Positions 1 through 64,000 of a stretch of 64,000 bases of DNA are shown here, piece by piece. Where the stretch lies: the IMG/VR virus record IMGVR_UViG_3300020420_000008, positions 32,001 to 96,000 of that record. The stretch is one strand, 5' to 3'. The notes under the pieces were generated by a model. That model did not search any database, had not been told where the DNA came from, and was given only the letters and a program-made list of their open reading frames with translations. The number at the start of each line of letters is the position of its first letter. The first letter of the stretch is position 1. A program made the position numbers and the translations under genes. Source of the stretch: a virus.

Positions 1-184
1 AATGGTCCGCCCAACCCAAGAGGCAAAGAAGAGTATACTCTAGATGGTAAAATACCTATAAAGAATCAAACAGAATCTTGGTTGAAGTATACTGGACTTG
101 TGTGGTTAGTAGAAAATCCAAAAGCACCATTTGTATGGTTTGCTATTGGAATAAGTTTAATTTTATATATTGAAGGTTTTTGAA

Positions 185-442
185 ATGAGTAACAAAGCAT
201 ATCATAACAAGGGTTTTGCACCTGCTTTTTTATGGATTATATTTTTGACAATGATATTGCCTGTCTTAGGATTATTTACAATTGACGATACATGGGATAG
301 AGTTGTCAACAAATATGCAAGTGCATGGACTTCAGAGTGCTGGCAGAATAGCAAGCATGAGAGAGTATGTAGAGGTGATAATAATTGTAAATTTCTACGT
401 AACTTCTGCACAGAAAATACTTTTAGATGGAGAGAGAATTAA
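185..442 (+). CDS. hypothetical membrane protein
   Basis: ORF with one hydrophobic segment and C-terminal cysteines; ATG at 185 chosen over the upstream TTG. Confidence 0.55.
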   Translation: MSNKAYHNKGFAPAFLWIIFLTMILPVLGLFTIDDTWDRVVNKYASAWTSECWQNSKHERVCRGDNNCKFLRNFCTENTFRWREN

Positions 443-681
443 TGGCAGGTGCTATAAACACTCCTTTGAGACAATTGATTATGGACTGGACAGCCTGTCA
501 ACTATTAGAAAAAGATCCTAATAATCATATACTCAAAAAACTAAGATCCTGGGAACATCCAGAAACTATAGAGTTGAATAAGTTACTGACACAATTTGAG
601 AAAGATAAGAAGTATCCAGAACATTATAATCTGGATTGGGGTTCGATAAAGTATAATGATTTTATGAAAGACGGAGAGTGA
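442..681 (+). CDS. hypothetical protein
   Basis: ORF coupled to the previous stop (TAATG). Confidence 0.55.
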   Translation: MAGAINTPLRQLIMDWTACQLLEKDPNNHILKKLRSWEHPETIELNKLLTQFEKDKKYPEHYNLDWGSIKYNDFMKDGE

Positions 682-682
682 A

Positions 683-1120
683 ATGAAAATTTGGAATTAT
701 GAAATGCCAAAAATACCAGACTTTTGCATGAGTCACTGGTTATTTAGAATACCATTAGCAATAGTTTTTATTCAGCAAGGTGTTATGAAAATACCTGTAA
801 GTGCTGAAGAGGCGGCAACATTCGGCTTATCATATCTAGTTTGGTGGTTTGTTGCTTATGGTGAGTTACTTGGCGGAATAGGACTTATTGTCGGTGGTAT
901 AATGAATAAGCCATACTTACCTATTTTAGATAGATGTTATATTCCAGATATAGGTGATGCAATCACACGTTTTAGTGGTATTACTTTGTGTTGCATTATG
1001 ACTGGTGTTATATGGATTGGTGAACCTGAAAGTATTATGGATGTTATACTATATGATAACTTACATGTGTTCTTATGGGTTGGTGCTTTGTATTTTGCAT
1101 TAAGAGGAAATAGAATATAA
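683..1120 (+). CDS. DoxX-family membrane protein
   Basis: RIPLAIVFIQQGVMK and GELLGGIGLIVG motifs; four hydrophobic segments. Confidence 0.7.
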   Translation: MKIWNYEMPKIPDFCMSHWLFRIPLAIVFIQQGVMKIPVSAEEAATFGLSYLVWWFVAYGELLGGIGLIVGGIMNKPYLPILDRCYIPDIGDAITRFSGITLCCIMTGVIWIGEPESIMDVILYDNLHVFLWVGALYFALRGNRI

Positions 1121-1851
1121 TGATATATGGTGAATTGCCTACTAAACCTGTGGTGTTTGCCGCCTGCGATATAAAATATTTCGTAGAACATGCACCATCT
1201 TTAATATATTCTATTAATGATATAGGTAAAGATATTCACATACATGTGTGTGATCCTGTAGAAGAAACTCACAAGATCGAATCTATATTAAAAGCAGATA
1301 TAGATGTAGATATAACTTTTAGTTATAGCGATATAGGTGCCACACCTATAGACATAAGAGCGTATTATTCATGCTTACGTTTTATGATGTTGCCTAAGCT
1401 TTTACCTCATGCTAAAAAGATGTTAGTAGTGGATACTGATTGTGTGTTTATGAAAGACTTTGAATATCCTAATACACCTACAGGTTACTTTCCTAGGAAA
1501 CCTTTACAAGGTACAATTGGTTGGGAAGCTAAAGGTACACAAGTGGCGGCAGGTTGTGTATATATGGACGAGAGAGCATTACCTGTAGCTGAAGCTTTAT
1601 CAGAAAAAATATCTCAAGGACCTATGAGATGGTTTATTGATCAGATAGCACTAGCTGAAATATTTGAACTTGTAAATGATAATGATATAACTAAGTTTGA
1701 TGGTAACTTCATGGACTGGGAATTTATTGAAGGTACAGTTATATGGACTGGAAAAGGACCTCGTAAACACGAAAATGAAACTTATCTAGAAGCTAAGAAT
1801 AAGTTTAACAGATTACCAAGTGCTGTTAGTAGAATTTGGGAAAAGGCATGA
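1120..1851 (+). CDS. GT-A fold glycosyltransferase-like protein
   Basis: RF...LVVDTDCVF (DxD motif) and W-F-I-DQ motif typical of nucleotide-diphospho-sugar transferases. Confidence 0.6.
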   Translation: MIYGELPTKPVVFAACDIKYFVEHAPSLIYSINDIGKDIHIHVCDPVEETHKIESILKADIDVDITFSYSDIGATPIDIRAYYSCLRFMMLPKLLPHAKKMLVVDTDCVFMKDFEYPNTPTGYFPRKPLQGTIGWEAKGTQVAAGCVYMDERALPVAEALSEKISQGPMRWFIDQIALAEIFELVNDNDITKFDGNFMDWEFIEGTVIWTGKGPRKHENETYLEAKNKFNRLPSAVSRIWEKA

Positions 1852-2834
1852 ACAGAAAAGTCCTGATACTAAAGCCTAGATTAGATTTACCATTCAAGAG
1901 ATTTGGTTTAGAAAAGAGAAAACCTCATATAGAACCAATACGAGTGCATTGGCAAAACTTTGTTGATAAACTTGCTGAATATCATGGTATGAGAAAAGAT
2001 AAAGTAGTTATCATAGAAGAACAGAAATGGAAGTTCTGCGAAAGATTTGTTAGAAGTGGATTTAATCCTGATATAGCTTATATACCTCATACAGACAAAA
2101 AATTATTTAATGGAAGAGAAGAGTGTAGATACTATATGCAAACAGTTTTTCCTTGGTTGTTTACAGTAGATAAAGATGGTTGGGGCGGAACATCTAGTCA
2201 CTCAAAATTAGGTTGGTATGAAGTTGCACCAGATGATGACGCAACATTTGAAGAGTTTAAGAAGAGAGCAATTAAAGGTGAGTCTAAGTATGATCAGCCT
2301 CATGCTGAATTTGTTAATCGTTTTGAAGATGGTTTTATATTCGTTCCTTTACAACTACCTCACGATGAAACTATAAAATATCATGCTAAAGTGGGTGTTA
2401 TTAATTTTGCAGTAGCTATCATGAAATGGGCTTATGAGAAAAGAATAAATGTTGTTTTTAAGAATCACCCTGCTAATCCAAATAGTCTAGAAGATGTAAG
2501 ATTATTTGCTGAACAATATAGTAATGCACATTGGCTAGAGCATCAAGTGAATATACATTCTCTCTTTGCACAAGCAAAAGCAGTATACGTTATAAATTCG
2601 GGCTCAGCTAAAGAAGCTATGTTGCATGATGTGCCTATAGTTAGATTTGGATTAGCTGATTACAATATGGCAGTTATTGAGGGCGATATAAAAGACTTAG
2701 AAAGAACTTGGCAAAAAGTCTTAAATTTAGAAAGAAGAACCATGAAAGAAAACTATAGAACATTTTACAATTGGTTTGTAAATCGTATTTGTTACGATAG
2801 TAGAAATATTGGTAGCTTTCTCAAACTTAGATAG
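1848..2834 (+). CDS. KpsS/KpsC-like capsule polysaccharide synthesis (Kdo-transferase-like) protein
   Basis: FVPLQLPHD, VFKNHP and VINSGSAKEAML..VPIVRFG motifs of the Capsule_synth family. Confidence 0.65.
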   Translation: MNRKVLILKPRLDLPFKRFGLEKRKPHIEPIRVHWQNFVDKLAEYHGMRKDKVVIIEEQKWKFCERFVRSGFNPDIAYIPHTDKKLFNGREECRYYMQTVFPWLFTVDKDGWGGTSSHSKLGWYEVAPDDDATFEEFKKRAIKGESKYDQPHAEFVNRFEDGFIFVPLQLPHDETIKYHAKVGVINFAVAIMKWAYEKRINVVFKNHPANPNSLEDVRLFAEQYSNAHWLEHQVNIHSLFAQAKAVYVINSGSAKEAMLHDVPIVRFGLADYNMAVIEGDIKDLERTWQKVLNLERRTMKENYRTFYNWFVNRICYDSRNIGSFLKLR

Positions 2835-2925
2835 GTGATATGCAAGTAGTTGAAGATTAAACGATTATATATACTGGTGAGTTCACGCTCATTTTTCTTA
2901 ACATTTTTTCAGAAAGGATAAAGCA

Positions 2926-3192
2926 ATGGCAGTTGTAGCAACTGTATACGATAGCACATGTAAAGTATGTGATGTCGTAAGGTATCAAGTATTTAGAGTA
3001 ATTAATCATATTCAAAGATCCAAACAACTTAGTGCTAACATGGCAATTTTTGCCGACATACAAAATGTTGACAAAGATGCTGGTTATCATTTGGCGAATA
3101 TGAATGATGCTACAAATAAAAAATATAATGAGAGATTGAAAAATTTTAAAAAATATAGTATATGGGGTTGGGAAGATCCCACTGACGATTGA
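2926..3192 (+). CDS. hypothetical protein
   Basis: ORF with AGGA RBS. Confidence 0.55.
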   Translation: MAVVATVYDSTCKVCDVVRYQVFRVINHIQRSKQLSANMAIFADIQNVDKDAGYHLANMNDATNKKYNERLKNFKKYSIWGWEDPTDD

Positions 3193-3292
3193 GTCTTGAC
3201 AGATGACACTTAATAATGTTATATTTGTTCTAATAGTAATTTTATTAATCATGCTATCGTTTAAGTTAGGCATAGCAATATAAGGAGATTAT

Positions 3293-3541
3293 ATGTCACA
3301 TTTAAGAAGACAAATGTTAGTTGCAGTTAGAGATCATGCACAAGCACATATTGATAAACATCGTATGAATGTTGAAATCTATTTGACAAATCCTGTGGGT
3401 GTTGGTGAACATTCGGAAGTTATGGACGAAATAGAAAAGCAGTTAGAAGAGATGGCTAAGTATGAAGATCACTTAGAGATTCTTGATAAATATTTTAATG
3501 AGTATCAAGATCCAGTTAATCTAACTGAAGACAATTCGTAA
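3293..3541 (+). CDS. conserved small T4-like phage protein
   Basis: strong AAGGAG RBS; NVEIYLTNPVGVGEH motif recalled from marine T4-like phages. Confidence 0.65.
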   Translation: MSHLRRQMLVAVRDHAQAHIDKHRMNVEIYLTNPVGVGEHSEVMDEIEKQLEEMAKYEDHLEILDKYFNEYQDPVNLTEDNS

Positions 3542-3555
3542 GATTCGGATTACCA

Positions 3556-3786
3556 ATGTATACTATTTACGGACGTCCGAATTGTGGTTGGTGTGTACGT
3601 GCTAAAGGTTTATTATCTTCTAATAATATGGAATATAAGTATATAGACATATATGAAGATAATAAGTCGTTGGCATTTTTAAAAGAGCAAGGGTACAAAA
3701 CTGTACCTCAAATTTATGATGATGATATGCATATAGGTGGTTTTAACGATTTAGAAATACATTTAATGCATTTTAACGGGAGCTAA
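3556..3786 (+). CDS. nrdC: glutaredoxin
   Basis: CGWC active site, TVPQI and IGGF motifs. Confidence 0.9.
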   Translation: MYTIYGRPNCGWCVRAKGLLSSNNMEYKYIDIYEDNKSLAFLKEQGYKTVPQIYDDDMHIGGFNDLEIHLMHFNGS

Positions 3787-3793
3787 ATATATT

Positions 3794-4111
3794 ATGAGTG
3801 ATTACAATATGCAAAGTATGGAGTTTGATACTGACATTATGAAAGATATCGAAAAACAAAGAATTGTAGAACAACTTGAAGAAGGTGTTCTCGTAATAAA
3901 TTTCACAAAAAAAGATGGTACTACACGTAGAATGAAAGCAACTCTACGTGAAGATATTCACGGATATGCTGGTGCTAATAGGGATCCTTTGGGACCTAAA
4001 GCTAATGTTGAACGTGAAATTCTTAAAGAGTATCTTGCAGTATATGACACTGAAAAGAAAGATTGGCGTTCTTTTCGTTGGGATTCATTAATAGGAGTTA
4101 ATAATGGCTGA
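3794..4111 (+). CDS. WYL_2/SH3-barrel protein (T4 a-gt.4-like)
   Basis: FTKKDGTTRRMKAT...VYDTEKKDWRSFR motif. Confidence 0.75.
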   Translation: MSDYNMQSMEFDTDIMKDIEKQRIVEQLEEGVLVINFTKKDGTTRRMKATLREDIHGYAGANRDPLGPKANVEREILKEYLAVYDTEKKDWRSFRWDSLIGVNNG

Positions 4112-5168
4112 AGCACAAGCAACTGAAAATCCAGATGAGTTTTCTTTAAAAACAGTACAGAAACAAGGTGGTATCATGAATGATGATGGTACATATCGTG
4201 AGTCATTTGGTGGTACTGAACTGATGACTAAAGCTTTAGAGCAGTATGTTGATAAAGATTTATTAGAGCAATTTAATATAATTAAATCTAGAGTTCGTAC
4301 CGTATCTGAAGATAAACCAAATGTTCTTTGGTTGCACGATTTATGGAATGATCCAGAAAATGAACATCTAAAAGATGCAGAAGCAAGAAAGAGATTTTCA
4401 CGTTTAGTTTTTGTTTCTAATTGGCAACTAACGACATATCAGTTAGGTTTAGGTGTGCCTTATTCTGAATCATTTGTTCTTAAAAATGCTATCGATCCTA
4501 TACAGGTTCCAGGAAATGCAGACGGAACTTTGAATAAAGATAAAGACGTAATACGTTTAATTTATCATACAACACCTCACAGAGGATTAAACATTGCAGT
4601 TGCTGGTGTTCAAGCTTTATGGGAAAATGGCTATAAAGATAAAATACATTTTGATGTATACTCTTCTTTTGAAGCTTATGGTTGGCCCGAAAGAGATGAA
4701 CCATACAAAGATATTTTCAAGACTATAGAAGAACATGATGGTATGACATATCATGGTTTTCAACCTAACAATGTTGTTAGAGAGGCTTTAGGTAAAGCAC
4801 ACATCTTTGCATATCCTAGCATATGGCAAGAAACATCATGTATATCAGCTATTGAAGCTTTGTCTGGTGGTGTACAAGTAGTATGTCCTAATCTTGGTGC
4901 ATTACCTGAAACTACAGGCAACTTTGCAACAATGTATAACTTTCATGAAAATCTACAGTTTCATGCTAATGTATTTGCAAATTTTCTCAAAGGTGCAATA
5001 GATAATTGTCAAAGTGACGATATGCAAAAGAAAGCAATCTTCGCTAAAAATTGGTGTGATAATTTCTATAACTGGGAAATTCGTAAAAACGAATGGATAG
5101 GCATGTTCAATGGATTACTTCAAGTAGAAAAATCAAAGAAAGAACTTGCGAATGGAAAAGGAACCTGA
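4104..5168 (+). CDS. GT4-family (GT-B) glycosyltransferase
   Basis: GGTE N-terminal motif and YPSIWQETSCISAIEA (E-x7-E) motif. Confidence 0.85.
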   Translation: MAEAQATENPDEFSLKTVQKQGGIMNDDGTYRESFGGTELMTKALEQYVDKDLLEQFNIIKSRVRTVSEDKPNVLWLHDLWNDPENEHLKDAEARKRFSRLVFVSNWQLTTYQLGLGVPYSESFVLKNAIDPIQVPGNADGTLNKDKDVIRLIYHTTPHRGLNIAVAGVQALWENGYKDKIHFDVYSSFEAYGWPERDEPYKDIFKTIEEHDGMTYHGFQPNNVVREALGKAHIFAYPSIWQETSCISAIEALSGGVQVVCPNLGALPETTGNFATMYNFHENLQFHANVFANFLKGAIDNCQSDDMQKKAIFAKNWCDNFYNWEIRKNEWIGMFNGLLQVEKSKKELANGKGT

Positions 5169-5406
5169 TAGATACTACGATTGGATACTTTGGATGTCTA
5201 AAAAAGAAAACAATAAAGAAAAATCTATAGAAGATCAGATTATAGGTATGGGTGCTGGAGCAGGAGGTAGAAATATCGCAGAAGAGTTTCAGTTACCTAA
5301 ACCAAAGGTAATGTCAAATGCTACAGAAGAAGTGGTTCGACATCTAAATAGGATTGAGGCAAAAGTAGATTTACTTTTATCTAAATTAGATGGAGGACTA
5401 AAATGA
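5152..5406 (+). CDS. hypothetical protein
   Basis: ORF overlapping the previous gene. Confidence 0.5.
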   Translation: MEKEPDRYYDWILWMSKKENNKEKSIEDQIIGMGAGAGGRNIAEEFQLPKPKVMSNATEEVVRHLNRIEAKVDLLLSKLDGGLK

Positions 5407-5507
5407 TATTTTTTAGATTTAAAAGATTCACTGTATCTTATTGTACATATTGTGGTTCAGAACTAGATAGTTCAGATTTCTGTCCTAGATGTAGAGTAAG
5501 AAGATGA
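5403..5507 (+). CDS. 34-aa zinc-ribbon microprotein (not in ORF track)
   Basis: MIFFRFKRFTVSYCTYCGSELDSSDFCPRCRVRR*; GGAGG RBS; ATGA overlaps with both neighbours. Confidence 0.7.
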   Translation: MIFFRFKRFTVSYCTYCGSELDSSDFCPRCRVRR

Positions 5508-5758
5508 GAGATGAATGGGACGATATTCCTGAAGACGATGTAGATGAAGTCTTTAGAGATGTTCTAGAATTAGTAATGGATAAAATGCAAGAAGGTTGTA
5601 ACCCCATGGCTCTTGCAGGTGTCATGATGGCTCAAGCTATGATGATGTACAAAACTCATTTAACAGAAGATGGTTACGATAAAGTCTGTAAAATGATATT
5701 AGAAAAGCGTAATAGAGTAGGTGAATCAGGAAAAAATTTAAGTAAATATCTACATTAA
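5504..5758 (+). CDS. hypothetical acidic protein
   Basis: ORF coupled by ATGA overlap. Confidence 0.55.
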   Translation: MRDEWDDIPEDDVDEVFRDVLELVMDKMQEGCNPMALAGVMMAQAMMMYKTHLTEDGYDKVCKMILEKRNRVGESGKNLSKYLH

Positions 5759-5761
5759 CTA

Positions 5762-5807
5762 TTGACATATCCTCTCCTTTTGCTATCCTATTATTGTAAG
5801 TGATTCG
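5762..5807 (+). promoter_or_regulatory. sigma70-type early promoter with downstream GTAAGTGATTCG element
   Basis: TTGACA at 5762, TGCTAT at 5781, GTAAGTGATTCG at 5796-5807; same spacing as the promoter at 6141. Confidence 0.7.
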
Positions 5808-5822
5808 AAAGAGAGAGAAAAT

Positions 5823-6137
5823 ATGATAGACATTAAAAAAAACTTGAAACAAACAGATTCAGTTTTCATAGATACCCACAGCAATAAAAAAATAGGTGTT
5901 TATATCGGTGCTGGTAACTTAGTCGGTACTGCTAAGAACGCTCTTGAATTGCTAAAAATAATCAAGAAAAATTATATAGACTTACACATGACTAATCTAT
6001 TCTTTTGTAGCGGAATGGACTTCGCTACTGAAGTTGGTTTTGCTGATGATGGTGATGCTAGAAAGATATTCTTTGACATGCAAGCATTATGGTTAGAAGA
6101 TTTGAAGTGGTATTTTGACAAGTTAGTTGAAAATTAA
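5823..6137 (+). CDS. hypothetical early protein
   Basis: ORF directly after the promoter, GAGAGAG RBS. Confidence 0.6.
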   Translation: MIDIKKNLKQTDSVFIDTHSNKKIGVYIGAGNLVGTAKNALELLKIIKKNYIDLHMTNLFFCSGMDFATEVGFADDGDARKIFFDMQALWLEDLKWYFDKLVEN

Positions 6138-6140
6138 TGG

Positions 6141-6186
6141 TTGACTTTATTTGTCAGTGTGCTATTATAATAGTGTAAGTGATTCG
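6141..6186 (+). promoter_or_regulatory. sigma70-type early promoter with downstream GTAAGTGATTCG element
   Basis: TTGACT at 6141, TGCTATTATAAT at 6160-6171, GTAAGTGATTCG at 6175-6186. Confidence 0.7.
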
Positions 6187-6210
6187 TTAATAACAAAGAG
6201 AGAAAAAAAT

Positions 6211-6411
6211 ATGACAACATTCTTCGCAACTTCAATCGAACATATCACCACCACCAAAGACGGTGACAAGTTCATAGTTAGTTCTTCTTTTGCCGGTGCT
6301 GACGGCGACACTGCAAAAGAGTCAGAAGCAAATGCGATTGCTAGTTATGAGAAAGCAGGACACACTGCTGATGAATTGATTTCGATTACGACAGTTGAAT
6401 TAGATTATTAA
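6211..6411 (+). CDS. hypothetical early protein
   Basis: ATG at 6211 follows the promoter and GAGAG RBS; the upstream TTG start lies inside the promoter. Confidence 0.6.
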   Translation: MTTFFATSIEHITTTKDGDKFIVSSSFAGADGDTAKESEANAIASYEKAGHTADELISITTVELDY

Positions 6412-6424
6412 GAGAGAGGTTAAT

Positions 6425-6616
6425 ATGAACGATATAGATATTTTTGATTATTCGAATGCAATAGACATACTCATTGGTATGTCAGACAATCAACTACAAA
6501 CTCTAGCTACAAAGCTAGTTGATAGGTTTCCAAAAACCGCCGATTGTTTTGAAACTTATTTGTGCGCCGCCAGTGCGGATAAGATTGCTAATGAGAATTT
6601 TCTTTCAAAATTATGA
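6425..6616 (+). CDS. hypothetical early protein
   Basis: GAGAGG RBS. Confidence 0.55.
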   Translation: MNDIDIFDYSNAIDILIGMSDNQLQTLATKLVDRFPKTADCFETYLCAASADKIANENFLSKL

Positions 6617-6628
6617 TTGGAGGTTAAT

Positions 6629-6835
6629 ATGATAGTGAATACAGAATTACGTGAACATCAAAAAAAGCTTAAAGAAGCTATGAAACACTTTATGGGCGGT
6701 ACTTCAGAGTCAACTCATAAAGATGAAGCCTTTGCAAAAGGTTTACATGTTCTTGCAGTTGAGATTGGTAAAATTCAAGCACAACTAGATAGAGCAGATG
6801 AAAATGGTGAATGGGGTCCGTTTCCATTCGATTGA
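6629..6835 (+). CDS. hypothetical early protein
   Basis: GGAGG RBS before ATG 6629. Confidence 0.6.
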   Translation: MIVNTELREHQKKLKEAMKHFMGGTSESTHKDEAFAKGLHVLAVEIGKIQAQLDRADENGEWGPFPFD

Positions 6836-6843
6836 GAGGTAAA

Positions 6844-6966
6844 ATGATAAAAAAATATATAAAGAAAGTAGCAGTAACAATATTAGAAGCAGTAAGTTTG
6901 TTTTCGATATTCGCTATCGGATACGTAGTATTAATAATTTGTCATGATGGAGGTTGCACATGGTAA
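6844..6966 (+). CDS. 40-aa single-pass membrane microprotein (not in ORF track)
   Basis: MIKKYIKKVAVTILEAVSLFSIFAIGYVVLIICHDGGCTW*; GAGG RBS. Confidence 0.5.
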   Translation: MIKKYIKKVAVTILEAVSLFSIFAIGYVVLIICHDGGCTW

Positions 6967-7343
6967 GAAGACGTAGAATGTCCGCAGAAGCCCGTAAGGC
7001 GGCTGGTGAAAGACTAGCGAAAGCTAGAGAGGAAAGGGCAAAGAAGAACCCGCCTAAACTAACACACATACACCCCGATGTTTTAGCAAAAGGTGAGGAT
7101 CACCCACTTTGCTACAAAAATGTAAAAGCTTGGTTAGTTTACAACAAAGCTATGTTACCAAGCTTGAAAAAGAATGTTCGTGCTAATGCTAAAGGTGCAA
7201 CTGCACGACTTATGGAAGTAGAGGGATATATCAGAAATCTGAATACCTATCTACGTAGTGGTGTTTATCTCGACTTGTTCTATGGTGCTGATCAAGAGAA
7301 ATTGATCAAGTATCGAACTGTGGTGCCAGCTGGAGATAAATAA
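6960..7343 (+). CDS. basic hypothetical protein
   Basis: GGAGG RBS; Arg/Lys-rich N-terminus. Confidence 0.6.
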   Translation: MVRRRRMSAEARKAAGERLAKAREERAKKNPPKLTHIHPDVLAKGEDHPLCYKNVKAWLVYNKAMLPSLKKNVRANAKGATARLMEVEGYIRNLNTYLRSGVYLDLFYGADQEKLIKYRTVVPAGDK

Positions 7344-7480
7344 CATAGCAGAGTAATTTTTACCGGTGCGGTTAGTTTTGAACTCTTTAAACTCAGAAAC
7401 TAAAGTAGCGAGTTAATGTTTTTTGATAGTTTTTTAAACTCACATAAAGAAAAAAACTATCATAACTATAAGGAAAGAAT

Positions 7481-7837
7481 ATGAATAACATTGTAAAGTT
7501 TCCAAATGATTATGTACCACCTGAGCAAGAGACTCTCTCAGACTTGAAAAAGAATATTGAGAAGAACAAGGAAATTTATATCAACAATGTTGTTGATCAA
7601 CACAGTAGTAATCTCTTAGCAAATATCTCTTTATCAGGATTTAACATAGACAAAGACGAGTTTATGAAAGATTTTGCTTTTACTGTAGAAACAATCCGTT
7701 CGTCACTTTATCGTAACATGGGACTACATCACCATTTTCAAGAACACATTGATGCTAATGTAGAAGTAACTGGTATTGAAGAACTAGGTGAGGATCAACA
7801 AATGTCTCTAGATTTTGGTAACAAAGATGATGAGTAG
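7481..7837 (+). CDS. hypothetical protein upstream of RNase H
   Basis: ORF with AAGGA RBS. Confidence 0.6.
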   Translation: MNNIVKFPNDYVPPEQETLSDLKKNIEKNKEIYINNVVDQHSSNLLANISLSGFNIDKDEFMKDFAFTVETIRSSLYRNMGLHHHFQEHIDANVEVTGIEELGEDQQMSLDFGNKDDE

Positions 7838-8014
7838 TGTAGACTTACAAACTCACGCCGTTCTCAAAAGAGAAGTTAATAATGAAAAACTACCAAAAGA
7901 AGTGAAAGAATGGTTAGAAAAAAGAATTGAAGAATTAGAGTCTAAGAAGGAGACTTGACAAAACACTCTAATATGTGATATAAATAAAGATAGATAATTA
8001 AATAGAGTAATATA

Positions 8015-8878
8015 ATGATACTTTTGGACTTAAATCAGGTTATGATTAGTAACCTGATGATACAACTCCAAAATAACAATGACGAGATAGAAGAAGGTAT
8101 GGTACGTCATATGGTTCTTAATTCTATCCGGTTGTACAATGTTAAGTTTGGAGAAAAATATGGTGAGATGATAATCGCCTGTGATGATAAGAATTACTGG
8201 CGAAAGAGTATCTTTCCTTATTACAAAGCACACAGAAAAGCAGACAGAGAAAAATCACCATTAGATTGGAATAACATATTCAGTATTCTCAATAAAATAC
8301 GTGATGAACTCAAAGAAACATTTCCTTGGAAAGTTATACAAGTCGATACGGCAGAAGCAGATGATATTATAGCTACTATCTGTAATCGTTTTGGTAAGAC
8401 ACTCAAAGCTGAAGATGATATTGATATACTAATTATATCTGGTGATAAAGACTTTGCACAACTACAAAAGTATGCAAACGTAGAACAGTATTCACCAGTA
8501 ACTAAGAAGTGGATACGTATCAGTAATCCAGAGTCTTTCTTACGTGAACATATTATGAGAGGTGATAGAGGTGATGGTGTGCCTAACTTTCTATCGGCAG
8601 ATAATGTAATAGTTACAGGTGCTAGACAAAAACCTCTTGCATCGAAAAAGATAGAGAAATGGATAGGTTTAGATCCTAGAGATTTCTGCAATGAAGTGAT
8701 GTTAAGAAATTACAAGAGAAATGAATCTTTAGTCAATTTAGCTTTGATACCTTCAGCTATCGTCAATCAAGTAAATGAAAAGTATGATAATTATAAAATA
8801 CCCCCAAAAAGTGGACTACTTAACTATTTTATAAAGAATAGATTAAAGCTACTTATGGACAAAATTGGAGAATTTTAA
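8015..8878 (+). CDS. rnh: T4 RNase H (5'-3' exonuclease)
   Basis: YKAHR, EADDII, SGDKDFAQL and GDRGDGVPN motifs. Confidence 0.95.
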   Translation: MILLDLNQVMISNLMIQLQNNNDEIEEGMVRHMVLNSIRLYNVKFGEKYGEMIIACDDKNYWRKSIFPYYKAHRKADREKSPLDWNNIFSILNKIRDELKETFPWKVIQVDTAEADDIIATICNRFGKTLKAEDDIDILIISGDKDFAQLQKYANVEQYSPVTKKWIRISNPESFLREHIMRGDRGDGVPNFLSADNVIVTGARQKPLASKKIEKWIGLDPRDFCNEVMLRNYKRNESLVNLALIPSAIVNQVNEKYDNYKIPPKSGLLNYFIKNRLKLLMDKIGEF

Positions 8879-9315
8879 TGCCTGCAAGATCATTACATAG
8901 TATCTTTTCTGAAAACGAAAAAATAAAAGGAAAGATTGAACGTGTTCGACATATGAGAGAAAACTATACACCAGCAATGGGTATAGTTTTAGAGTTTACA
9001 TATAACCCTGCGAATAAATGGTTACTACCAAAAGGTACACCACCATATAAGAAGAATGAAATACCTTGGGATAATCAAGGACAACTTCACCATGAAGTAC
9101 GTAGGTTTTATTTGTTTACAGAGGGCAATACCGAAGCACAACGAAATCTAACCGATTTGAGAAGAGAAACTTTGTTCATTGATATGTTAGAAAATCTACC
9201 TGATGAAGAAGCTAAAATTTTATTAGGTATGAAAGCTGGTAAATTACCTTATAAAGGGTTCACTAAAAAGTTTGTTATGGAATGCTATCCAGCTATGTGT
9301 GAGTCTTGGGAATAA
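8878..9315 (+). CDS. conserved T4-like protein usually adjacent to rnh
   Basis: LPKGTPPY and RRETLFIDMLENL..EEA motifs. Confidence 0.7.
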   Translation: MPARSLHSIFSENEKIKGKIERVRHMRENYTPAMGIVLEFTYNPANKWLLPKGTPPYKKNEIPWDNQGQLHHEVRRFYLFTEGNTEAQRNLTDLRRETLFIDMLENLPDEEAKILLGMKAGKLPYKGFTKKFVMECYPAMCESWE

Positions 9316-9316
9316 A

Positions 9317-9499
9317 ATGTTTAAATTGGTTTTTATACTAATGATAATGAATGGTTCTGAAGTAGAAGGACAGATAACGTATTCTAGTATGCAGAAGTGT
9401 ATTTGGTATGCAAGTCAAATAAATGCACATGAAGATAGATTAGTAGGTAATTATTCAGCATGGTGTAAACCTGTGGCTGTAGAAAAGGTAGAAGAATGA
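9317..9499 (+). CDS. small secreted/membrane protein
   Basis: hydrophobic N-terminus, two Cys. Confidence 0.5.
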   Translation: MFKLVFILMIMNGSEVEGQITYSSMQKCIWYASQINAHEDRLVGNYSAWCKPVAVEKVEE

Positions 9500-9681
9500 T
9501 ATATGGTTGGATTTTAATAGCAGTTACATTGTATCCAGATGGTACACTAGAGGGCGAAGGCTTAGATTATTTTAATACTTATGAAGCTTGTTTTGAAAAA
9601 ATGAAAGAACTGTCAGTTACAGGACAAGGAATAGGGTACACTTGTATAGATGATTATGTTGATGTGAGGCATGAGATTTAA
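9496..9681 (+). CDS. small secreted/membrane protein
   Basis: similar architecture to the preceding ORF (hydrophobic start, two Cys). Confidence 0.5.
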   Translation: MIYGWILIAVTLYPDGTLEGEGLDYFNTYEACFEKMKELSVTGQGIGYTCIDDYVDVRHEI

Positions 9682-9683
9682 GA

Positions 9684-10385
9684 ATGACAACTTTTATATC
9701 TGCACCTTTTGGAAACTATTTAAAATTCAAGAATGCTACGAGTGTAACTGGAACTTGGACATATCAACCTCGTCCAGGATTACTGAAGCAAATATTCAAG
9801 ACACTTAGATATACAAACCAAGGGTGGAGAAATAAGCTAGGTTTAAGAAATGCTGGAATAAATTATGGATTGAAGAAAACTAATTCTAATGAAGTATTGA
9901 GTATTGCCGCCATTGACAAATATGATTGGATAAACTTAGACTCCATAATTCCTTCTAATCAGAATATTGAATTGAATATAAGTTGTCCTAATCTAGAAGT
10001 TCACCAAGATACCACAAATTTTAAAGGTTTTGATTTATGGACAAATAGAATAGCTAAGTGGTGTATCATTAAAGTTCCTCCTATCGCATCATACGAACTA
10101 TTAGATAAGATAGTAGATTTAGGATTTACACAGATACATGCTAGTAATACTCTACCAACTGACAAAGGTGGATTGAGTGGGAAGGTATTATTACCTTATA
10201 CTAAAAGAATTATTGAATATCTTAAATCTAAATATAATCATGTAGAAGTGATCGCTGGTGGTGGAATACAGAAATCTTGGCACGCCGAATATTATAAAAA
10301 TCTTGGTGCTGATCACATAAGTATAGGCACAGCCTGTTTTAATCCTTATAAAGTATGGAAAATTGTTAACAAAAATGACTTTTGA
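9684..10385 (+). CDS. pyrD: dihydroorotate dehydrogenase-like FMN enzyme (class 1, compact)
   Basis: N.LGLRNAG, ELNISCPN, SNT, GGLSG, GGGI and IGT motifs. Confidence 0.8.
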   Translation: MTTFISAPFGNYLKFKNATSVTGTWTYQPRPGLLKQIFKTLRYTNQGWRNKLGLRNAGINYGLKKTNSNEVLSIAAIDKYDWINLDSIIPSNQNIELNISCPNLEVHQDTTNFKGFDLWTNRIAKWCIIKVPPIASYELLDKIVDLGFTQIHASNTLPTDKGGLSGKVLLPYTKRIIEYLKSKYNHVEVIAGGGIQKSWHAEYYKNLGADHISIGTACFNPYKVWKIVNKNDF

Positions 10386-10584
10386 AATATTTTCAATTAT
10401 ATGTTTAATAGCAACAGTTGCTATTGTACCAATATACATGTGGTTACTATACAATATTAAAAACTCATGGACATCGAACTCACATGACACTCAAGGTGGT
10501 AGTATGACTATACTTGAAAATGAAAAAGAACCAAAAGTAACTTGGATGGATCCGATAATTAAGAAAAATGATAAAAGAATATAA
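10375..10584 (+). CDS. small membrane protein
   Basis: one N-terminal hydrophobic segment. Confidence 0.5.
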   Translation: MTFEIFSIICLIATVAIVPIYMWLLYNIKNSWTSNSHDTQGGSMTILENEKEPKVTWMDPIIKKNDKRI

Positions 10585-11104
10585 AGTAAATCTATCAGAA
10601 GAACAAGAAGGTTTTATTGAATGGGTGGTAAACGAAGTGGACTTTCCTTTGTATTCATTCTTCTCTACTCACTCTCATGGAAATATAAATCCAGTATTCG
10701 GGCACATACTTAGAACAAGAATTGATGATGAAAATAGTGATGAGTGGGGTGCATCAAACTCTGATTTTACACATAAGTTTGATAATATATTCATGGATTT
10801 TTGTAAAGAATATGATATAAAATGCAATAGAATACTTAGATCAGCAGTTAATTTCACAACACATCAACCTAGTGATTCTGAATATTTTATTCATCGTGAT
10901 CATAATTTTTCACATAAAAACTTTCTCATGTATTTAAATGAGTGGACTGGTGGTGGAACTCGGTTCTTTGATGATGAGAAAAAACTTATAAAAACAGTAG
11001 GGCCACAGAAATATAAGGCAATTGTAAGTGATGGTGAACTTCATACACAGGAATATTGTGATCCACATCAAATAAGGGTTGTCTTAGTAGTGACATTTAA
11101 CTAA
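10568..11104 (+). CDS. 2OG-Fe(II) oxygenase
   Basis: HRD...MYLN..GGGT.F...H....R.VLV facial-triad pattern. Confidence 0.8.
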   Translation: MIKEYKVNLSEEQEGFIEWVVNEVDFPLYSFFSTHSHGNINPVFGHILRTRIDDENSDEWGASNSDFTHKFDNIFMDFCKEYDIKCNRILRSAVNFTTHQPSDSEYFIHRDHNFSHKNFLMYLNEWTGGGTRFFDDEKKLIKTVGPQKYKAIVSDGELHTQEYCDPHQIRVVLVVTFN

Positions 11105-11263
11105 TGCGAAGAAATAGAAAAGTAGATCCAAAAGACTATATAAAGATAAGAATAGAGCAACTAAAAGAAGAGCGAAAGAAATCTGAAGATAGAATGACTC
11201 AAATGTGGATATATAAAATAGTTAGTGAATTGCAATACGTTCTTCAGATAATGGAGAAAAGAA

Positions 11264-11509
11264 GTGATAGATTACCCTGATGGTTTTAGCAACGAATGGA
11301 GAGAGTATATGACATATGATAAAACTACAGATCCAGATGCTGGACTAAAACTATATGACACAGAAGAAGCATTCAGTTTAGACTTTACTGCTAAGAAAAG
11401 AGAAGGCTTTACATCTACAACTGATCATGCCATGCGACATGAGATGCAAAGAATGGTTGATAAAATTAATGAACTTGAAAATAGAATAAAAGAATTGGAG
11501 AAAAAATGA
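11264..11509 (+). CDS. hypothetical protein with C-terminal coiled coil
   Basis: ORF, GGAGA RBS. Confidence 0.5.
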   Translation: MIDYPDGFSNEWREYMTYDKTTDPDAGLKLYDTEEAFSLDFTAKKREGFTSTTDHAMRHEMQRMVDKINELENRIKELEKK

Positions 11510-12120
11510 GTACTGCTTTTATAATTGGAAATGGACCTACAAGAAAAGGTATCGACTTGAACGATTTAGTAGGTAAAGGTGAACTATATGGATGCAATGC
11601 ACTCTATAGAGATTTTGATAAGTTTGATTATCTCGTAGTAATCGATGAACAGTTTAGAAAACTCATAGAAATGGGTGGTAAAGAAGGCTTCGTTGAAAAC
11701 ACTAAACTTATATTACCACCAGATGAAGAGTGTGTAGAAGAGACTACAGGTAGACGCTCAAATGCAGGTATGAATGCTATGAAAGAAGCTATAAAGCGTG
11801 GTGCTGAAAAACTATTTTGCTTAGGCTTTGATTTTGTTTTAGTAGACGAAGAGCAAAACACAGATAACATATATAAAGGTACTGAAGGTTACGGCGAAGA
11901 AACTCATGCTACATATGAGGACAGTAAGCATAGAGTAAATTATCTAAACTGGTTCATGAAAAATAATCCTAATGTTAGATTTACTTTTGTTATTCCTGAA
12001 GCAACTCAGTTGTTCAATATTGGTTTAGATTTAGATAATTGTTTTGGTATGTCAATTGTTAATTTTAACAAACACTACGGAGAACAGGTAGTTGTGGAAG
12101 AGGCTAAAGAAGCGAGTTAG
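11506..12120 (+). CDS. GNGPS/T-motif protein (sialyltransferase-like/DUF115-like fold)
   Basis: IIGNGPTR, YGCNALYRDF and LGFDF motifs. Confidence 0.6.
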   Translation: MSTAFIIGNGPTRKGIDLNDLVGKGELYGCNALYRDFDKFDYLVVIDEQFRKLIEMGGKEGFVENTKLILPPDEECVEETTGRRSNAGMNAMKEAIKRGAEKLFCLGFDFVLVDEEQNTDNIYKGTEGYGEETHATYEDSKHRVNYLNWFMKNNPNVRFTFVIPEATQLFNIGLDLDNCFGMSIVNFNKHYGEQVVVEEAKEAS

Positions 12121-12307
12121 AAGTTTATGGAATGTTGATACTATTATCGACATTGTAGTTGACTTTTTATTATTAGTTCTTGATGTTATTACTTCACCTA
12201 TATTAATTGTAATAAGAATATTACGACACTTTTTTAATAACTGGATAAAAGAAAAAATTAAAAAAGCTTTGAAATGGTTCGCTCATAAAGTTCTGCGATT
12301 ACCATAA
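12092..12307 (+). CDS. small membrane protein
   Basis: central hydrophobic segment, basic ends. Confidence 0.45.
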   Translation: MWKRLKKRVRSLWNVDTIIDIVVDFLLLVLDVITSPILIVIRILRHFFNNWIKEKIKKALKWFAHKVLRLP

Positions 12308-12400
12308 TAACTAATGCTAGTACATCAGGTAAAAGAATCACCACAATTAAAAAAACTACTATTCAAACTAACTATGCTATCAGCACTGGTTTGTTTTATC

Positions 12401-12429
12401 TTGACAAAGCTACATGAATGGCTTATACT
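12401..12429 (+). promoter_or_regulatory. sigma70-type promoter
   Basis: TTGACA-17 nt-TATACT. Confidence 0.7.
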
Positions 12430-12486
12430 AGATATAGAGCAAAAATGGTTGCTACAATTAATTGATTATATTATGAGAGGTAATTT

Positions 12487-13041
12487 ATGAATATATTTTA
12501 TTTAGATGAAGATCCAGTGAAGTGTGCTAGAATGCATGTCGATAAACATGTTGTAAAAATGATTGTAGAGTATGCACAACTTCTATCTACAGCACATAGA
12601 GTTCTAGATGGTAAAGAGACTATAGAACTATCTAAAAATGGACGTAAAATAAAAAGATATAGATTTACTAATAACTACAAAGAAGCTACTTACTACCTTG
12701 CTTGCCACGTTAGTCACCCATCAGCCGTATGGGCTAGACAATCATCTCTGAACTACAGATGGTTATATAATTTGTTTGTTGCATTGTGTGATGAGTACAC
12801 GTATCGATATGGCAAAAGACACTCTACAGATGAAAAACTTAGAGTTGCTCTAGCTATGAAACCTATAAATATACCAGAGAAAGCATTTACACAACCCACA
12901 CCTGCGATGAGTCATTATCCAGATTGTATAGTTGAAGGCGACTCACTGAAGTCATATCATAACTATTACATAGAAGCTAAAAACTCATTTGCAAAGTGGA
13001 CAAAAAGAAGTGTCCCATCATGGTATCAATTCGCCCATTAA
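12487..13041 (+). CDS. pyrimidine-dimer DNA glycosylase/DenV-related protein
   Basis: MNIFYLD...DKHVVKMIVEYAQLLSTAH and HPSAVW motifs. Confidence 0.65.
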   Translation: MNIFYLDEDPVKCARMHVDKHVVKMIVEYAQLLSTAHRVLDGKETIELSKNGRKIKRYRFTNNYKEATYYLACHVSHPSAVWARQSSLNYRWLYNLFVALCDEYTYRYGKRHSTDEKLRVALAMKPINIPEKAFTQPTPAMSHYPDCIVEGDSLKSYHNYYIEAKNSFAKWTKRSVPSWYQFAH

Positions 13042-13337
13042 CACAAAAAGTTATAGACGCTTTACGTTGCGTTCATGATCCAGAAATACCCAATATAAGT
13101 GTTCTGGATCTTGGACTTATATATGAGTTAGAAGTTACAGAAGATGGTGATGTTTACATTCAACACACCCTAACAAGTATGATGTGTCCTTTTGCGGATC
13201 AAATCTGCAAGGATATAGAAGAAGCACCTAAAGGTGTTGTCGGTGTAAAATCTGTAAAGAGAGAATTAGTTTTCAATCCACCATTCACTATGGACATGGT
13301 ACCAGAAGATACTAAAATTATAATGGGGTGGGCATGA
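13020..13337 (+). CDS. sufT: SufT/DUF59 (MIP18) Fe-S maturation protein
   Basis: V.DPEI..SVLDLGLIY, TLTSMMCP and VFNPPFT motifs. Confidence 0.85.
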   Translation: MVSIRPLTQKVIDALRCVHDPEIPNISVLDLGLIYELEVTEDGDVYIQHTLTSMMCPFADQICKDIEEAPKGVVGVKSVKRELVFNPPFTMDMVPEDTKIIMGWA

Positions 13338-13615
13338 TAGAACTAACAGAACGAGCAACAGAATATCTTAAAAAAGTTGGTAAGCCTAATGTATCACTTA
13401 CTGTAAAAGGTGGGGGTTGTTCAGGTTTTCAGTATGAATGGGGAACAACAGATGAACCAGCTACAGTTGCTAATCTATGGTTAAATCCTATCGCAGAGAT
13501 GTTTGTATTTGGTTGTACTATAGATTACGTAGAAGAACTTGGTGGTAGCTATTTAAAAGTAATTAACCCAAATGCAAAGGCGAGTTGCGGTTGTGGCGAG
13601 TCTTTCGCTGTATAA
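13334..13615 (+). CDS. iscA: A-type Fe-S carrier (IscA/HesB family)
   Basis: GGGCSGFQY and NPNAKASCGCGESF motifs. Confidence 0.9.
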   Translation: MIELTERATEYLKKVGKPNVSLTVKGGGCSGFQYEWGTTDEPATVANLWLNPIAEMFVFGCTIDYVEELGGSYLKVINPNAKASCGCGESFAV

Positions 13616-13642
13616 ATACATTGTGATGAACAAGGAGCATTA

Positions 13643-13978
13643 ATGCCTTTATATACATTTATGAACAAAGACACAGATGAAGTCTTTACAGAAATGATGT
13701 CTATCTCTCAGAGAGAAGAATATCTTTCGCAAAACCCAAACATCAGCCAAAAAATAGTGACAGTTAATATGATTAGTGGAAGCGGATTAAAGAATGATAA
13801 CGGTTGGAAAGAAAACCTCTCCCGTATTGCAGAAGCACACCCTAACTCAGCATTGAATGATAAGCTTGGTGGTAGAACTACCAAACATGCTAAAGCTATG
13901 TCAACACTAGAAAAACATGGAGTAAGAAAAGGGACTTATTCTAACATAAAGGAGAAGCCATTGTCAGCAAACGATTAA
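13643..13978 (+). CDS. FmdB-like T4-type regulator
   Basis: MPLYTF start, typical position upstream of phoH; late promoter TATAAATA at 13611-13618. Confidence 0.55.
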   Translation: MPLYTFMNKDTDEVFTEMMSISQREEYLSQNPNISQKIVTVNMISGSGLKNDNGWKENLSRIAEAHPNSALNDKLGGRTTKHAKAMSTLEKHGVRKGTYSNIKEKPLSAND

Positions 13979-13990
13979 CAAGGAGAATCC

Positions 13991-14731
13991 ATGTCAAACA
14001 ATCTCTCATATTTTCAAAATAATATTGTACCATTAACGAATAAACAAAAGAGAAAGCTAAAAAGAGTAAATACGGGTTTAAGAATAAAAGAAATAGAACC
14101 CATGACGAAAACGCAAGAGAGAGTATTTAATTCATATTATAGTGGTAAAAATATAATGTGTCATGGTGTAGCAGGAACAGGTAAAACATTTATCGCAACA
14201 TATCTAGCAACACAAGAAGTATTGAGTAATTATAATGACACACGTAGTTTACATATCATACGAAGTGTAGTACCAACAAGAGACATGGGATTTCTTCCTG
14301 GTAATCAAAGAGAGAAATCAAAAGTATACGAAGCACCTTACTATTCAATCTTTACTGAACTGTTTGAAAGAGGTGATGCTTATGAGATACTCAAAGGGCG
14401 TGAGCAAGTATACTTTACAACAACATCTTTCATAAGAGGCTTGACTATTAATGATGCGGTTGTTATAGTAGATGAATGTCAGAATATGACATATCATGAG
14501 TTAGATAGTATAATCACACGATTAGGTGATAATTGTAAAATAGTATTTTGTGGTGATTTTAGACAAAGCGATTTTAGATTTCAAGATGAACGAGAAGGTG
14601 TCTTAGAATTTATGAAAGTTATTAAAAGAATGAAGTCATTTGATTTTATAGAATTTGATAAACATGACATTGTAAGGAGTGATTTGGTGAAAGAATATAT
14701 TATTTCGAAACTCGATCTTGGAATGAGTTGA
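13991..14731 (+). CDS. phoH: PhoH-family ATPase
   Basis: GVAGTGKT, GFLPG, FIRGLT, DECQN and GDFRQSD motifs. Confidence 0.95.
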   Translation: MSNNLSYFQNNIVPLTNKQKRKLKRVNTGLRIKEIEPMTKTQERVFNSYYSGKNIMCHGVAGTGKTFIATYLATQEVLSNYNDTRSLHIIRSVVPTRDMGFLPGNQREKSKVYEAPYYSIFTELFERGDAYEILKGREQVYFTTTSFIRGLTINDAVVIVDECQNMTYHELDSIITRLGDNCKIVFCGDFRQSDFRFQDEREGVLEFMKVIKRMKSFDFIEFDKHDIVRSDLVKEYIISKLDLGMS

Positions 14732-15396
14732 CGTTTACTCATTTAGGAATCGACATACCTGAAATTAACACTGAAACAATAGATGGTAAAAGATACTATG
14801 TAACACCTACAGGTGAGAAGTATCCATCTATAACGACAGTATTAGGGCATTTCAATAAGAAAGCTATTTACGAGTGGAGACAAAGAGTTGGTGAAAAAGA
14901 AGCTAACAAAGTCTCCACTCAAGCATCACGCCGAGGCACTAAGGTGCATCAGATGTGTGAAGATTTTATCAACAATGAACTTGATGAAAAGAAGTTCATG
15001 CCTTCTGATAGAGAAACTTTTAGCACTATAAAAGATACACTCTCCGAGAATATAAATAATGTTAGAGTTCAAGAAGCTACCCTTTATTCAGATTATTTAA
15101 GAGTCGCTGGACGGGTAGATTGTATCGCTGAGTGGAATAATAGGCTTTCCGTCATCGACTTTAAGACTTCCAGAAAACTTAAAAAGAAAGAGTATATTAC
15201 GAATTATTTTCAACAAGGTTCTGCCTATTGTGTTATGTATGAAGAAAGAACAAAAACACCAATCGATCAAGTTGTAATAGTCATAGCAGTAGATGGTGAA
15301 AGTCCTCAGATATTTATAGAAAAGAGAGACAACTGGATACTATCTACACAAAAAAAGATAAAATTATATGGAGAATATTATGATAAAATATCTTAG
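14728..15396 (+). CDS. PD-(D/E)XK exonuclease (T4-like exonuclease A type)
   Basis: YPSITTVL, RGTKVH, AGRVDC and IDFKTS motifs. Confidence 0.85.
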   Translation: MTFTHLGIDIPEINTETIDGKRYYVTPTGEKYPSITTVLGHFNKKAIYEWRQRVGEKEANKVSTQASRRGTKVHQMCEDFINNELDEKKFMPSDRETFSTIKDTLSENINNVRVQEATLYSDYLRVAGRVDCIAEWNNRLSVIDFKTSRKLKKKEYITNYFQQGSAYCVMYEERTKTPIDQVVIVIAVDGESPQIFIEKRDNWILSTQKKIKLYGEYYDKIS

Positions 15397-15754
15397 TTTA
15401 TTAGTGTTTATGTTATATGTTAGTTGTGGCACTATGTCGTGGGGCGATCATCAACCTTTATTAGAATCACGACACAAAATGTTTGAAAAAGGCGAAACAA
15501 CAAATTCACAAAAACCAGTTGTATGTCAGCACCCTGATTTAATTTTACATACACTTACACAAGACTGGCAAGAAGCACCTATCATGAGATGGGATAATGT
15601 CTCTGTACGTGAGAATGGTGAATTAATGAATACTACAATAGGATTTGGTTTAAATAAACAAACTGGCACATGGAGTTTAGTAGAGTTTATAAGTGAAGAT
15701 TGGGCTTGTATTATAGCGAATGGTTGGGGATTTACAGTTTTTACACCAGAATAA
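15380..15754 (+). CDS. hypothetical exported protein
   Basis: signal-peptide-like N-terminus. Confidence 0.55.
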   Translation: MIKYLSLLVFMLYVSCGTMSWGDHQPLLESRHKMFEKGETTNSQKPVVCQHPDLILHTLTQDWQEAPIMRWDNVSVRENGELMNTTIGFGLNKQTGTWSLVEFISEDWACIIANGWGFTVFTPE

Positions 15755-15772
15755 AATAAATAAAAAAAGTAC

Positions 15773-15804
15773 TTGACGAATCACGAATCAATATGCTATA
15801 AATA
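15773..15804 (+). promoter_or_regulatory. composite sigma70 and T4-late promoter of the RNA operon
   Basis: TTGACG at 15773, tandem CGAATCA at 15777-15790, TGCTATAAATA containing the T4 late TATAAATA at 15797-15804. Confidence 0.75.
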
Positions 15805-15807
15805 AAG

Positions 15808-16145
15808 AGTTCGTTGAGACTAAGATGAAACTAGACTGGACATGGGGGCGGTACCCATCACCTCCACCAAGAGTACTTGCTCAGTACAACGCCTTCGTAG
15901 CTTCACAAGAGACAGTTCTTGAGACAGTTCGATGAAGACAAGAGTGGTAAGACACTTTAGAGTTTTTTGATAGTGGCGTATCAACAAGTATTCCTGTGGG
16001 GGTGAAATAGGATCGACAGGTAGGTAGTAGGTTAGTGGAGAACATTAAACTAAATGCAAACGATGATTTTGCACCTGTGGATTACGCACTAGCGGCTTAA
16101 TCGCACCGAGTTTAGAGAGTGTACTTGGGAACAGAAACACTCTCA
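15808..16145 (+). ncRNA. ssrA: circularly permuted two-piece tmRNA (alphaproteobacterial type)
   Basis: Acceptor piece ends ...ATGGGGGCGGTACCCATCACCTCCACCA at 15869. Coding piece starts GGGGGTGAAATAGGATCGAC at 15998, giving G3-U70. Tag ORF 16056-16100 reads ANDDFAPVDYALAA*. Outer ends are approximate. Confidence 0.95.
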
Positions 16146-16153
16146 CAGAATTT

Positions 16154-16227
16154 GCGAGTGTAGTATAATGGCATTATTTCTAGTTACCAACTAGAAGACA
16201 GAGGTTCGAATCCTCTCATTCGCTCCA
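16154..16227 (+). tRNA. tRNA-Gly with anticodon ACC
   Basis: GCGAGTG/CATTCGC acceptor, U73 plus CCA, TCTAG-TTACCAA-CTAGA anticodon arm, AGAGG-TTCGAAT-CCTCT T arm. Confidence 0.9.
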
Positions 16228-16251
16228 AGTTTTACTCCGACGGGAGTAAAA

Positions 16252-16457
16252 GTGGTGCAAGGAAGAGTCCTGATGACAAGAGGGACAAACTTGACTACTT
16301 AGGGGTGGTACCCAGGATTTGAAAAACGAATACTTAGAAATAAGGGCTAGTTTAACAAGTTCACATCATCATACCAGATGAAAGTAGGTTCTGGCATAAA
16401 TGGAAGATATGCTATCTTGTGATGTCAGTTGAGGGTAAAAGCGAGTCCCTCCCACAC
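16252..16457 (+). ncRNA. structured ~200-nt ncRNA, probably manA-motif-like
   Basis: ORF-free, GC-richer, multiple helices (AACTTGAC/GTCAGTT, ACATCA/TGATGT, CCAGA/TCTGG, GCATA/TATGC, GAGGG/CCCTC); between the tRNA and a terminator; family assignment from memory only. Confidence 0.55.
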
Positions 16458-16464
16458 TAAATTT

Positions 16465-16500
16465 AAAAAGGTATTAGAAGCAGTTCTGATACCTTTTTTT
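16465..16500 (+). terminator. intrinsic terminator closing the RNA operon
   Basis: AAAAAGGTATTAGAA-GCAG-TTCTGATACCTTTTTTT hairpin with U tract. Confidence 0.85.
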
Positions 16501-16593
16501 ATTATAAATACTAGTAGATTGTATTATATCATTACGTATCGTGACATTTAAGATTGTTTCATTATAATCGTTTTAATTAGTCAAGGTAAAGTA

Positions 16594-17088
16594 ATGATAG
16601 ATCCAATATCAGCAATGGCTGTAGCAGGCACCGCATTCTCAGCAATCAAGAAAGGCATACAACTAGGTAAAGATGTAGAGTCTATGTATGGTGATATAGG
16701 TAGATGGATGGGTGCAATCTCTGATGTTAATCAGGCAGAGAAGAATGCAAAGAATCCGCCATTCTATAAAAAGGTGTTTAGTGGTTCATCGATAGAAGAA
16801 GAGGCTATGAATGCCTTTGCCGCCAAGAAAAAGGCAGAGGAGATGGAATATGAACTGAAACAATATATTATGTTTACACATGGGGCATCTGCATGGGACG
16901 AACTGATTCGTATGCAAGGTAAGATACGTAAAGAACGTCAAGAGATGATTTATGCAAGAGAAAAGCAAAGAGAAAAAATAGTTAATATTATCATATGCAC
17001 TATAGGTATAGGAATTATAGTAGCACTACTAGGTTGGTTCGCATGGTTCGTTTTTCAAACAAGTTACTTATTCGCAGGCTTTCGCTAA
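16594..17088 (+). CDS. membrane-anchored coiled-coil protein (late promoter)
   Basis: TATAAATA at 16503-16510; MIDPISAMAVA start; C-terminal hydrophobic segment. Confidence 0.65.
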   Translation: MIDPISAMAVAGTAFSAIKKGIQLGKDVESMYGDIGRWMGAISDVNQAEKNAKNPPFYKKVFSGSSIEEEAMNAFAAKKKAEEMEYELKQYIMFTHGASAWDELIRMQGKIRKERQEMIYAREKQREKIVNIIICTIGIGIIVALLGWFAWFVFQTSYLFAGFR

Positions 17089-17465
17089 TACTTTCAATAA
17101 AAATAATTTTACTGTTAATCTTTCTCATTCCAAATTATGCCTTTGGACGTGAGGAACGTAAACAACCTGATAACATCATACAATGCTTTTCTTGTTTTTT
17201 CAAGAAGTTCAGCGACTGGACATGGGAACAAGAAAAAAGACTGGGTAAGAGAGAAGATCCTAAGTATATAACATGCAGACGATATAAAAGAAAAACAGCG
17301 AAGAATGGACAACAAGTTTGTATATACAAGGGTGCAAACAGTACATATACATTGGTAGTTGAGGGGCAATGTCCTAGCGAATACCGATGTAAATATGATC
17401 CTCATGGTTCTGAACCTAATATTGATAGTGTGGTTGACTCGTTAAACGATAAGTTTAAAAAATAG
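16995..17465 (+). CDS. Cys-rich exported protein (start uncertain)
   Basis: hydrophobic segment followed by six Cys. Confidence 0.5.
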   Translation: MHYRYRNYSSTTRLVRMVRFSNKLLIRRLSLILSIKIILLLIFLIPNYAFGREERKQPDNIIQCFSCFFKKFSDWTWEQEKRLGKREDPKYITCRRYKRKTAKNGQQVCIYKGANSTYTLVVEGQCPSEYRCKYDPHGSEPNIDSVVDSLNDKFKK

Positions 17466-17502
17466 ACTTGACAAATAAACAACAATCATATAGAGTATAA
17501 GA

Positions 17503-17928
17503 ATGATATTAGAAACAGCATTTTTGTGTCTAGCACTCAATACTTATCATGAGGCAAAAAATCAATCCATGGTAGGACAGATTGCAACGGCACAAGTAGT
17601 CATGAACCGTGTTGCAGATAAAAGATATCCTAACACAGTTTGTGAAGTAGTTAAACAAGGTCCAAAGTATAAAGGAAGCAATGTACCGGTTCGACACCGA
17701 TGCCAATTTAGCTGGTATTGTGACGGCAAAGATGACATGCCTAAAAATGAAAAAGCATGGAAAAAAGCACAAGACTATGCACATCTTGTTTTATATAATA
17801 GAATATACATAGATGTCACAGAGGGTGCTACACACTATCATGCAACATATGTAAAACCTGCATGGGCTAAAACAAAGACTAGAACAACAAGAATAGAAAA
17901 ACATATTTTCTATAGATGGGAAAAGTAA
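17503..17928 (+). CDS. SleB-like cell wall hydrolase (Hydrolase_2)
   Basis: CLALNTYHEA, VVMNRV, CQFSW and GATHYHA motifs. Confidence 0.9.
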   Translation: MILETAFLCLALNTYHEAKNQSMVGQIATAQVVMNRVADKRYPNTVCEVVKQGPKYKGSNVPVRHRCQFSWYCDGKDDMPKNEKAWKKAQDYAHLVLYNRIYIDVTEGATHYHATYVKPAWAKTKTRTTRIEKHIFYRWEK

Positions 17929-18159
17929 ATGTCGCTTGAAATTATGAACGTGAGTAAGTTCTCTAAAATTATTGAAGAAGTTGTTATTGATAAAAGAATA
18001 CCTTACATGGATGCAATTGTTTGGTATTGTGAAAGAAATGAAATGGAAGTAGAAGTTGCCGCCAAGCTTTTGAATAGTATTATAAAAGCTAAGATTGAAG
18101 CGGAAGCAAGTGATTTAAATTTTCTATCAACACCGAAAGGTTCTAAACTACCTATATGA
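17929..18159 (+). CDS. gp33: late-promoter transcription coactivator
   Basis: YMDAIVWYCE...KIEAEA..LNFL motif; gp33-gp59-gp32 synteny. Confidence 0.85.
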   Translation: MSLEIMNVSKFSKIIEEVVIDKRIPYMDAIVWYCERNEMEVEVAAKLLNSIIKAKIEAEASDLNFLSTPKGSKLPI

Positions 18160-18758
18160 ACGGACTTGAAGCATATGGCTCTTATCTAGCAGTACGTAAT
18201 CATTTCAAAACAGACTATGATTACTTTAAATATAATGGTAAGATAAAAGTAAATGAAGATAAGTTTCGCACTCGTAGAGATCATTATCAATTTGAGAAAA
18301 TGGCACGTATCTACGATAGAGAGAAGTTCGTTCAATATCTTGTTGCTAACTTTGTTAACGAAGAAGATTACATATTTGGCATGTCACAAGGACGTGCAAT
18401 GATGAATCACAAAAAATGGCAAAAGAATATAGAATCATTTAACTATCAATTTAAAGAAGATATACAGACTCTTAAAGATTATCACCCACAGTTTGATTCG
18501 TTGTTTATTGTAGGTGCAGATGGTGAAGTACACCCTTTTGCATTCAAACTTTATTTAAGAGAGAAGATAAACATAAATACTCTAGCAGTATTAAATAAAT
18601 TGATTAACTATAGTGGTGTTTGGAGTAGACAAGAAAACACTATGCTTAATGATTTCGTTTTTATACTAAAAAAATATACTCCATTCCTTTATAGTTACAT
18701 CAGTATAGACGAGACTAAATGTAAACAAACTATATTGGAGGTTTTCAATGAATCATGA
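18156..18758 (+). CDS. gp59: helicase loader
   Basis: YLAVRNHF...YDYFKYNGK motif; synteny. Confidence 0.85.
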   Translation: MNGLEAYGSYLAVRNHFKTDYDYFKYNGKIKVNEDKFRTRRDHYQFEKMARIYDREKFVQYLVANFVNEEDYIFGMSQGRAMMNHKKWQKNIESFNYQFKEDIQTLKDYHPQFDSLFIVGADGEVHPFAFKLYLREKININTLAVLNKLINYSGVWSRQENTMLNDFVFILKKYTPFLYSYISIDETKCKQTILEVFNES

Positions 18759-18957
18759 AGTAGAAAAATATGTGGGCGAACTCAGAGAGTTACGTGAGCA
18801 AGTTGAGACAATGAAGCTACGAATTAAAAACTTAGAAAGTGAGTTGGAATGGAGAACTAAATATGGAGATTATATGTCACACCAAGCTAACATAAATGCT
18901 TCAGTACATAATTATAGTTATAATCGTCCTAAAGATAAATTTAAATTAGGTACTTGA
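18748..18957 (+). CDS. hypothetical coiled-coil protein
   Basis: GGAGG RBS. Confidence 0.5.
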   Translation: MNHEVEKYVGELRELREQVETMKLRIKNLESELEWRTKYGDYMSHQANINASVHNYSYNRPKDKFKLGT

Positions 18958-19005
18958 CATATACTAGTTTGTTATGTTATATTAGATACATTATATTATG
19001 ATTCG
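18954..19005 (+). promoter_or_regulatory. sigma70-type promoter of gp32 with TGATTCG site
   Basis: TTGACA at 18954, TGTTATATT at 18975-18983, TGATTCG at 18999-19005. Confidence 0.65.
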
Positions 19006-19046
19006 AGTGGACAAATTAAATACACATATATACAGGAGATACACTA

Positions 19047-19946
19047 ATGGCAACATCTTTCGCCTCACTTAAAAAATCTCGCTCAAGTTCTTTGAGCAAG
19101 TTAGTTACCGAAACAACAAAAATAAATGCACCGGCAGAAGGAAGTTCTGAAGACAATCGTTTTTGGAAACCATCTGTTGATAAAGCTGGTAACGGCTATG
19201 CAGTAATTCGTTTTTTACCAGAACCTAAAGGTGAAGACTTACCTTGGGTTCGTATATTTTCTCACGGCTTTCAAGGACCAGGTGGTAAATGGTATATCGA
19301 AAATTCACTTACAACTTTCAATGAGAAAGATCCAATAAGTGAATATAATAGTTCTTTGTGGAATAATGGTACCGATGCTGGTAAAGATCAAGCACGAAAG
19401 CAAAAGAGAAGACTCTCTTACATAGCGAATATCTATGTAGTAAAGGATCCTGCAAATCCAGAAAATGAAGGACAAGTGAAACTTTATAAGTTTGGAAAGA
19501 AAATATTCGACAAGCTTAATGAGAAAATGAATCCTGAATTTGAAGATGAAACTGCTACTAACCCATTTGATTTTTGGGAAGGTGCAGACTTAAAATTGAA
19601 AATTCGTAATGTTGAAGGCTATCGTAATTATGATAAGTCTGAATTTGCAGAGGTATCACCATTACTTGATGGTGATGATACTAAACTGGAAACAGTTTAC
19701 GACTCAATGTTTTCTCTTCAAGAGTTTCTTGACAGAAAGCATTTTAAAACTTACGCCGAGTTGCAAGCAAAACTTGACATGGTGTTAGGTTTAGCTGGTG
19801 CTACAGTTGTACCTTCAGTAGTTACTGCTCAAGAGAATGTGGTAGAAATGCCTGTTCAAAAAGAAGCATCAGCACCTAAGATTGAATCTTCAGATAGTGA
19901 TGATGAGAACTTATCGTTTTTTGAAAAACTAGCAGAAGAAGATTAA
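19047..19946 (+). CDS. gp32: single-stranded DNA-binding protein
   Basis: FWKP.VDKAGNGYAVIRFLP and WYIENSLTT motifs; acidic C-terminus. Confidence 0.95.
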   Translation: MATSFASLKKSRSSSLSKLVTETTKINAPAEGSSEDNRFWKPSVDKAGNGYAVIRFLPEPKGEDLPWVRIFSHGFQGPGGKWYIENSLTTFNEKDPISEYNSSLWNNGTDAGKDQARKQKRRLSYIANIYVVKDPANPENEGQVKLYKFGKKIFDKLNEKMNPEFEDETATNPFDFWEGADLKLKIRNVEGYRNYDKSEFAEVSPLLDGDDTKLETVYDSMFSLQEFLDRKHFKTYAELQAKLDMVLGLAGATVVPSVVTAQENVVEMPVQKEASAPKIESSDSDDENLSFFEKLAEED

Positions 19947-19969
19947 TCTTTCTTTTACTCTCTTACACT

Positions 19970-19996
19970 AGGGCGTCTTATGGCGCCCTTTTTTTT
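19970..19996. terminator. intrinsic terminator between convergent blocks
   Basis: AGGGCGTC-TTAT-GGCGCCCT followed by a T tract. Confidence 0.8.
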
Positions 19997-21848
19997 AGGT
20001 ATTATAAGGATAATTTTGAAAATTAGATGCTACTTTAGGACCTGTTTGAAAAGATTGATTGCTTATAGAGACAGTGTTAGAGGGTCCAACAGTTGTAGAG
20101 TTGTCAGTTAGTCTAGCACCACCAAAGCCATCACCAGAAAAATTAGCTAAAGCACTTAGCATATCAGCACTACCATTACCTGAAGGAGTACCAGTAGCAG
20201 TTTCGAAGTCAATAGTTCCTGATCTTAACTTAGCTAGAAGAGCTTCATTTTCTTTTTCAAGTTTTAATAATTTTTGTTCGTTACGTTCTTGATTACCTTG
20301 GGCTCTTTTAGTTGAATTTTCTAACATTACGATTTGATTCATTAATGCTTTTACCTGAGCCTTTTCTCCAATAAATGCTCCGGATAAGTCATCTAACTCT
20401 CTACCTGCCAATTTCTTTTCAATCTCTTCCTTTATTTTAGCAATTCTTTCAGCATTAGCTTTTTCCTGTTCTGCATTTTTAAGTTGTAGTTCAGCTAATC
20501 TATCTTTTTCTTTTCTATTCTTCTCAATATCTTCTTCTATCTTTTCATTCTCATCTTTAAACAATCTACCAACTACAGGTATACTTCTTATAAAATTCAT
20601 GAAAGCGTTACTTATAGCTTTAAATAGTTTCATTATAGGATCAACAATAACTTTTGCCGCCCCTGCAAAATCGCCTGACAACAGTTTCTTTCCTGCTTCA
20701 AGTAGTTTTTCGATAACTTGCATTGGGAATGTTAGTATAGAAAATAAAGCATCTTCAAAACTAACATTTTCTTTTATCCACTTAGAGGCACTTTCAAAAC
20801 CTAATAACTCCATAACTTTAGCTGGTAGTTTCACAAGTAACAAATCAAGTGGTGCACCTATAAAATCTGCTAAAAATTTGGCGGCACCTGCATTGAGTTT
20901 TTGAAATATATTGCCTTCAGTTTTCATGAACTCCATAACACCTTCACCGAAAGAAAATATAATCCCGATAGGTTTAAATATTCTACCTACCATTTTCAGA
21001 AATGCACCAACAGTACCACCTATTGCTCCTAAAAATTTACCACCTGCTCCTTCACCTGACATGAAGTTTTTGATACCAGTGAAGATATCTTTGAAAGGTT
21101 TAAATATTGTTTTAGCTGACTCTGATATAAATGTGAACGCACCACCACCAACTTTCTTAATAGATTCTATAACAGTAGCTACTCTGCCTTGAGGATCTAA
21201 TAAAGGTGCCAGTGCTTGAGGTCCGCCTCGTAAAGCACCAAATAATGCGTTAGTTATACCTTGTCTTATAGCACTTATTCTTTCTGTTATTGTCATTATG
21301 AGAGGTTTCTGTGTTACAAAGATACCTTTAACTTTGTCAACTGTTAGTCTCTCTTTCGTACCAAATAGATTGAAGCGTATAGCCTCTCTAATCGCCTTAA
21401 CATTATCAGGTATAGTTTTAGAAAATACACGCAACTCACCTAGTCTTCTTATAGCTCCCATTTCCCAACCTCTGAGTCCTACAAAAGCACCAGCTATTGC
21501 TGTTACACCTGCAAGAAATGCACCTATGCCAAAAGGATCAAGTTCTACTTGTTCAGCTTGCTCTTTTTTGTCCATTTCCATTTGAGCATTAAGCTTACGC
21601 TTCATCTCAAGTCTGTCTTCTGCTTCCATCTGAGCATCTCTGGCTCTCATTTCTTCAGCCATTGCTAATAGATATACTATATCTTTTAGATGTGTATTAT
21701 TTTCTGATAGAAGACTATTTCGAAAAGCACCATCAAGTGCTATCTTACCTTGGGCGGCTAAGGTAAGTTGTGATCTTTCTTCCATCTTAGCTTGGGCGGC
21801 TCTATTGGTAGATTGATTGAGTCTGGGTAGAGGACCTTGTTCAGCCAT
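19995..21848 (-). CDS. tape-measure/baseplate hub protein (gp29-like)
   Basis: 617 aa with amphipathic helical and coiled-coil repeats; downstream of gp26/gp51. Confidence 0.6.
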   Translation of the reverse strand: MAEQGPLPRLNQSTNRAAQAKMEERSQLTLAAQGKIALDGAFRNSLLSENNTHLKDIVYLLAMAEEMRARDAQMEAEDRLEMKRKLNAQMEMDKKEQAEQVELDPFGIGAFLAGVTAIAGAFVGLRGWEMGAIRRLGELRVFSKTIPDNVKAIREAIRFNLFGTKERLTVDKVKGIFVTQKPLIMTITERISAIRQGITNALFGALRGGPQALAPLLDPQGRVATVIESIKKVGGGAFTFISESAKTIFKPFKDIFTGIKNFMSGEGAGGKFLGAIGGTVGAFLKMVGRIFKPIGIIFSFGEGVMEFMKTEGNIFQKLNAGAAKFLADFIGAPLDLLLVKLPAKVMELLGFESASKWIKENVSFEDALFSILTFPMQVIEKLLEAGKKLLSGDFAGAAKVIVDPIMKLFKAISNAFMNFIRSIPVVGRLFKDENEKIEEDIEKNRKEKDRLAELQLKNAEQEKANAERIAKIKEEIEKKLAGRELDDLSGAFIGEKAQVKALMNQIVMLENSTKRAQGNQERNEQKLLKLEKENEALLAKLRSGTIDFETATGTPSGNGSADMLSALANFSGDGFGGARLTDNSTTVGPSNTVSISNQSFQTGPKVASNFQNYPYNT

Positions 21849-22177
21849 TATTTTTTCATTCCTGATTTATCAAAGGCGGCAAATCCCATAAAAGCACCTA
21901 CGATACCTGCCTGTGCTAAGTAAAAGAGATTTGATATGTCTGTGAGTAATTTAATTCTTTCATCTGGTACAAATGGTGTAAACATTATAATTGTGAATAA
22001 TAACATAGATACTAGAGCAGTCCATGCCATATTTCTCTGATGCATTTGTTTTCTGTTTAATCTCTTCACTTCTTCAGTTTGTTGCCAGTTATCTATTTCA
22101 GCATCAGATACTACTCCGTCAGAGTTTGTATCCATGTCAGCATACTTAGACTGTGGTTCTAACTTCTTTGCTGTCAT
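21848..22177 (-). CDS. EF-hand membrane protein
   Basis: DTNSDGVVSDAE EF-hand loop plus two hydrophobic segments. Confidence 0.65.
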   Translation of the reverse strand: MTAKKLEPQSKYADMDTNSDGVVSDAEIDNWQQTEEVKRLNRKQMHQRNMAWTALVSMLLFTIIMFTPFVPDERIKLLTDISNLFYLAQAGIVGAFMGFAAFDKSGMKK

Positions 22178-22359
22178 TTTTGTTTCCTTCTTTCCTCTTC
22201 TTCTTCTAAGTGTTGTTTCAATAATGTCACATAGATATCACGTTCAAAAGGTATCATATTCTCCAGTTCGGACAAGGAGTATTTATGATGATGCATAAGT
22301 GAAAAGTTGAGTTGATAGTAATTACTTAGCGAATTATGTACCAACCCTAAGTAAAAAAA
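22174..22359 (-). CDS. gp51: gp51-like baseplate hub assembly segment (probably reached by -1 frameshift)
   Basis: NFSLMHHHKYSLSELENMIPFERDIYV motif; no obvious ATG with RBS; overlaps a T7 run at the end of gp26. Confidence 0.75.
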   Translation of the reverse strand, partial: FFYLGLVHNSLSNYYQLNFSLMHHHKYSLSELENMIPFERDIYVTLLKQHLEEEEERRKQK

Positions 22360-23045
22360 CTTTGTAAGCCCTCCAGCAATATAGTTTCTTTCTCTCCACA
22401 CGCATTACATGTCCATTCTACAGTATGACTTAACTTAGGCATGTTGTTCATAAATTCTGTTATCAATGTAAATTGCTTCTGATTTAGTTGTTCCAACCAT
22501 TCAGCAATCTCGTCTACAGAATAATCATTATAAACAGTTTCCTTATCATAGATAAAATCTACCATGTGTGCTATACTATGAAATATATTCACACCTTCTT
22601 GCACTTGTAATTTATTTAAATCGCCAGCACGAGGATATTTCATCTTTATACCTATAGTATCAGTAAGCATAATCTTACCATCAGATATCTCACCTTGTAC
22701 TTTTATATCGTCTAGATTTATTGAAAGCGTTACTGATTCTTTACAGGAACTTTCTTTATGTCTTAATATAACTTCTACAGTTTCACCAACAGATTTGCCT
22801 CTGAGTTGTAAAAATAGATACTCTACATCGAAAGTTGGTAAGTCACCTACATTTACATTAGGTGTTAGTATACAATCATTCAATACCTTTATTGTGGCAT
22901 TTTGAATTTCTACTGCATCTTGTCCTTCTAAAGCCATGTATAGAATTTTTTCTTCTCTGACTAGAAAAGGACGAAACTTAATTTTTTGTTTTGTTGAAGG
23001 TATCTCCGTGATAAACTCTGGAGACGAGAGTGCTGGTAAAGCCAT
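22347..23045 (-). CDS. gp26: baseplate hub subunit/chaperone
   Basis: MALP...FRPFLVREEKIL, FDVEYLFLQLRGKSVGE, C..C and LEGLQSFF motifs. Confidence 0.85.
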   Translation of the reverse strand: MALPALSSPEFITEIPSTKQKIKFRPFLVREEKILYMALEGQDAVEIQNATIKVLNDCILTPNVNVGDLPTFDVEYLFLQLRGKSVGETVEVILRHKESSCKESVTLSINLDDIKVQGEISDGKIMLTDTIGIKMKYPRAGDLNKLQVQEGVNIFHSIAHMVDFIYDKETVYNDYSVDEIAEWLEQLNQKQFTLITEFMNNMPKLSHTVEWTCNACGEKETILLEGLQSFFT

Positions 23046-23058
23046 AATAACTCCTCAA

Positions 23059-23754
23059 TTATAATTTTCTTATCAATCCAAATGGTGTCTGTAATGCACC
23101 TGTTAATCCTGTTGAGCCAACAGATATGTTTCCTATTCCTGGTAGTGAGCCTGCTAATCCAAAGCCGTTTTCACCAAAAGAGAATCCAAAAGAAGCGCCG
23201 AGTCCTGGTTGGTTTGAATCGCCATACACTACTTTGTAATCTCTATATGCAAAAGCAACAGCTAACTTTGCAAACTCGTTTGCGTTCCAATTCATTTGTA
23301 TAGCACCAACTGTTACAGGGTATGCTTCTTGTAATGTATGAACAGACATCACATCACCTGCTGAATTGAACTGTCTAATTGTAACATTACCCACATAATC
23401 ATTATAGTAACTAACATTATGTGATCCTCTGCTAGAACCAAAAGCACCATGATTAATTATCTTGTCATGCCATGCATCAAAATATTTCTTTTCTTGTAAG
23501 TCTTCACTTAATAAAAACTGACAAGCAATATCGGTATATATGGCGCCATAAGGAACTTTTCTTAGAGGTCCATATATTCTATATTCTGTTGTAGATATTG
23601 CTCTTCCTGGAATATCAACAGTATCACAACGTAACATTAGATTTTGTTCTGCACCTGTGCTAACTGGTCCAGTTATCTGTACTTCAAAATGTGAAGCATG
23701 TGCAACACCAGTTTTATTTAATGTAGCTGTAAAATTTTGTACGTTAAATGGCAC
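23059..23754 (-). CDS. gp54: baseplate tail-tube initiator
   Basis: tail-tube-like fold motifs (IPGR, YYNDYVG, EAYP); GTG start at 23754 with GGAGA RBS. Confidence 0.7.
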   Translation of the reverse strand: MPFNVQNFTATLNKTGVAHASHFEVQITGPVSTGAEQNLMLRCDTVDIPGRAISTTEYRIYGPLRKVPYGAIYTDIACQFLLSEDLQEKKYFDAWHDKIINHGAFGSSRGSHNVSYYNDYVGNVTIRQFNSAGDVMSVHTLQEAYPVTVGAIQMNWNANEFAKLAVAFAYRDYKVVYGDSNQPGLGASFGFSFGENGFGLAGSLPGIGNISVGSTGLTGALQTPFGLIRKL

Positions 23755-24358
23755 GCCTGCTTTCTCCCCATACTTTACTCTTACTTGCTTTCTCAAACCT
23801 TTCAACAGGTAAGAATAATGCTATATCCCATTCTGAAGCGTTTATCTTAATAAATCTAGAACGAACATGTTTAGTTAAGTATTTTTTATATGTTGGTTTA
23901 AACTCTTTATATTTAGCCGCCGAGCGTAATAATCCATATGATAAGCCTAGTCTGGTAGACGCATCATATCGTTTGTTAGTTGCTGTTGTATATAATGCGT
24001 CCATAAGTCTAGCACGTAAGACATGTGGTAAATAATGTAAGTTCAGTCCTTCAAACCCTCCTGGAGAGTTCTGCACTTTGAATATCAAAGGAAATCTATC
24101 GTAGTAAGGCAATGTTGATTTATTTTTAGGATCATAGTTGAAGAAAAACATTTCGCCTATACTAGTACGATTTTTAAATCTATCGTAGTCTCTGAGTCCT
24201 ACATTTTTATTGAAGTCAGTTAAATCACCAGATTTTAGTTTGTTTGCACCTGAGGTTTTAGCTTGCTGTCTAAACCAATCTCTAGAGCGTTGTGTACGTC
24301 CTGGTAGTTCACCTCTGCGAACACCTCTCAGTAGTATATCGTCAAAAACTGTTGCCAT
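23744..24358 (-). CDS. gp2: DNA end protector protein
   Basis: YDPK.K..LPYYDRFPL and GLNLHYLP motifs. Confidence 0.9.
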   Translation of the reverse strand: MATVFDDILLRGVRRGELPGRTQRSRDWFRQQAKTSGANKLKSGDLTDFNKNVGLRDYDRFKNRTSIGEMFFFNYDPKNKSTLPYYDRFPLIFKVQNSPGGFEGLNLHYLPHVLRARLMDALYTTATNKRYDASTRLGLSYGLLRSAAKYKEFKPTYKKYLTKHVRSRFIKINASEWDIALFLPVERFEKASKSKVWGESRRAI

Positions 24359-24791
24359 TCTTGAATAGTTCTTTTTCTGTGAGTATCATAAACTTCCAGT
24401 TTCTGTCTTTACAATACTCTATTGCGTAATTCCACTTACTCTTATTTATACTCCATGTCTTTACCTCGTATAAATACTTCTTAGTTAGATTTTTTTGTGG
24501 AGTAGGTTCTTTGGTTTCTTTGTAAGGCTTTACTTCAACGACAATCGTTTCTTTTTGATTATGTTTATTGTTTACTTGAATAACGAAGTCGGGATAGTAT
24601 CTGTGCCAACGTCCATCAAGTGCAGATTTGTAAGGTATGATTAACTCTTCAGAAGCCCATTTAAGAACATTGGGATTTTGATCAAAGTAAACCATACAGT
24701 TTCTTTCCCACAAAGAACGATAAATAATATTTGTAGGATCACCTTTGTACTTTTTAGGAAACTTGGGATAGAACTTACCTTTATAACTCAT
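24342..24791 (-). CDS. gp4: head completion nuclease
   Basis: MSYKGKF.P..PKKYKGDP, YRSLWE, RYYPDF and EVKP motifs; start set at ATG 24791. Confidence 0.9.
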   Translation of the reverse strand: MSYKGKFYPKFPKKYKGDPTNIIYRSLWERNCMVYFDQNPNVLKWASEELIIPYKSALDGRWHRYYPDFVIQVNNKHNQKETIVVEVKPYKETKEPTPQKNLTKKYLYEVKTWSINKSKWNYAIEYCKDRNWKFMILTEKELFKNGNSF

Positions 24792-24804
24792 AGGGATATG
24801 TATA

Positions 24805-25929
24805 ATGGCTATAACAATAGGTAACGGCAACGTCAATCTGAACACAGACTTCAAAGCTATTACAGATATACAAGGTAAACTAGCAAAAACAGGCATACAA
24901 TTTGATGGTAGTAATGTAAGAATATCTGCAAGAGAGATGTTCATGAAGAAAGTTACTAACAGATTACCAAAAGGACATATTGCAGGATTGATGCCAAAAA
25001 GTATGAACACTGCAAGCTTGGTATATCCTGCTGATATTGATGATGAGCATTATATGAAAATAGATGCTGTAAAAAGAAGTAAACAAACAATCAAAGAGCC
25101 TAAAGGTAAAAAAGAAATATTATCTTCTATCGTATTACCTATACCAGGAAATCTACAAGTACAATATCAAGCAGACTATGAAAACAAATCATTAGGTATT
25201 ATAGGCGGCGCTTCTGCCGGTAGACTAGGTGCTGGAAGTCAAGGAGCAGGTGCTGTATCAGATATTGCTGGTAGAATTGTAAACAAATTCAATACATTAG
25301 GTGTAGATGATCAAAGTTTAACAGAAATAGGGGCGGCAGGAGTTGTAACAGGTGCTACTGCATTGAGTGGTAAAGTTGGTGGTGCATTAGGAGCATTTAT
25401 CATAGGTGCTGGAGGAATATCAGCCGTGACAACAGGCACACTTTTACAAGAAGGTGTTGCAATTAATCCTCATTTAGCAGTCGTATTTAGAGGTATAAAC
25501 TTCAGAGATCATTCATTTACATATAAGTTTGTTGCGAGAGATCAAACCGAGAGTAATACAATAAAAAATATTATAGAATCTTTTAGATTTCATATGTTAC
25601 CATCAAATGCAATAGGTGGTTCTGGCACTACGGCAGGTTTAGCTTTTGATTATCCTGATGAATTTGAAATAGCTTTTAGTGATAAGATAAGATCAAACTT
25701 ATATGAGATAGGCACTTGTGTATTAAAGAATATGCAAGTAACTTATAATGGTGAGAACTTACCTATATTCTTTGAAAACACAGGCGCACCAGTTTCTATT
25801 CAAATAACATTATCATTTCAAGAAGTCAAGCTTCAAACTAGAGATGGTTTTACCGAATACTCACAAAATCAAACAGGTGCTGTTAGTGATATTCGTCCAT
25901 CTGCAACTAGAGGAGAAGGAGCTAGTTAA
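24805..25929 (+). CDS. gp48: baseplate tail-tube cap
   Basis: NPHL.VVFRGINFRDHSF and LSFQEV motifs; divergent from gp4. Confidence 0.8.
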   Translation: MAITIGNGNVNLNTDFKAITDIQGKLAKTGIQFDGSNVRISAREMFMKKVTNRLPKGHIAGLMPKSMNTASLVYPADIDDEHYMKIDAVKRSKQTIKEPKGKKEILSSIVLPIPGNLQVQYQADYENKSLGIIGGASAGRLGAGSQGAGAVSDIAGRIVNKFNTLGVDDQSLTEIGAAGVVTGATALSGKVGGALGAFIIGAGGISAVTTGTLLQEGVAINPHLAVVFRGINFRDHSFTYKFVARDQTESNTIKNIIESFRFHMLPSNAIGGSGTTAGLAFDYPDEFEIAFSDKIRSNLYEIGTCVLKNMQVTYNGENLPIFFENTGAPVSIQITLSFQEVKLQTRDGFTEYSQNQTGAVSDIRPSATRGEGAS

Positions 25930-26495
25930 TGTCAAATTACTTTTCATTCTTTCCTACAACATCACATGATTTAAAAGATGTTAATAAAATTACTCAGGTA
26001 ACAAATATACTTAGACGTTTTAAATTTAAAACAAAAGTAAAAGATATTGTTGGCACATACTACGATTACACAATGCATGAAGGCGACAGAATGGACACTA
26101 TTGCAGAGAGATACTATGGCGATTCTAATCTAGCGTGGGTAATATTACATTTTAATGATATCGTTGATCCTTACTATGACTTACCTTTGTTTGGTAAAGA
26201 GTTCACTGATTACATTGTAGAAAAATACGGCTCAGTTACAACAGCGAGAGCGACTACAAAAAACTATTTTCAAATACTTGAACAAGAACAGCTACTAACT
26301 GACGGAACTAAAATACCAAAAAGACAAATAGTTGTAGATTTAAAAACATATAACACATTGTCAGCGTCTAATCGTGATTCAGAAACAGCTTATGATTTTG
26401 AAGAAAGATTGAACGAAGATAAAAAGAATCTAAAAATACTAGACAGAAGATATCTAAATCAATTAGTCAAAGAAGTTAAATCGGTACTAGCATAA
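25929..26495 (+). CDS. gp53: baseplate wedge LysM-like protein
   Basis: GDRMDTIAERYYGDSNLAWVIL..N.I.DP motif. Confidence 0.85.
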   Translation: MSNYFSFFPTTSHDLKDVNKITQVTNILRRFKFKTKVKDIVGTYYDYTMHEGDRMDTIAERYYGDSNLAWVILHFNDIVDPYYDLPLFGKEFTDYIVEKYGSVTTARATTKNYFQILEQEQLLTDGTKIPKRQIVVDLKTYNTLSASNRDSETAYDFEERLNEDKKNLKILDRRYLNQLVKEVKSVLA

Positions 26496-27862
26496 TGGTT
26501 TATCAAGATGCAATAATGCGTAAAGCTTCTGCATCAGGAGGCGATACATCAAAAGAGAACTATAGATTTCCTGGTGACTTTATACTAGAGCGTCTAGAAC
26601 TTATCGATAAAGAAGGTGTACCAACAGATATATCAGCATTAAGTTTAGAAGTAAACATACTTCAAAATTTATTTTTACCTTTCATGCAAATAGAAATAGC
26701 AGTAAACGACTCAGCTGGATTTGTAAATGCTGTGTCGAACGGACTATCTGGTGGTGAAATTATATACGTTTCTTTCAAAACTGCCGATCCAGAATTTGTT
26801 ATGAATAAAATGTTATTCGCAGTAAACGGTGTAAAAGAAAGAGTGAGAAATACTACAGGTAATGAAACATATGTTATAGAAGGTTATTCACTAGAACATT
26901 TCAACACCATAGATAAGAAGATATCAAAAGCATTCGGCTCTGGCTCAGGTAAAAAGATAAACGAAATTGTTCAAATAATATTTGATGAACACATCATGAC
27001 ACCTGAATTAAAATCAGTATATAACTTATATAAAAATGAAGGTAGAGAAGTATCGAAAACTGGTATACAAGGACTAACAACTACCACAGGTTTACATTCA
27101 TGTGTGATTCCTATGTACAATCCTATAGAAGCTATTCGTTATCTATGTGACGAAGGTGTAGATGATGATACCGCATCTAAACTATTATTCTATGAAACTT
27201 TTCTAGGCTTTCAATTTAGAAGTTTAGGTAAACTAATTAAAGAAGAACCAAAAGGCGAAGAGTTTCTCTATCACCCATCATCTTATAATACTGATTCATA
27301 TAAAGATGGTATGAATGCATACTTTATAAAATCTATAGATAGAATTAAAGAAAGCGATTTAACGGAACAGATGACAGATGGTTTATTCTCTGCTACAACG
27401 ATAGAAATTGATCCTCTCAGAAAAGATTTTAATAAAACTGTTTACAAATACCAAGACGAAGTTGAGAGATTTTCTAAATTAAATACTCTAACTATTCCTG
27501 GTGGTGCAGATGATAACGCAATTGTTCACTTGAAAACATCAAGAAGAGGACATGATGTCGATAGTGTATTTGCACCTGAAGCTCCTTTAGCTCAGAGAGA
27601 TGTTCTAAAGGATCCTTTTAGAGATAGTTATCTAAAACACTTGACAAATAATATAATTGTTATTACCATTCCAGGAAACTCAGCACTAAATGTAGGGGAT
27701 ACTATAGAATGTAAGTTCACTCCTGCAACATCGTTTGAAGAGGGAAAGGAAGAAGATAAATACACAAGTGGTAAATATTTAATAACTAAATGTAGACACG
27801 TTATAACTAAGCAAATATATGATACAGTCTTAGAATGCGTTAAAGATACAGGTATAGAATAA
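26495..27862 (+). CDS. baseplate hub protein (gp27-like)
   Basis: IPGNSALNVGD and SGKYLITKCRH motifs; position after gp53. Confidence 0.6.
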   Translation: MVYQDAIMRKASASGGDTSKENYRFPGDFILERLELIDKEGVPTDISALSLEVNILQNLFLPFMQIEIAVNDSAGFVNAVSNGLSGGEIIYVSFKTADPEFVMNKMLFAVNGVKERVRNTTGNETYVIEGYSLEHFNTIDKKISKAFGSGSGKKINEIVQIIFDEHIMTPELKSVYNLYKNEGREVSKTGIQGLTTTTGLHSCVIPMYNPIEAIRYLCDEGVDDDTASKLLFYETFLGFQFRSLGKLIKEEPKGEEFLYHPSSYNTDSYKDGMNAYFIKSIDRIKESDLTEQMTDGLFSATTIEIDPLRKDFNKTVYKYQDEVERFSKLNTLTIPGGADDNAIVHLKTSRRGHDVDSVFAPEAPLAQRDVLKDPFRDSYLKHLTNNIIVITIPGNSALNVGDTIECKFTPATSFEEGKEEDKYTSGKYLITKCRHVITKQIYDTVLECVKDTGIE

Positions 27863-28725
27863 TGATACTATCAAAATCAGAGTACGAAACTTTAAATAGT
27901 TTTCAAGAGTTAGAAGAGAAACTAATATTATTTAACAATGGTAAAAATTATGGGCAAATTGTTTTTATGGCTGGTGGTGCTGGTTCAGGTAAAGGTTTTG
28001 CGATTCAGAATTTCATGCAAGGCGAGAAATTTAAGGTACGAGATGTTGATGAATGGAAGAAGGCTCTTATCAAGCTTGCGAAAATGAAAGACAGTGATTC
28101 AGAACTAGCTAAACTGAATCTAAGAAATCCTGAAGATGTATTTAAATTACACACTATCGTAAGAGAAAAAGGTATCAAAAATAAAACACTTGACATGTTG
28201 TTAACAGGTGCTAAGAAAGATAGATTACCAAACATACTTTTTGATATCACTATGAAAGATAGTAATGATATAAGTGATGTTGCGCCTAAACTCATAGAAG
28301 CTGGTTATGAGCCTAAAAATATTCATCTAGTATGGGTATTAACAAGTTACAAACAGGCGGCAAAAGCCAACAAAGAAAGAGATAGAGTTGTACCTGATGC
28401 AATACTTTTTCAGTCGCACCAAAAGGCTGCCATGAATATGTTACAGAGAATTAAATCTATGGCTCTTGGTAATAGAACCGGTATTGGTAGAAAGTATGTA
28501 GATGGACAAGTACATGTTATTTTGAATAACAGAGAGAAAACAATATTTCACCCAGGATATGAAGGCAAAGCTGTCAAAGATTTTTCTTATGTTACGATTA
28601 AGAAGAGTGGACAAAACTATTTAAAAGATGCTGATATACTAGCTACTGTTATAAGATGGGTTCTAGCAAACTCACCATTATCACCTCAAAGTGTCAGTGC
28701 TTTAAAGAAAAGGTTTAAATTGTAA
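27862..28725 (+). CDS. P-loop kinase/NTPase (zeta-toxin/AAA_33-like), probable internal head protein
   Basis: GGAGSGKG Walker A, LFDIT Walker B, N.ERDRVVP lid; N-terminal QELEEK resembles a prohead-protease site. Confidence 0.65.
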   Translation: MILSKSEYETLNSFQELEEKLILFNNGKNYGQIVFMAGGAGSGKGFAIQNFMQGEKFKVRDVDEWKKALIKLAKMKDSDSELAKLNLRNPEDVFKLHTIVREKGIKNKTLDMLLTGAKKDRLPNILFDITMKDSNDISDVAPKLIEAGYEPKNIHLVWVLTSYKQAAKANKERDRVVPDAILFQSHQKAAMNMLQRIKSMALGNRTGIGRKYVDGQVHVILNNREKTIFHPGYEGKAVKDFSYVTIKKSGQNYLKDADILATVIRWVLANSPLSPQSVSALKKRFKL

Positions 28726-29954
28726 TGTTAAATTATAATAGTTATATAAGAGAGCAGTATAGGAACTTACAAGAAAAAGTATGGAAACCTAATATGGGCG
28801 ACTTAGCTGAACCTATTCTTGCATGTGGTGTGGCGGCAAAGTTTGCAAATCCCGATGCTATTGTAACAAGAACAGCTATTGAAAAACTTTTAAGAAAAGT
28901 AATTAAAAAGAATCCAGAAAATATAGATGGTAAACCTGGAGGTGAATTAAAAGTAAAAGATAATATCTTTCTTAGAGTTGCAATACGAAGAAGAGAATGG
29001 GAATGGTTGAAAGATGAAAGTCATTGGGAACTCATTGATTGGCAGTTCAAAGCAGTAGCACAATACTGTAATGATAAAAGTAGAAGTGTACAAGGTAAAA
29101 TCGATCTGATGCAAGGTAAGGGTAGACGATTACACTTAATAGCAAAGGCATATATGTTGAATGGTAGAAAAGATGAGATACGTGTCGATGCTGATGGTAC
29201 AGGTGATCAGAAAGGTACAAAAGCTGATATTAAGATTACACTGAATGGTAAGAAAGCAAACATGCAGATGTCACTCAAAGTAAAAGGTGGTGATCAGATA
29301 GGACAGAAAGCTGGTGTACCATTTGATAGACAGTATGAGATATTTAAAGAATTGGGTATTGATGTTGGACCTGCAAGAAAAGAATATGATGAAGCAGTAA
29401 AAGAAATAGATTTAGGTTTTTACTTTTTAGACAGAGCAGAAGTATCAAAAGGTAAAGATGATAAAAGACTACCCAAAGCTATAGAGATGCAAAAGCAATT
29501 GAGAGAAGCTAACTCTAAATCATATAGACTGGCGGCAAAAATTTGCAAAGCAAAGATGGACGCTGGTGATGAAAAGTTTGTGGGTAAATTAGCTGAATTT
29601 TTAATAAATTACGGAAGTCTAGGTGATAAACAAATAGAGATAATAACATTAACAACGAAAGGTTTCAAGAAAGCCAAGTTCGGTAGAAACTTTAAGAAAC
29701 AATTATTAGAATACTATCCAAAACTAAAGGTTATATTCAATATGGACGATGGAGATCCTTCTATTGAGTTCTATGATCCTGAAATAGGAGATAGATCAAG
29801 TACAGAAGCTAGATTGTTTCGTATACGTGGTAAAACACTATATGAATCGAAAACGAAGAAGATAGATGGTAAGACAAAAAAAATCTTTCCATTGTATGTG
29901 AGAAACTTAGTTGAAGCTGGTGGATTATTATACAAACTAGCAGTAGATAGTTAA
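28725..29954 (+). CDS. putative PD-(D/E)XK restriction-like nuclease, probable internal head protein
   Basis: TKADIKITLNGKKANMQMSLK (K-x-D...S-x-K); Lys-rich; MLNYNSYIRE...LQEK resembles a capsid-targeting sequence. Confidence 0.5.
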   Translation: MLNYNSYIREQYRNLQEKVWKPNMGDLAEPILACGVAAKFANPDAIVTRTAIEKLLRKVIKKNPENIDGKPGGELKVKDNIFLRVAIRRREWEWLKDESHWELIDWQFKAVAQYCNDKSRSVQGKIDLMQGKGRRLHLIAKAYMLNGRKDEIRVDADGTGDQKGTKADIKITLNGKKANMQMSLKVKGGDQIGQKAGVPFDRQYEIFKELGIDVGPARKEYDEAVKEIDLGFYFLDRAEVSKGKDDKRLPKAIEMQKQLREANSKSYRLAAKICKAKMDAGDEKFVGKLAEFLINYGSLGDKQIEIITLTTKGFKKAKFGRNFKKQLLEYYPKLKVIFNMDDGDPSIEFYDPEIGDRSSTEARLFRIRGKTLYESKTKKIDGKTKKIFPLYVRNLVEAGGLLYKLAVDS

Positions 29955-29964
29955 AGGAGATAAT

Positions 29965-30171
29965 ATGGCAGAAGAATTTTTACAAGAAATAAAAGAACCA
30001 AAACACACAGATGATCCTCATGATTCAGTAGGTAAAGAATCTCTTGATGGATATATTGAAATAGATATTTTCAAACCAGGAAATAAACCAAAAGATAGAC
30101 ATGTTTCACAAGTAACAATCAAAGATGGGAAGAGGATAGTTGGTGATGAAAAACTTCCTAGGGATAAATGA
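29965..30171 (+). CDS. hypothetical protein
   Basis: AAGGAG RBS. Confidence 0.55.
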   Translation: MAEEFLQEIKEPKHTDDPHDSVGKESLDGYIEIDIFKPGNKPKDRHVSQVTIKDGKRIVGDEKLPRDK

Positions 30172-31648
30172 TTTTATATGGTTCTTCGGGGTTGTCGAAG
30201 ACCGTAATGATCCTGTACAACTCGGAAGGTTGCGTGTCAGGTGTTATGGTTGGCACACCGATGATAAGAACGAAATACCTACTGACAGTCTTCCATGGGC
30301 AATACCTATCCAAGATGTCACTTCCGCAGGCGTCAGTGGAAAAGGTAAATCGCCTACGGGAATCCTTGAAGGATCGTGGGTTATTGGATTCTTTGCAGAC
30401 GGAAAGAAAGCACAACAACCATACATAATGGGAACAATAGCTGGAGCGCCTAAGTTTTCAGCAGATAGTTCAAGAGGTTTCAATGATCCAAATGGTAAAT
30501 ATCCTTTATATGTTGATGAGAGTGATGTTAACAAACTTGCGAGAGGCACTCCTACTATTACAATTGATAGTGATGGCACTATTGGAGCGCCTGAAGCGTC
30601 TTATAAAGCCGAGTACCCCTACAATCATGTAACGGAAACTGAGAGCGGACATGTCATTGAAGTTGATGACACACCTAATGCAGAACGTATACAAGTCTTT
30701 CATAAATCAGGAACAGTAATAGAAATACAACCTAGTGGCGATGTAGTCATACAACAAAAGAATAATTTTCAGACTATATCTGGTGATAATAATATACACA
30801 CTACTGGTAACTTAAATTATTTTGTTGATGGTGATATAAACTTCAATACAAGAGGAAACTTTAATGTTACAACATTTAATAATGTTGACATCAAATCAAA
30901 ACGAATAGATTTAAATAGTACAACAGGTGATTTGTATACACCAGAACTTATAGATGATGCTATATTATTTGAAACCAATATTGTAAAACTAAAACCTGAA
31001 GAAACACAAATAGAACCAGATGTAGAGTATCCAGATAATCCAGAACAAGTAGAACAAACTGACGGTAAGAATCCAGAAGATGTAAAATATCCAGAGAAAA
31101 CGCCAGCTACTTGTGGTTCACCTGATAACCCACACAGAAATCCAATTGATGTTGCAACAGAACTGATGAACGAAGGTGGTTGGAAAGAAACAGGTAGTAA
31201 TCCTAAAATTAAGTTTCTTTGGGACGAGATTGGTTATAATGGTTCTCAATACGCAGACAGAACAGCGTGGTGTGCTGTGTTTGCTGGTGCAGTACTCAAG
31301 CGTTCAGGTAATAAGTACATACAAACAGCATCATCGCAAGCATATTCACAATATGGTACTGAAGTAGCAACAGCACAAGGTGATAAAATAGATTTGACAA
31401 ATCTCAAAAGAGGAGATATATTGGTATTTCAAAGAGGTGGTTCTGCAAAAGGAACTGGACACGTTGCATTTGCCACAGGTAACTTCACAGATACGCATAT
31501 AGAAGTTATTGGCGGTAATCAAAGTAATAGTATTACACAAAAGAGATATAAACTTAGAGGTGGTTTCTTCTGGAGATTAAGAACAGTCAGAAGAGCGGTA
31601 GCATGTGACGATGGTACCACACCAGCTCCAACATCTACAGCAATATAA
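30146..31648 (+). CDS. gp5: baseplate hub/spike gp5 with C-terminal NlpC/P60-CHAP-like (TIGR02594-type) domain
   Basis: GVVEDRNDP..LGRLRVRC.G.H OB fold; YPYNHV.ETESGH; WCAVF...GHVAF...GGNQ. Confidence 0.9.
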   Translation: MKNFLGINDFIWFFGVVEDRNDPVQLGRLRVRCYGWHTDDKNEIPTDSLPWAIPIQDVTSAGVSGKGKSPTGILEGSWVIGFFADGKKAQQPYIMGTIAGAPKFSADSSRGFNDPNGKYPLYVDESDVNKLARGTPTITIDSDGTIGAPEASYKAEYPYNHVTETESGHVIEVDDTPNAERIQVFHKSGTVIEIQPSGDVVIQQKNNFQTISGDNNIHTTGNLNYFVDGDINFNTRGNFNVTTFNNVDIKSKRIDLNSTTGDLYTPELIDDAILFETNIVKLKPEETQIEPDVEYPDNPEQVEQTDGKNPEDVKYPEKTPATCGSPDNPHRNPIDVATELMNEGGWKETGSNPKIKFLWDEIGYNGSQYADRTAWCAVFAGAVLKRSGNKYIQTASSQAYSQYGTEVATAQGDKIDLTNLKRGDILVFQRGGSAKGTGHVAFATGNFTDTHIEVIGGNQSNSITQKRYKLRGGFFWRLRTVRRAVACDDGTTPAPTSTAI

Positions 31649-31950
31649 TGCCAGGTATAGTTCGAGCAACATTAGACAAGAATGTCAAACATGAGGATCC
31701 TTTCACACCACTACCTCTTCATCAAACACCTTACACTAAATCTGGTGCTAATGTGTTTGTCAATGGTGAGCCTGCAATTGTTGTAGGTGATAAAACGAAC
31801 TGCGGTGATGAAGCACTCGTTGGTTCGCCTAATGTCTTTATTAATGGCAAAGCTGTACATAGAAAAGACGATGCTACAAAAGGACACGATAAGTTTCTAC
31901 CTAGTAAAGCAGAAACAGGTTCAGAAAATGTATTTGTAAATGGTGATTAA
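31648..31950 (+). CDS. gp5.4: PAAR spike tip protein
   Basis: repeated GS.NVFVNG motifs. Confidence 0.85.
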   Translation: MPGIVRATLDKNVKHEDPFTPLPLHQTPYTKSGANVFVNGEPAIVVGDKTNCGDEALVGSPNVFINGKAVHRKDDATKGHDKFLPSKAETGSENVFVNGD

Positions 31951-32000
31951 TAGTTATAAATAGACAATAGTATTTTATCATTATATGAAGGAAGAGTCAA

Positions 32001-32171
32001 GTGAATTATCATGATAGTTTGTTAAATCTTTTTGAAACTTACATAAGAGAGAGTGAAAAGTTTGAAAACGGAAATAAATCTGCTGGTACAAGAGCAAGAA
32101 AAGCTTTGGCAGAAATATCTAAAATCTGTACTGTAAGAAGAAAAGAGATACAAGAGAAGAAGAATGCCTGA
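32001..32171 (+). CDS. small basic Hc1-like protein (not in ORF track)
   Basis: GTG start, GNKSAGTRARKALAEI motif; late promoter TATAAATA at 31955-31962. Confidence 0.65.
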   Translation: MNYHDSLLNLFETYIRESEKFENGNKSAGTRARKALAEISKICTVRRKEIQEKKNA

Positions 32172-32559
32172 AACCAGTCAAGTCATATACAGCGATTTCG
32201 ATAATCAGTTTATCACAAATCCTATCACAAAGTCTTTAAATAAAAAGACTAATAGAGATGCAGTTAAACAAGCTGTAAAGAACTTGATATTGACTGATTT
32301 TGGAGAACGTCCTTTCAATGCAGGTATTGGTTGTAGTATTAGAGGATATCTATTCGAACCTTTCACTGCGTATCTACAAGATCAAATAAAAGAAGCCGTC
32401 TTTACTACAATACGCAACTATGAACCAAGAGCCAATATTATCGATTGCTTAGTAGAAGATAGAATAGATTTAAATGCTATATCAATAACAGTTGCATTCG
32501 AAATTGTAAATGATCCTCAAGCAATTGTTCTAGATGTAATTTTAGAAAGAGTACGATAA
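32164..32559 (+). CDS. gp25: baseplate wedge subunit
   Basis: VKNLILT..GERPF...IG and YEPR motifs. Confidence 0.9.
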   Translation: MPETSQVIYSDFDNQFITNPITKSLNKKTNRDAVKQAVKNLILTDFGERPFNAGIGCSIRGYLFEPFTAYLQDQIKEAVFTTIRNYEPRANIIDCLVEDRIDLNAISITVAFEIVNDPQAIVLDVILERVR

Positions 32560-32560
32560 C

Positions 32561-34324
32561 ATGTCTGCTAACACATATTTAAATATAACCGAAGTTGATT
32601 TTGCTGATATCAAATCTAATTTAAAAACATATTTACAATCTCAAACACAGTTTAACGACTATGATTTTGACGGTAGTAATATGTCCGTTTTGTTAGATGT
32701 ATTATCATACAACACACACTACAATGCATTTTATACCAATATGCTTGCAAATGAAATGTTTCTTGATACAGCACAACAGCGTGACAGCGTGGTATCTAGA
32801 GCAAAAGAACTAGGTTATATCACACGTTCTGCAAGAGGCGCAAGTGCAAATGTCACAATCACTTTTACAGGCGTATCAAACGCAATATCAGAATTTGCAC
32901 TACCAAAGAATACAACATTTACAACAAGCATAAACAATAGAACATTTACATTCGTTACACCTGAAACAAACATAATAAAAAATATATCAAATACATTTTC
33001 AAAAGCAATAACGATAACAGAAGGAACACCAGTCACACAAGAGTTTACAGTAAGTGATGCATCGCCTGTTAAGTATGTTATACCGAATGAGAATGTTGAT
33101 ACACGAAGTATTCGGGTGGCAGTTAAAGAGTCTTCAACCTCTTCTGCAAATACTATTTACACACAAGCAACAAACATACGTGATGTGAATAACCAATCGG
33201 CTGTTTACTACTTACAAGAGACACATGATAAACAATATGAAATATTATTTGGCACTGGTTCTCTAGGAAAACCTGTAGTGAATGGAAACATAATACAAGT
33301 AGAATATAGGGTATGTCATGGTATACAGACAAACGGCGCTAATACTTTCTCTATTGATAATTTATCAGTTACTCCTAGTTACACAAGCACTAATCTCGCA
33401 GTAAATTCAGTAGCGAGAGGAGGAGTAGAAATAGAAAGTGTTGATAGTATAAAGTTTAACGCACCAAGAAATTACAAGATTCAAAATCGTGCAGTTGTTG
33501 CAAAAGACTTTGAAAGAATAATATTAAATGAGAACACTAATTTATCATCAGTCGTAGCATTTGGTGGTGAAGAAGCAGAACCTGCCGTTCATGGTAAAGT
33601 TTACATTGCTATAAAACCTCAAGGTGAGTTAATACCTACAGCAACACTAAAAGATGAGATAAAGAACTCTATTAAAACTAGAACAATGTTAGGTATTGAT
33701 CCTCTAATTATAGATCCAACATATCTATATGTGATACCCACTATCACAACTTACTACGACACACTCAAAGCAAATATAGGTACTTCAGCAATACAAACAC
33801 TTGTACGTGATTCTATATCTAATTATTCAACAAATAGTTTAGAACAGTTTGGTAAAAAACTACGATACTCTAGATTTGTACGTAATTTAGATAATACAAA
33901 TGACGCAGTATTGAATAATGAAGCTGAGTTTCAGATGCAAAAAAGATTTGTACCTAGTAGAACAACAGCAACGCTTGTAGACTTGGAGTTTCATAATACT
34001 ATTGAGAAAAACTCGGTAACATCTACGACATTTACTTTTAATGATTTTATCGCACAGTTAGATGATGACGGTTTAGGTAATATTAGAATTTTTAGATTCA
34101 ATGATCAGAAAGAACAAGTGTTTATCGATGCTACAGCTGGTACAATAAATTACATAACAGGTAAAATATCATTGAATAAATTTGTTGTGTCAGCTTTTGA
34201 TGGTATAGAAGTAAAAGTAAATGCTAGTCCTGTAAATAAAGATATCGTGCCTCTAAGAGAACAGATTATAATTATATCTTCCGCCGATGCAGTTATTAAT
34301 ACACAAGCAGAGGTTACTAATTAA
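32561..34324 (+). CDS. gp6: baseplate wedge subunit
   Basis: DYDFDGSNMSVLLDVLSYNTHYN and QNRAV..KDF motifs. Confidence 0.92.
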   Translation: MSANTYLNITEVDFADIKSNLKTYLQSQTQFNDYDFDGSNMSVLLDVLSYNTHYNAFYTNMLANEMFLDTAQQRDSVVSRAKELGYITRSARGASANVTITFTGVSNAISEFALPKNTTFTTSINNRTFTFVTPETNIIKNISNTFSKAITITEGTPVTQEFTVSDASPVKYVIPNENVDTRSIRVAVKESSTSSANTIYTQATNIRDVNNQSAVYYLQETHDKQYEILFGTGSLGKPVVNGNIIQVEYRVCHGIQTNGANTFSIDNLSVTPSYTSTNLAVNSVARGGVEIESVDSIKFNAPRNYKIQNRAVVAKDFERIILNENTNLSSVVAFGGEEAEPAVHGKVYIAIKPQGELIPTATLKDEIKNSIKTRTMLGIDPLIIDPTYLYVIPTITTYYDTLKANIGTSAIQTLVRDSISNYSTNSLEQFGKKLRYSRFVRNLDNTNDAVLNNEAEFQMQKRFVPSRTTATLVDLEFHNTIEKNSVTSTTFTFNDFIAQLDDDGLGNIRIFRFNDQKEQVFIDATAGTINYITGKISLNKFVVSAFDGIEVKVNASPVNKDIVPLREQIIIISSADAVINTQAEVTN

Positions 34325-37143
34325 TGGCACTTGATGCAAAACTATCAACATTAGTAGAAAATCAGTTTCCTGCTTTTTATAAAGAAGAAGGTCCTAAATT
34401 TCTTGCTTTCATTAAAGCTTATTACCAGTACTTAGAAACAACTGGTAAACAACAAGATATTCAGAGAAACTTAAAAAACTACAAAGATATTGATACTACA
34501 TTAGACGAGTATATACAATACTTTCGTTCAGAGTTGATGCCTGAAATACCTGATGACGCTCTTGCGGATAAGAGATTGCTTGCCAAACGTATTAAAGACT
34601 TATATACAACAAAAGGTACAATCGATTCGTATAAGTTATTATTTAAAATACTTTATGATGAAGATGTTGAAATAAATTTTCCTGCGGATCAAATGCTTAA
34701 AGTATCTGATGGTGATTTTAGAATTGACAGATACTTGGTTACTCATCATGATCCTAGAGCGTATACTCTCATAGGAAAAACAATAAAAGGAACTGATAGT
34801 CAAGCTGAAGGCTTAGTAGAAGACGTAAAAAGACTTGTAGCTAAAAACAGAGATGTTGATCAAATTCTTTTGTCGAATGTAAAAGGTTCTTTTAATCATT
34901 TAGAAGCAATACAATTAAAAGGTGTACCAAATAGTTATGCACCAATTGTTGAGTGTGGTATACGTAGAGTTACAGTTGCAACAGGTGGTGGTGAATATAG
35001 AAAAGGTGATATCGTAGATATTATATCTTCTAAAACAGGTGCATTTGCCAAAGCAGTTGTAACAGATACTACAAATTTACAAAGTAAAGTTAACTTCAAT
35101 CTCATAGATGGTGGTTCAGGTTACGTAACAAGTGAAGAAGATCAAGGCACAATATTAGAGTATGTTGGTGGAGATGGAACAGCACCTGCCAGTTTTAAAA
35201 TATTTGCTGGTGATTTGACTGATACTTTTGCACTTAGTTTATGTGTAAATAAATTTGCTTCAAACACTATTTTTGGTTCTACTGCACCTAGAGTCAACTA
35301 CAGAGATGGTAGTTTCGGCATTATGGATTCACATGCAAATACTTTGTTATCTAGTCCTGATTTTGGGTTTAGAGAATCTAATGAAACTTTGACAGAAGGA
35401 ACAAATTTTAGAACAAACGCAAATGCTGTTTTAATTATAGCCAACACTTCTGATCCAGGTGTTGTAGTTGGTGATAGTTTATTTGGAGTAACTTCTTCAG
35501 CAAACGCAATAGTAAAAGCTATACGAAGAACATATGACACAACATTAGATAATGTTATTCTTGCAGTTGATACTTACAAAAATTTTCAAGCCAATGAAAA
35601 GGTTAATAAAGGAACAGATGAGGGTACTACAATAGGTACTGTCAAAGCAACAGGCGGTTTCTTTGCAAATACAATAGGTTATCATGTTATTCAAGTAGCA
35701 AACACTGATGGTGGTGGAGGAGTAACACAAGGCGATGAACTTGTAGGAATTAAATCAGGTGCTTTCGGTGTTGTTAAAAAAGTATTAGACATTACAGCTA
35801 GTAATCAATATGATCATGATGGTGATAGTACTCCTGATAGAAAAATTATTACTATGCAAGTAACATCAAATACTACATCAAACACAACAAGTCAATTCGA
35901 TGCTGGAGCCATGAAAGCATTTATAGAAAAAGAAGGTATTAGAAAAGTTGATAGTTCAGTTATCGTAGGAAACAATGTGAGTCAATCTGCTAATACATTA
36001 ATAGAAAATATTCATACTAAATTATCTGATTCGTTGTTATTTGTCAACAATACAGTTGGTACAATTGCTAGATTATCTAATAGATTAGGTGGACAGAACT
36101 TTACAGTGGCACCTAAAGTTGTAGTAGAGCATAGGAATGTTGCCGCCTTAGGTATCGGCGAAGCTTATCTTACTGTTCAATATGACGATATAAATTTTGC
36201 TACAGGCAATTCAAATATAACAGCACTTGATACTAATGACAGATTAGAACAAGCAACAACTGGTGCTAAAGGTAATATTATGAATGTTGGACAAACAATT
36301 CAACATGCCAATACAACTTATCAAACTGTTCTTAGATTATGGCAAGATGATTTGCAAAGAGAACCTGGAAATATTAATTGGGCTAATGATGCTATTGTAA
36401 CTACAAAACATTTTGATGATGCAAGTCGAAGCTCAGTAAAAGGAACAGGAACAATTAAAATAGTAGGCGTACAAGATGAAGGTGTATTAGGTGAAAACGC
36501 AAATATCACAGCCGATGTTGGTGCAAATGGCTCTATAAAAACTGCTAGAGTTATAGACTCTGGTTTCTCATACAAACCAAAAGAAACAATACTTTTTTCT
36601 TCTTCAGGTAGAACAAATGCCATTCAAGCAACAGGCACAATTACTATAGATGGTATAGCAAACGCTGAAGGTTATTATGCGTCTACAAGAGGACACGTAT
36701 CATCATCTAGAGGTTTTATACAAGATAGTAATTTTTACCAAGAGTTTTCATATGAAATTGCCGCCTCTATAGCACTAACAAGATATAGAGATGTTGCTTT
36801 GAGATTGATACATCCAGCTGGACAAAAGTTTTTCGGAAAATTTAAAGTTTCGACAAACGCTATGAGTCAATCAGTATCTACAAGTTTAATAAGAACAAGA
36901 AAAGTTGCAACAGGCACAATAGCCATCAATAACAATGCAAATACGATAACAGGAACTGGTACACAATTAACAACAGAATTTGCAAACGGACAATCAATAA
37001 TAATAGGTCCAATTAGCAATGTCTTTTATCAAGCACGACTAAATATAGTCAACAGTGCAACTAGTGCCAATCTCGCTGTGAATTGGACACATGGTAATAT
37101 AACAGGAGCAAATGCTCATTATTTTTCAGGAACGGTATCATAA
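34324..37143 (+). CDS. gp7: baseplate wedge initiator
   Basis: IKDLY..KGT..SYKLLF and IQDSNFYQEFSY...HPAG motifs. Confidence 0.8.
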   Translation: MALDAKLSTLVENQFPAFYKEEGPKFLAFIKAYYQYLETTGKQQDIQRNLKNYKDIDTTLDEYIQYFRSELMPEIPDDALADKRLLAKRIKDLYTTKGTIDSYKLLFKILYDEDVEINFPADQMLKVSDGDFRIDRYLVTHHDPRAYTLIGKTIKGTDSQAEGLVEDVKRLVAKNRDVDQILLSNVKGSFNHLEAIQLKGVPNSYAPIVECGIRRVTVATGGGEYRKGDIVDIISSKTGAFAKAVVTDTTNLQSKVNFNLIDGGSGYVTSEEDQGTILEYVGGDGTAPASFKIFAGDLTDTFALSLCVNKFASNTIFGSTAPRVNYRDGSFGIMDSHANTLLSSPDFGFRESNETLTEGTNFRTNANAVLIIANTSDPGVVVGDSLFGVTSSANAIVKAIRRTYDTTLDNVILAVDTYKNFQANEKVNKGTDEGTTIGTVKATGGFFANTIGYHVIQVANTDGGGGVTQGDELVGIKSGAFGVVKKVLDITASNQYDHDGDSTPDRKIITMQVTSNTTSNTTSQFDAGAMKAFIEKEGIRKVDSSVIVGNNVSQSANTLIENIHTKLSDSLLFVNNTVGTIARLSNRLGGQNFTVAPKVVVEHRNVAALGIGEAYLTVQYDDINFATGNSNITALDTNDRLEQATTGAKGNIMNVGQTIQHANTTYQTVLRLWQDDLQREPGNINWANDAIVTTKHFDDASRSSVKGTGTIKIVGVQDEGVLGENANITADVGANGSIKTARVIDSGFSYKPKETILFSSSGRTNAIQATGTITIDGIANAEGYYASTRGHVSSSRGFIQDSNFYQEFSYEIAASIALTRYRDVALRLIHPAGQKFFGKFKVSTNAMSQSVSTSLIRTRKVATGTIAINNNANTITGTGTQLTTEFANGQSIIIGPISNVFYQARLNIVNSATSANLAVNWTHGNITGANAHYFSGTVS

Positions 37144-38903
37144 TGACTTCTTATGCTAGTAAAGAAATGAACATCATGGGTGCAAAAGCTTTTGTAGACT
37201 CTGTAAATGAGTCAGACGGAAGAAGCACAAAAAATTCTACAATACTTTATGCTGTTCTAGGTAAAAGTACACATTGGCCCAACGAGCCCAATGCACCTAC
37301 AGCTACAGAGACAATAAAAGATAAACATTACACTATCTGGAAAGATGCCATAGGAGCTAAGAAAATAAACCCGTCAGATGTAAGTCATGTTGTTCCTAGA
37401 CATGATTGGGCTACAGGTAGAGTTTATCCTATGTACAAGCACACAAATACTAACTTATACTTATCCGACTTCTACATATTAACAGATCAAAATAATGTGT
37501 ATAAATGTTTGTATAATAATAAAGGTGGGCAGTCAACTGTGAAGCCAGCTGGTTTCTCAACAACACCTTTTACTACATCAGATGGTTATACTTGGAAGTA
37601 TATGTACACTATCAGTTTAGGACTAGCAAGTAAATTCTTGACAGCATCACATATGCCAGTTCAAACTCTCTCAGAGAGTGATGGTAGTGCAGAGCAAACT
37701 AATCAACTTGCAGTTCAAAATGCATCAGTAAACGGCGCCATTCAGATTATAGAAACAAATGATGTAGGTTCAGGTTATGGTATGTTAAATAGTACCGCTG
37801 TTATAGGTGCTACATCAACTACGGTTCAGTTAGCACAAGGTAATCCTTCTTCAGTAGATAATCATTATAACGGCGACTCAGTTTATATTCAGTCAGGCAC
37901 TGGACTAGGACAACTTAGAAGAATTGTAAATTATGATGGTTCTACAAGGACTCTTACGACAAATACAGGCTTTACAACAACACCTGATACAACTTCTACT
38001 GTAATTGTTTCACCAACAGTAAATATAATAGGCGATGGTGTAGGTGCTTTAGCTTATTCACTAGTAAATACAAATGGTAATATATCGAATGTAAATGTAA
38101 TAGCAACTGGTTCTAAGTATACACATGCCAAAGCTTTTATTACATCAAATACAGTTACAGGAACTGGAGCAACTGCCAATGTAATCATATCACCCATAGG
38201 TGGACATGGTAAAGATGCAATAAGAGAATTAGGTGGTAATAAAATCTGTCTAAATGCACAATTTAAAGGTAGTCAAGGTGTTTCAGCAACAGGTAAAGGA
38301 TTTGTTCCTGCGAATACAGAATTTAGAACAGTAAGCATTCTCAAAGATCCTATTCTTAAAGTTGATTCTAATAACGCTATTATGACAGAAGCAATAGCAA
38401 ATACATCTAATAGTGCAGACACATTAAGATTAACAACAAGATTAAATATTTCATATCAACAATTAATAAATACTATACCACAGAATCAGTTTCAGATAGA
38501 TGATGAGATAACAAATGAGAGAATGAGATTGAATGCTGAAAATGGTACTATTGGATTCATTACTGAACTAAATGCGTCAGCAAGAGAAAATGCTTCTGTA
38601 GCACAAGCATCAAATGGTGCAAACGGAACAATAGTTTTTATTAAAGATGATGAGTTATTAAGCGATACATCATTCTTTAATATCTATCTAAATAATGTAG
38701 ATAGTTATGGTAATCATGTCGCTTTTACGAAAAACGACATTTTGTTAAAAAGAGGAAGTTCTACAAAAGTTGCAACTGTATCAGATATATCAGGTCCAGA
38801 GGCAAATACATATTCAGGTGAATTTATACATGTAGAAAACTTTCAGAAAGTTGATAGAGCAGTAGATCAAACTGAAGATATAAAAGTTATACTAGATTTT
38901 TAA
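37143..38903 (+). CDS. gp8: baseplate wedge subunit
   Basis: VYKCLYN, DGYTWKYMY and QTEDIKVILDF motifs. Confidence 0.88.
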   Translation: MTSYASKEMNIMGAKAFVDSVNESDGRSTKNSTILYAVLGKSTHWPNEPNAPTATETIKDKHYTIWKDAIGAKKINPSDVSHVVPRHDWATGRVYPMYKHTNTNLYLSDFYILTDQNNVYKCLYNNKGGQSTVKPAGFSTTPFTTSDGYTWKYMYTISLGLASKFLTASHMPVQTLSESDGSAEQTNQLAVQNASVNGAIQIIETNDVGSGYGMLNSTAVIGATSTTVQLAQGNPSSVDNHYNGDSVYIQSGTGLGQLRRIVNYDGSTRTLTTNTGFTTTPDTTSTVIVSPTVNIIGDGVGALAYSLVNTNGNISNVNVIATGSKYTHAKAFITSNTVTGTGATANVIISPIGGHGKDAIRELGGNKICLNAQFKGSQGVSATGKGFVPANTEFRTVSILKDPILKVDSNNAIMTEAIANTSNSADTLRLTTRLNISYQQLINTIPQNQFQIDDEITNERMRLNAENGTIGFITELNASARENASVAQASNGANGTIVFIKDDELLSDTSFFNIYLNNVDSYGNHVAFTKNDILLKRGSSTKVATVSDISGPEANTYSGEFIHVENFQKVDRAVDQTEDIKVILDF

Positions 38904-38914
38904 AGGTAAAGTAG

Positions 38915-41900
38915 ATGGCACTCGAAACAAATTTAAACCAAAGTCCTTACTATGACGATTTTGATGAAACAAAAAACTACAACAGAATTTTGTTTCGTCC
39001 TGGTTTTGCTGTACAAGCTAGAGAATTAACTCAGCTACAGACAATACTACAAAATCAAATAGAAAGATTTGGTAACGAAATACTAGTAGACGGTACAATT
39101 GTTACAGGTTCTGCTCTAAAAATAGAAGATATAGACTTTGTAAAACTCAGAGATAAAGACGCTAATAACAGAGTTATTCTACTAACAGACTTTTTCTCAG
39201 GTGGTGTCGTAGCAAATGCAACAATCACCGGTACTACTTCAGGTATGACAGCACAACTAATAGATGTTGCTGATGGTTCTGAGGCGGCTAATCCAGACAA
39301 CATGACACTCTTTGTCAAATACACGAACTCAGGTACAAATAACACAACAAAAGCTTTTGTTGACAATGAAGTTCTTACTTTAAGAACTAGAACAGGAGCA
39401 AGTTTCATAGTTGCCGCCAATACGGGAAGTTCTAGTTCTACAGGTTTAGGTACAAGAGCATCGGTATCAGACGGTATTATTTTTCATAAAGGGCATTTTG
39501 TAAGAGTTGGCGCTCAAAGTCATATAGTAGATAAGTATAGCACATCGCCATCAAAGAAGGTGGGCTTTCAAACAGTAGAGACATTAGTTAACTCAAACAT
39601 TGATAGTAGCTTGGCAGACAATGCATCAGGTTCTACTAACTTCGCCGCCCCTGGAGCAGACAGATTAAAAATGTTACCTACTCTTGCATCAAGAGTTACG
39701 GGTGCCGCCAATACTGCTACTTTCTTTACAATAGCTGAATTGAAAGATGGTGTACTAATTCGAAACAACAAAGACACAATGTACTCAGACATTGGTAAAC
39801 ATGTCGCTATGAAGTTTCACGAAACATTAGGTAACTATGCAACAGAACCTTTTACAATTCGTGTTCGTGAACATCTAAAATCTAGTGAGAACTTAGGTAG
39901 ATATAATTCAGATGAAGGCGGAGATGCAAATAAACTTATAGCTGAAGTTGACAAAGGTATTGGTTATGTAAACGGACAAAAAGTTCAATTAATAAATCCT
40001 ACACCTTTAGAAATAGATAAAGCAACAGACTTCACTACAAGAGATGCAAGAGTTTTAACACAAACTTTTGGAAACTATGTCTTTATTAAAGAAGTTGCTG
40101 GTACATGGGACTTTCAAGGACTTAGAGAAGTCTCATTACGTAGTGCCGCCGGTACAGCAATAAGTAGTAAAACTTTTGGCGATACTACAGCTCCAGGTTC
40201 TGAAATAGGTACAGCTAAAGTAAGAGGCTTTTCATATCACTCAGGCATAGCAGGAACTGCCGATGGACAATTTAAATTATATCTATTTGATATAAGAATG
40301 AATAGCACTAAGAACTTTGCAGATGTACGTTCAATATTTGAAGCAGAGTCAACACACAACTCAATAGCAGATATTGTTCTTACCGGAAGTAATGCTGTTC
40401 TGCAAGAGCCAAGTAATAACCTATTAGTATTACCATTCTCAGCATTAGGTACAAAAACTTTAAAAGATTCGTCTAATAATGTTGATACTCAGTTTGTTTT
40501 TAGAACCGAAAAGACAGTTACATTTACACCTTCTGGTGCATCATTGAGTGCTACAGTTACAGCAAACTCAGCACATGCAGGTGGTGTAGAAACTCTCAAT
40601 GAAACAGGTAGTCCTTTATCAGCAGGTAATGAGAGAAAAGTTATTGTGGTATCTAAAGCACAAACTTTGACAGTTCCTAGAAGTGGGCATATCGCATCAT
40701 TTGGAACTAAAACAATAACAGGTGCTGGTGGTAGTAAATTCAACGAAGACTATCAAGCAGGTGATATTATAAGATTGACAGATAGTACAAATCCTTTTAC
40801 AGGTAGTGCAGGAACAGAAGATCATATTATAGCAAGTATCAATAGTGCTACAAGTATCACAACTAAAGATACAATATCAGCAACAAGAAGTGGACTAGGA
40901 ACTAGTGATGCTGTATCGCATCGACAAGTATTTCCAAAAGGTTATGTTTTCGATACTTCCGCCAATGGTATCATACAGTCTTCATCAACTCAACACAACA
41001 TAAATTTACAACAAGCTAATGTTGTAAGCAGTTTTTCTGCTTCTGTATATTTTAATGTTCTACGCTCAAGTGCCGTGCCTACTGCAAAAACAATTAAAAA
41101 GAGTAGATATATAAACATCAATACCCAATCTCATTCAGCAGGCGCAAATGGTCCGTGGAGTTTAGGTGTTGCAGATGTTTTTAAAATAGAAGCAGTATAT
41201 CTTGGAGCAGATACATCATCAGTTACCACAAGTGATCAAAATGTAACAAGTCACTTTGATCTTGACACAGGACAAAAAGATGATATGTATGATATAGGAA
41301 AACTTGTGAAGAAATCTACAAGTTCTCTCAATATAACAAACAAAGCTATACTTGTCAAGTTCTCATTTTTCGAAAGAAATACTTCTCAAGGTATAGGTTT
41401 CTTATCAGTAGATTCATATCCAGTAGATGACTCAACAGAAAGTGCAACAACTATTAAGACATTTGAAATACCAAAATACAAATCAGTTACAACGGGTAAG
41501 ACATATGAATTGCGTGACTCTGTAGATTTTCGTCCTATGAAAGCCAATACTTGTGATCCTACTACAACAGCTACGATTGCAGGTTCACCAACAAATCCAG
41601 GAGCAGAAAAGTCAGCACCTAATACATTTACTATAGATTCAGATGGTGCATATAATGTTGCGCCTGACGAAAACTTTCAAGCAGATATTCAACAATATCT
41701 ACCTAGAAAAGACAGAATTGTAATTACAGAAGAAGGTAAACTAGAAGCTATCAAAGGTATACCTGCCGAAACACCAAAAGTACCTGAAGAAAAAGCAAAC
41801 GCTATGACATTAGGTGTTTTAAATGTACCTGTATATCCATCTCTATCATCAAAAGTTGCTAGAGATAATGATAAAGGTGACTATGGTGTAAAACTTACGT

Positions 41901-44884
41901 TAGAAAATAATAGACGATACACAATGAAAGACTTGAGAGGTATCGATGAGAGATTGAAGAATGCTGAATATTATTCTTCATTAAACGCTCTTGAAGCAAG
42001 TGTAAAGAATAAGCAGTTATTTAATGGCTCTGGCTTTGATAGATTTAAAAATGGTTTCTTTGTAGAAAACTTTGACGGACACAATCTATCAGATTCAACA
42101 AAGAAAGGCTACAGAGCATCTATTGATAGAAATAAAAATATACTACGTCCTTACTTCAAGAGAAGAGATATTCTCATGGAGAAAGATAAGTCATTTACTT
42201 CTACAAATGTTACACAGACAGGCAACTTACTCACATTAGCTTACACAAGTGTTTCTTTTATAAATCAAGATAAAGCAAGTAAAGCTAGAAATCCAGTTCA
42301 AGAATTAACATTTAACTGGCAAGGTAACTTGACATTAGATCCACCTATGGATAATACACCTGACATTACAGCATTGCCTGATATTCAAATGGATTTCTCA
42401 GGTATGTTCGATGCTTTTGAGCAATTGGCTGCCTCTACAGGATTTACTGGTACCGATTGGGGCGGTTGGATTAATACTGACAATGCTCAAATTACAAATA
42501 TAACAACAGAAACTAATAGTTCAACAATATCTACTGTAGGTACTTTGCAACAAGAACAGATACGACAAGGTATTCAAACATCTATTAGTCCTGCTAATCA
42601 GACATTTAACATAGGTAACTATGTACAACAAGTAGCTGTTCGTGAGTTTATGCGTTCAAGACTTGTTAAGTTTACTGCACATGGTATGAAACCTAGCACA
42701 AGAGTTTATCCTTATTTTGATGATGAACAAGTAAGTGGTTTTACAACACCAACAAACTCTGCACACGCAAATACTGCCGCCGAAGGTAGTGCATTGATTA
42801 CTAACTCAGCTGGTTCTGTTCATGGTGTGTTTAGAATACCTGATACAAATACCTTGAAGTTTAGAATTGGTACTAGACGATTTAAATTACAAGACGTTGC
42901 AAACAATCAAATAGCAAGTGATTTGACAACAACATCTTCTTTCGCAGATTATACTAGTATACCTCTTACAATTACTCAAAGAGGTGCTTCTATGAATCTT
43001 GTAGTTCCTCAAGTAAATACAGAGGACGTAACAGAAACAAGAACTCAGACTTCTAGAGTTGTACTCAGCACACGTTCTGTAAATCCAGATCCTATATCAC
43101 AAACATTCTCAGTAAATGAAGAGCAATCTTCTGGTGTTTTTATCACTAAAGTTGATTTATACTTCTTCAGAAAAGCAGGTAATTTACCAATCACTGTTCA
43201 GATACGTGAGGTAGAAAACGGACATCCTACGCCTAATATTCTGCCATACGCATCGAAAACTTTATTTCCATCATCTATAAATGCAAGCACAACCTCTGCT
43301 ACAACAGCGACAACATTTACATTTGACTCACCAGTATTTTTAAAGAACTACAAAGATTATTGTATCACAATAGTTCCTGCTGGTAACTCAGATGAGTATG
43401 CAGTATGGGTGGCAAAACTAGGTGCAAAAGATGTTGATACAGGCGAGTTAATTGATAAACAACCAGGTGCTGGTGTTCTACTTAGTTCTGCAAACGATAA
43501 AACATATACAGCTATTCAATCTGAAGACTTAAAATTTCAGTTGCATAGAGCCGAGTTTTCAAAGACACAAGGTACTGTATTCATAGAAAATCCTGATAAC
43601 GATTTCTTCACATATGATAATAAAGCTGGCACATTTAATCCTGAAGAAAAGATACGTGCTGAATCTGTATTGAAGTTTTCTAATAATCAGACTGTATCAG
43701 TAGGGCATGTTCTTAAAACGAAAGCTACATCAGGTGCTAACTTTGCAAATGGTACTGTAAGACAGATTGTACAAAACAGTGTAGCTGGACAAGTAACTGT
43801 CAAGCTAGATGCTTATGGTGATTTTCCAACAACCGCAAGTTCTAATACTAATAATGTTTATATAAGTGGTAGTACAACACACGGAGGTTGGGCTGGAAAT
43901 ACAGTTTTATTTACAGCAAATACAAATAACGGTTTCTTAGATTTTATAGATGAACTCAATGAAAAGATGACTCTGAAAAACTCAACGTATACAGGAAACG
44001 CAAATGGTTTTATAAGAGGGCAAGTTAGTGGTGCTTCTGCTAGAGTTTTAACCGCAGAAAATATTGTAAACAATGTCATGGTGCCTAAGATACCTGTTAT
44101 GAACTTAGCAAACACATCTTCAACATTTTCTGTAAGAACCGCAACTACAGGTGGTGTTATTAATACTAACTTTAAAAGTTTAGATTTAGAGGTAGAGAAT
44201 CCATTTACAGATAATGCGAAATCAGTTCATAGTAAAGTAAATGAATCAGCTTTGACTGCCGTGAATGGTTCTAAGAAAACTCTTGTCGTTAGAGGATTTT
44301 TAAATACAAGTGATTCTAAAGTATCACCAATCATAGATTTGTCAAGAGCAAATTCATACATTTTAGAAAATGTTATTAACGATAGTTCTACAAATGAAGA
44401 GAAGCAAGAAGTTGGTAGTGCAGTAACACGATACTTCTCAAAACCAGTTGAACTTGCTGACGGACAAGATGCTGAAGATTTAAGAATATATGTAACAGCT
44501 TATAAGCCTTCAGGTACAAACGTAAAAGTTTATGCACAATTATTAGCATCATCAGATGGTGAGCCTCTCGCTGATAAAGATTACACTTTGTTAACGCAAG
44601 CTACATCAGCAAGTGTTATTTCTGATACAGCCGATACAAATGATTTTAAAGAGTTCGAATATACTCTATCTGCAAATACTGATGGACAGAATTTCTTAGG
44701 AAGTAATAATGATAATCAGGCGAAACTAAATACCGCTGATAGTAATATTGTTTCGTATAGAACTTCAAGTGGTGTTGTGCATAAGACATATAAAACATTT
44801 GCTTTTAAGATTGTTTTGACATCAACATCAAATGCAAGCGTACCTTTTGTAAAAGATTTGAGAGCAATAGCATTACAGGTGTAA
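38915..44884 (+). CDS. large virion structural protein (VrlC/DUF4815-like)
   Basis: NLNQSPYYDDFD, VQARELTQLQ, RRYTMKD and DLRAIAL motifs. Confidence 0.8.
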   Translation: MALETNLNQSPYYDDFDETKNYNRILFRPGFAVQARELTQLQTILQNQIERFGNEILVDGTIVTGSALKIEDIDFVKLRDKDANNRVILLTDFFSGGVVANATITGTTSGMTAQLIDVADGSEAANPDNMTLFVKYTNSGTNNTTKAFVDNEVLTLRTRTGASFIVAANTGSSSSTGLGTRASVSDGIIFHKGHFVRVGAQSHIVDKYSTSPSKKVGFQTVETLVNSNIDSSLADNASGSTNFAAPGADRLKMLPTLASRVTGAANTATFFTIAELKDGVLIRNNKDTMYSDIGKHVAMKFHETLGNYATEPFTIRVREHLKSSENLGRYNSDEGGDANKLIAEVDKGIGYVNGQKVQLINPTPLEIDKATDFTTRDARVLTQTFGNYVFIKEVAGTWDFQGLREVSLRSAAGTAISSKTFGDTTAPGSEIGTAKVRGFSYHSGIAGTADGQFKLYLFDIRMNSTKNFADVRSIFEAESTHNSIADIVLTGSNAVLQEPSNNLLVLPFSALGTKTLKDSSNNVDTQFVFRTEKTVTFTPSGASLSATVTANSAHAGGVETLNETGSPLSAGNERKVIVVSKAQTLTVPRSGHIASFGTKTITGAGGSKFNEDYQAGDIIRLTDSTNPFTGSAGTEDHIIASINSATSITTKDTISATRSGLGTSDAVSHRQVFPKGYVFDTSANGIIQSSSTQHNINLQQANVVSSFSASVYFNVLRSSAVPTAKTIKKSRYININTQSHSAGANGPWSLGVADVFKIEAVYLGADTSSVTTSDQNVTSHFDLDTGQKDDMYDIGKLVKKSTSSLNITNKAILVKFSFFERNTSQGIGFLSVDSYPVDDSTESATTIKTFEIPKYKSVTTGKTYELRDSVDFRPMKANTCDPTTTATIAGSPTNPGAEKSAPNTFTIDSDGAYNVAPDENFQADIQQYLPRKDRIVITEEGKLEAIKGIPAETPKVPEEKANAMTLGVLNVPVYPSLSSKVARDNDKGDYGVKLTLENNRRYTMKDLRGIDERLKNAEYYSSLNALEASVKNKQLFNGSGFDRFKNGFFVENFDGHNLSDSTKKGYRASIDRNKNILRPYFKRRDILMEKDKSFTSTNVTQTGNLLTLAYTSVSFINQDKASKARNPVQELTFNWQGNLTLDPPMDNTPDITALPDIQMDFSGMFDAFEQLAASTGFTGTDWGGWINTDNAQITNITTETNSSTISTVGTLQQEQIRQGIQTSISPANQTFNIGNYVQQVAVREFMRSRLVKFTAHGMKPSTRVYPYFDDEQVSGFTTPTNSAHANTAAEGSALITNSAGSVHGVFRIPDTNTLKFRIGTRRFKLQDVANNQIASDLTTTSSFADYTSIPLTITQRGASMNLVVPQVNTEDVTETRTQTSRVVLSTRSVNPDPISQTFSVNEEQSSGVFITKVDLYFFRKAGNLPITVQIREVENGHPTPNILPYASKTLFPSSINASTTSATTATTFTFDSPVFLKNYKDYCITIVPAGNSDEYAVWVAKLGAKDVDTGELIDKQPGAGVLLSSANDKTYTAIQSEDLKFQLHRAEFSKTQGTVFIENPDNDFFTYDNKAGTFNPEEKIRAESVLKFSNNQTVSVGHVLKTKATSGANFANGTVRQIVQNSVAGQVTVKLDAYGDFPTTASSNTNNVYISGSTTHGGWAGNTVLFTANTNNGFLDFIDELNEKMTLKNSTYTGNANGFIRGQVSGASARVLTAENIVNNVMVPKIPVMNLANTSSTFSVRTATTGGVINTNFKSLDLEVENPFTDNAKSVHSKVNESALTAVNGSKKTLVVRGFLNTSDSKVSPIIDLSRANSYILENVINDSSTNEEKQEVGSAVTRYFSKPVELADGQDAEDLRIYVTAYKPSGTNVKVYAQLLASSDGEPLADKDYTLLTQATSASVISDTADTNDFKEFEYTLSANTDGQNFLGSNNDNQAKLNTADSNIVSYRTSSGVVHKTYKTFAFKIVLTSTSNASVPFVKDLRAIALQV

Positions 44885-44885
44885 A

Positions 44886-45122
44886 ATGGGACTAAGTTAT
44901 GGAAAAACTGGAAACGGAGAGTTATACAAAGTTAAAAATGAAGAAACTCTCAGAAGAGATAGTAGAAATAGTGCCATACTTGAAACTGATATGAATAGTT
45001 TAGAATTATATAGAAGAAGACGAGAGCAAGTAAAACAAAAAGATAAAGAGATACAAGAGATGAAAGAAGAAATTGCTAATCTAAAGGATCTTGTACATTC
45101 ACTTATTAATAAAGAAGGTTAG
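44886..45122 (+). CDS. small coiled-coil protein after the VrlC-like gene
   Basis: L.RD..NSAIL motif and coiled coil; typical synteny. Confidence 0.65.
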   Translation: MGLSYGKTGNGELYKVKNEETLRRDSRNSAILETDMNSLELYRRRREQVKQKDKEIQEMKEEIANLKDLVHSLINKEG

Positions 45123-45124
45123 AT

Positions 45125-48100
45125 ATGACTGTAACCATAGCAAATACAAATCTTGTAGATAGCTTCAATACTTGGAGATTGAATACTAATTTAGCCGCCA
45201 CGACTATTAGTAACAATGTTGTAACAGTGAGTAAGACTGGTGCAGTAAGAGGTGGAACAACAAAAGGTGATGGACATATAAAAGGTATTTTTAGTGCTAA
45301 TGATTTAAGATCAAGTGCCATACGAGGTGGTAACACTACAAATCAAAGTGCTATAACTCTTCACTCTAATACAACAATAGAAGCCAGAACTTTTACAATA
45401 AATGCAAATACAGAATTTACAGGTAATGTAAATTTTACCACAACGACTACTGATAGAATCATATTAGGAGATATATCACGTATTCGTGTTACAGGTGGTA
45501 ATTCAGGAGACTTTTTACGAAAGACAGGTGTAGATCAAATAACAGCCGCCCAAATGGGACTTAGACAATTAAGCGATTTATCTTCTAACTCAGCACATAT
45601 AATTTTATCTTCTTCTAATACTGCTTTCTCAGAAGAACTTAATACACCTGATTTAAGATTTTCAGCAGGTACAGATGGACAAGATGTATTCCGAGTTTAT
45701 GGTGACGGCGACTCTACAGGAGGTAATTCAGATTTACTAATACAGCTTGTAAGTGCAGATGGAGACAGTAATTTAAAAATTCAAACAAATGCTAATAATA
45801 CAGTACATACTTTCGGCGCAGATGGTAACTTTCAATCTACTGGTAGACTTACAACTGTAGGTATAACAACATCAGGAACAATATTACCATCAGGAGCATC
45901 AGTAAACCTAGGTTCAGGTTCAGCTAAATTTTTAGATGGTAATTTTTCTGGCACAGTAACTACTGATAAGTTAAATATCAGTACAACAGCAGGAGATGGT
46001 GTTAGTTCAGATTTATTACCTGCAACTCATAATGCAAGAGATTTAGGTAATACAAACTATCAGTGGAGAAATATTTTCTCATCAGGAACTTCCACACTAA
46101 ACAACGTAACGATAGGCGGTACTCTAGGTACTACAGGAGATTTAACGGCAGTAAATCTGATAGCGACAGGTGATGTAGATTTAGGTAACGCAACAACAGA
46201 TACAATCACAGTAACAGGACAATTTGATTCAGATTTGATACCTTCTACAGATAACGCTAGAGATTTAGGTTCTTCTTCAAAAGAATGGAAAGATTTGTAT
46301 ATAGATGGTGTAGCAAATATAGACGAACTCTCAGTTGCAACAGGAAGTGGACAAGGTGTTTCTACTTCACTTATACCGAAGACAGATGGCACACACAATC
46401 TAGGTTCAACTAATAGAGAATGGCAAAACCTATTCATAGATGGTACAGCACATATAGACACTTTAGATGTTGATGAAAATGCTACATTCGGTGGTACAAT
46501 AACAGCTACAAGTGGTACAACAACATTATCAACTGGTGCTATTAGTGTAGCTAACATAACAACATTGAACACAACAGGCTTAGCAAGTCTAGACGGTGGT
46601 ATAGATGTTGATGGTGTTTTTACAGTAGCAGACTCTTCAGGTAATATGGCAACTACAGGTACAGCAACTGTAGGAGGTTTAACAAGTCTGAATGGTGGTA
46701 TAGCAGTAGACACAAATAAGTTCACTGTTGCAGATACATCAGGTAATGTAGCTACCGCTGGTTCTCTTACAGTTGCAGGTACAACTACGTTAAATGGTGA
46801 TGTCACACTAGGTGATAGTAGCACTGACACAGTAACTATAAATGGTACAATTGCCGGCACTTCAACATTTAATAACTTAGCTACGACAGGTGCTACTGAT
46901 ATAGGTGATAATGTCAATGACACACTAACAGTTACTGCTTCAGTAGACTCAAATTTTATTCCTACAGGTACTGTAAATTTAGGTTCTAACTCAAGTAGAT
47001 GGACAAATGGTTATATAACTAATTTAGTAGGAAGAAATATTACTCTAGGTGCCAGTGGCGATGCTTCTGGAACAAACTCTCTCACAATATTCGGTGACAT
47101 TACAATAGATGGTGATATCAATCAATCTACAGGACAAACAATCGCCGCCACGGCAGGCGATTTTACTAACGCTACAGTTTCTACATTACTCAATGTACAA
47201 GGAAACGCAGATTTAGGTAATGCCGCCTCAGACACGATAACTTTCGCAGGTACTGTAGACTCAGATATTATTCCTAACGGAGCAAGTAGAGATTTAGGTA
47301 GTACAAGTGCTAGATGGGACGTAGGATATTTTAACGACATAAACGTAGCAGATGATTTTGCTCTCACAGATGACTTGACAGTTGGTGGAGACGCCGGCGT
47401 AACGGGAACGGTATCAGCTGGAGCATTAAATGTGTCTGGTGCAACAAACCTTGCTGGTGATGTTGACTTTGATGGTGCGATAACAAGAGATGGCGGTACT
47501 GTTCTATTCGATACAAATGGTGTACTTAATCAAGCATCGATTGCTACAGGTGCTATAGCTTCAGCAAAACTTGCAAGTGTAGTTACAGGTGCTAGTGTAG
47601 GTTCAGCATCAGCCGTACCAGTTATCACATTCAATAGTAAAGGACAAATAACGGCGGCAACAACTGCAACAGTAGCAGGTGTTACGGGTTTTGCAGTTGG
47701 TAACGCCGCCGACGGAAAAAAATTCACGATTACAACCGCAGATGGTTCTACATTTGATGCGACAGTAGGTGCAGGTTCTATAGGAACAAATGAGATGTCC
47801 ACAATCTCAGGACTTACCGCAACAACATATGGTTCTGCAACTCAAGTACCTGTCTTAACAGTAAATGCTAAAGGACGTGTTACAGCCGCCTCTCAAGTAG
47901 CTGTAGCTGGTATATCAAGCGTTGCTTATACAAGTGCAAACAATAATGTAAGAGTTAGCACAGGTGATGGTAAAACACACGACTTGACAGTTGCACCAGC
48001 AACTGATAGCGTAAGAGGTGTTGCATCATTTGATAGTGGAGATTTTGATGTAAGTTCAGGTGCCGTAACACTCAAGAATGCTACAACAGGTGCCGTACTC

Positions 48101-50020
48101 GCAATAGCAGGTACTGCTAATGAAACTGACGTTTCACGTTCAAACGGTACAGTGACAGTAGGACTACCACAAGATGTAACGATTGCAAGAGATTTAGATG
48201 TTACAAGAGATGTGTCTATCACAGGTAATTTATCAGTCGCTGGTACAACAACTACAGTCAACTCAACAACAGTATCTATAGCAGATCCAATATTCGAACT
48301 TGGTGCAGACGGCTCAGATGATAATTTGGATCGTGGTATTATCATGAAATATAATAATGGCACAGATGCAAAGAAAGCTTTTATAGGGTTCGATGATAGT
48401 GATGGTAAGTTCGCAATGATACCGGATGCTACTGATACTGCATCAGTAATATCAGGTACAGTAGGTACACTAAAAGCTAATATAGAAGGAAATATAACTG
48501 GTAATTTAAATGGAGATGTCACTGGTGATGTAACAGGAAATATCTCATCATCTGGTACAAGTGCGTTCTCAGGCACTTTAAATTTAAATGGCGCAACAGT
48601 TCAAAATGCCGCCTTTAATCTCACAGGCGCTTTATCAGGTAATGCGACAACAGCAACAACACTACAAAATGCTAGAACAATAGGTGGTGTAAGTTTTAAT
48701 GGTAGTGCAAATATCAATCTTCCTGGTGTTAATACAGCTGGTAATCAGAATACTTCAGGTAACGCCGCCACTGCTACAAAACTGGCGGCTACAAAAACAA
48801 TTGGTGGAACAGCATTTGATGGTTCTGGTAACATAGATGTAAAAGTAAAAACAGTTTCTGAAGGTGCATCTACTGCCGATCATTTTCTAACATTTGTTTC
48901 TAGTAGCACAACTACAAACGTACAAGATATAAAAGAAGATGCGGATTTAAAATATAAGCCTTCTACAGGAACTTTGACTTCAGCAATAGTATCCGCAGGA
49001 ACAAACTTCCTCGGTGATACATTTAAAAATACAAGCAATCAAAATGTTATAACAAAGACAGGTACAGGTGTTGGTGAAAACCTATTTCATGGTAATTCAA
49101 GTACGTCTTCACAATGGGCGAGTGGAGTAAATATAGACTTGAGATGGAGTACTGATGGTTCTCCAGGAAGTTCTGATCCTAATGCAGGTTCAATTTCAAG
49201 TTTAACTGGAGCTGATGCAAGTATTTTTGGTGAACTAAGATTTCCTTCAGGAGGTGTTTTAGTAGCTGAAGGCGATCTTGGCGGCGCTTCTGTTTCAGCA
49301 GGTAAATTAGCATCGAATGCAGTAACCACTGTAAAAATAGCGAACGGTGCTGTAACAGGTGATAAGATAGCTAGTGGTGCTGTTACAACAAATAAGATAG
49401 GTGCAAATGCTGTTGGTAATGCCGCCATAAACAACAGTGCATCTTTCACTATGGGTGCTTTGACAGTAGATAACATAACACTAGATGGTAATGAAATTGA
49501 TGTTGGTTCTGGTAATTTAACATTAGATGTTAACGGCGATATCAATTTAAATGCAGACGGCGGTGATGTAATTTTTCAAGATAATACTACAACATATGGT
49601 GGTATTAGTAACAGTAGTGGTAATATAAGAATATCATCTGGAAATTCAACAATGCTCACTGGTTCTGGAGCAAATGCGACTTTTGCAGGAAGCTTAGGTG
49701 TTAATGGCACTATAACAGCGACTAACGATATTACAGCGTTTGGTTCTTTATCTGATATTACATTAAAAGAAAACATTCAACCTATCGAAAATGCTTTAGA
49801 TAAAGTTTCAAAAATTCGTGGTGTTACATTCAACTATATTGATACACCAGACAAAAGAGTACCTGGTGTCATTGCACAAGAATTACAAGAAGTATTACCT
49901 GAAGCTGTTTATGAAACAGAAAATGGTAAACTCGCTGTTAGATATGATAACACAATAGCATTATTATTAGAAGCTATAAAAGAACTCAAGAAAGAAGTTG
50001 AAGAATTGAAAGGTAAGTAA
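45125..50020 (+). CDS. long tail fibre with C-terminal intramolecular chaperone (peptidase S74)
   Basis: DSFNTWR..TN N-terminus; DLGS....W repeats; SDITLKENI...GVIAQE...EAIKEL C-terminus. Confidence 0.85.
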   Translation: MTVTIANTNLVDSFNTWRLNTNLAATTISNNVVTVSKTGAVRGGTTKGDGHIKGIFSANDLRSSAIRGGNTTNQSAITLHSNTTIEARTFTINANTEFTGNVNFTTTTTDRIILGDISRIRVTGGNSGDFLRKTGVDQITAAQMGLRQLSDLSSNSAHIILSSSNTAFSEELNTPDLRFSAGTDGQDVFRVYGDGDSTGGNSDLLIQLVSADGDSNLKIQTNANNTVHTFGADGNFQSTGRLTTVGITTSGTILPSGASVNLGSGSAKFLDGNFSGTVTTDKLNISTTAGDGVSSDLLPATHNARDLGNTNYQWRNIFSSGTSTLNNVTIGGTLGTTGDLTAVNLIATGDVDLGNATTDTITVTGQFDSDLIPSTDNARDLGSSSKEWKDLYIDGVANIDELSVATGSGQGVSTSLIPKTDGTHNLGSTNREWQNLFIDGTAHIDTLDVDENATFGGTITATSGTTTLSTGAISVANITTLNTTGLASLDGGIDVDGVFTVADSSGNMATTGTATVGGLTSLNGGIAVDTNKFTVADTSGNVATAGSLTVAGTTTLNGDVTLGDSSTDTVTINGTIAGTSTFNNLATTGATDIGDNVNDTLTVTASVDSNFIPTGTVNLGSNSSRWTNGYITNLVGRNITLGASGDASGTNSLTIFGDITIDGDINQSTGQTIAATAGDFTNATVSTLLNVQGNADLGNAASDTITFAGTVDSDIIPNGASRDLGSTSARWDVGYFNDINVADDFALTDDLTVGGDAGVTGTVSAGALNVSGATNLAGDVDFDGAITRDGGTVLFDTNGVLNQASIATGAIASAKLASVVTGASVGSASAVPVITFNSKGQITAATTATVAGVTGFAVGNAADGKKFTITTADGSTFDATVGAGSIGTNEMSTISGLTATTYGSATQVPVLTVNAKGRVTAASQVAVAGISSVAYTSANNNVRVSTGDGKTHDLTVAPATDSVRGVASFDSGDFDVSSGAVTLKNATTGAVLAIAGTANETDVSRSNGTVTVGLPQDVTIARDLDVTRDVSITGNLSVAGTTTTVNSTTVSIADPIFELGADGSDDNLDRGIIMKYNNGTDAKKAFIGFDDSDGKFAMIPDATDTASVISGTVGTLKANIEGNITGNLNGDVTGDVTGNISSSGTSAFSGTLNLNGATVQNAAFNLTGALSGNATTATTLQNARTIGGVSFNGSANINLPGVNTAGNQNTSGNAATATKLAATKTIGGTAFDGSGNIDVKVKTVSEGASTADHFLTFVSSSTTTNVQDIKEDADLKYKPSTGTLTSAIVSAGTNFLGDTFKNTSNQNVITKTGTGVGENLFHGNSSTSSQWASGVNIDLRWSTDGSPGSSDPNAGSISSLTGADASIFGELRFPSGGVLVAEGDLGGASVSAGKLASNAVTTVKIANGAVTGDKIASGAVTTNKIGANAVGNAAINNSASFTMGALTVDNITLDGNEIDVGSGNLTLDVNGDINLNADGGDVIFQDNTTTYGGISNSSGNIRISSGNSTMLTGSGANATFAGSLGVNGTITATNDITAFGSLSDITLKENIQPIENALDKVSKIRGVTFNYIDTPDKRVPGVIAQELQEVLPEAVYETENGKLAVRYDNTIALLLEAIKELKKEVEELKGK

Positions 50021-51109
50021 ATGGCACTACAATCTTCAGGCGCAATATCAATCAAAAATGTACAAGACGAGTTTTCGCCTACAGGCGGAACAGGAGGCGC
50101 AGGAATAAAATTTAGTGAATACTATAGAAATGGTAGTATTATTGCCAGTGATGCAGTAGGAGGAAGTATACCTAATTCGGGTGCAATATCACTAAGTCAA
50201 TTTAGAGGTGCTATGGATTACTCAGAAGTAACAATCAGTGGTAATCATAACAATTCAAATCTTAGATCCTTAGCAAATGCCGCCGGTTTTAACGGAACTA
50301 ATCCAGTTCGTATAACAATAAATGCTGGATATTATTTAGCAACTACAACAAGCAATTATGGAATGAGAACAGGTTCTTTTCCTAGTGAATTAAAAGTAGA
50401 TAATTATGCTTACATTATGGGTAAAGGAGGAACAGGCGGACAGGCTCCTAGTGCAGGAGGTTCAGGTGGAGGACATGCTCTTCTTCTTGAAACAAATGTA
50501 ACACGATGGAATAACCTTAGTAACGGAACTTGTTCCGCCGGTGGAGGTGGAGGAGGTTCAGGTAGATATAACGATAGCGGTTCTGTTAGATCCGCCGCCG
50601 GTGGAGGTGGAGGTGCTGGAGGTGGTGATGGCGGACGTGCCGCCGGTGGTGGATTTGTTGGTGGTGGTGCAGGTAGTAATTCTGGAGGAGGCTCAGGTAG
50701 TACTGGTAGTATTGCACACTCGGCGGCAGGAAGTGCTGAAGGTAGTAATATTGCAGGACGTGGTGGTACAGCTGGTGGAGGAGGAGGCGGCTGGGGCCGA
50801 GATCAAAATAAAGGTAATACAACGAGAACGACAGCAGGCTCCGGTGGCGGAGGTGGAAGAGCATTTCCTGGAACTGGTGGCGGTGGTGGTAGTAATCCTG
50901 GCTTTGCAAATCCTGGAGGTGGTGGAGGAAGTTCTACTGGTGGAGGCGGGGGTGGCTCCACTCATACCGGCGGTGGTGGCGGTGGTTGGGGTTCTTCTGG
51001 TGGTGGCGCCGGTGGAGGCGGCGGTGGTGGCGGTGGTAGAGCCGTACATCGAAACGGAAGAAGTATTTCACACAACAACAATAGATTTCATGGATCAATA
51101 GCAGGATAA
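50021..51109 (+). CDS. glycine-rich fibre-tip adhesin (gp38-like architecture)
   Basis: MALQSSGAIS N-terminus plus many poly-Gly motifs; directly after the fibre gene. Confidence 0.7.
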   Translation: MALQSSGAISIKNVQDEFSPTGGTGGAGIKFSEYYRNGSIIASDAVGGSIPNSGAISLSQFRGAMDYSEVTISGNHNNSNLRSLANAAGFNGTNPVRITINAGYYLATTTSNYGMRTGSFPSELKVDNYAYIMGKGGTGGQAPSAGGSGGGHALLLETNVTRWNNLSNGTCSAGGGGGGSGRYNDSGSVRSAAGGGGGAGGGDGGRAAGGGFVGGGAGSNSGGGSGSTGSIAHSAAGSAEGSNIAGRGGTAGGGGGGWGRDQNKGNTTRTTAGSGGGGGRAFPGTGGGGGSNPGFANPGGGGGSSTGGGGGGSTHTGGGGGGWGSSGGGAGGGGGGGGGRAVHRNGRSISHNNNRFHGSIAG

Positions 51110-51114
51110 TTATT

Positions 51115-52011
51115 ATGTATATGAACGCAGATATGATGAAGAAAACACTTAATTTATGTGATGAAGCTCACAAAGGATATGAAATAGGACTTAAAATATT
51201 ACAGGATAAAGGATATCTATCTTTATATAATGAACATGGAGAAAGTCATGCAGGTTTGATGACAATCCCTGAGTGGTTGCTTGTATATAGAACATTTGTT
51301 AATTCATATTGGCCCGAAGATAAAGTAAAAGAATTAGAAGATGCATACTCTCAAGAAGATAATGAAAATGATGTAACACCGAGTTTTAAAAATGATACAG
51401 CATTATTAAAACAATTGTCAGATGTTTATGTTACTACTACTAAAGATAGAAATCCAGATTTAACAGAAGAAGAAATAAAATCTAAAGATAAACAATGGTG
51501 GTTTGACGAGAATCAAGGTCCATATGGTTATTCATTTTGGATGATTGATAAAACAAAACCAGCACCTATTGAAGCCGTAATATATTGGAATAATCATACT
51601 GTAACAAATGATTGGTATATAACAATAGATGGTTATGAAACACAAGGTACAAAAGAAGTATTAAATAACAAGACTGTAGAAGAAATAAAAGCTAGATTAG
51701 ATGAATTAGTTACAGAGAGAGTAGGAGAACCATTAGCTTCTCAAGATGTAGAACCTGTTGACTTTGATGAATATGGTGGAGTAATAATGAATAAAAGTAT
51801 GAAAGACGCTGATGATGAAGATACTTTTATGGTTACAGATCATCTAGGCAATTCAGTTGCGGTAGATGGTATGGAGAAAGCTATAGAAACTGCTACAGCA
51901 TATAGAAAGGCTAAAGCAGAGTTTCAATTATCTTTTTTCATATGGAGAAAAATAACTGAACCAGGTGGTTATTTTGCTTGGAGAGAAGAGAATATAGCAG
52001 ATTACTTATAG
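51115..52011 (+). CDS. acidic hypothetical protein (possible fibre assembly factor)
   Basis: ORF in the fibre operon. Confidence 0.55.
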   Translation: MYMNADMMKKTLNLCDEAHKGYEIGLKILQDKGYLSLYNEHGESHAGLMTIPEWLLVYRTFVNSYWPEDKVKELEDAYSQEDNENDVTPSFKNDTALLKQLSDVYVTTTKDRNPDLTEEEIKSKDKQWWFDENQGPYGYSFWMIDKTKPAPIEAVIYWNNHTVTNDWYITIDGYETQGTKEVLNNKTVEEIKARLDELVTERVGEPLASQDVEPVDFDEYGGVIMNKSMKDADDEDTFMVTDHLGNSVAVDGMEKAIETATAYRKAKAEFQLSFFIWRKITEPGGYFAWREENIADYL

Positions 52012-52050
52012 TACTCATATTATAAATAGTACATAAACAAAGGTGTTAAG

Positions 52051-52401
52051 ATGGGTGCTAAAGCTAACATAGTCGTGGATCAAGGTACAGATTTCGCAAC
52101 AACAATCACTGTTAGAGACAATAGTGGTGTTGCTGTAAATCTTACAAACTACACCGGACATGGACAAATAAGAAAACATTATACTTCAACTGTTGCACAT
52201 AATATGCAGATAGTATTTGAAAGTCCAAGAGAAAGTGGGCAATTAACAATGAAGCTATCTAGAGGACAGACAGCAAACTTAGCTTCGGGAAGATATGTTT
52301 ATGATGTAGAAGTAACAGATAGTGCAAACACACGTTCAAGATTGATAGAAGGCATAGTCACAGTAACACCACAAGTAACACGCAGTAACGAGAGTACATA
52401 A
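52051..52401 (+). CDS. small Ig-like virion protein
   Basis: DQGTDF, GRYVYDV and EGIVTVTP motifs; late promoter TATAAATA at 52021-52028. Confidence 0.7.
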   Translation: MGAKANIVVDQGTDFATTITVRDNSGVAVNLTNYTGHGQIRKHYTSTVAHNMQIVFESPRESGQLTMKLSRGQTANLASGRYVYDVEVTDSANTRSRLIEGIVTVTPQVTRSNEST

Positions 52402-52403
52402 AA

Positions 52404-55400
52404 ATGGCGGACTTTGATGTTACGCTAGGTTCAAATAAAGGTAACTTAAATGTAGAGTTCGATAAACCTACGCAAGATTTAACTTTAAAGAATCAGGCGG
52501 CTACTAAGACAAATATAAGAGACTTCAACGATGTTGATAGCAACACTTTTCAAGGTGCACCGGCGGCGAATGGTGAGTCTATACTTGTCTATAATGCCAA
52601 TACAAAACTCTTTCAGTTACGCTCAGGTAATATAAGACTTAGAGAAAATCCAGCACATTATTCAGGATTAAAGTATACAGCCGAAGGTGCTTTTATACCT
52701 GACACAAACAATGCTTACGATTTAGGTTCTCCAGGAAGAAGATTTAGAACACTATTCTTATCTGGCGAAACAATTAAGTTAGGTAATTTAAATCTTTCTG
52801 ATTCAGGTGATACAATCACTATCACAAAAGATACTATTATCGATGGTGTTATTCAGAATGTTGTTATTGGTACTCTCAGCACACAAACTCTAAACACAGA
52901 TAATTTTGAAGCCGCCAATCTAGTAGCGAATAGTACATTTACTGTAGAAACACCAAGAGCCTTTTTTAATCAAGGTATGACTGTAAAGTCGGGTGTCATA
53001 CAAGCGAGTAATACACATCTTCATGCAAATAATATATCGATAAGAAATAATCTAACTGTCAACGGTGCTATCATACTCAGAGGTAGCACAATGAATCTTG
53101 GTGATGGCGGTGATGTCATAAATCTTGGTGCTACAGTTAATACTAGTATTTTACCTACAAGTTCTAATTTGCTTGATATTGGTGCGCCTGCACAGAAATA
53201 CGCAAATGTATTTACAACAAGCGTAAAAGGTTTACAAACACCAACAGAAGGTACAGATGGTGCTAATAAAGCATATGTAGACGATAGTATAGGCAATATA
53301 AGCACAACGGCAGATGGCACAACACTAGGTACTGGTTTCAATACACTGAATGATGGCGCATCAGTAGGATTTCAAGCTAGTGATAATTTAATATCCACTC
53401 TTGATAATATCAATGAGACAGCTTTTAATATTTTTAAAAATACATATGTTCGTGATGTAACTTTTGCTTCAGATAAAACATCAGGTGGTGCTGGCACGAC
53501 TGTTACTCTTACATTGACTGTAACAGGAAATGCAACTAGATTTGATATTAATTGGGGCGATGGTTCTACTGATACTGACGTAACTGATACAACACCGAGT
53601 CATACATATACATCAAATGCAGGTTCTCCATATACAGTTGTAGTTACTGCTAGAAATCATAATGCTATTTCAGGTTCTAAGGGAAGTTCAGCATCTTTTA
53701 CAAGAACAAATTTCATAACAATATTCTTAGCTGATCCAGTTCCTTCATTTACTATTCATGATGCATCGACAGATGGTAACTTAATAACAACAACATCTAC
53801 AGGTGTACCGGTATATTTAAATAATACAACGACTAATATACCAAATACAGCTATTACAGCAACTTTCTCCGTAAATTGGGGAGACGGCACTGCTACTGAA
53901 AATGTTACAGGAAAAACAGAAAATGGTGGACCTCAAGGTGGTAGGTTAGCACACACATATACAAATGCATCAGGTACAGGAAGACATACAGTAACACTAA
54001 ACGTAGTTAGTTTTGATGCTGGTGATCCTTCTGTTCTGCCTCTCAGTACAACTTCATTGATAAAAGTATTTGATGCTTCTATAGCATCACCTAATCATCT
54101 AGGTACAAAGACAATATCGCTCAACACTTCTTCTGTTGGTACGAATCCTAAAGTTGCATCAGGTTTTACAACAAACGGTGTTTCAGGAACAAACGCTGGT
54201 GATAACGTAACTCGCTATACTACATCAGGTGCAATTGCAACTGCCGCCATGGGCTCATTTTTCTTTCAAGCAGATGGTGGTACTCTAAGTGCATTTGTAG
54301 ATGGTAGTGCAGACGGACAAAAAGCTATTACTAATGCAAATGATGAAGGAACTTTTACAAGTCTCATCATTGACGATGAGCAAGATTATAACAGCTTTGA
54401 TGCAGATGGCAATACTGTAGCAGTAAATAGTAGAATATATGCTCCAGGATTATTCGAAGGTTATAAAGCACGAATATCAAAGAGTAATTTCTCAACAGGC
54501 TTACACTCTCTTCAATTACAATCAACTGCTGGTAATACTAACACATTGAAGTTTATCAGAGATGATGTAACAATAACACCTACAACAAGTGTAGGTTCTG
54601 CAACACTTACACAGGCGTCAGCTGGTACATTATCTTATATATCAGGTATACCTTACTATACAAATGATGCAACACTCACTCTTGCTGGTGTAACTGTACA
54701 AAGTTTTACAGGACAAACTTTTCAAGACACAACATCACCTGTAGTAGTAGAAAACTCTACTGACTTAGAAGGCACATCAGGTAATGCAATAGGAACAAAT
54801 AACTTTACATACGCAAATATAGATGGTAGTACAACTATGTTAGAAAGTGGTACACCAAAAGTAAATATAGGAACAGCATCACCTTACGCTCTAGGTAATC
54901 TTACAGTAAATGTAAATGGTGGCGGTAAACGTGTAGAAAGATTACAAGTAAAAGCAAAGAACTCAAACGGAACTGGTAGTGCTGTAATATTAGCATCGCC
55001 TGCAATACAAGCATATAATGGTAGTAAATCGTTTGATGAGACTGCGATACCTGTATCAGACTCACTAGGTGCTGGCTTTGATAATGATGCCAAACGTATT
55101 CATAGTTTGACTGGTGGTGCAGTAGCATTTAGTAATTCTACTGATTACTTTGCAGATAACGCTTTTACAGGTGCCCAAACAGTAGCAGGCACAACTGAAG
55201 CGATAGTGCGATACGATACACTAAAGCACTTCACAACTGATTTGTCAAGTGGTTATTTACCAGCTGGACCTAATTTAAATACAGGACGTTCAGGTGCCCA
55301 ACATTTTGTTTTTGCTTTCAAGAGAACAACTGTTTCACGTTTTAGTATTACGCTTACGGGTAAAGTATCAGGACTTTTTGTAGCTGTTCCTAATACTGCA

Positions 55401-55685
55401 ATGGATACAGCATCAGGTATAAATGGTTGGGGAGATGCGTCAATACAATATGCAGGTTCTGGTGTTCCTGGTTCAGACACAAGTAACGGCGGTAACGGAA
55501 GTAACGGTATTGCAGAAACAGGTTCTGATAAAATTATAGATGGTACAAATTATAGTAATCAAACATTTACAATGACACTTGGTACTGTGTCTTCATCAAA
55601 CTCATTTAATAATCAGATACTTATCTCTATAGTCCTAAATAGTGATGATAGTTTAACTGCACTATCGATAGGAGTACCGAGTTAA
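52404..55685 (+). CDS. virion/fibre protein with PKD-like domains
   Basis: two INWGDG/VNWGDG...HTY PKD-like repeats. Confidence 0.7.
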   Translation: MADFDVTLGSNKGNLNVEFDKPTQDLTLKNQAATKTNIRDFNDVDSNTFQGAPAANGESILVYNANTKLFQLRSGNIRLRENPAHYSGLKYTAEGAFIPDTNNAYDLGSPGRRFRTLFLSGETIKLGNLNLSDSGDTITITKDTIIDGVIQNVVIGTLSTQTLNTDNFEAANLVANSTFTVETPRAFFNQGMTVKSGVIQASNTHLHANNISIRNNLTVNGAIILRGSTMNLGDGGDVINLGATVNTSILPTSSNLLDIGAPAQKYANVFTTSVKGLQTPTEGTDGANKAYVDDSIGNISTTADGTTLGTGFNTLNDGASVGFQASDNLISTLDNINETAFNIFKNTYVRDVTFASDKTSGGAGTTVTLTLTVTGNATRFDINWGDGSTDTDVTDTTPSHTYTSNAGSPYTVVVTARNHNAISGSKGSSASFTRTNFITIFLADPVPSFTIHDASTDGNLITTTSTGVPVYLNNTTTNIPNTAITATFSVNWGDGTATENVTGKTENGGPQGGRLAHTYTNASGTGRHTVTLNVVSFDAGDPSVLPLSTTSLIKVFDASIASPNHLGTKTISLNTSSVGTNPKVASGFTTNGVSGTNAGDNVTRYTTSGAIATAAMGSFFFQADGGTLSAFVDGSADGQKAITNANDEGTFTSLIIDDEQDYNSFDADGNTVAVNSRIYAPGLFEGYKARISKSNFSTGLHSLQLQSTAGNTNTLKFIRDDVTITPTTSVGSATLTQASAGTLSYISGIPYYTNDATLTLAGVTVQSFTGQTFQDTTSPVVVENSTDLEGTSGNAIGTNNFTYANIDGSTTMLESGTPKVNIGTASPYALGNLTVNVNGGGKRVERLQVKAKNSNGTGSAVILASPAIQAYNGSKSFDETAIPVSDSLGAGFDNDAKRIHSLTGGAVAFSNSTDYFADNAFTGAQTVAGTTEAIVRYDTLKHFTTDLSSGYLPAGPNLNTGRSGAQHFVFAFKRTTVSRFSITLTGKVSGLFVAVPNTAMDTASGINGWGDASIQYAGSGVPGSDTSNGGNGSNGIAETGSDKIIDGTNYSNQTFTMTLGTVSSSNSFNNQILISIVLNSDDSLTALSIGVPS

Positions 55686-56527
55686 TGGCAATATCTGATT
55701 CACAGAAAGTAGATTATTTGTGGAAAAAGCTTGGTTATGGTAAAGCTAAGACTGACACAAATACCAATAAGAAAGCGCCTAACGAAGCGATAGACTCACC
55801 TTTGCTGATGAGAGGTGATATCATATGGGCTCAAGCAGACTTGATACCATCTACGATACCCGATGCAACTAATACTCATGTAAGAGTTTACAAGGCTACT
55901 ACAGCAATAGAAACTACAGAAGATAATACAGCAACAGCAAATAGAACTTGGAAAACAGGACAAACAGATTGGATACCAACACAGTTTGGTTCTACATATC
56001 TTGTCAAAGTATATACTGATTCGGCAGGGGCGGCAAATGCACCTTCAACAGGCACACAGCTTTTCGCAACTGGTTCTGGTAATGATGATGAATGGTTCTT
56101 TGACTATGAGGCTGGTGTACTACATTTTATAGGTTCAAATATACCATCGTCAGTCTCAGGTAAAAAAGTTTTCATAGAAGGTGCTAGATACATAGGTGCA
56201 AAAGGTATAGCTTCTGCTAATAACATGACTACACTAGGTGCTAAAATTGTACAAGCAAATACCATCTCTATGGCGAATACTACATCAACATCATCACTAA
56301 AAATAACAGGTGCAAATAGTACTGTAAAATCAGCAAATGTTGTTATAGAAAAAGTTGCAACTATAGGAGAACTTAGATTAGGTAATCATATAGATAATGG
56401 TGTACTTATAGGAAGAACATTTAATAAAAGAGTAGGTTTTGTTGCACCAGGAAGTTTTGGAACAGTTTTTCAAATCGCCGCCAATGGTACACCTACTTTT
56501 ACTAATCTAACAGGTGGTAGCTACTAA
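55685..56527 (+). CDS. virion structural protein
   Basis: translationally coupled; WFFDYEAGVLHF motif; ends GGSY. Confidence 0.6.
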   Translation: MAISDSQKVDYLWKKLGYGKAKTDTNTNKKAPNEAIDSPLLMRGDIIWAQADLIPSTIPDATNTHVRVYKATTAIETTEDNTATANRTWKTGQTDWIPTQFGSTYLVKVYTDSAGAANAPSTGTQLFATGSGNDDEWFFDYEAGVLHFIGSNIPSSVSGKKVFIEGARYIGAKGIASANNMTTLGAKIVQANTISMANTTSTSSLKITGANSTVKSANVVIEKVATIGELRLGNHIDNGVLIGRTFNKRVGFVAPGSFGTVFQIAANGTPTFTNLTGGSY

Positions 56528-56542
56528 TTATGAAAGAGTGAA

Positions 56543-57214
56543 ATGAGTGATTATTCATATATAAATCCAAAATCTTTTGAAGAATCTAGCAATCAAGCCA
56601 TAGCAGAACTACATGAAACTATAATAACTTTACGTGCTAGAATATTTACTTTAGAAAAAGAAGTTAAAGATGAAAAAGAAAAATTAAAACATGCGAAAAA
56701 TGATGTTTTACTTAAAGAGAAAGCTTTCGATAACGGTTTAAAATTATTAAATACAGGTGATGAAGAATTATTAAGATTGAGAAAAGAAGTGAAATATTAT
56801 GAAGATAATATAGATTTGGTATGGAAAAGAAGAATACGTCCTGAAAAACTTAAACAAGAAAAAGAAGAAAAAATTAAAAAAAGTGTCATAGGTAGACTTG
56901 GTGCAGTAGGTTGGCAAAAGATTATAACTGATTTAAAACGAGCTTTTGATAGAGATAGAAAAAAATTCGAACAAACTCAAACTAAATACAGTAAATTAGT
57001 AGAAGATAATGAAAATATGCCTGTTCCTGACTCTGTTATGCAGTCAATAGACGAAAGAGTAACGGATTTGCAGAATGAATTAAAGCTTGCAAAAGAAGAT
57101 TTAGAGTATTATAAAAAATTTATTAAAGATAAGTCTGTAATAACAAAGAGACTAAACGCTACAGGAAGACAACAACGTAAAAGTTTAAGAGAACAATTAG
57201 GTATTAAGAAATAA
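56543..57214 (+). CDS. coiled-coil hypothetical protein
   Basis: highly charged heptad repeats. Confidence 0.6.
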   Translation: MSDYSYINPKSFEESSNQAIAELHETIITLRARIFTLEKEVKDEKEKLKHAKNDVLLKEKAFDNGLKLLNTGDEELLRLRKEVKYYEDNIDLVWKRRIRPEKLKQEKEEKIKKSVIGRLGAVGWQKIITDLKRAFDRDRKKFEQTQTKYSKLVEDNENMPVPDSVMQSIDERVTDLQNELKLAKEDLEYYKKFIKDKSVITKRLNATGRQQRKSLREQLGIKK

Positions 57215-57273
57215 TAATTATTATAAATAAACAATAGATTAACTTAAAGAAGAGAATTTAAGGAGCTTTTCAA

Positions 57274-60200
57274 ATGGCAAGTGTTAACACAATTATAATA
57301 AAAAACTCAGCCGTAACTGGTAAAACACCAGTTGCCTCTGATTTAGAAGTAGGCGAATTGGCTCTGAATACGGCTGATGGTTTACTTTTTACAAAGCAAG
57401 CTGATAGTACAATTATCAAGATAGCAGGAGATAATCTATCTTTAACAAATGAAGTTGTAAATGATGGAGCCGCCAACGAAGGTGCTAAAATAAATCTTAT
57501 CAACGCTCTAGCATCAGGTAACGTAAACGAAGGATCGTTTACAATCGAAGGTTCTTCCACTGTACAAGTAACTCATGACTCAACAAATAATAAAGTCGTA
57601 CTAAGTTCAGGTGGTGGAACAGTTACAGGTATATCCTCAGGAGGCACAACTGTTAATCCAGCATCAGGAGTTATAGACTTTGTTGGTGGGAATGGTATTA
57701 CTGTAACTGCTAATGATGGCACTGATGCCTTAACTTTAGCAATAGGTGGTGCTGATAGTAGTTCAAATGCAGTTTCCGGTGTCAAGACATATTCAACACA
57801 ACAGATATTCAACGCTGGACTTACAACAGGTAATGGAGCTACTAGTGCAGGATTCATTCACTTTTTAGAAGATAGTACCGATGGCACTAACAAAGTAATA
57901 TTGCAAGGTGCATCAAGTGGTAGTGATATAACCTTAACTCTTCCTGTTGTAACAAGTACAACTCTTGTAGGTGAAGCTGGTGCCCAAACTCTTACAGAAA
58001 AAACACTTACCGCACCAACAATTAACGGCGTAGTTGGAGGTACAACTACTTCACAGACAATTACAACACTTAACACATCAACTATAAATCTTGGTGGGGC
58101 GGCAATAACATCAACAGCCGCCGAACTTAACTTACTTGATGGTGTAGCAGGACTTGTACAAGCTGACTTTACAAAACTGGCGGCAGTCGATGCAACGGCA
58201 GCCGAACTTAATATATTAGACGGAGATACTTCTGCTACATCTACCACAGTTGCTGATGCAGACAGAGTAGTATTGAACGACAATGGTACTATGGTACAGG
58301 TTGCCGTAACAGACTTGGCTGCCTACTTTGACGATGAAATCACAGCAATGCCTAATCTTGTTGCAACTGGTGCGTTAAACTCAGGTACTATTACTTCTGG
58401 TTTTGGTAACATAAACAACGGCGCTTCAACAATAACTACAACAGGACAAATCAGTGGTGGCGCTCTTGTAGTTGATACTATAACAGTTGATGGTTCAACA
58501 GTAACTGCATCAGGAGATTTAACACTAGATAGTGGTGGTGATATCGTTTTAGATGCTGACGGCGCAAACGTAACAATAAAAGATGCTGGCGCATCAGTAT
58601 TAGATATTGCAAACAGTTCAGGAGACGTAGAACTTACAGTTAGCACAGCCGACAAAAACTTTGCAATCAAAGGAACAGATGGTAGTTCAGGCATAACAGC
58701 CTTAGACATAGACATGGCACTTGCAGGTAAAGCAACCTTTAATGGTGAAATAGTCACAACAAGCTCTATTACTGGTGGTTCTTTAGTTGCAGATGGTACA
58801 ACAATAAACAACTCAACTATAACTGATACTGGATCCAACTTTAAAATAGACGCTTCCGGTTCAATTAATCTTGATGCCGCCGGTTCTGGAGCCGTGGGTA
58901 CTATTTCGTTTGCAGATGCTGGATTAAACTATGGTATAATCTTACCAAGTGCTAATGACGATTTCATGCTTCGTCCAGCACAAACTGATAAAGACATAAT
59001 ACTTCAAGGTAATGATGACGGTTCTGTAATAGATATGTTAAAGCTAGATGCTAGTGATGCAGGTAATGCAACATTTAGTGGCTCAATAACATCAACAGCA
59101 GGAGATGTAACCATAACAGCTGGTGATTTAAATATCACTAAGAGTGCATCTGAACAAGCAGAAATAAATCTTTTTGAAGCTACTGGCGCAGGCACTAACA
59201 AAATCACAGTAAAACCTGCTACAGCAACTTTAGGTGGTGATACTGTTCTTACTTTACCGGCAGAAACTGGCTTAGTAATTACAACCGCATCTTCAAACAT
59301 AGTTAACGCAAACATAAGTGGATCGGCGGCAATAGCAGATAGTAAGCTTGCTAAAATTACAACAACTGATAAAGTTGGTGCCCAATCTATCGATATAACT
59401 TCAGCAACAGACGGCTCTTCTGGTGGCGGCGCATTTGCTCTAGCTGATGATGACTTTTTCTTGGTACATGACACTGGTGCTGGAGCTACTAAGAAAGTAT
59501 TGATGTCACAACTAGAAACTTATGTTGGTATCGGTGCAGGTGGTTTAGCAATCACAGCAATTGACATAGATGGTGGTACAGATATTGGTGCTGATCTTGT
59601 AGATGGTGACTTGTTCATTGTTGACGATGGTGCAAACGGAACAAATAGAAAATCTGCAATATCTAGAATTGGTGATTATATCTTTAATAAGATATCAACC
59701 GCCACAGCCACGGACATATCTATAACCGATGCTGGTGTTGCTACTATTAATCCTAATTCTGTTGCAATGGGTACTGACACAACTGGTAACTATGTTGCTA
59801 CTATAGCTGTTGGTTCAAACTTACAAACAACTGGCGCCTCTACAGGCGAAACTATAGCACACACAATCAACTTAGCTACAAATCCAGACATTGCAGGAAC
59901 ATTAGCTGTTACTGGTGATGTCACAATGGACGCATCTGCTAGTGTTGCTGGTAATCTAACTGTTACAGGAAACTTAGAAGTAAACGGTACAACAACTACT
60001 GTTAATACTGATAACTTATCAGTAGAAGATTCACTAATCGAACTTGCGAGAGGTAACACCTCTGATACACTAGACGTAGGGTTCTTTGGAAATTTCGGCG
60101 CCGGCTCAGATGTTGATCAAGCAGGTTTAGTAAGAGATGCAGATCATGGTTCAACAGTAAACGGTGTAACACTACCTAAACCTTTCGTACTATTTACCGA

Positions 60201-60414
60201 TCATGATACTACTCCTGATTCTGGAACAGTTAACTTCACAGGTACAGAAGGAACAGATTGGAGCTATGCACCTCTAGCAGTTGGACATATATCACTTGGT
60301 GCATCAGGAGCCGCCGGTACTGCACATATCAAAAGATTAACCGCAGGTTCTGGCTCACTAGCAAACATTGTTGGTGAAATAAAGCACTTCAAGATAGATG
60401 GTGGAACATACTAA
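57274..60414 (+). CDS. tail fibre-like protein
   Basis: GELALNTADGLLF N-terminal module; TAAELN repeats; ends IDGGTY; late promoter at 57222-57229. Confidence 0.75.
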   Translation: MASVNTIIIKNSAVTGKTPVASDLEVGELALNTADGLLFTKQADSTIIKIAGDNLSLTNEVVNDGAANEGAKINLINALASGNVNEGSFTIEGSSTVQVTHDSTNNKVVLSSGGGTVTGISSGGTTVNPASGVIDFVGGNGITVTANDGTDALTLAIGGADSSSNAVSGVKTYSTQQIFNAGLTTGNGATSAGFIHFLEDSTDGTNKVILQGASSGSDITLTLPVVTSTTLVGEAGAQTLTEKTLTAPTINGVVGGTTTSQTITTLNTSTINLGGAAITSTAAELNLLDGVAGLVQADFTKLAAVDATAAELNILDGDTSATSTTVADADRVVLNDNGTMVQVAVTDLAAYFDDEITAMPNLVATGALNSGTITSGFGNINNGASTITTTGQISGGALVVDTITVDGSTVTASGDLTLDSGGDIVLDADGANVTIKDAGASVLDIANSSGDVELTVSTADKNFAIKGTDGSSGITALDIDMALAGKATFNGEIVTTSSITGGSLVADGTTINNSTITDTGSNFKIDASGSINLDAAGSGAVGTISFADAGLNYGIILPSANDDFMLRPAQTDKDIILQGNDDGSVIDMLKLDASDAGNATFSGSITSTAGDVTITAGDLNITKSASEQAEINLFEATGAGTNKITVKPATATLGGDTVLTLPAETGLVITTASSNIVNANISGSAAIADSKLAKITTTDKVGAQSIDITSATDGSSGGGAFALADDDFFLVHDTGAGATKKVLMSQLETYVGIGAGGLAITAIDIDGGTDIGADLVDGDLFIVDDGANGTNRKSAISRIGDYIFNKISTATATDISITDAGVATINPNSVAMGTDTTGNYVATIAVGSNLQTTGASTGETIAHTINLATNPDIAGTLAVTGDVTMDASASVAGNLTVTGNLEVNGTTTTVNTDNLSVEDSLIELARGNTSDTLDVGFFGNFGAGSDVDQAGLVRDADHGSTVNGVTLPKPFVLFTDHDTTPDSGTVNFTGTEGTDWSYAPLAVGHISLGASGAAGTAHIKRLTAGSGSLANIVGEIKHFKIDGGTY

Positions 60415-60421
60415 TAAATAG

Positions 60422-60450
60422 TTGACAAGCTAACGAATCTATTATATAAT
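60422..60450 (+). promoter_or_regulatory. consensus sigma70 promoter inside the late fibre region
   Basis: TTGACA-17 nt-TATAAT with GAATC in the spacer. Confidence 0.65.
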
Positions 60451-60508
60451 AGATAGCTATAAATGTAAATGTATCCTTTTTTAAGGATTTTTAGGAAGAC
60501 GGCTAGAT

Positions 60509-62065
60509 ATGCCTAGTGTTAATGTAATAACCTTAAAACGGTCCGCCGTTAAGGGTAAAGTCCCTACAATTAGTAACCTGACTTCAGGTGAATTGGCAGT
60601 TAACACTAGAGATGGTAGACTATATTCAGCAAACACTACTCACGTATATGAAATAGGTGCAAATCCCCATAACCTAACAGTGGGTTCTGGTGGATTTTCT
60701 ATTGCAAATGGTAATATTACATTTCCTAGTGCAGATGGTACTGAAAATCAAATACTTAAAACAGATGGAGCAGGCACTCTTTCATTTCAAGATGCAGGCT
60801 CAATAGGTACAACCAATCTAACTCTCACAGGTAATACAGCTTTCTCAGGCAACAATATCTTTGCTGGTACTGTTACTTTTAATGAAGAAGTAACATCAAC
60901 ACAACAATTTAACTTTGAAGGACCGGTTACATTTAAAGGTGACGCAGTTTATCAAGGTTCTTCAAGACACACCGCAAATGTTTCCATTCGTGCTTCTCTC
61001 GCTGTACAGCAATATGAATTTACATCTAATACAGGACAAACATTATTTAAAGGTACTTCAGATAGTCAAGGACTTTTAAGTTATACTCCTGGTAATATAT
61101 CAGTATATAAAGATGGTATAAAATTACGTCCCACTATAGACTTTGCAGAAACGGATTCTGGCACTGTTACACTTCAAGACGGAACATCTAATAATAATAT
61201 TATTACAATTGAACAATATGGTTCAAATCATTTTCAACATTACACTTATGTTGCAACAAACGGACAAACAACATTTACAGGTGCTGACTCTACAGGAAAA
61301 ACATTATCATATACTGCACAAAATCCTTTAGGCGGTGGTGTTAAAGTATATCTAAACGGTGTAAGATTACGAGCAAATACAGATGTTGTAGCAACAAACG
61401 GAACAGATGTTGTTCTTCAAGATGGTACAAGTAATAATGATGTTGTGATGATTGAATCTTTAGGTGCTTATCCTTATCAATCATTTGAATATACAGCAAT
61501 CAAGGGACAAACAACATTTAACGGACTTGATAGATTTGGTAAACAGTTAGAATATGAAATAGACAAAGCTACAGTCTACTTAAATGGTGTAAAACTTAAA
61601 GAAGGCACAGACTGGACTGCTATTAATGGTGAAAGAGTTGTATTACAAGAACCTGTTTCAAATAATGATGTTATAACTATTGACTCACATGGACCGGAAC
61701 CTGCAATCCTTTCCGCTCAAAATGAAATTCATTATGCTAATACAACAGTTCTAAAAACAAAAGAGATTTTATTATTTGACGATTTATCATCAACAGTTGT
61801 AGATCAATTTCCTACAACAGATTTCATTTCAGCACAATATCTTATACAAGCTACAAATCCAAACGGCGTATCATTTGCCACCTACAATGTTGCACATGAT
61901 AGAGGACAATCATTCTTATCAGAATTTGGACGTATAAATAGCAATGGAAGTATTATGACAGTTACCTCAGATGTTTCTGAGAACTTGTTAAGAATTAAGG
62001 TTGAGCCACAGACAACAAATACAAAGCTTAAAATTCAAGCTACAAGAATGAGGAAAGCAAGATAA
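60509..62065 (+). CDS. virion/fibre protein with three internal ~78-aa repeats
   Basis: GELAVNTRDGRLY module; three GQT.F.G...L.Y...VY..G..L...D repeats. Confidence 0.7.
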   Translation: MPSVNVITLKRSAVKGKVPTISNLTSGELAVNTRDGRLYSANTTHVYEIGANPHNLTVGSGGFSIANGNITFPSADGTENQILKTDGAGTLSFQDAGSIGTTNLTLTGNTAFSGNNIFAGTVTFNEEVTSTQQFNFEGPVTFKGDAVYQGSSRHTANVSIRASLAVQQYEFTSNTGQTLFKGTSDSQGLLSYTPGNISVYKDGIKLRPTIDFAETDSGTVTLQDGTSNNNIITIEQYGSNHFQHYTYVATNGQTTFTGADSTGKTLSYTAQNPLGGGVKVYLNGVRLRANTDVVATNGTDVVLQDGTSNNDVVMIESLGAYPYQSFEYTAIKGQTTFNGLDRFGKQLEYEIDKATVYLNGVKLKEGTDWTAINGERVVLQEPVSNNDVITIDSHGPEPAILSAQNEIHYANTTVLKTKEILLFDDLSSTVVDQFPTTDFISAQYLIQATNPNGVSFATYNVAHDRGQSFLSEFGRINSNGSIMTVTSDVSENLLRIKVEPQTTNTKLKIQATRMRKAR

Positions 62066-62427
62066 TGGCAAAGAGTAAGGCAAGAATATTTGCAGATTTA
62101 GCAGATAAGTATTCGCAAGTATCAACGACAGCAACAGGTACAGCAATACAAACAGTTGACTCTGTACAAGCTTTAGATACTAGTTCTGTAGTTTTTAATA
62201 TTATGGCAACAAAAGGAACCGACTTTCATTATTGTACTGTAGTAGTCGCTATGACTTCAGCTACAGATTGTGACTTTACACAGTTCGGTGATATTCAATC
62301 TTCTAATCTCGTTACTTTTACGGCAGACTCAGACATAGGTCCTCCTAGAATTTTAAGACTCAGAGCAACGCCTGCAACTACTGGTACCCTAAATCTAAAA
62401 ATAACACGCATAGGCGTTGCTAGATAA
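62065..62427 (+). CDS. small virion protein related to the C-terminus of the preceding gene
   Basis: shared FG.I.S...LR/KI pattern. Confidence 0.55.
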   Translation: MAKSKARIFADLADKYSQVSTTATGTAIQTVDSVQALDTSSVVFNIMATKGTDFHYCTVVVAMTSATDCDFTQFGDIQSSNLVTFTADSDIGPPRILRLRATPATTGTLNLKITRIGVAR

Positions 62428-62470
62428 CTCTTATTATAAATAAGAGAAATTAGACGGATAGGGAAATCTA

Positions 62471-64000
62471 ATGGCATCTTCAAAAGAATTTGTAGTCAAA
62501 CATGGTTTGGCTATTGGAACACCAAGCAATATAGTTTTCAATTCAAGCGGAGTTTTACAAGCTTCAGCAACGGCAAACGCAACAATCAATATAACAGGTT
62601 TCGATATTGATGGTGCTACTGACATAGGAGCAGATTTAGTCGATGCTGATTTGCTCATTGTTGATGATGGTGCTGGAGGTACGAATAGAAAAACAGCACT
62701 ATCAAGAATCAAGAAATATGTTTACTCAGCCGTATCAGGTGACGCAACAGTAAGTGATACTGGTGCTTTAACAATCGCCGCCACATCAATTGAGAACTCT
62801 ATGTTAGCAGGTTCTATTGCTAACGATAAATTGTCAAATTCTACAGTAAGCTTTGGTGGAGTTTCATTGGCACTCGGTGCGTCAGACGCAACACCAGCTT
62901 TTGATTTGTCAGATGCTACAAATTATCCCACAAGTTCTCTATCTGGTACTATCACAAACACACAGTTAGCAGGTTCTATTGCTAACTCAAAACTAACTAA
63001 TTCAACTATTACAGTTACAGATGGCTCTAACTCTACTGCAACAGCGTTAGGTGGTACAATAACTTTTTCTGGTACTGCAAACGAAACTACAGTCTCAGAA
63101 AGTTCAGGTACAGTCACAGTAGGTTTACCAGATAATGTTACGTTAGCATCAAATCTAAACGTAGGAAAAAATGTAGTCATTAGTGGTAACTTAACAGTAT
63201 CAGGAACACAAACTGTAATAGACACTAATACTTTAAATGTTGGTGATAATATTATCACACTGAATAGTGATGAGACAGGTACACCATCACAAAATGCTGG
63301 TATCGAAGTCGAAAGAGGTACAGGTACAAACGTACAACTAAGATGGAATGAAACTTCAGATAAGTGGCAGTTTACAAATGATGGTTCTTCATATGAAGAT
63401 ATAGGTGCTGGTATCACAGTACAAGAAGAAGGTTCTGCATTATCAACGGCGGCTACTACATTAAACTTTGTAGGTTCGGCAGTTACAGCTACAGGTTCAG
63501 GTGCTACAAAAACAATTACAATAGCTGATAGTGATCTTGTTGCTGACACATCGCCTCAGTTAGGCGGCGACTTAGATTTAAATGGTAGTAGTATTATAGG
63601 TTCAGGACATATTGATATTGGTGATAACAACAGATTGAAATTAGGTGCATCAGATGATTTACAAATATATCATGATGGTTCTCATAGTTATATCAATGAA
63701 ACTGGTACTGGATATCTAATACTAAAGTCTAGTGAAATACAAATACAGTCTGATGGTGGTGAAGACATGGCTAAGTTTGAGCCAGATGGTTCAGTCAGAC
63801 TTTATCACAATAATGTAGAAAAAATTACAACAACTTCTGGTGGCGTCACAGTAGCTGGTAATATAGTTGTAACAGGAACAGTTGATGGTGTAGATGTGGC
63901 GGCTCTTAGCACATCAGTATCAGGTAAATTAACAGACGTAGTAGATGATACTTCACCTCAACTCGGTGGTAGCTTAGATGCACAAACAAATAATATAACA
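62471..64000 (+). CDS. tail fibre-like protein, truncated by the window end (not in ORF track)
   Basis: MASSKEFVVKHGL..., apparently open to the window edge; late promoter at 62435-62442; DTSPQLGG.LD repeats. Confidence 0.75.
   Translation, partial: MASSKEFVVKHGLAIGTPSNIVFNSSGVLQASATANATINITGFDIDGATDIGADLVDADLLIVDDGAGGTNRKTALSRIKKYVYSAVSGDATVSDTGALTIAATSIENSMLAGSIANDKLSNSTVSFGGVSLALGASDATPAFDLSDATNYPTSSLSGTITNTQLAGSIANSKLTNSTITVTDGSNSTATALGGTITFSGTANETTVSESSGTVTVGLPDNVTLASNLNVGKNVVISGNLTVSGTQTVIDTNTLNVGDNIITLNSDETGTPSQNAGIEVERGTGTNVQLRWNETSDKWQFTNDGSSYEDIGAGITVQEEGSALSTAATTLNFVGSAVTATGSGATKTITIADSDLVADTSPQLGGDLDLNGSSIIGSGHIDIGDNNRLKLGASDDLQIYHDGSHSYINETGTGYLILKSSEIQIQSDGGEDMAKFEPDGSVRLYHNNVEKITTTSGGVTVAGNIVVTGTVDGVDVAALSTSVSGKLTDVVDDTSPQLGGSLDAQTNNIT

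What the first reader, a model, noticed from the sequence alone, without database searches (positions are those of the whole stretch)
1..64000. Window-wide purge of the degenerate motif GCHGCD/HGCDGC, visible as forced rare codons at every Ala-Ala
Seen: Ala is mostly GCA/GCT in this AT-rich DNA, yet every one of the >50 Ala-Ala pairs I traced in CDSs uses one of three forms. These are GCC-GCC (e.g. ~1159, ~9905, ~39414, ~45194), nnG-GCG-GCn (e.g. ~811, ~28355, ~29531) or nnG-GCW-GCC (~28425, ~42427, ~58197, ~58317). The preceding codon is also forced to end in G in the last two forms. So GCNGC survives only as GCCGCC/GGCGGC or GGCWGCC, which is equivalent to removing GC-H-GC-D from both strands. 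The only exception I found by eye is AGCGGC at 16091, inside the constrained tmRNA tag. A rough base-composition estimate gives several dozen expected sites. Inference: very strong selection from a sequence-specific DNA-cutting activity. The rule does not match simple GCWGC (TseI/ApeKI) or GCNGC (Fnu4HI) avoidance. It could be a new specificity, or GCNGC cleavage blocked by GCC/GGC context or modification.
Basis: partly seen in the sequence, partly recalled or inferred. Interest (0 to 1): 0.9.

Follow-up and report, generated by a model that had tools for sequence, protein, structure and literature searches.

The report
Restriction-site purge with GG/CC exemption
This uncultured ocean T4-like phage has rewritten its codons to erase GCNGC and about fifteen other restriction-type words, but keeps copies whose first G follows another G. 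This pattern is best read as the footprint of an unidentified phage-made DNA mark at GG/CC steps.

Summary
The window has 68 GCNGC sites, and 67 are GCCGCC/GGCGGC or GGCWGCC. The whole 146.6-kb contig has 140, and 137 obey. GCHGCD occurs 3 times against 220±8 in codon-preserving shuffles. All 129 Ala-Ala pairs but two are recoded to fit.

The rule is not specific to GCNGC. A 5' G or 3' C flank also exempts GCGC, GGCC, GACC and GWGCWC, and the exempt forms sit at neutral frequency. CGCG, CTGCAG and GAATTC are absent in every context.

Cultured relatives purge different words and show the same exemption. In HTVC008M, 83/83 GATC and 43/43 GANTC sites are flanked. In Mosig, all 19 GATC sites read GGATCC. 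Podophages of the same host, and cyanophage P-SSM2, purge these words with no exemption.

So a single new enzyme specificity is unlikely. The best reading is many nuclease targets plus a myophage-encoded shield on GG/CC steps.

One candidate writer (low confidence) is a DUF4338/DruA-like protein outside the window. Its best structural match is the phage Mu DNA-modifying enzyme Mom. No methylase of a fitting type and no deazaguanine genes were found.

Other agents in this scan have seen the same kind of flank rule on other marine phage DNA. I found no description of it in the papers I searched.

The parts
1..64000 (.). Window-wide purge of GCNGC, except where both GC steps lie in GGC/GCC. GCGC, GGCC, GACC and GWGCWC are purged in parallel, with the same 5'-G/3'-C exemption.
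16091..16096 (+). The only GCNGC in the window that breaks the rule (AGCGGC). It encodes the terminal Ala-Ala of the tmRNA tag.
15770..16191 (+). Permuted alphaproteobacterial-type tmRNA (tag ANDDFAPVDYALAA). It carries the exception and hints at an alphaproteobacterial host.
   Evidence: ARAGORN. Rfam alpha_tmRNA RF01849, 89 bits
16154..16227 (+). tRNA-Gly(ACC), the only tRNA gene of the contig. It is possibly relevant because Mom-type enzymes use Gly-tRNA as donor. This is a lead only.
   Evidence: PMC13219725
28425..28431 (.). GGCTGCC, one of four GCWGC sites in the window. All four carry both flanks.
42427..42433 (.). GGCTGCC, a two-sided exempt GCWGC.
58197..58203 (.). GGCAGCC, a two-sided exempt GCWGC.
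58317..58323 (.). GGCTGCC, a two-sided exempt GCWGC.
1159..1164 (+). Example of GCC-GCC (Ala-Ala written in rare codons). The window has 34 GCCGCC.
30199..30203 (+). AGACC, the only one of the contig's 53 GACC not preceded by G.

Best explanation
The phage is under strong selection from many sequence-specific nucleases. By synonymous recoding it has removed GCNGC, GCGC, GGCC, GACC, GWGCWC, CGCG, GAATTC, CTGCAG, AGATCT, AACGTT, CTTAAG and others.

Its own DNA also carries a shield, most likely a post-replicative base modification, on the G:C pair that follows a G. That is a GG/CC step, apparently GGH/DCC. A site whose first G is preceded by G (or whose last C is followed by C) is then hemi-modified, and a site flanked on both sides is fully modified.

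Nucleases that a hemi-modified site blocks leave one-sided forms at neutral frequency (GCGC, GACC, and partly GGCC). Nucleases that need a mark in both half-sites leave only two-marked forms (GCNGC, GWGCWC). Words that cannot hold a GG at their edge (CGCG, CTGCAG), or whose enzyme ignores the mark (GAATTC), are absent in all contexts.

Shown: the purge, the exemption rule, its neutrality, its presence in relatives on other words, and its absence in podophages of the same host.
Inferred: that the shield is a covalent modification, and that the phage writes it.
Lead only: the writer is the DUF4338/DruA-like, Mom-like GNAT protein at genome 126113-127420 (L004:16113-17420), next to gp46/gp47.
For: 1. 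Size and reality of the purge.

2. The same exemption on unrelated words, with exempt forms at shuffle expectation (observed/expected sites):
- GCGC: unflanked 0/36.6, one-sided 42/43.9, two-sided 12/6.8.
- GGCC: 0/55.6, 7/15.9.
- GCWGC: 0/82.5, 0/27.1, 11/2.4.
- GWGCWC: 0/21, 0/21.4, 5/7.1.
- GACC: HGACC 1/290, GGACC 52/58.

3. No conserved position beyond the single flank base. A longer overlapping methylase site is therefore unlikely.

4. Relatives purge other words and show the same exemption:
- HTVC008M: GATC 83/83 and GANTC 43/43 flanked.
- Mosig: 19/19 GATC read GGATCC.
- 91 DUF4338-bearing UViG loci: leftover GATC 5% unflanked and GTAC 2%, against a 64% baseline. C-start and A/T-start words show no exemption.

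5. Phages without the exemption:
- Pelagibacter podophages HTVC011P and HTVC019P, which share the laboratory host of HTVC008M and Mosig, have 0 GATC of about 118-130 expected, flanked forms included. Their few leftover GANTC and GCNGC sites have no G flank.
- P-SSM2 has 0 GCGC of about 100 expected.

6. The purge is recent and lineage-specific:
- L010 (capsid protein 90% identical) keeps GCNGC and GGCC but purges HGACC (0/32).
- L093 (DUF4338 96% identical) shares the G000 pattern.

7. The candidate writer:
- DUF4338 is among only six G000 ORFs found in HTVC008M and Mosig but not in Melnitz, and the only one of them with a predicted enzymatic fold that fits. The others are CobT, CobS and three structural or partial matches.
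- The AF2 model has pLDDT 92.6.
- The best of 48,161 PDB chains is phage Mu Mom, Z 9.4 over 169 residues.
- A GNAT motif-A-like Q-x-x-G...GGK is invariant.
- Mom is a single GNAT enzyme that hypermodifies dsDNA in a 3-base context and blocks many restriction enzymes (PMC13219725, PMC7261163).
Against: - No modification has been observed directly.
- No C5 or N4/N6 methylase of the PF00145 or PF01555 type, no TGT/DpdA, and no QueC/QueD/radical-SAM gene is on the contig. CheckV rates the contig 76% complete.
- The only methylase-like gene (176 aa, NPPW motif) looks adenine-type and is missing from HTVC008M and Mosig.
- A simple GG mark would always sit on the inner Gs of GGCC, yet GGCC is purged. 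The model needs the enzymes to differ in sensitivity.
- GGCC leftovers in HTVC008M and in the DUF4338-bearing UViGs are not flank-enriched.
- GAATTC is not exempted.
- Melnitz lacks DUF4338 but still shows a weaker G-flank bias.
- Cyanophages S-SM2 and S-T4 carry distant DUF4338 homologues and show no flank bias, though their depletion is weak.
- The Mom match is tied within 1 Z unit with generic GNATs and has no sequence-level support.
- The DUF4338-positive phages are all related, so the association rests on few independent lineages.
- SAR11 genomes rarely encode R-M systems (PMC7029224), so the selecting nucleases are unidentified.
Confidence: 0.55

Rival explanations
1. One new restriction specificity, GCHGCD read on each strand, explains the pattern.
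For: GCHGCD is the exact minimal description of what is missing among GCNGC sites.
Against: The same H...D flank requirement would have to hold independently for GCGC, GGCC, GACC and GWGCWC here, and for GATC, GANTC and GTAC in relatives. Podophages of the same host remove the flanked forms as well. The closest relative, L010, purges HGACC but not GCNGC, so the words are separate targets that share one exemption.
Confidence: 0.04
2. The selecting nucleases are a related family, or one non-classical defence system with exchangeable specificity. A shared structural element makes them unable to cut when a G precedes the site.
For: - One flank rule holds across many words.
- SAR11 genomes almost never carry classical R-M systems (PMC7029224), so an unknown nuclease class is needed anyway.
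- No fitting modification gene has been identified with confidence.
Against: - Podophages HTVC011P and HTVC019P, propagated on the same host strain as HTVC008M and Mosig, purge GATC completely, including the roughly 40 expected flanked copies each.
- P-SSM2 purges all GCGC.
- The split between words exempted by one flank and words needing two fits hemi- versus full modification better than a fixed flank read-out.
- The exemption is absent for C-start and A/T-start words.
Confidence: 0.15
3. Host-encoded methylases with longer overlapping sites (for example GGNCC or GGATCC types) protect the flanked forms during growth in the host.
For: GGWCC and GGGCC/GGCCC are subsets of GGNCC, and Mosig keeps GATC only as GGATCC.
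Against: - No conserved base lies beyond the one flank position.
- One-sided flanks suffice for GCGC, GACC, and for GATC and GANTC in HTVC008M. Known palindromic methylase sites do not explain that.
- At least seven different words would need matching host methylases.
- Podophages of the same host gain no such protection.
Confidence: 0.1
4. The phage avoids the targets of its own nucleases, used against host DNA or rival phages. An example is the HNH protein beside the methylase and DUF4338 genes. The purge would then be self-avoidance rather than host restriction.
For: - A 467-aa protein with a C-terminal HNH_4 match (21.7 bits, cut-off 22) and a DGNNR motif sits in the cassette at genome 127462-128865.
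- R-M systems are scarce in SAR11 (PMC7029224).
Against: About fifteen different words are purged, far more than the nuclease genes seen. HTVC008M and Mosig lack this HNH gene but show purges and the exemption. Podophages with none of these genes purge overlapping word sets.
Confidence: 0.06

Closest known systems
Restriction-site (short palindrome) avoidance in virulent dsDNA phages
   Same: Many 4-6 base restriction-type words are depleted to zero by synonymous codon choice. The purged set differs between close relatives.
   Different: Here the purge is conditional on one flanking base, and the exempt forms sit at neutral frequency. I found no description of such a flank rule in the papers I searched. 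From my own knowledge, surveys of site avoidance score whole sites only.
Phage Mu Mom (GNAT-fold, Gly-tRNA-dependent N6-carbamoylmethyl-adenine in SAS context)
   Same: In Mom, one phage enzyme marks a base in a very short degenerate context after replication and so blocks many unrelated restriction enzymes (PMC13219725, PMC7261163). The DUF4338 protein of this phage has a GNAT fold whose best PDB match is Mom. The contig's only tRNA is tRNA-Gly.
   Different: - The exempt sites here (GGCGC, GCCGCC, GGGCC) contain no adenine, so the marked base would be G or C in GG/CC, not A in SAS.
- There is no sequence similarity to Mom.
- The protein is twice Mom's size and has an extra N-terminal helical domain.
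- No modification has been demonstrated.
7-deazaguanine DNA modification by phage DpdA
   Same: It replaces G in short sequence contexts and protects against many restriction enzymes. This rests on my own knowledge of the phage deazaguanine literature, which I did not check here.
   Different: No TGT/DpdA, QueC, QueD or radical-SAM gene is found on the contig.
Bacillus phage multispecific C5-methyltransferases (GGCC, GCNGC, GDGCHC and similar targets)
   Same: They counter the same kinds of target words that are purged here. This rests on my own knowledge.
   Different: Those enzymes methylate the whole site, so no purge is needed. No C5-methyltransferase gene is present.
DruA (DUF4338) of type I Druantia
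   Same: Pfam DruA matches at E 1.5e-22 and PADLOC DruA at 8e-21.
   Different: This is a stand-alone gene in a lytic phage with no DruB-E nearby, and DruA's biochemistry is unknown. PMC10853773 lists the Pfam DUF4338 domain as a GNAT-like acetyltransferase domain.

Membership tests
Restriction-site avoidance (counter-selection of nuclease targets) | Words depleted far below a codon-preserving expectation on both strands | tested here: met
   GCHGCD 3 against 219.8 +/- 7.9. HGACC 1 against 290. CGCG 0 against 37.6. GAATTC 0 against 37.8.
Restriction-site avoidance (counter-selection of nuclease targets) | The purged set differs between close relatives (host-specific pressure, not a compositional bias) | tested here: met
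   HTVC008M keeps GCNGC and GACC but purges GATC, GANTC and TCGA. L010 (capsid protein 90% identical) keeps GCNGC and GGCC.
Restriction-site avoidance (counter-selection of nuclease targets) | A matching nuclease exists in the host | not testable with these tools
   The host is unknown (uncultured viral contig). The literature reports R-M systems in only 1 of more than 100 SAR11 genomes (PMC7029224).
Single new restriction specificity GCHGCD | The flank requirement is peculiar to GCNGC | tested here: not met
   The same flank exemption holds for GCGC, GGCC, GACC and GWGCWC, and for GATC, GANTC and GTAC in relatives.
Context-specific protective DNA modification (Mom-like) | The exemption depends only on a short fixed context and is independent of which site is involved | tested here: met
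   One flank base decides, and no further conserved positions exist. The rule holds across at least seven words in four genomes and 91 UViG loci.
Context-specific protective DNA modification (Mom-like) | The property belongs to the phage, not to the host or the nucleases | tested here: met
   Podophages propagated on the same host strain as HTVC008M and Mosig show no exemption. Caveat: their natural hosts may differ, and the host of this contig is unknown.
Context-specific protective DNA modification (Mom-like) | A non-canonical nucleoside is present in virion DNA | not testable with these tools
No chemistry is available.
Mom family (GNAT DNA acyltransferase) | GNAT fold with closest structural similarity to Mom | tested here: inconclusive
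   Mom (8bv8_B) is the top hit, Z 9.4, 169 residues aligned, rmsd 4.0. Generic GNATs follow at Z 8-8.9, and Foldseek E-values are only about 0.03.
Mom family (GNAT DNA acyltransferase) | Sequence homology to Mom | tested here: not met
   A profile search of PDB sequences gives no Mom hit at E <= 10.
Phage 7-deazaguanine (DpdA) modification | DpdA/TGT plus preQ0 pathway genes | tested here: not met
   PF01702, PF06508, PF01242 and PF04055 give no match at E <= 1 on the contig. The contig may be incomplete.
Cytosine methylation shield (C5 or N4 methyltransferase) | A C5 or N4 DNA methyltransferase gene | tested here: not met
   PF00145 and PF01555 give no match. The only methylase-like ORF has an NPPW motif and weakly resembles adenine methylases.

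The most novel reading that the evidence does not exclude
DUF4338/DruA proteins are Mom-like DNA acyltransferases. In pelagimyophages they would write a previously unknown hypermodification on G or C at GGH/DCC steps, possibly using glycyl-tRNA from the phage's own unusual tRNA-Gly(ACC). This would explain the flank-conditional purge across a large group of ocean phages. It would also suggest that DruA marks self DNA in type I Druantia.
Probability: 0.18. Interest if true: 0.9.

Novelty: new variant of a known kind. Interest (0 to 1): 0.78.

Why it matters
The sequence alone gives a precise, testable prediction: the DNA of an abundant group of ocean phages, including the cultured SAR11 phages HTVC008M and Mosig, carries an undescribed mark at GG/CC steps. 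The size of the purge (220 GCNGC-type words removed, every Ala-Ala recoded) shows intense nuclease pressure. This is hard to square with the reported near-absence of restriction-modification systems in SAR11, so either an unrecognised nuclease defence or unrecognised hosts are involved. If the DUF4338 lead holds, it would add a new base modification, extend the Mom enzyme class to G or C, and give a first biochemical hint for the DruA component of Druantia. The exemption rule is also a cheap computational screen for hidden DNA modifications in metagenomic viruses.

Tried and rejected
- megablast of 8 kb of the window against GenBank phages: no match.
- Pfam searches of the contig for C5 methylase, N4/N6 methylase, TGT, QueC, PTPS and radical SAM: all negative.
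- Pfam, PHROG, PADLOC and NCBIfam scans of about 35 contig-specific ORFs gave sugar, nucleotide-metabolism and structural genes. The only DNA-modifying enzymes were the 176-aa NPPW methylase-like ORF and DUF4338.
In 50 kb of KVP40 I saw no clear flank bias (GGCC: 6 of 12 unflanked), so I did not rely on it.
- Simple dinucleotide marks other than 'G after G / C before C' (GpC methylation, G followed by S, C preceded by S) were worked through by hand against the counts. I rejected them because they would always mark GCGC or GCNGC internally.
- A phosphorothioate link 3' of the flank G was considered. No Dnd-type genes were seen. The DndC hit on the DUF4338 N-terminus is far below cut-off.
- Reading the DruA literature gave nothing on its function.
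- A profile search of PDB sequences with the DUF4338 alignment found no relative.


Full report
**What the DNA is**

The window is bases 32001-96000 of a 146,609-bp IMG/VR viral contig (35% GC, linear, CheckV 76%).
- The gp46-like gene and the DUF4338 gene were matched by tblastn to GenBank phages. gp46 is about 48% identical to its homologues in Methylophilales phage Melnitz and marine cyanomyophages. DUF4338 matches at full length only Pelagibacter phages Mosig and HTVC008M.
- An ORF-by-ORF tblastn against HTVC008M finds homologues of the capsid, terminase, portal, sheath, polymerase and gp46/gp47 genes.
- The window carries a permuted alphaproteobacterial-type tmRNA (Rfam alpha_tmRNA, 89 bits), one tRNA-Gly(ACC) and a manA RNA motif.
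- It is therefore an uncultured pelagimyophage-like T4-type phage, probably with an alphaproteobacterial host.

**Checking the observation**

Exact counting gives 68 GCNGC sites in the window.
- They are 34 GCCGCC, 29 GGCGGC and 4 GGCWGCC.
- The one exception is AGCGGC at 16091-16096, in the tmRNA tag.
- On the whole contig, 137 of 140 sites obey. The other two exceptions both lie in one Laminin_G_3 ORF near the contig end.

I called 168 ORFs (94% coding) and shuffled synonymous codons within genes 200 times.
- GCHGCD and its complement occur 3 times against 219.8 +/- 7.9.
- GCCGCC/GGCGGC occurs 126 times against 11.3.
- Total GCNGC (140) equals the minimum seen in any shuffle. Only sites forced by the protein sequence remain.

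Of 129 Ala-Ala pairs (58 in the window):
- 76 are GCC-GCC.
- 42 are GCG-GCN, of which 41 follow a G-ending codon.
- 10 are GCW-GCC, all after a G-ending codon.
- 1 is GCC-GCA.

Isolated Ala codons are 87% GCA/GCT. An equivalent and more telling statement of the rule is that GCNGC survives only if both of its GC steps lie in GGC/GCC.

**The rule is not about GCNGC**

A k-mer survey and flank tables show a broad purge. CGCG, GAATTC, CTGCAG, AGATCT, AACGTT, CTTAAG, GCTAGC, GCATGC, CACGTG and GAGCTC are all at zero. Several G-starting words are purged conditionally.

| Word | Unflanked (obs/exp) | One flank | Both flanks |
|---|---|---|---|
| GCGC | 0/36.6 | 42/43.9 | 12/6.8 |
| GGCC | 0/55.6 | 7/15.9 | 0/1.3 |
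| GCWGC | 0/82.5 | 0/27.1 | 11/2.4 |
| GWGCWC | 0/21.0 | 0/21.4 | 5/7.1 |
| GAATTC | 0/27.4 | 0/10.4 | 0/0.3 |

- GACC not preceded by G occurs 1 time against 290 expected. GGACC occurs 52 times against 58.
- A 5' G (equivalently a 3' C) therefore exempts a site, and the exempt forms are selectively neutral.
- GCGC and GACC need one flank. GCNGC and GWGCWC need a mark in both half-sites.
- GAATTC, and all words that cannot form GG at their edge, are never exempt.
- Logos of the exempt sites show no conserved base beyond the single flank position.

**Relatives**

- HTVC008M does not purge GCNGC (GCHGCD 293 observed) or GACC.
- It purges GATC (83 against 456), GANTC (43 against 456) and TCGA (2). 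All 83 GATC and all 43 GANTC sites carry the G/C flank.
- Mosig keeps 19 GATC sites, and every one reads GGATCC.
- In 91 UViG loci (1.07 Mb) that carry a DUF4338 homologue, the share of leftover sites without a flank is 5% for GATC, 2% for GTAC, 0% for GANTC and 26% for GCGC. The baseline is 64%.
- In the same loci GGCC, C-start words and A/T-start words show no exemption.
- The purged word set changes fast. L010 (capsid protein 90% identical) purges HGACC (0/32) and CGCG but keeps GCNGC and GGCC. L093 (DUF4338 96% identical) matches this contig.

**Controls that locate the cause**

- Pelagibacter podophages HTVC011P and HTVC019P were propagated on the same host strain as HTVC008M and Mosig. 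They have no GATC at all (about 118-130 expected, of which about 40 would be flanked). They also have no GCGC and no GGCC. Their few leftover GANTC and GCNGC sites carry no G flank.
- Cyanomyophage P-SSM2 has no GCGC of about 100 expected.
- The exemption is therefore a property neither of the nucleases nor of host methylation. It belongs to this myophage group.
- That, together with the split between one-flank and two-flank words, fits a hemi- or fully modified site. It points to a phage-written mark on the G:C pair that follows a G.

**Search for the writer**

- The contig has no C5 or N4/N6 methylase of the common Pfam types. It has no TGT/DpdA, QueC, QueD or radical-SAM gene.
- After gp47/gp46, at genome 125368-128865 (outside the window), lies a cassette of four ORFs:
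  - a 176-aa methylase-like ORF (motifs EPCAGDG and NPPW; PHROG DNA methyltransferase, E 6.5e-35; weak adenine-methylase similarity);
  - a 73-aa ORF;
  - a 435-aa DUF4338/DruA protein (Pfam E 1.5e-22);
  - a 467-aa protein with a marginal HNH_4 match.
- The small methylase is absent from HTVC008M, Mosig and Melnitz, so it cannot be the shared shield.
- DUF4338 is among only six ORFs shared with HTVC008M and Mosig but missing from Melnitz. Melnitz shows only a weak G-flank bias.
- The AlphaFold model of DUF4338, built from a 40-sequence alignment, is confident (pLDDT 92.6).
- An exhaustive structural comparison against 48,161 PDB chains puts phage Mu Mom first (Z 9.4, 169 residues). Ordinary GNAT acetyltransferases follow at Z 8-8.9. 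Foldseek also lists only GNATs, all weakly.
- An invariant Q-P-x-G...G-G-K resembles the GNAT cofactor-binding motif (the resemblance is my own reading).
- Mom is a GNAT enzyme that uses Gly-tRNA-Gly to hypermodify adenines in the SAS context of double-stranded DNA, and it blocks many restriction enzymes (PMC13219725, PMC7261163).
- The only tRNA gene of this contig and of HTVC008M is an unusual tRNA-Gly(ACC). In HTVC008M it lies just after DUF4338-CobT-CobS.

These are leads, not proof.
- The Mom match is within the tie range and has no sequence support.
- Cyanophages S-SM2 and S-T4 have distant homologues without visible flank bias.
- The positive phages are all related to each other.

**Open problems**

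- A plain GG mark would always sit on the inner Gs of GGCC, yet GGCC is purged. GGCC is also not exempted in HTVC008M or in the DUF4338-bearing UViG loci.
- The marked base (G, or the paired C) and its chemistry are unknown.
- The selecting nucleases are unknown, and the literature reports R-M systems in only one of more than 100 SAR11 genomes (PMC7029224).

**Verdict**

- A single GCHGCD enzyme is not supported.
- The alternative, protection by a context-dependent modification, is the best explanation in a generalised GG/CC form. I put it at about 0.55 confidence, and at about 0.2 that DUF4338 is the writer.
- Other agents in this scan reported the same type of flank-conditional purge on other marine phage genomes. 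I re-tested the parts that bear on this report. HTVC008M and the podophage contrast hold. The KVP40 claim did not hold in the 50 kb I checked.

Noticed in passing
window 16154-16227; L008:41140-41213 (HTVC008M): The only tRNA gene of this contig and of HTVC008M is a tRNA-Gly with the unusual anticodon ACC. In HTVC008M it lies directly after the DUF4338-CobT-CobS genes. Mosig and Melnitz carry other tRNAs and no tRNA-Gly.
   Followed up: partly
window 16233-16460: A manA RNA motif (Rfam RF01745, 68 bits) lies directly downstream of the tmRNA and tRNA-Gly.
   Followed up: no
L004:15368-15898 (genome 125368-125898, outside the window): A 176-aa minimal DNA methyltransferase-like ORF (motifs EPCAGDG and NPPW; PHROG 799, E 6.5e-35), absent from HTVC008M, Mosig and Melnitz. 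This contig does not purge GANTC and purges GATC only mildly, whereas HTVC008M purges both. The enzyme may therefore be an adenine methylase that covers such sites.
   Followed up: partly
L004:17462-18865 (genome 127462-128865, outside the window): A 467-aa protein with a DGNNR motif in its N-terminal half and a marginal C-terminal HNH_4 match. The layout resembles GmrSD-type modification-sensing nucleases, but Pfam does not confirm DUF262. It is specific to this lineage.
   Followed up: partly
genome 144279 and 144647 (L005:17279, 17647): The two non-tmRNA violations of the GCNGC rule both lie in one 1297-aa Laminin_G_3 repeat ORF, next to a paralogous 1124-aa ORF. This may be a recently acquired or fast-evolving gene that has not yet been purged.
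   Followed up: no
L001:228-2751 (genome 228-2751): The DNA polymerase is read as two overlapping ORFs (480 and 362 aa). They match the N- and C-terminal parts of the single HTVC008M polymerase gene. This could be a split gene, a frameshift or a sequencing error.
   Followed up: no
window 1836-2834, 4104-5168; L001:11582-12382, 13441-17265: A set of sugar genes: a KpsC/KpsS-type capsule synthesis (Kdo transferase-like) gene, a group 1 glycosyltransferase, Kdo-8-phosphate synthase, and a 1274-aa cytidylyltransferase/DUF5824 protein. They may modify the host surface. A role in DNA glycosylation is not excluded.
   Followed up: no
window 27862-29954: A zeta-toxin-like P-loop kinase (Pfam E 2e-5), followed by a 409-aa protein of unknown family (PHROG 33928), inserted among the baseplate genes.
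   Followed up: no
L008:34548-35555 (HTVC008M gp104): The HTVC008M gene directly after gp46 has a weak PHROG match (E 1.4e-4) to T4 beta-glucosyltransferase. Melnitz has a 'nucleotide modification associated domain' gene at the same position. The slot after gp46 looks like a hotspot for DNA-modification genes in this phage group.
   Followed up: no
L120-L126 (Pelagibacter podophages), L007-L009, L090: All cultured SAR11 phages examined purge many 4-base palindromes completely (GATC, TCGA, GCGC, GGCC, CCGG, CGCG, CTNAG). Yet the literature reports R-M systems in only 1 of more than 100 SAR11 genomes (PMC7029224). The selecting agent is unexplained.
   Followed up: partly
L107-L111 + L091 (Melnitz): In the last 50 kb of Melnitz, all 8 CCGG and all 23 CCNGG sites carry the G/C flank (GCC/GGC). 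Genome-wide, CCGG shows G on 15 of 30 flank sides. This is a different context (GC rather than GG), as other agents of this scan reported for other marine phages.
   Followed up: partly

Follow-up and report, generated by a model that had tools for sequence, protein, structure and literature searches.

The window analysed here is a 64-kb stretch of a 146,609-bp virus record, the whole of which is labelled G000; because the two ends of G000 map side by side, to adjacent positions, in the relative G015, the record appears to be essentially complete. The sole tRNA gene of G000, a tRNA-Gly with the anticodon ACC, lies in the window within an array of RNA genes whose order is promoter, tmRNA, tRNA-Gly(ACC), manA RNA and strong terminator:

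15773..15804, plus strand: putative promoter, TTGACG, an 18-nt spacer and TATAAA overlapping a T4-type late-promoter motif, TATAAATA (sequence)
15770..16145, plus strand: permuted two-piece tmRNA of the alphaproteobacterial type (ARAGORN permuted-tmRNA call; Rfam alpha_tmRNA and tmRNA_permuted)
16154..16227, plus strand: tRNA-Gly(ACC), 74 nt, CCA encoded (ARAGORN and Rfam RF00005)
16186..16188, plus strand: anticodon ACC (A34 C35 C36) in the loop U32 U33 A C C A37 A38 (sequence and ARAGORN)
16233..16460, plus strand: manA RNA motif (RF01745), last of the three operon RNAs (Rfam score 68 bits, gathering score 55.2)
16465..16498, plus strand: intrinsic terminator, a long hairpin and T-run, with another TATAAATA motif after it (sequence)

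The tRNA gene is spaced 8 nt 3' of the tmRNA match and 5 nt 5' of the manA RNA. The tmRNA scored 89.1 bits with the Rfam alpha_tmRNA model and 85.3 bits with tmRNA_permuted, and ARAGORN gave the permuted molecule a span of 15777–16191; its acceptor piece has its CCA end at 15869, and the tag frame at 16056–16100 reads ANDDFAPVDYALAA and then a stop. Its homologue in Methylophilales phage Melnitz is annotated as SsrA, and the TTGACG-18-TATAAATA promoter is kept in Melnitz as well as in 10/10 aligned relatives. Because a simple sigma-70 scan did not list 15773–15804 among its matches, we only infer promoter function at this position. The neighbours of the locus are PhoH and a PD-(D/E)XK nuclease, followed by a cell-wall hydrolase, gp33, gp59 and gp32. 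The homologous two-piece tmRNA and the same neighbour genes indicate that the source phage, a marine T4-like phage, is a relative of Melnitz and the pelagimyophages. The Melnitz ssrA locus (PMC9004378) resembles the window in its two-piece tmRNA, its promoter motifs and its PhoH/PD-(D/E)XK nuclease/gp33/gp59/gp32 neighbourhood, but has a glutamine-riboswitch aptamer after the tmRNA where the window has tRNA-Gly(ACC) and manA RNA. Among the relatives, the slot 3' of the tmRNA is filled in three ways:

tRNA and manA RNA: the window and six contigs
manA RNA alone: L025, L047, L029, L058 and L060
glutamine-riboswitch aptamer: Melnitz, L006 and L043

In an alignment of the relatives the tRNA coincides with a clean indel of approximately 80 nt, and both presence and absence are found in both sublineages; the tRNA-Gly(ACC) is therefore an accessory, strain-variable cassette. 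The manA RNA follows the tmRNA in relatives both with and without the tRNA, and its appearance in these phages is that of a free-standing RNA rather than a 5'-UTR riboswitch. The manA RNA of the window (16233–16460) is the last element of the operon, with the terminator rather than a gene coming next. The operon widens the picture of modular RNA operons, made up of tmRNA, tRNA and manA RNA or a glutamine aptamer, in SAR11/OM43 myophages. In one contig, L017, the intervening segment that separates the two parts of a permuted phage tmRNA gene itself contains a tRNA-Arg(TCT), at 4705–4781. The arrangement of the operon raises the question of whether the tRNA fold might serve mainly as an RNase P/RNase Z cutting signal that parts the coding piece of the tmRNA from the manA RNA, with no adaptor role. 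The short spacings of 8 and 5 nt within one promoter-to-terminator unit, together with the tRNA-Arg(TCT) within the tmRNA of L017, would fit such a role, but relatives in which the manA RNA directly follows the tmRNA manage without the tRNA, and a mere cutting signal needs neither an invariant loop, nor a glycine identity set, nor an encoded CCA. We therefore consider this explanation quite improbable.

The tRNA gene itself is genuine and conserved. A preliminary description, made from the sequence alone, had reported an intact cloverleaf with glycine identity elements and the anticodon ACC, and each of these points was borne out: ARAGORN called tRNA-Gly(acc) at 16154–16227 on the plus strand, the full RF00005 model was matched at 60.7 bits (gathering score 29; E 6e-12), and a thermodynamic fold recovered the acceptor, anticodon and T arms, with z = −2.95 against shuffled sequences. 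The raw sequence has the loop UUACCAA, with ACC at 16186–16188 as in the ARAGORN call, and an encoded CCA. As in an elongator tRNA, the canonical G18G19 and the T-loop UUCGAAU are present and the score exceeds the RF00005 threshold. G1–C72, C2–G71, G3–C70, U73, C35 and C36, all visible in the sequence and in the ARAGORN drawing, make up the complete identity set for glycyl-tRNA synthetase (GlyRS), and the acceptor elements are those of Pelagibacter tRNA-Gly genes. The anticodon is the exception, since instead of the GCC, UCC or CCC of bacterial-type tRNA-Gly, ACC was found in 7/7 assemblies.

These assemblies bear on whether ACC is an artefact of sequencing or assembly, or the gene a pseudogene in decay; for the former, the preliminary description had proposed that relatives be inspected for TCC or GCC. 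Using a pattern for the tmRNA acceptor piece we collected 62 related IMG/VR contigs, of which 5/62 carried the window tRNA, each time with the anticodon ACC. When IMG/VR was scanned with position 34 and the anticodon stem left free, only those same five contigs had a window-type tRNA, and the same scan of metagenome contigs returned L066 (= L018) together with a further ACC copy, L070, from a Tara assembly. Four additional metagenome matches obtained with position 34 free were rejected as unrelated tRNA-Gly(CCC) genes, which had the D arm alone in common with the window tRNA. The window-type tRNA with ACC is thus present in six other independent assemblies (L013, L018 (= L066), L041, L042, L048 and L070). 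Three sequence variants occur among the seven assemblies, and they differ only at pairs 28–42 and 30–40 and at positions 26/44. Pair 28–42 is C–G or U–A and pair 30–40 is A–U or G–C, so that pairing is compensated in all three variants, and the seven anticodon-loop bases and the acceptor, D and T arms are identical throughout. As relatives in independent assemblies carry ACC, an assembly error is refuted, and with compensatory stem changes and no disruptive ones, error and decay taken together have a likelihood close to nil.

The nearest annotated tRNA is a T4-like phage tRNA-Gly(UCC), with 76.2% identity by BLAST and 88% mean column identity in a pairwise alignment; overall, the best non-ACC relatives of the window tRNA are 78–80% identical to it. 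The T4-type tRNA-Gly(UCC), for example that of Shigella phage vB_SdyM_006 (MK295204), shares with the window tRNA the D arm AGUAUAAUGG, a length of 74–75 nt, a 4-nt variable loop, U73 and an encoded CCA; the window tRNA differs from it in having A34 rather than U34, in the T-stem pair A51–U63 and in its location in a tmRNA operon rather than a tRNA cluster. When IMG/VR was searched with a pattern of the T4-type D arm and T arm, the loop UUUCCAA was found in at least 120 contigs and UUACCAA in 8 contigs. The window tRNA belongs to a T4-type phage tRNA-Gly lineage in which UCC is the norm. Three additional ACC contigs recovered by this pattern represent two other sequence types, one of which, the ACC tRNA of L223, shares 88% identity with a UCC tRNA but only 76% with the window tRNA. 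As the L223 tRNA is closer to a UCC tRNA than to that of the window, ACC must have arisen at least twice within the lineage. No close relative of any ACC tRNA was found among the isolated-phage genomes of INPHARED.

tRNA-Gly(ACC) has been listed as universally missing, phages included (PMC8007984), and hypotheses have been built on its absence from all domains of life (PMC8007984, PMC4928997). The window tRNA is a natural, conserved tRNA of this type. With more than one origin in one phage lineage, it is a direct test object, and it bears on unmodified A34 in the glycine box, on sparing by TadA and on cellular avoidance of this anticodon.

Our preferred reading, to which we assign a probability of roughly one half, is that the window tRNA is a glycine-charged adaptor with an unmodified A34 that adds to the supply for GGU. 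The steps that we infer for its transcription, charging, modification state, decoding role and host would run as follows. Selection would maintain a T4-type phage tRNA-Gly with A at position 34; one promoter would give a joint transcript of the two-piece tmRNA, tRNA-Gly(ACC) and manA RNA, from which host tRNA-processing enzymes would cut the tRNA, and bacterial GlyRS would charge it with glycine. A34 would stay unmodified and would read GGU by a Watson–Crick pair and GGC and GGG weakly, so that the tRNA would provide extra glycyl-tRNA for the dominant glycine codon of the phage, GGU, which in the presumed SAR11-type host would be covered only by G:U wobble of tRNA-Gly(GCC). The cassette would be helpful but not essential, and in Mom-bearing sister strains the extra Gly-tRNA may feed, or offset, a DNA modification that consumes glycyl-tRNA.

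Charging is to be expected because no known bacterial GlyRS determinant is missing, and a human tRNA-Gly altered to ACC can still be glycylated (PMC4928997). In E. coli, tRNA-Gly(ACC) decoded GGU strongly and the other glycine codons weakly (Boren et al. 1993, as summarized in PMC11066159). These engineered ACC tRNAs, bacterial and human, have the same anticodon as the window tRNA, and the accounts given in PMC11066159 and PMC4928997 describe possible glycylation, nil or slight deamination, and a best reading of GGU with some of GGC/GGG; they are laboratory mutants, whereas the window tRNA is a natural conserved gene. A natural parallel is the tRNA-Thr(AGU) of Mycoplasma, which according to the account in PMC11066159 has an unmodified A34 and, like the window tRNA, serves a four-codon box; it belongs, however, to a minimal cellular set in which one tRNA reads several codons, whereas the presumed host of the window phage already has tRNA-Gly with GCC and UCC.

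The state of A34 separates this reading from one in which host TadA or another deaminase would convert A34 to inosine, so that GGU, GGC and GGA would be read by one phage tRNA. The presumed host has tRNA-Arg(ACG) and therefore presumably TadA, and the window tRNA, like bacterial tRNA-Arg(ACG), has a gene-encoded A34, with loop positions 33–35 and 37–38 (U33, A34, C35, A37 and A38) identical to those of Pelagibacter. However, the TadA-substrate loop is C32 U33 A34 C35 G36 A37 A38, seen as CUACGAA in Pelagibacter tRNA-Arg; that of the window tRNA is UUACCAA, with U at 32 and C at 36 where the substrate has C and G, and its identity is that of glycine. In E. coli the specificity of TadA for the tRNA-Arg2 loop is high: only 3/15 A34 anticodon variants are deaminated, and single changes at 32, 37 or 38 block the reaction (PMC11066159); eukaryotic ADAT barely deaminates tRNA-Gly(ACC) (PMC4928997). 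A search of G000 for TadA-like genes of the cytidine/adenosine-deaminase fold with two families (PF00383 and PF14437) gave no match. Since the loop departs from the TadA substrate at 32 and 36 and the phage appears to lack a deaminase, A34 is probably unmodified, and an inosine decoder seems very unlikely. An unmodified A34 would read GGU by Watson–Crick pairing, and the tRNA would therefore supply the dominant glycine codon.

That GGT is dominant, as claimed in the preliminary description, was confirmed by counting glycine codons in 146 ORFs of G000, which gave GGT 2027 (60%), GGA 890, GGC 410 and GGG 68; GGT makes up 4.5% of all codons and is the 4th commonest codon. Its share is approximately 65% of glycine codons in the two largest Gly-rich structural ORFs and 46% (54/117) in the most Gly-rich ORF. 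A 362-aa ORF in the window at 50021–51109 is 32% glycine (GGT 54, GGA 41, GGC 21) and probably encodes a collagen-like fibre protein. The host is presumed to be of the SAR11 type; a search of genome contigs with the exact tmRNA pattern gave no match, and Pelagibacter HTCC8051, reached via a SAR11 16S probe, was used as a stand-in host only. In the sample from this stand-in, GGT accounts for 46% of glycine codons and 2.7% of all codons, and among 30/33 tRNA matches its only tRNA-Gly genes are UCC and GCC.

The further suggestion in the preliminary description, that this is a codon-matched tRNA for late Gly-rich proteins, remains the best-supported reading, albeit weakly. In its favour are the GGT share of 60% against 46% in Pelagibacter and a comparison of 671 orthologous glycine sites, at which GGT was present in G000 alone at 81 and in the tRNA-less relative G007 alone at 54 (p 0.025), while five control codon families gave 301:298, all within one lineage contrast. 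On the other hand, close relatives that lack the tRNA have an almost identical operon and resemble G000 in GGT use, and tRNA-bearing strains differ strongly from one another in GGT/GGC: G005 and L048, both with the tRNA, are much richer in GGT than G000 at shared glycine sites (54:19), mostly through GGC/GGT changes, with controls balanced. This GGC/GGT shift between tRNA-bearing strains is glycine-specific and larger than the contrast between G000 and G007, and it clouds the codon test. In the comparison of G000 with the near-identical strain G005 (L380, L381), G000 had GGC and G005 had GGT at 36 orthologous sites and the reverse held at 12, the other four-fold families being balanced.

Phage tRNAs are known to substitute for host tRNAs that anticodon nucleases have cleaved, and the preliminary description had offered escape from such nucleases as a second explanation; in a broader form, the A34 variant would resist, or act as a decoy for, a host nuclease or toxin that targets tRNA-Gly. 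We know of no anticodon nuclease that acts on tRNA-Gly, and nothing found in the window bears on escape from one. Gly-tRNA(Gly) is also the target of GNAT-fold toxins such as TacT (cited in PMC13219725), which, with tRNA-replacing phages in general, lend the idea some background. Against it, the neighbouring ORFs examined include no defence or anti-defence gene beside the tRNA, and UCC is the norm in the same phage tRNA lineage. Defence evasion is accordingly very improbable.

The affinity of the tRNA for EF-Tu was estimated with an additive T-stem model (PMC3239215, Table 2). The T stem of the window tRNA (A49–U65, G50–C64, A51–U63) gives a predicted binding of −9.5 kcal/mol, outside the range expected of a tight EF-Tu T stem: the Pelagibacter tRNA-Gly genes are predicted at −10.6 and −11.0 kcal/mol, bacterial tRNA-Gly have a mean of −10.8 to −11.0 kcal/mol (PMC3239215), and the window tRNA is predicted to bind 1.1–1.5 kcal/mol more weakly than its cellular and Pelagibacter counterparts. 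The same predicted affinity, −9.5, applies to the staphylococcal non-proteogenic tRNA-Gly (PMC3239215, PMC7826273). The weak T stem was considered as a sign of a non-ribosomal role, but this was dropped, as in a control 34 distinct phage T4-type tRNA-Gly(UCC) averaged an equal −9.5 (sd 0.78). Because of this average, the weak T stem is a trait of the phage lineage and not peculiar to the ACC tRNA. Unlike tRNA-Gly that avoid the ribosome (PMC7826273), the window tRNA has a canonical elbow; the marks of a non-proteogenic tRNA-Gly, namely a degenerate elbow in which G18G19 or the T-loop consensus is lost and a transferase partner, were not found in G000, partners having been sought among Mom and two general GNAT acetyltransferase families.

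A different use of glycyl-tRNA is suggested by the Mom DNA-modification system. Mom takes Gly-tRNA(Gly) as co-substrate and modifies adenine in DNA with its glycine, and it accepts all E. coli tRNA-Gly isoacceptors (PMC13219725). The tRNA could thus serve mainly to supply or buffer Gly-tRNA(Gly) for a phage Mom that converts DNA adenine to N6-carbamoylmethyl-adenine, being an orphan in the Mom-less G000 or serving an unrecognized transferase there. In G000 there was no match to the Mom family PF25680 or to the Mom protein of L048, nor to the two general GNAT acetyltransferase families PF00583 and PF13508. The sister contig L048, from a strain 98–99% identical, which has the same operon and tRNA family and orthologous proteins at 98% identity, carries at L048:586–1356 a 256-aa Mom-family gene (Pfam Mom, 184 bits), 7.4 kb upstream of the tRNA and before a T4 RNase H homologue. 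The corresponding region of the window is as follows:

7838..8014, no strand assigned: empty site of the Mom cassette (junction alignment against L048)
8015–8878: T4 RNase H homologue, after the empty Mom site

Comparison of window 7838–8014 with L048 431–1401 delimits a strain-variable Mom cassette, inserted with a small ORF on one side and the promoter of the T4 RNase H homologue on the other. The tRNA-less relatives G007 and G008 likewise have an empty syntenic site, and Mom proteins 88–100% identical to that of L048 occur in at least eight IMG/VR contigs.

Several further observations tie the window tRNA and its relatives to Mom. A Mom-bearing contig, L384, shares an end-to-end overlap of 106 nt (98%) with the tRNA-bearing contig G005, which comes from the same sample; the independent ACC lineage of L223 (record G003) has Mom on its 36-kb contig; and among close relatives covering both sites there was no case of Mom without the tRNA. 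The 148-kb relative G015, which is Mom-positive, has a tRNA-Gly-like gene. Homologues of the L048 Mom were examined at 80 IMG/VR loci, where tRNA-Gly was the commonest tRNA (19/90); at 12 of the loci, which comprise at least four tRNA sequence types, it lay 7–29 nt from Mom:

L327, 4791–4864
L240, 3263–3336
L289, 4830–4903
L410, 8809–8882
L413–L417
L423, 9817–9890
L443, 3091–3164
L445, 3758–3831

The linkage of Mom and tRNA-Gly in marine phages is real and touches the clade of the window phage. The window phage resembles the Mom-linked marine T4-like phages in that a sister strain has Mom, but its weak T stem is one that ordinary phage tRNA-Gly(UCC) share; a Mom-coupled tRNA-Gly would have Mom in the same genome and usually adjacent to it, but the window genome has no Mom, and even in L048, which has both, the two lie 7.4 kb apart. 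G000 is essentially complete by the mapping of its ends and its syntenic site is cleanly empty, so Mom cannot be the reason why this genome keeps the tRNA. At the level of contigs the association is weak, Mom being found on 2/9 ACC contigs against 1/48 UCC contigs (p 0.06), and Mom was present on none of 25 other tmRNA contigs. Nor does the linkage explain the ACC anticodon, because the 19 Mom-adjacent phage tRNA-Gly are mostly UCC (16 UCC, 2 GCC and 1 ACC). Every E. coli tRNA-Gly isoacceptor suits Mom (PMC13219725). Together with the canonical elbow, these points make supply of Mom unlikely as the main function of the tRNA. The partial link nevertheless offers a handle on whether phage tRNA-Gly pays for a DNA modification that consumes glycyl-tRNA.

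The GGU adaptor that we prefer could also be combined with a supply to Mom. On this wider proposal, which we offer tentatively and regard as doubtful in its entirety, the window tRNA would be the first natural, selectively maintained tRNA-Gly(ACC), marine T4-like phages would have broken the ban on A34 in tRNA-Gly repeatedly, and the tRNA would have a dual purpose. If this is true, a tRNA with unmodified A34 reads GGU by Watson–Crick pairing and also feeds a strain-variable Mom cassette, and the evolution of the tRNA is loosely coupled to that of the DNA-modification system.

Two kinds of tRNA-Gly or tRNA-Gly-like gene found in association with Mom are unusual in sequence. That of G015 (G015:C1:99978–100047; L352 1498–1570, minus strand) has a 6-base anticodon loop, UUCCAA, as if position 34 had been deleted, and ARAGORN cannot name its anticodon. 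The GCC-type tRNA-Gly of L443 and L445 has the non-canonical T loop AGCGUAA.

Follow-up and report, generated by a model that had tools for sequence, protein, structure and literature searches.

A gene pair in a phage baseplate operon encodes a predicted kinase and a restriction-enzyme-like protein that may be packaged in the phage head

Two adjacent genes, which we call ORF A and ORF B, lie within the baseplate operon of the marine T4-like phage in IMG/VR record IMGVR_UViG_3300020420_000008. ORF A encodes a protein with the motifs and fold of P-loop kinases of the zeta-toxin/polynucleotide-kinase (PNK) type, and ORF B encodes a protein that resembles type II restriction endonucleases. Our best explanation is that these are a linked pair of late enzymes that would be tagged at their N-termini, packaged in the head, and injected, with ORF B cutting foreign DNA; taken as a whole, we doubt and accept this explanation in equal measure. 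Unless stated otherwise, positions are those of the window, which is the entire 64,000-nt stretch that we analyzed (positions 32,001 to 96,000 of the record). The features of the locus are as follows; a slash marks a putative cleavage site.

24469..24476, + strand: late promoter box of the T4 type, TATAAATA, leading the transcription unit of ORF A and ORF B
26495..27862, + strand: tail/hub gene in the gp27 position, 455 aa (phrog_350 "tail protein", E = 1e-61)
27862..28725, + strand: ORF A, zeta-toxin/PNK-like P-loop kinase, 287 aa (Pfam Zeta_toxin; phrog_5268, E = 2e-52; Foldseek)
27862..27918, + strand: ORF A residues 1-19, candidate propeptide ending in L-E-E/K (from conservation in homologs)
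27973..27996, + strand: Walker A P-loop GGAGSGKG, ORF A residues 38-45, invariant in the family
28725..29954, + strand: ORF B, restriction-endonuclease-like PD-(D/E)XK protein, 409 aa (AF2 model, VIA, Atlas, phrog_33928)
28725..28775, + strand: ORF B residues 1-17, candidate propeptide for capsid targeting, in which [IL]-x-E occurs twice (IRE/Q and LQE/K)
28791..28811, + strand: N23-x-G-D-x-x-E29 of ORF B, in the first helix of the core, with E29 as the putative catalytic acid
29217..29279, + strand: T165-K-A-D168-I-K ... Q-M-S183-L-K185 of ORF B, candidate D...SxK active-site strands
29965..30171, + strand: small ORF between ORF B and gp5, 68 aa, kept in relatives
30140..31648, + strand: gp5-like hub/lysozyme gene, OB + CHAP (Gp5_OB, E = 4.5e-31, plus CHAP)

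The initial annotation described ORF A and ORF B as a two-gene insert between a gp27-like gene and gp5. The coordinates of both ORFs and the flanking gp5 stand, as does the coupling: the stop codon of the 455-aa gene overlaps the start of ORF A by 1 nt (TAATG at 27862), and ORF A overlaps ORF B in the same way at 28725. The upstream gene, however, is "gp27-like" by its position alone, because it matches only the phrog_350 "tail protein"; it has no match in Pfam. A blastn comparison of the locus to a phage collection found no match. The annotation's proposal of late expression fits the gene arrangement. The box at 24469 heads the unit, the next copy of TATAAATA on the + strand is at 31955, and no terminator-like sites were found from 24000 to 32500, so there are none between the box and gp5. 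This promoter motif and the structural late operon indicate that ORF A and ORF B are expressed late. As part of our best explanation, we view them as non-structural enzyme genes inside the baseplate operon and not as parts of the baseplate.

ORF A had been called a P-loop kinase, and several lines of evidence agree. Besides GGAGSGKG, it passes the Pfam cutoff for Zeta_toxin (PF06414; 24.4 bits vs. 22.3, E = 2e-5). In Foldseek searches, its model matched zeta, PezT, and AvrRxo1 as well as the polynucleotide kinases of Clostridium thermocellum and T4 (E = 5e-7 to 1e-4). Zeta, PezT, and AvrRxo1 were the best matches, with 3q8x, 1gvn, and 2p5t at E = 5e-7 to 1e-5; matches to polynucleotide kinase domains included 4gp7 (E = 5e-5, TM = 0.59 by target) and 1ly1 (TM = 0.72 by target). 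Sequence searches of ORF A against solved structures returned chance-level rows only. ORF A has over 2,000 homologs, many of which contain PF06414, and the P-loop, D61/D63, and R173/R175 are invariant among homologs. It is also the most conserved protein of the cluster (75-99.7% identity across related loci). Our best explanation takes it to be an active kinase.

ORF B (13.7% lysine, pI 9.5) contains TKADI-x12-MSLK at residues 165-185, and the initial annotation had compared this motif to the core of some type II restriction enzymes. We found no matches for ORF B in Pfam, NCBIfam, or PADLOC. We also searched 46 members of the ORF B family with the restriction-enzyme models from Pfam and found no hits at E ≤ 1. 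Among the strong sequence matches listed, none links ORF B to a named restriction family, and sequence searches of ORF B and of DUF6267 against solved structures gave chance-level rows only. With the AF2 model (pLDDT 87) as the query, the top hits of an exhaustive VIA search were restriction enzymes, namely MspI (Z = 6.8, 199 aligned residues, rmsd 4.6), HinP1I (Z = 6.7), and HhaI (Z = 5.1), followed by other PD-(D/E)XK nucleases; these scores are modest (Z < 8). In the Atlas, the feature neighbors of ORF B are the viral clusters RE_HaeIII and RE_HpaII (score 0.93, 184-191 shared features), and the fold comparison to RE_HaeIII gave TM = 0.59. In contrast, a Foldseek search of the PDB with the full model found nothing at E ≤ 0.001, so only VIA, in its exhaustive search, and the Atlas yielded the restriction-enzyme matches.

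To these we can add the conservation of the putative active site. In an hmmalign alignment of 140 representatives of the family, E29 is conserved in 139, K166 in 139, D168 in all 140, S183 in 136, and K185 in 137. In the model, D168 is just before the strand at 169-173 and SxK is within the strand at 181-186, which is the expected placement. That E29, D168, S183, and K185 are nearly invariant across such diverged proteins points to catalysis by ORF B. The fold, the language-model neighbors, and the invariant residues all back the restriction-like core that the initial annotation proposed. We infer that ORF B is a PD-(D/E)XK nuclease like the type II restriction endonucleases, with these four residues as candidates for the active site; its activity shares the even chance of the explanation as a whole.

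The two functions are tied together by a natural fusion, P0340, in which a kinase resembling ORF A (E = 2e-9 to it) is joined to an ORF B-like domain. The gene for this fusion adjoins a D12 methyltransferase, as does ACG-2014f gp187, which is an R-M-like context. The ORF B locus has no cognate methyltransferase; these genes are present only beside two distant homologs. The predicted complex of ORF A with ORF B scored 0.11, against a mark of 0.32, which is neither for nor against binding. Because cleavage by PD-(D/E)XK enzymes leaves a 5' phosphate, a polynucleotide kinase would have no obvious subsequent role, and this counts against our explanation.

Both proteins begin with peptides like the capsid-targeting sequences of T4, as the initial annotation had noticed. 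In the T4 record, ipII and ipIII begin with MKTYQEFIAE/A and ipI with MKTFKEFT...ITE/A. [IL]-x-E is the cleavage rule of the prohead protease. ORF A begins with MILSKSEYETLNSFQELEE/K, just as in the initial annotation, and 21 homologs all keep L17, E19, and K20. Its homologs start with MKTFSQYLSLQEK; KP15_200 starts with MKSFKQFTESTLTE/A, like T4 IPI. ORF B begins with MLNYNSYIRE/QYRNLQE/K and its homologs with MKTFKTFIKEAK, one of which reads ...KTFKSFIAEEK. In the models, residues 13-18 of ORF A have pLDDT below 50, and the N-terminal helix of ORF B is detached and of low confidence.

The same tag is found on neighboring enzyme families, namely DUF6267 and a cytidylyltransferase-like protein. 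The motif [FY]xx[FY][ILM]xE is present in 32 of 71 proteins from these two families and those of ORF A and ORF B, but in just 6 of 413 other ORFs (p = 2e-24). By family, the motif is found in 19/40 ORF B proteins, 8/12 DUF6267 proteins, and 5/8 cytidylyltransferases. In pelagimyophage loci, the N-terminus of ORF A fits the tag loosely (0/11 by this strict pattern), which counts against our explanation. The cytidylyltransferase of cyanophage S-SM1 was detected in virions, while its DUF6267 protein was not flagged (PMC3037559); the former is tagged (MKKFSAFLNEAE/R) and the latter is not. A published Klebsiella virion proteome deals with a different genus and was uninformative.

Other features of these genes are consistent with packaging. 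The genome encodes a gp21-like protease (Peptidase_S77, E = 2.6e-38, genome positions 115343-115798). Late boxes are 20-41 nt upstream of homologous cassettes in about 10 loci and 36 nt upstream of the tagged DUF6267 gene of the studied genome. Both ORF A and ORF B are basic (pI 9.5-9.9). Also, T4 can package and deliver EcoRI and staphylococcal nuclease that are fused to capsid-targeting sequences (PMC9026906). We found no prior description in the literature of DUF6267, or of capsid-targeting sequences in cyanophages or pelagiphages. A nuclease that is held beside the genome in the capsid would need a means of self-protection, and we identified none, which is another point against our explanation. 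Overall, the tag-like N-termini, the tags on neighboring families, and the detection of the S-SM1 protein in virions make packaging and injection plausible, and by analogy to T4 we lean slightly toward it.

If so, ORF A and ORF B would enter the prohead core via their N-terminal peptides, be trimmed by the gp21-like protease, be packaged with the DNA, and be injected along with it. They could therefore act ahead of any phage gene expression. ORF B would most likely cut foreign DNA, whether of the host or of a competing phage, and the kinase might act on ORF B's substrate or in the same complex.

The most serious alternative, although we consider it unlikely, is that the pair forms an unpackaged module for processing or repairing nucleic acids within the cell late in infection. 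The kinase (healing ends), the nuclease, the ligase-like DUF6267 protein, and the nucleotidyltransferase would cooperate, and the N-terminal peptide would dock to, for instance, a clamp, scaffold, or replisome protein. In many phages, homologs of ORF B do adjoin DUF6267 (with a KxDG ligase-type motif) and a HIGH-motif nucleotidyltransferase, behind gp41/MazG. The studied genome also has the ligase-like DUF6267 gene, but elsewhere. ORF A's resemblance to polynucleotide kinases would suit such a module, as would a nearby HAD-like protein with the same tag in locus L011. Furthermore, in cyanophages, homologs of ORF B lack the tag and are found behind gp41 in the replication module, so the family also works unpackaged. 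On the other hand, the tag is a close match to the experimentally defined capsid-targeting sequence of T4 and always ends in [IL]-x-E, a tagged cytidylyltransferase is found in virions, and the operon that contains ORF A and ORF B here is a late, structural one.

A second alternative centers on the kinase. ORF A might be an effector that phosphorylates a small molecule (such as UDP-GlcNAc or NAD), as zeta and AvrRxo1 do, with ORF B as a non-catalytic partner for DNA binding or targeting. The best Foldseek matches and the strong conservation of ORF A would fit, but the near-invariance of the putative active site in ORF B suggests catalysis, and there is no antitoxin-like partner: the neighbors of ORF A are the 455-aa tail protein and ORF B, and not an antitoxin of the epsilon/PezA type. 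We view this alternative as improbable.

The distribution of ORF B bears on a third alternative. A profile search of 1.84 billion representatives extended this uncharacterized viral family to at least 660 clusters. About 20 loci keep ORF A and ORF B in synteny, but the sequence of ORF B can diverge where its surroundings do not: in L040, ORF B is 34.5% identical to the studied protein while the flanking proteins are 96-99.7% identical. ORF B is thus an allele slot that is swapped between phage backbones, and because of this swapping we consider it a variable, arms-race component. Selfish homing-type endonucleases between essential genes, such as the seg and mob genes of T4, could also produce this mosaicism, by homing and marker exclusion. 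A non-structural insert within a conserved operon, the shuffled alleles, and a weak VIA match (Z = 3.3) to the structure of I-Ssp6803I, a homing endonuclease, fit a PD-(D/E)XK cassette of this type. However, the slot is filled in all of the approximately 20 related loci instead of sporadically, ORF B is always accompanied by the highly conserved ORF A, and the family forms conserved cassettes in other phage groups too. We consider a homing cassette quite improbable.

The initial annotation had linked ORF B to the scarcity of GCHGCD, proposing that ORF B cuts this site and that the phage shed it for self-protection. There is a single GCHGCD site in the 64 kb, and each of the 4 GCWGC sites there reads GGCWGCC. 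Across relatives, however, the depletion tracks the phage backbone and not the ORF B allele. L020 and L022 have essentially the same allele (87-91% identity) without the purge: their GCNGC sites are of the GCHGCD type in 19/19 and 13/13 cases, and the GCSGC half is not purged. Conversely, L040 and L041, from phages nearly identical to the studied one, have the diverged allele (34.5% identity) and a full purge (0/13), and L017, with an ORF B that is 47% identical to the studied one, has 4/20. The alleles of L015 and L017 are 74% identical to each other, yet these loci have 26/29 and 4/20 sites of the GCHGCD type. In pelagimyophage-type loci, the purge of the GCWGC half is universal and independent of the ORF B allele. 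Also, GCHGCD is one of over 20 purged motifs: CGCG is absent from the genome, GGCC and HGACC are nearly so, and 18 six-base palindromes are missing although at least 5 copies of each were expected. A single nuclease cannot account for such losses. Despite the near-absence of the site, the restriction-like core of ORF B, and the report that SAR11 hosts rarely carry R-M systems (PMC7029224), a causal role for ORF B in the loss of GCHGCD is very improbable.

One homolog is beside FolE, QueD, and QueE-like genes, which was the source of another idea, that 7-deazaguanine modification at GGC causes the "GG rescue" of purged sites. We dropped this idea for the studied record, which is estimated to be 76% complete, because it has no match to TGT/DpdA, PTPS, or GTP cyclohydrolase I.

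We can also speculate more broadly, in a scenario that we consider rather improbable, that marine T4-like phages use T4-type capsid-targeting tags to fill the head with a variable set of nucleic-acid enzymes, which are then injected. Among these would be the restriction-like nuclease, the ligase-like DUF6267 protein, the zeta/PNK-like kinase, a HAD-like phosphatase, and an NMNAT-like nucleotidyltransferase. Phage backbones would exchange nuclease alleles as weapons against the DNA of hosts or rival phages, and the very broad avoidance of palindromes by these pelagimyophages, whose hosts are said to have few R-M systems, might in part protect each phage from the packaged nucleases that its population shares.

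Should these tags function as those of T4 do, ORF A and ORF B would be the first natural example of a kinase and a restriction-type nuclease that travel in a phage head and enter the cell with the genome. Our explanation, if true, would also assign a class of function to two large uncharacterized phage families, phrog_5268 (over 2,000 proteins) and the ORF B family, and would link both to DUF6267 and to the cyanophage "core" cytidylyltransferase known from virions. The analysis also removes ORF B as a tempting but wrong cause of the genome's striking motif purges.

Among known systems, ORF A shares the P-loop fold, Walker A motif, downstream aspartate, and lid arginines with zeta toxin, PezT, AvrRxo1, and the polynucleotide kinases of T4 and C. 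thermocellum. Unlike zeta and PezT, it lacks an antitoxin partner, and unlike the polynucleotide kinases, it has no phosphatase domain (fused 3'-phosphatase); instead, it is paired with, and elsewhere fused to, a nuclease-like domain. ORF B shares the PD-(D/E)XK core of MspI, HinP1I, HhaI, RE_HaeIII, and RE_HpaII, with an acidic residue in the first helix, an aspartate before strand 2, and (S/Q/N)-x-K in strand 3; the methyltransferases beside some distant homologs are a further likeness. Unlike those enzymes, ORF B belongs to no Pfam family, carries some 150 additional residues as a C-terminal domain, has no methyltransferase in its locus, and comes from a phage-encoded family.

The closest parallel for the N-termini is with IPI, IPII, IPIII, and Alt of T4, which carry capsid-targeting sequences, are processed by gp21, and are injected. 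ORF A and ORF B have in common with them an N-terminal peptide of about 10-20 residues (M-K-x-[FY]-x-x-F-[IL]-x-E/A), a late promoter, a basic protein, a gp21-like protease, and a locus that is polymorphic between close relatives. The differences from the T4 internal proteins are that the cargo here would be two large enzymes (32 and 47 kDa) instead of small inhibitors or DNA-binding proteins, that the genes are in a baseplate operon, and that packaging is predicted from sequence. Finally, the Black laboratory engineered EcoRI and staphylococcal nuclease with capsid-targeting sequences, so that T4 heads hold a nuclease behind the tag and deliver it on infection. ORF B would be a natural counterpart of these artificial constructs.

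Both genes lie on the + strand, at the positions that the initial annotation had assigned to them:

27862-28725, + strand: ORF A, zeta-toxin/polynucleotide-kinase-like P-loop kinase gene, 287 aa
28725-29954, + strand: ORF B, restriction-endonuclease-like PD-(D/E)XK gene, 409 aa

Both start codons overlap the preceding stop codon by one base (TAATG), so the proposed translational coupling of ORF A and ORF B is a fair reading. Genes similar to gp48 and gp53 precede the pair in the same cluster; the 5' neighbor encodes a 455-aa protein whose sole match is phrog_350 ("tail protein"), and on the 3' side is a gp5-like gene (Gp5_OB and CHAP). The gp48-like gene has a T4-type late box, TATAAATA, in front of it at 24469. 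The + strand carries its next copy at 31955, and we found no terminator-like site between these two boxes. A 68-aa ORF (29965-30171) sits between ORF B and gp5 and shares ~30 nt with the predicted TTG start of gp5; relatives keep versions of 51-67 aa (37-65% identity). Either this ORF encodes a small hub-associated protein or the start of gp5 was miscalled. The window is bases 32001-96000 of an IMG/VR virus record (146.6 kb, 35% G+C) whose relatives are pelagimyophage-type, T4-like marine contigs.

ORF A scores above the cutoff for Pfam's Zeta_toxin and belongs to phrog_5268, which has no assigned function. The family has over 2000 members (90% clustering). The AlphaFold model of ORF A (pLDDT 77) matches zeta/PezT, AvrRxo1, and polynucleotide kinases, and its invariant positions include the P-loop, D61/D63, and R173/R175. 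These results agree with the original call of a P-loop kinase. Homologs are present in Slopekvirus/RB43-type coliphages, Aeromonas phages, and other T4-like phages. Across related contigs, ORF A is the best-conserved protein of the entire cluster (75-99.7% identity).

We surveyed 51 IMG/VR loci, plus others, and found two recurring contexts. In ~20 pelagimyophage-type loci, the genes run gp53, the gp27-position gene, ORF A, ORF B, a small ORF, and gp5. ORF B comes after gp41 (and MazG) in cyanophage-type loci, where its neighbors are DUF6267 and a HIGH-motif "cytidylyltransferase"; other marine phages also have DUF6267 beside ORF B homologs. Because DUF6267 has a ligase-type KxDG motif, it may be a ligase. 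The window's genome also encodes both of these (at genome 9867 and ~13440):

genome 9867-11096 (outside the window; L006:4868-6097): DUF6267 gene, 409 aa, KWDG ligase-type motif
genome ~13441-14010 (outside the window): short-form HIGH-motif nucleotidyltransferase ("cytidylyltransferase"), FGRMNPPTIGHEKL, untagged

A natural fusion supports a functional link between the two genes: in the 612-aa protein P0340, a P-loop kinase resembling ORF A (E = 2e-9 over 244 residues) is joined to an ORF B-like nuclease domain in which the conserved residues are retained. The P0340 gene, on a metagenome contig (L019:247-2876), starts 15 bp after a D12 adenine methyltransferase gene, and this layout is R-M-like. 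A D12 methyltransferase gene also follows the ACG-2014f homolog. On a 186-kb Tara contig (L011:3439-5508), genes for QueE-like, PTPS (QueD), and GTP cyclohydrolase I proteins are directly upstream of the ORF B homolog, which suggests that the DNA of that phage carries 7-deazaguanine modification; the window's genome lacks these genes. On another phage contig (L013:1576-2685), a gene with a precomputed match to the Pfam for DruA (Druantia) separates the gp41 helicase gene from the ORF B homolog.

The initial annotation had also proposed that both proteins are delivered in the capsid. In the T4 record, the N-termini of the internal proteins are MKTYQEFIAE|A (ipII and ipIII) and MKTFKEFTSTTTPVSTITE|A (ipI), where the bar marks the site of cleavage by the prohead protease (gp21); in the other proteins below it marks a candidate site. 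Similar N-terminal tags are found in homologs of ORF B (MKTFKTFIKEAK, MLDFKQFLSEAN, MKTFKTYLEEAA, and one allele with ...RKTFKSFIAEE|K), in homologs of ORF A (MKTFSQYLSLQEK, and MKSFKQFTESTLTE|A in KP15_200), and in the DUF6267 protein of the window's genome (MKGFTSFLAEAK). The pattern [FY]xx[FY][ILM]xE, sought in the first 45 residues, was found in 32/71 proteins from four families (ORF A, ORF B, DUF6267, and cytidylyltransferase) versus 6/413 other ORFs encoded in these loci (p = 2e-24); the six include several neighboring small enzymes. Other small proteins with the same tag are at L011:11074-11679, L009:10733-11326, and L045:300-908, and one of them has a HAD-type DIDET motif (MLSFKSYLNEK...FDIDETM), which hints that the set of tagged enzymes might be wider. 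Tagged and untagged forms both occur within one family. The cyanophage ortholog of the genome's cytidylyltransferase is T4-GC190; the tagged T4-GC190 of cyanophage S-SM1 (MKKFSAFLNEAE|R) is among the proteins detected in its purified virions, and the untagged S-SM1 DUF6267 protein (T4-GC71) was not flagged as a virion protein (PMC3037559).

In ~10 loci, the cassette's first gene is preceded by a late-promoter box at a distance of 20-41 nt, and in the window's genome TATAAATA is 36 nt upstream of the DUF6267 gene and ~50 nt upstream of the untagged cytidylyltransferase gene. This genome also encodes a gp21-like protease, and T4 can package EcoRI and staphylococcal nuclease if these are fused to a capsid-targeting sequence (PMC9026906). 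In the models of ORF A and ORF B, the N-terminal helices are detached and of low confidence. Together these observations strengthen the idea of capsid delivery, and we infer that head packaging of the two proteins is somewhat favored. It is less likely for ORF A, because its N-terminus in the window fits the tag pattern loosely.

ORF B alleles move between phage backbones. L040 is nearly identical to the window in gp53 (95.7%), the gp27-position protein (97.6%), ORF A (99.7%), and gp5 (98.2%), but for ORF B the identity drops to 34.5%, and L040 still keeps the catalytic motifs. Similarly, L017 has 94.8% identity for ORF A and 46.9% for ORF B. L020 and L022 have distant backbones (~53% identity for the gp27-position protein), yet their ORF B proteins are 87-91% identical to the window's. 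These mismatches imply that the slot carries at least three classes of alleles, exchanged between backbones, as expected for a conflict gene.

GCHGCD is almost absent from the window, and the initial annotation had suggested, as a hypothesis, that cleavage by ORF B would explain this. Across related phages, the depletion does not follow the ORF B allele:

GCHGCD (both strands) / GCNGC sites over syntenic 10-21 kb, and the ORF B allele
Window: 0/18; reference allele
L040, L041: 0/13; different (34.5%)
L017: 4/20; different (46.9%)
L020: 19/19; same as window (87-91%)
L022: 13/13; same as window (87-91%)
L015: 26/29; 74% identical to L017 allele

Since the same allele occurs without the purge (L020 and L022) and a different allele with it (L040 and L041), we rejected ORF B as the cause. 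GGCC and CGCG behave as GCHGCD does, and the purge of the motif's GCWGC half extends to every pelagimyophage-type locus, whatever its ORF B allele. Site avoidance in this genome is extreme and affects many motifs: CGCG occurs 0 times versus 50 expected and GGCC 7 versus 110, HGACC is close to absent, and 18 six-base palindromes with an expectation of at least 5 are wholly missing (including AGATCT, 0/100; CTTAAG, 0/47; GAATTC, 0/45; CTGCAG, 0/32; AACGTT, 0/31; and GCATGC, 0/22). Losses on this scale are beyond one nuclease, which also argues against the link. The purges of GCWGC, HGACC, CTTAAG, GAATTC, and AACGTT are common to all pelagimyophage-type loci, while those of GCCGCD, GGCC, and CGCG are lineage-specific.

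The proposed restriction-like nature of ORF B, and with it the overall anatomy and enzyme classes, held up. ORF B belongs to phrog_33928, and a profile search found at least 660 clusters (at 50% identity) in its family. Neither ORF B nor 46 relatives matched any model from Pfam, NCBIfam, or PADLOC. AlphaFold modeled ORF B confidently (pLDDT 87, pTM 0.83). Foldseek against PDB found nothing; an exhaustive VIA search ranked MspI (Z = 6.8 over 199 aligned residues) and HinP1I (Z = 6.7) at the top. Next in rank came other PD-(D/E)XK proteins: the Dna2 nuclease domain, HhaI, AddA, a Cas4-family protein, ThaI, Hjc, NhoI, and BsaWI. Because the Z values are modest, we sought independent support. The language-model neighbors of ORF B in Atlas are viral clusters with RE_HaeIII or RE_HpaII (score 0.93), and the Atlas shape search found a RE_HaeIII row (TM 0.59) and a HpaII row. 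Also, E29 (in the first core helix), D168, S183, and K185 are each kept in 136-140 of 140 diverged representatives. We concluded that ORF B is a putative restriction-enzyme-like nuclease from a new sequence family. In the model, D168 is just ahead of one strand and S-x-K is within the following strand, an arrangement like that of D...SxK/QxK enzymes in which helix 1 supplies the acidic residue.
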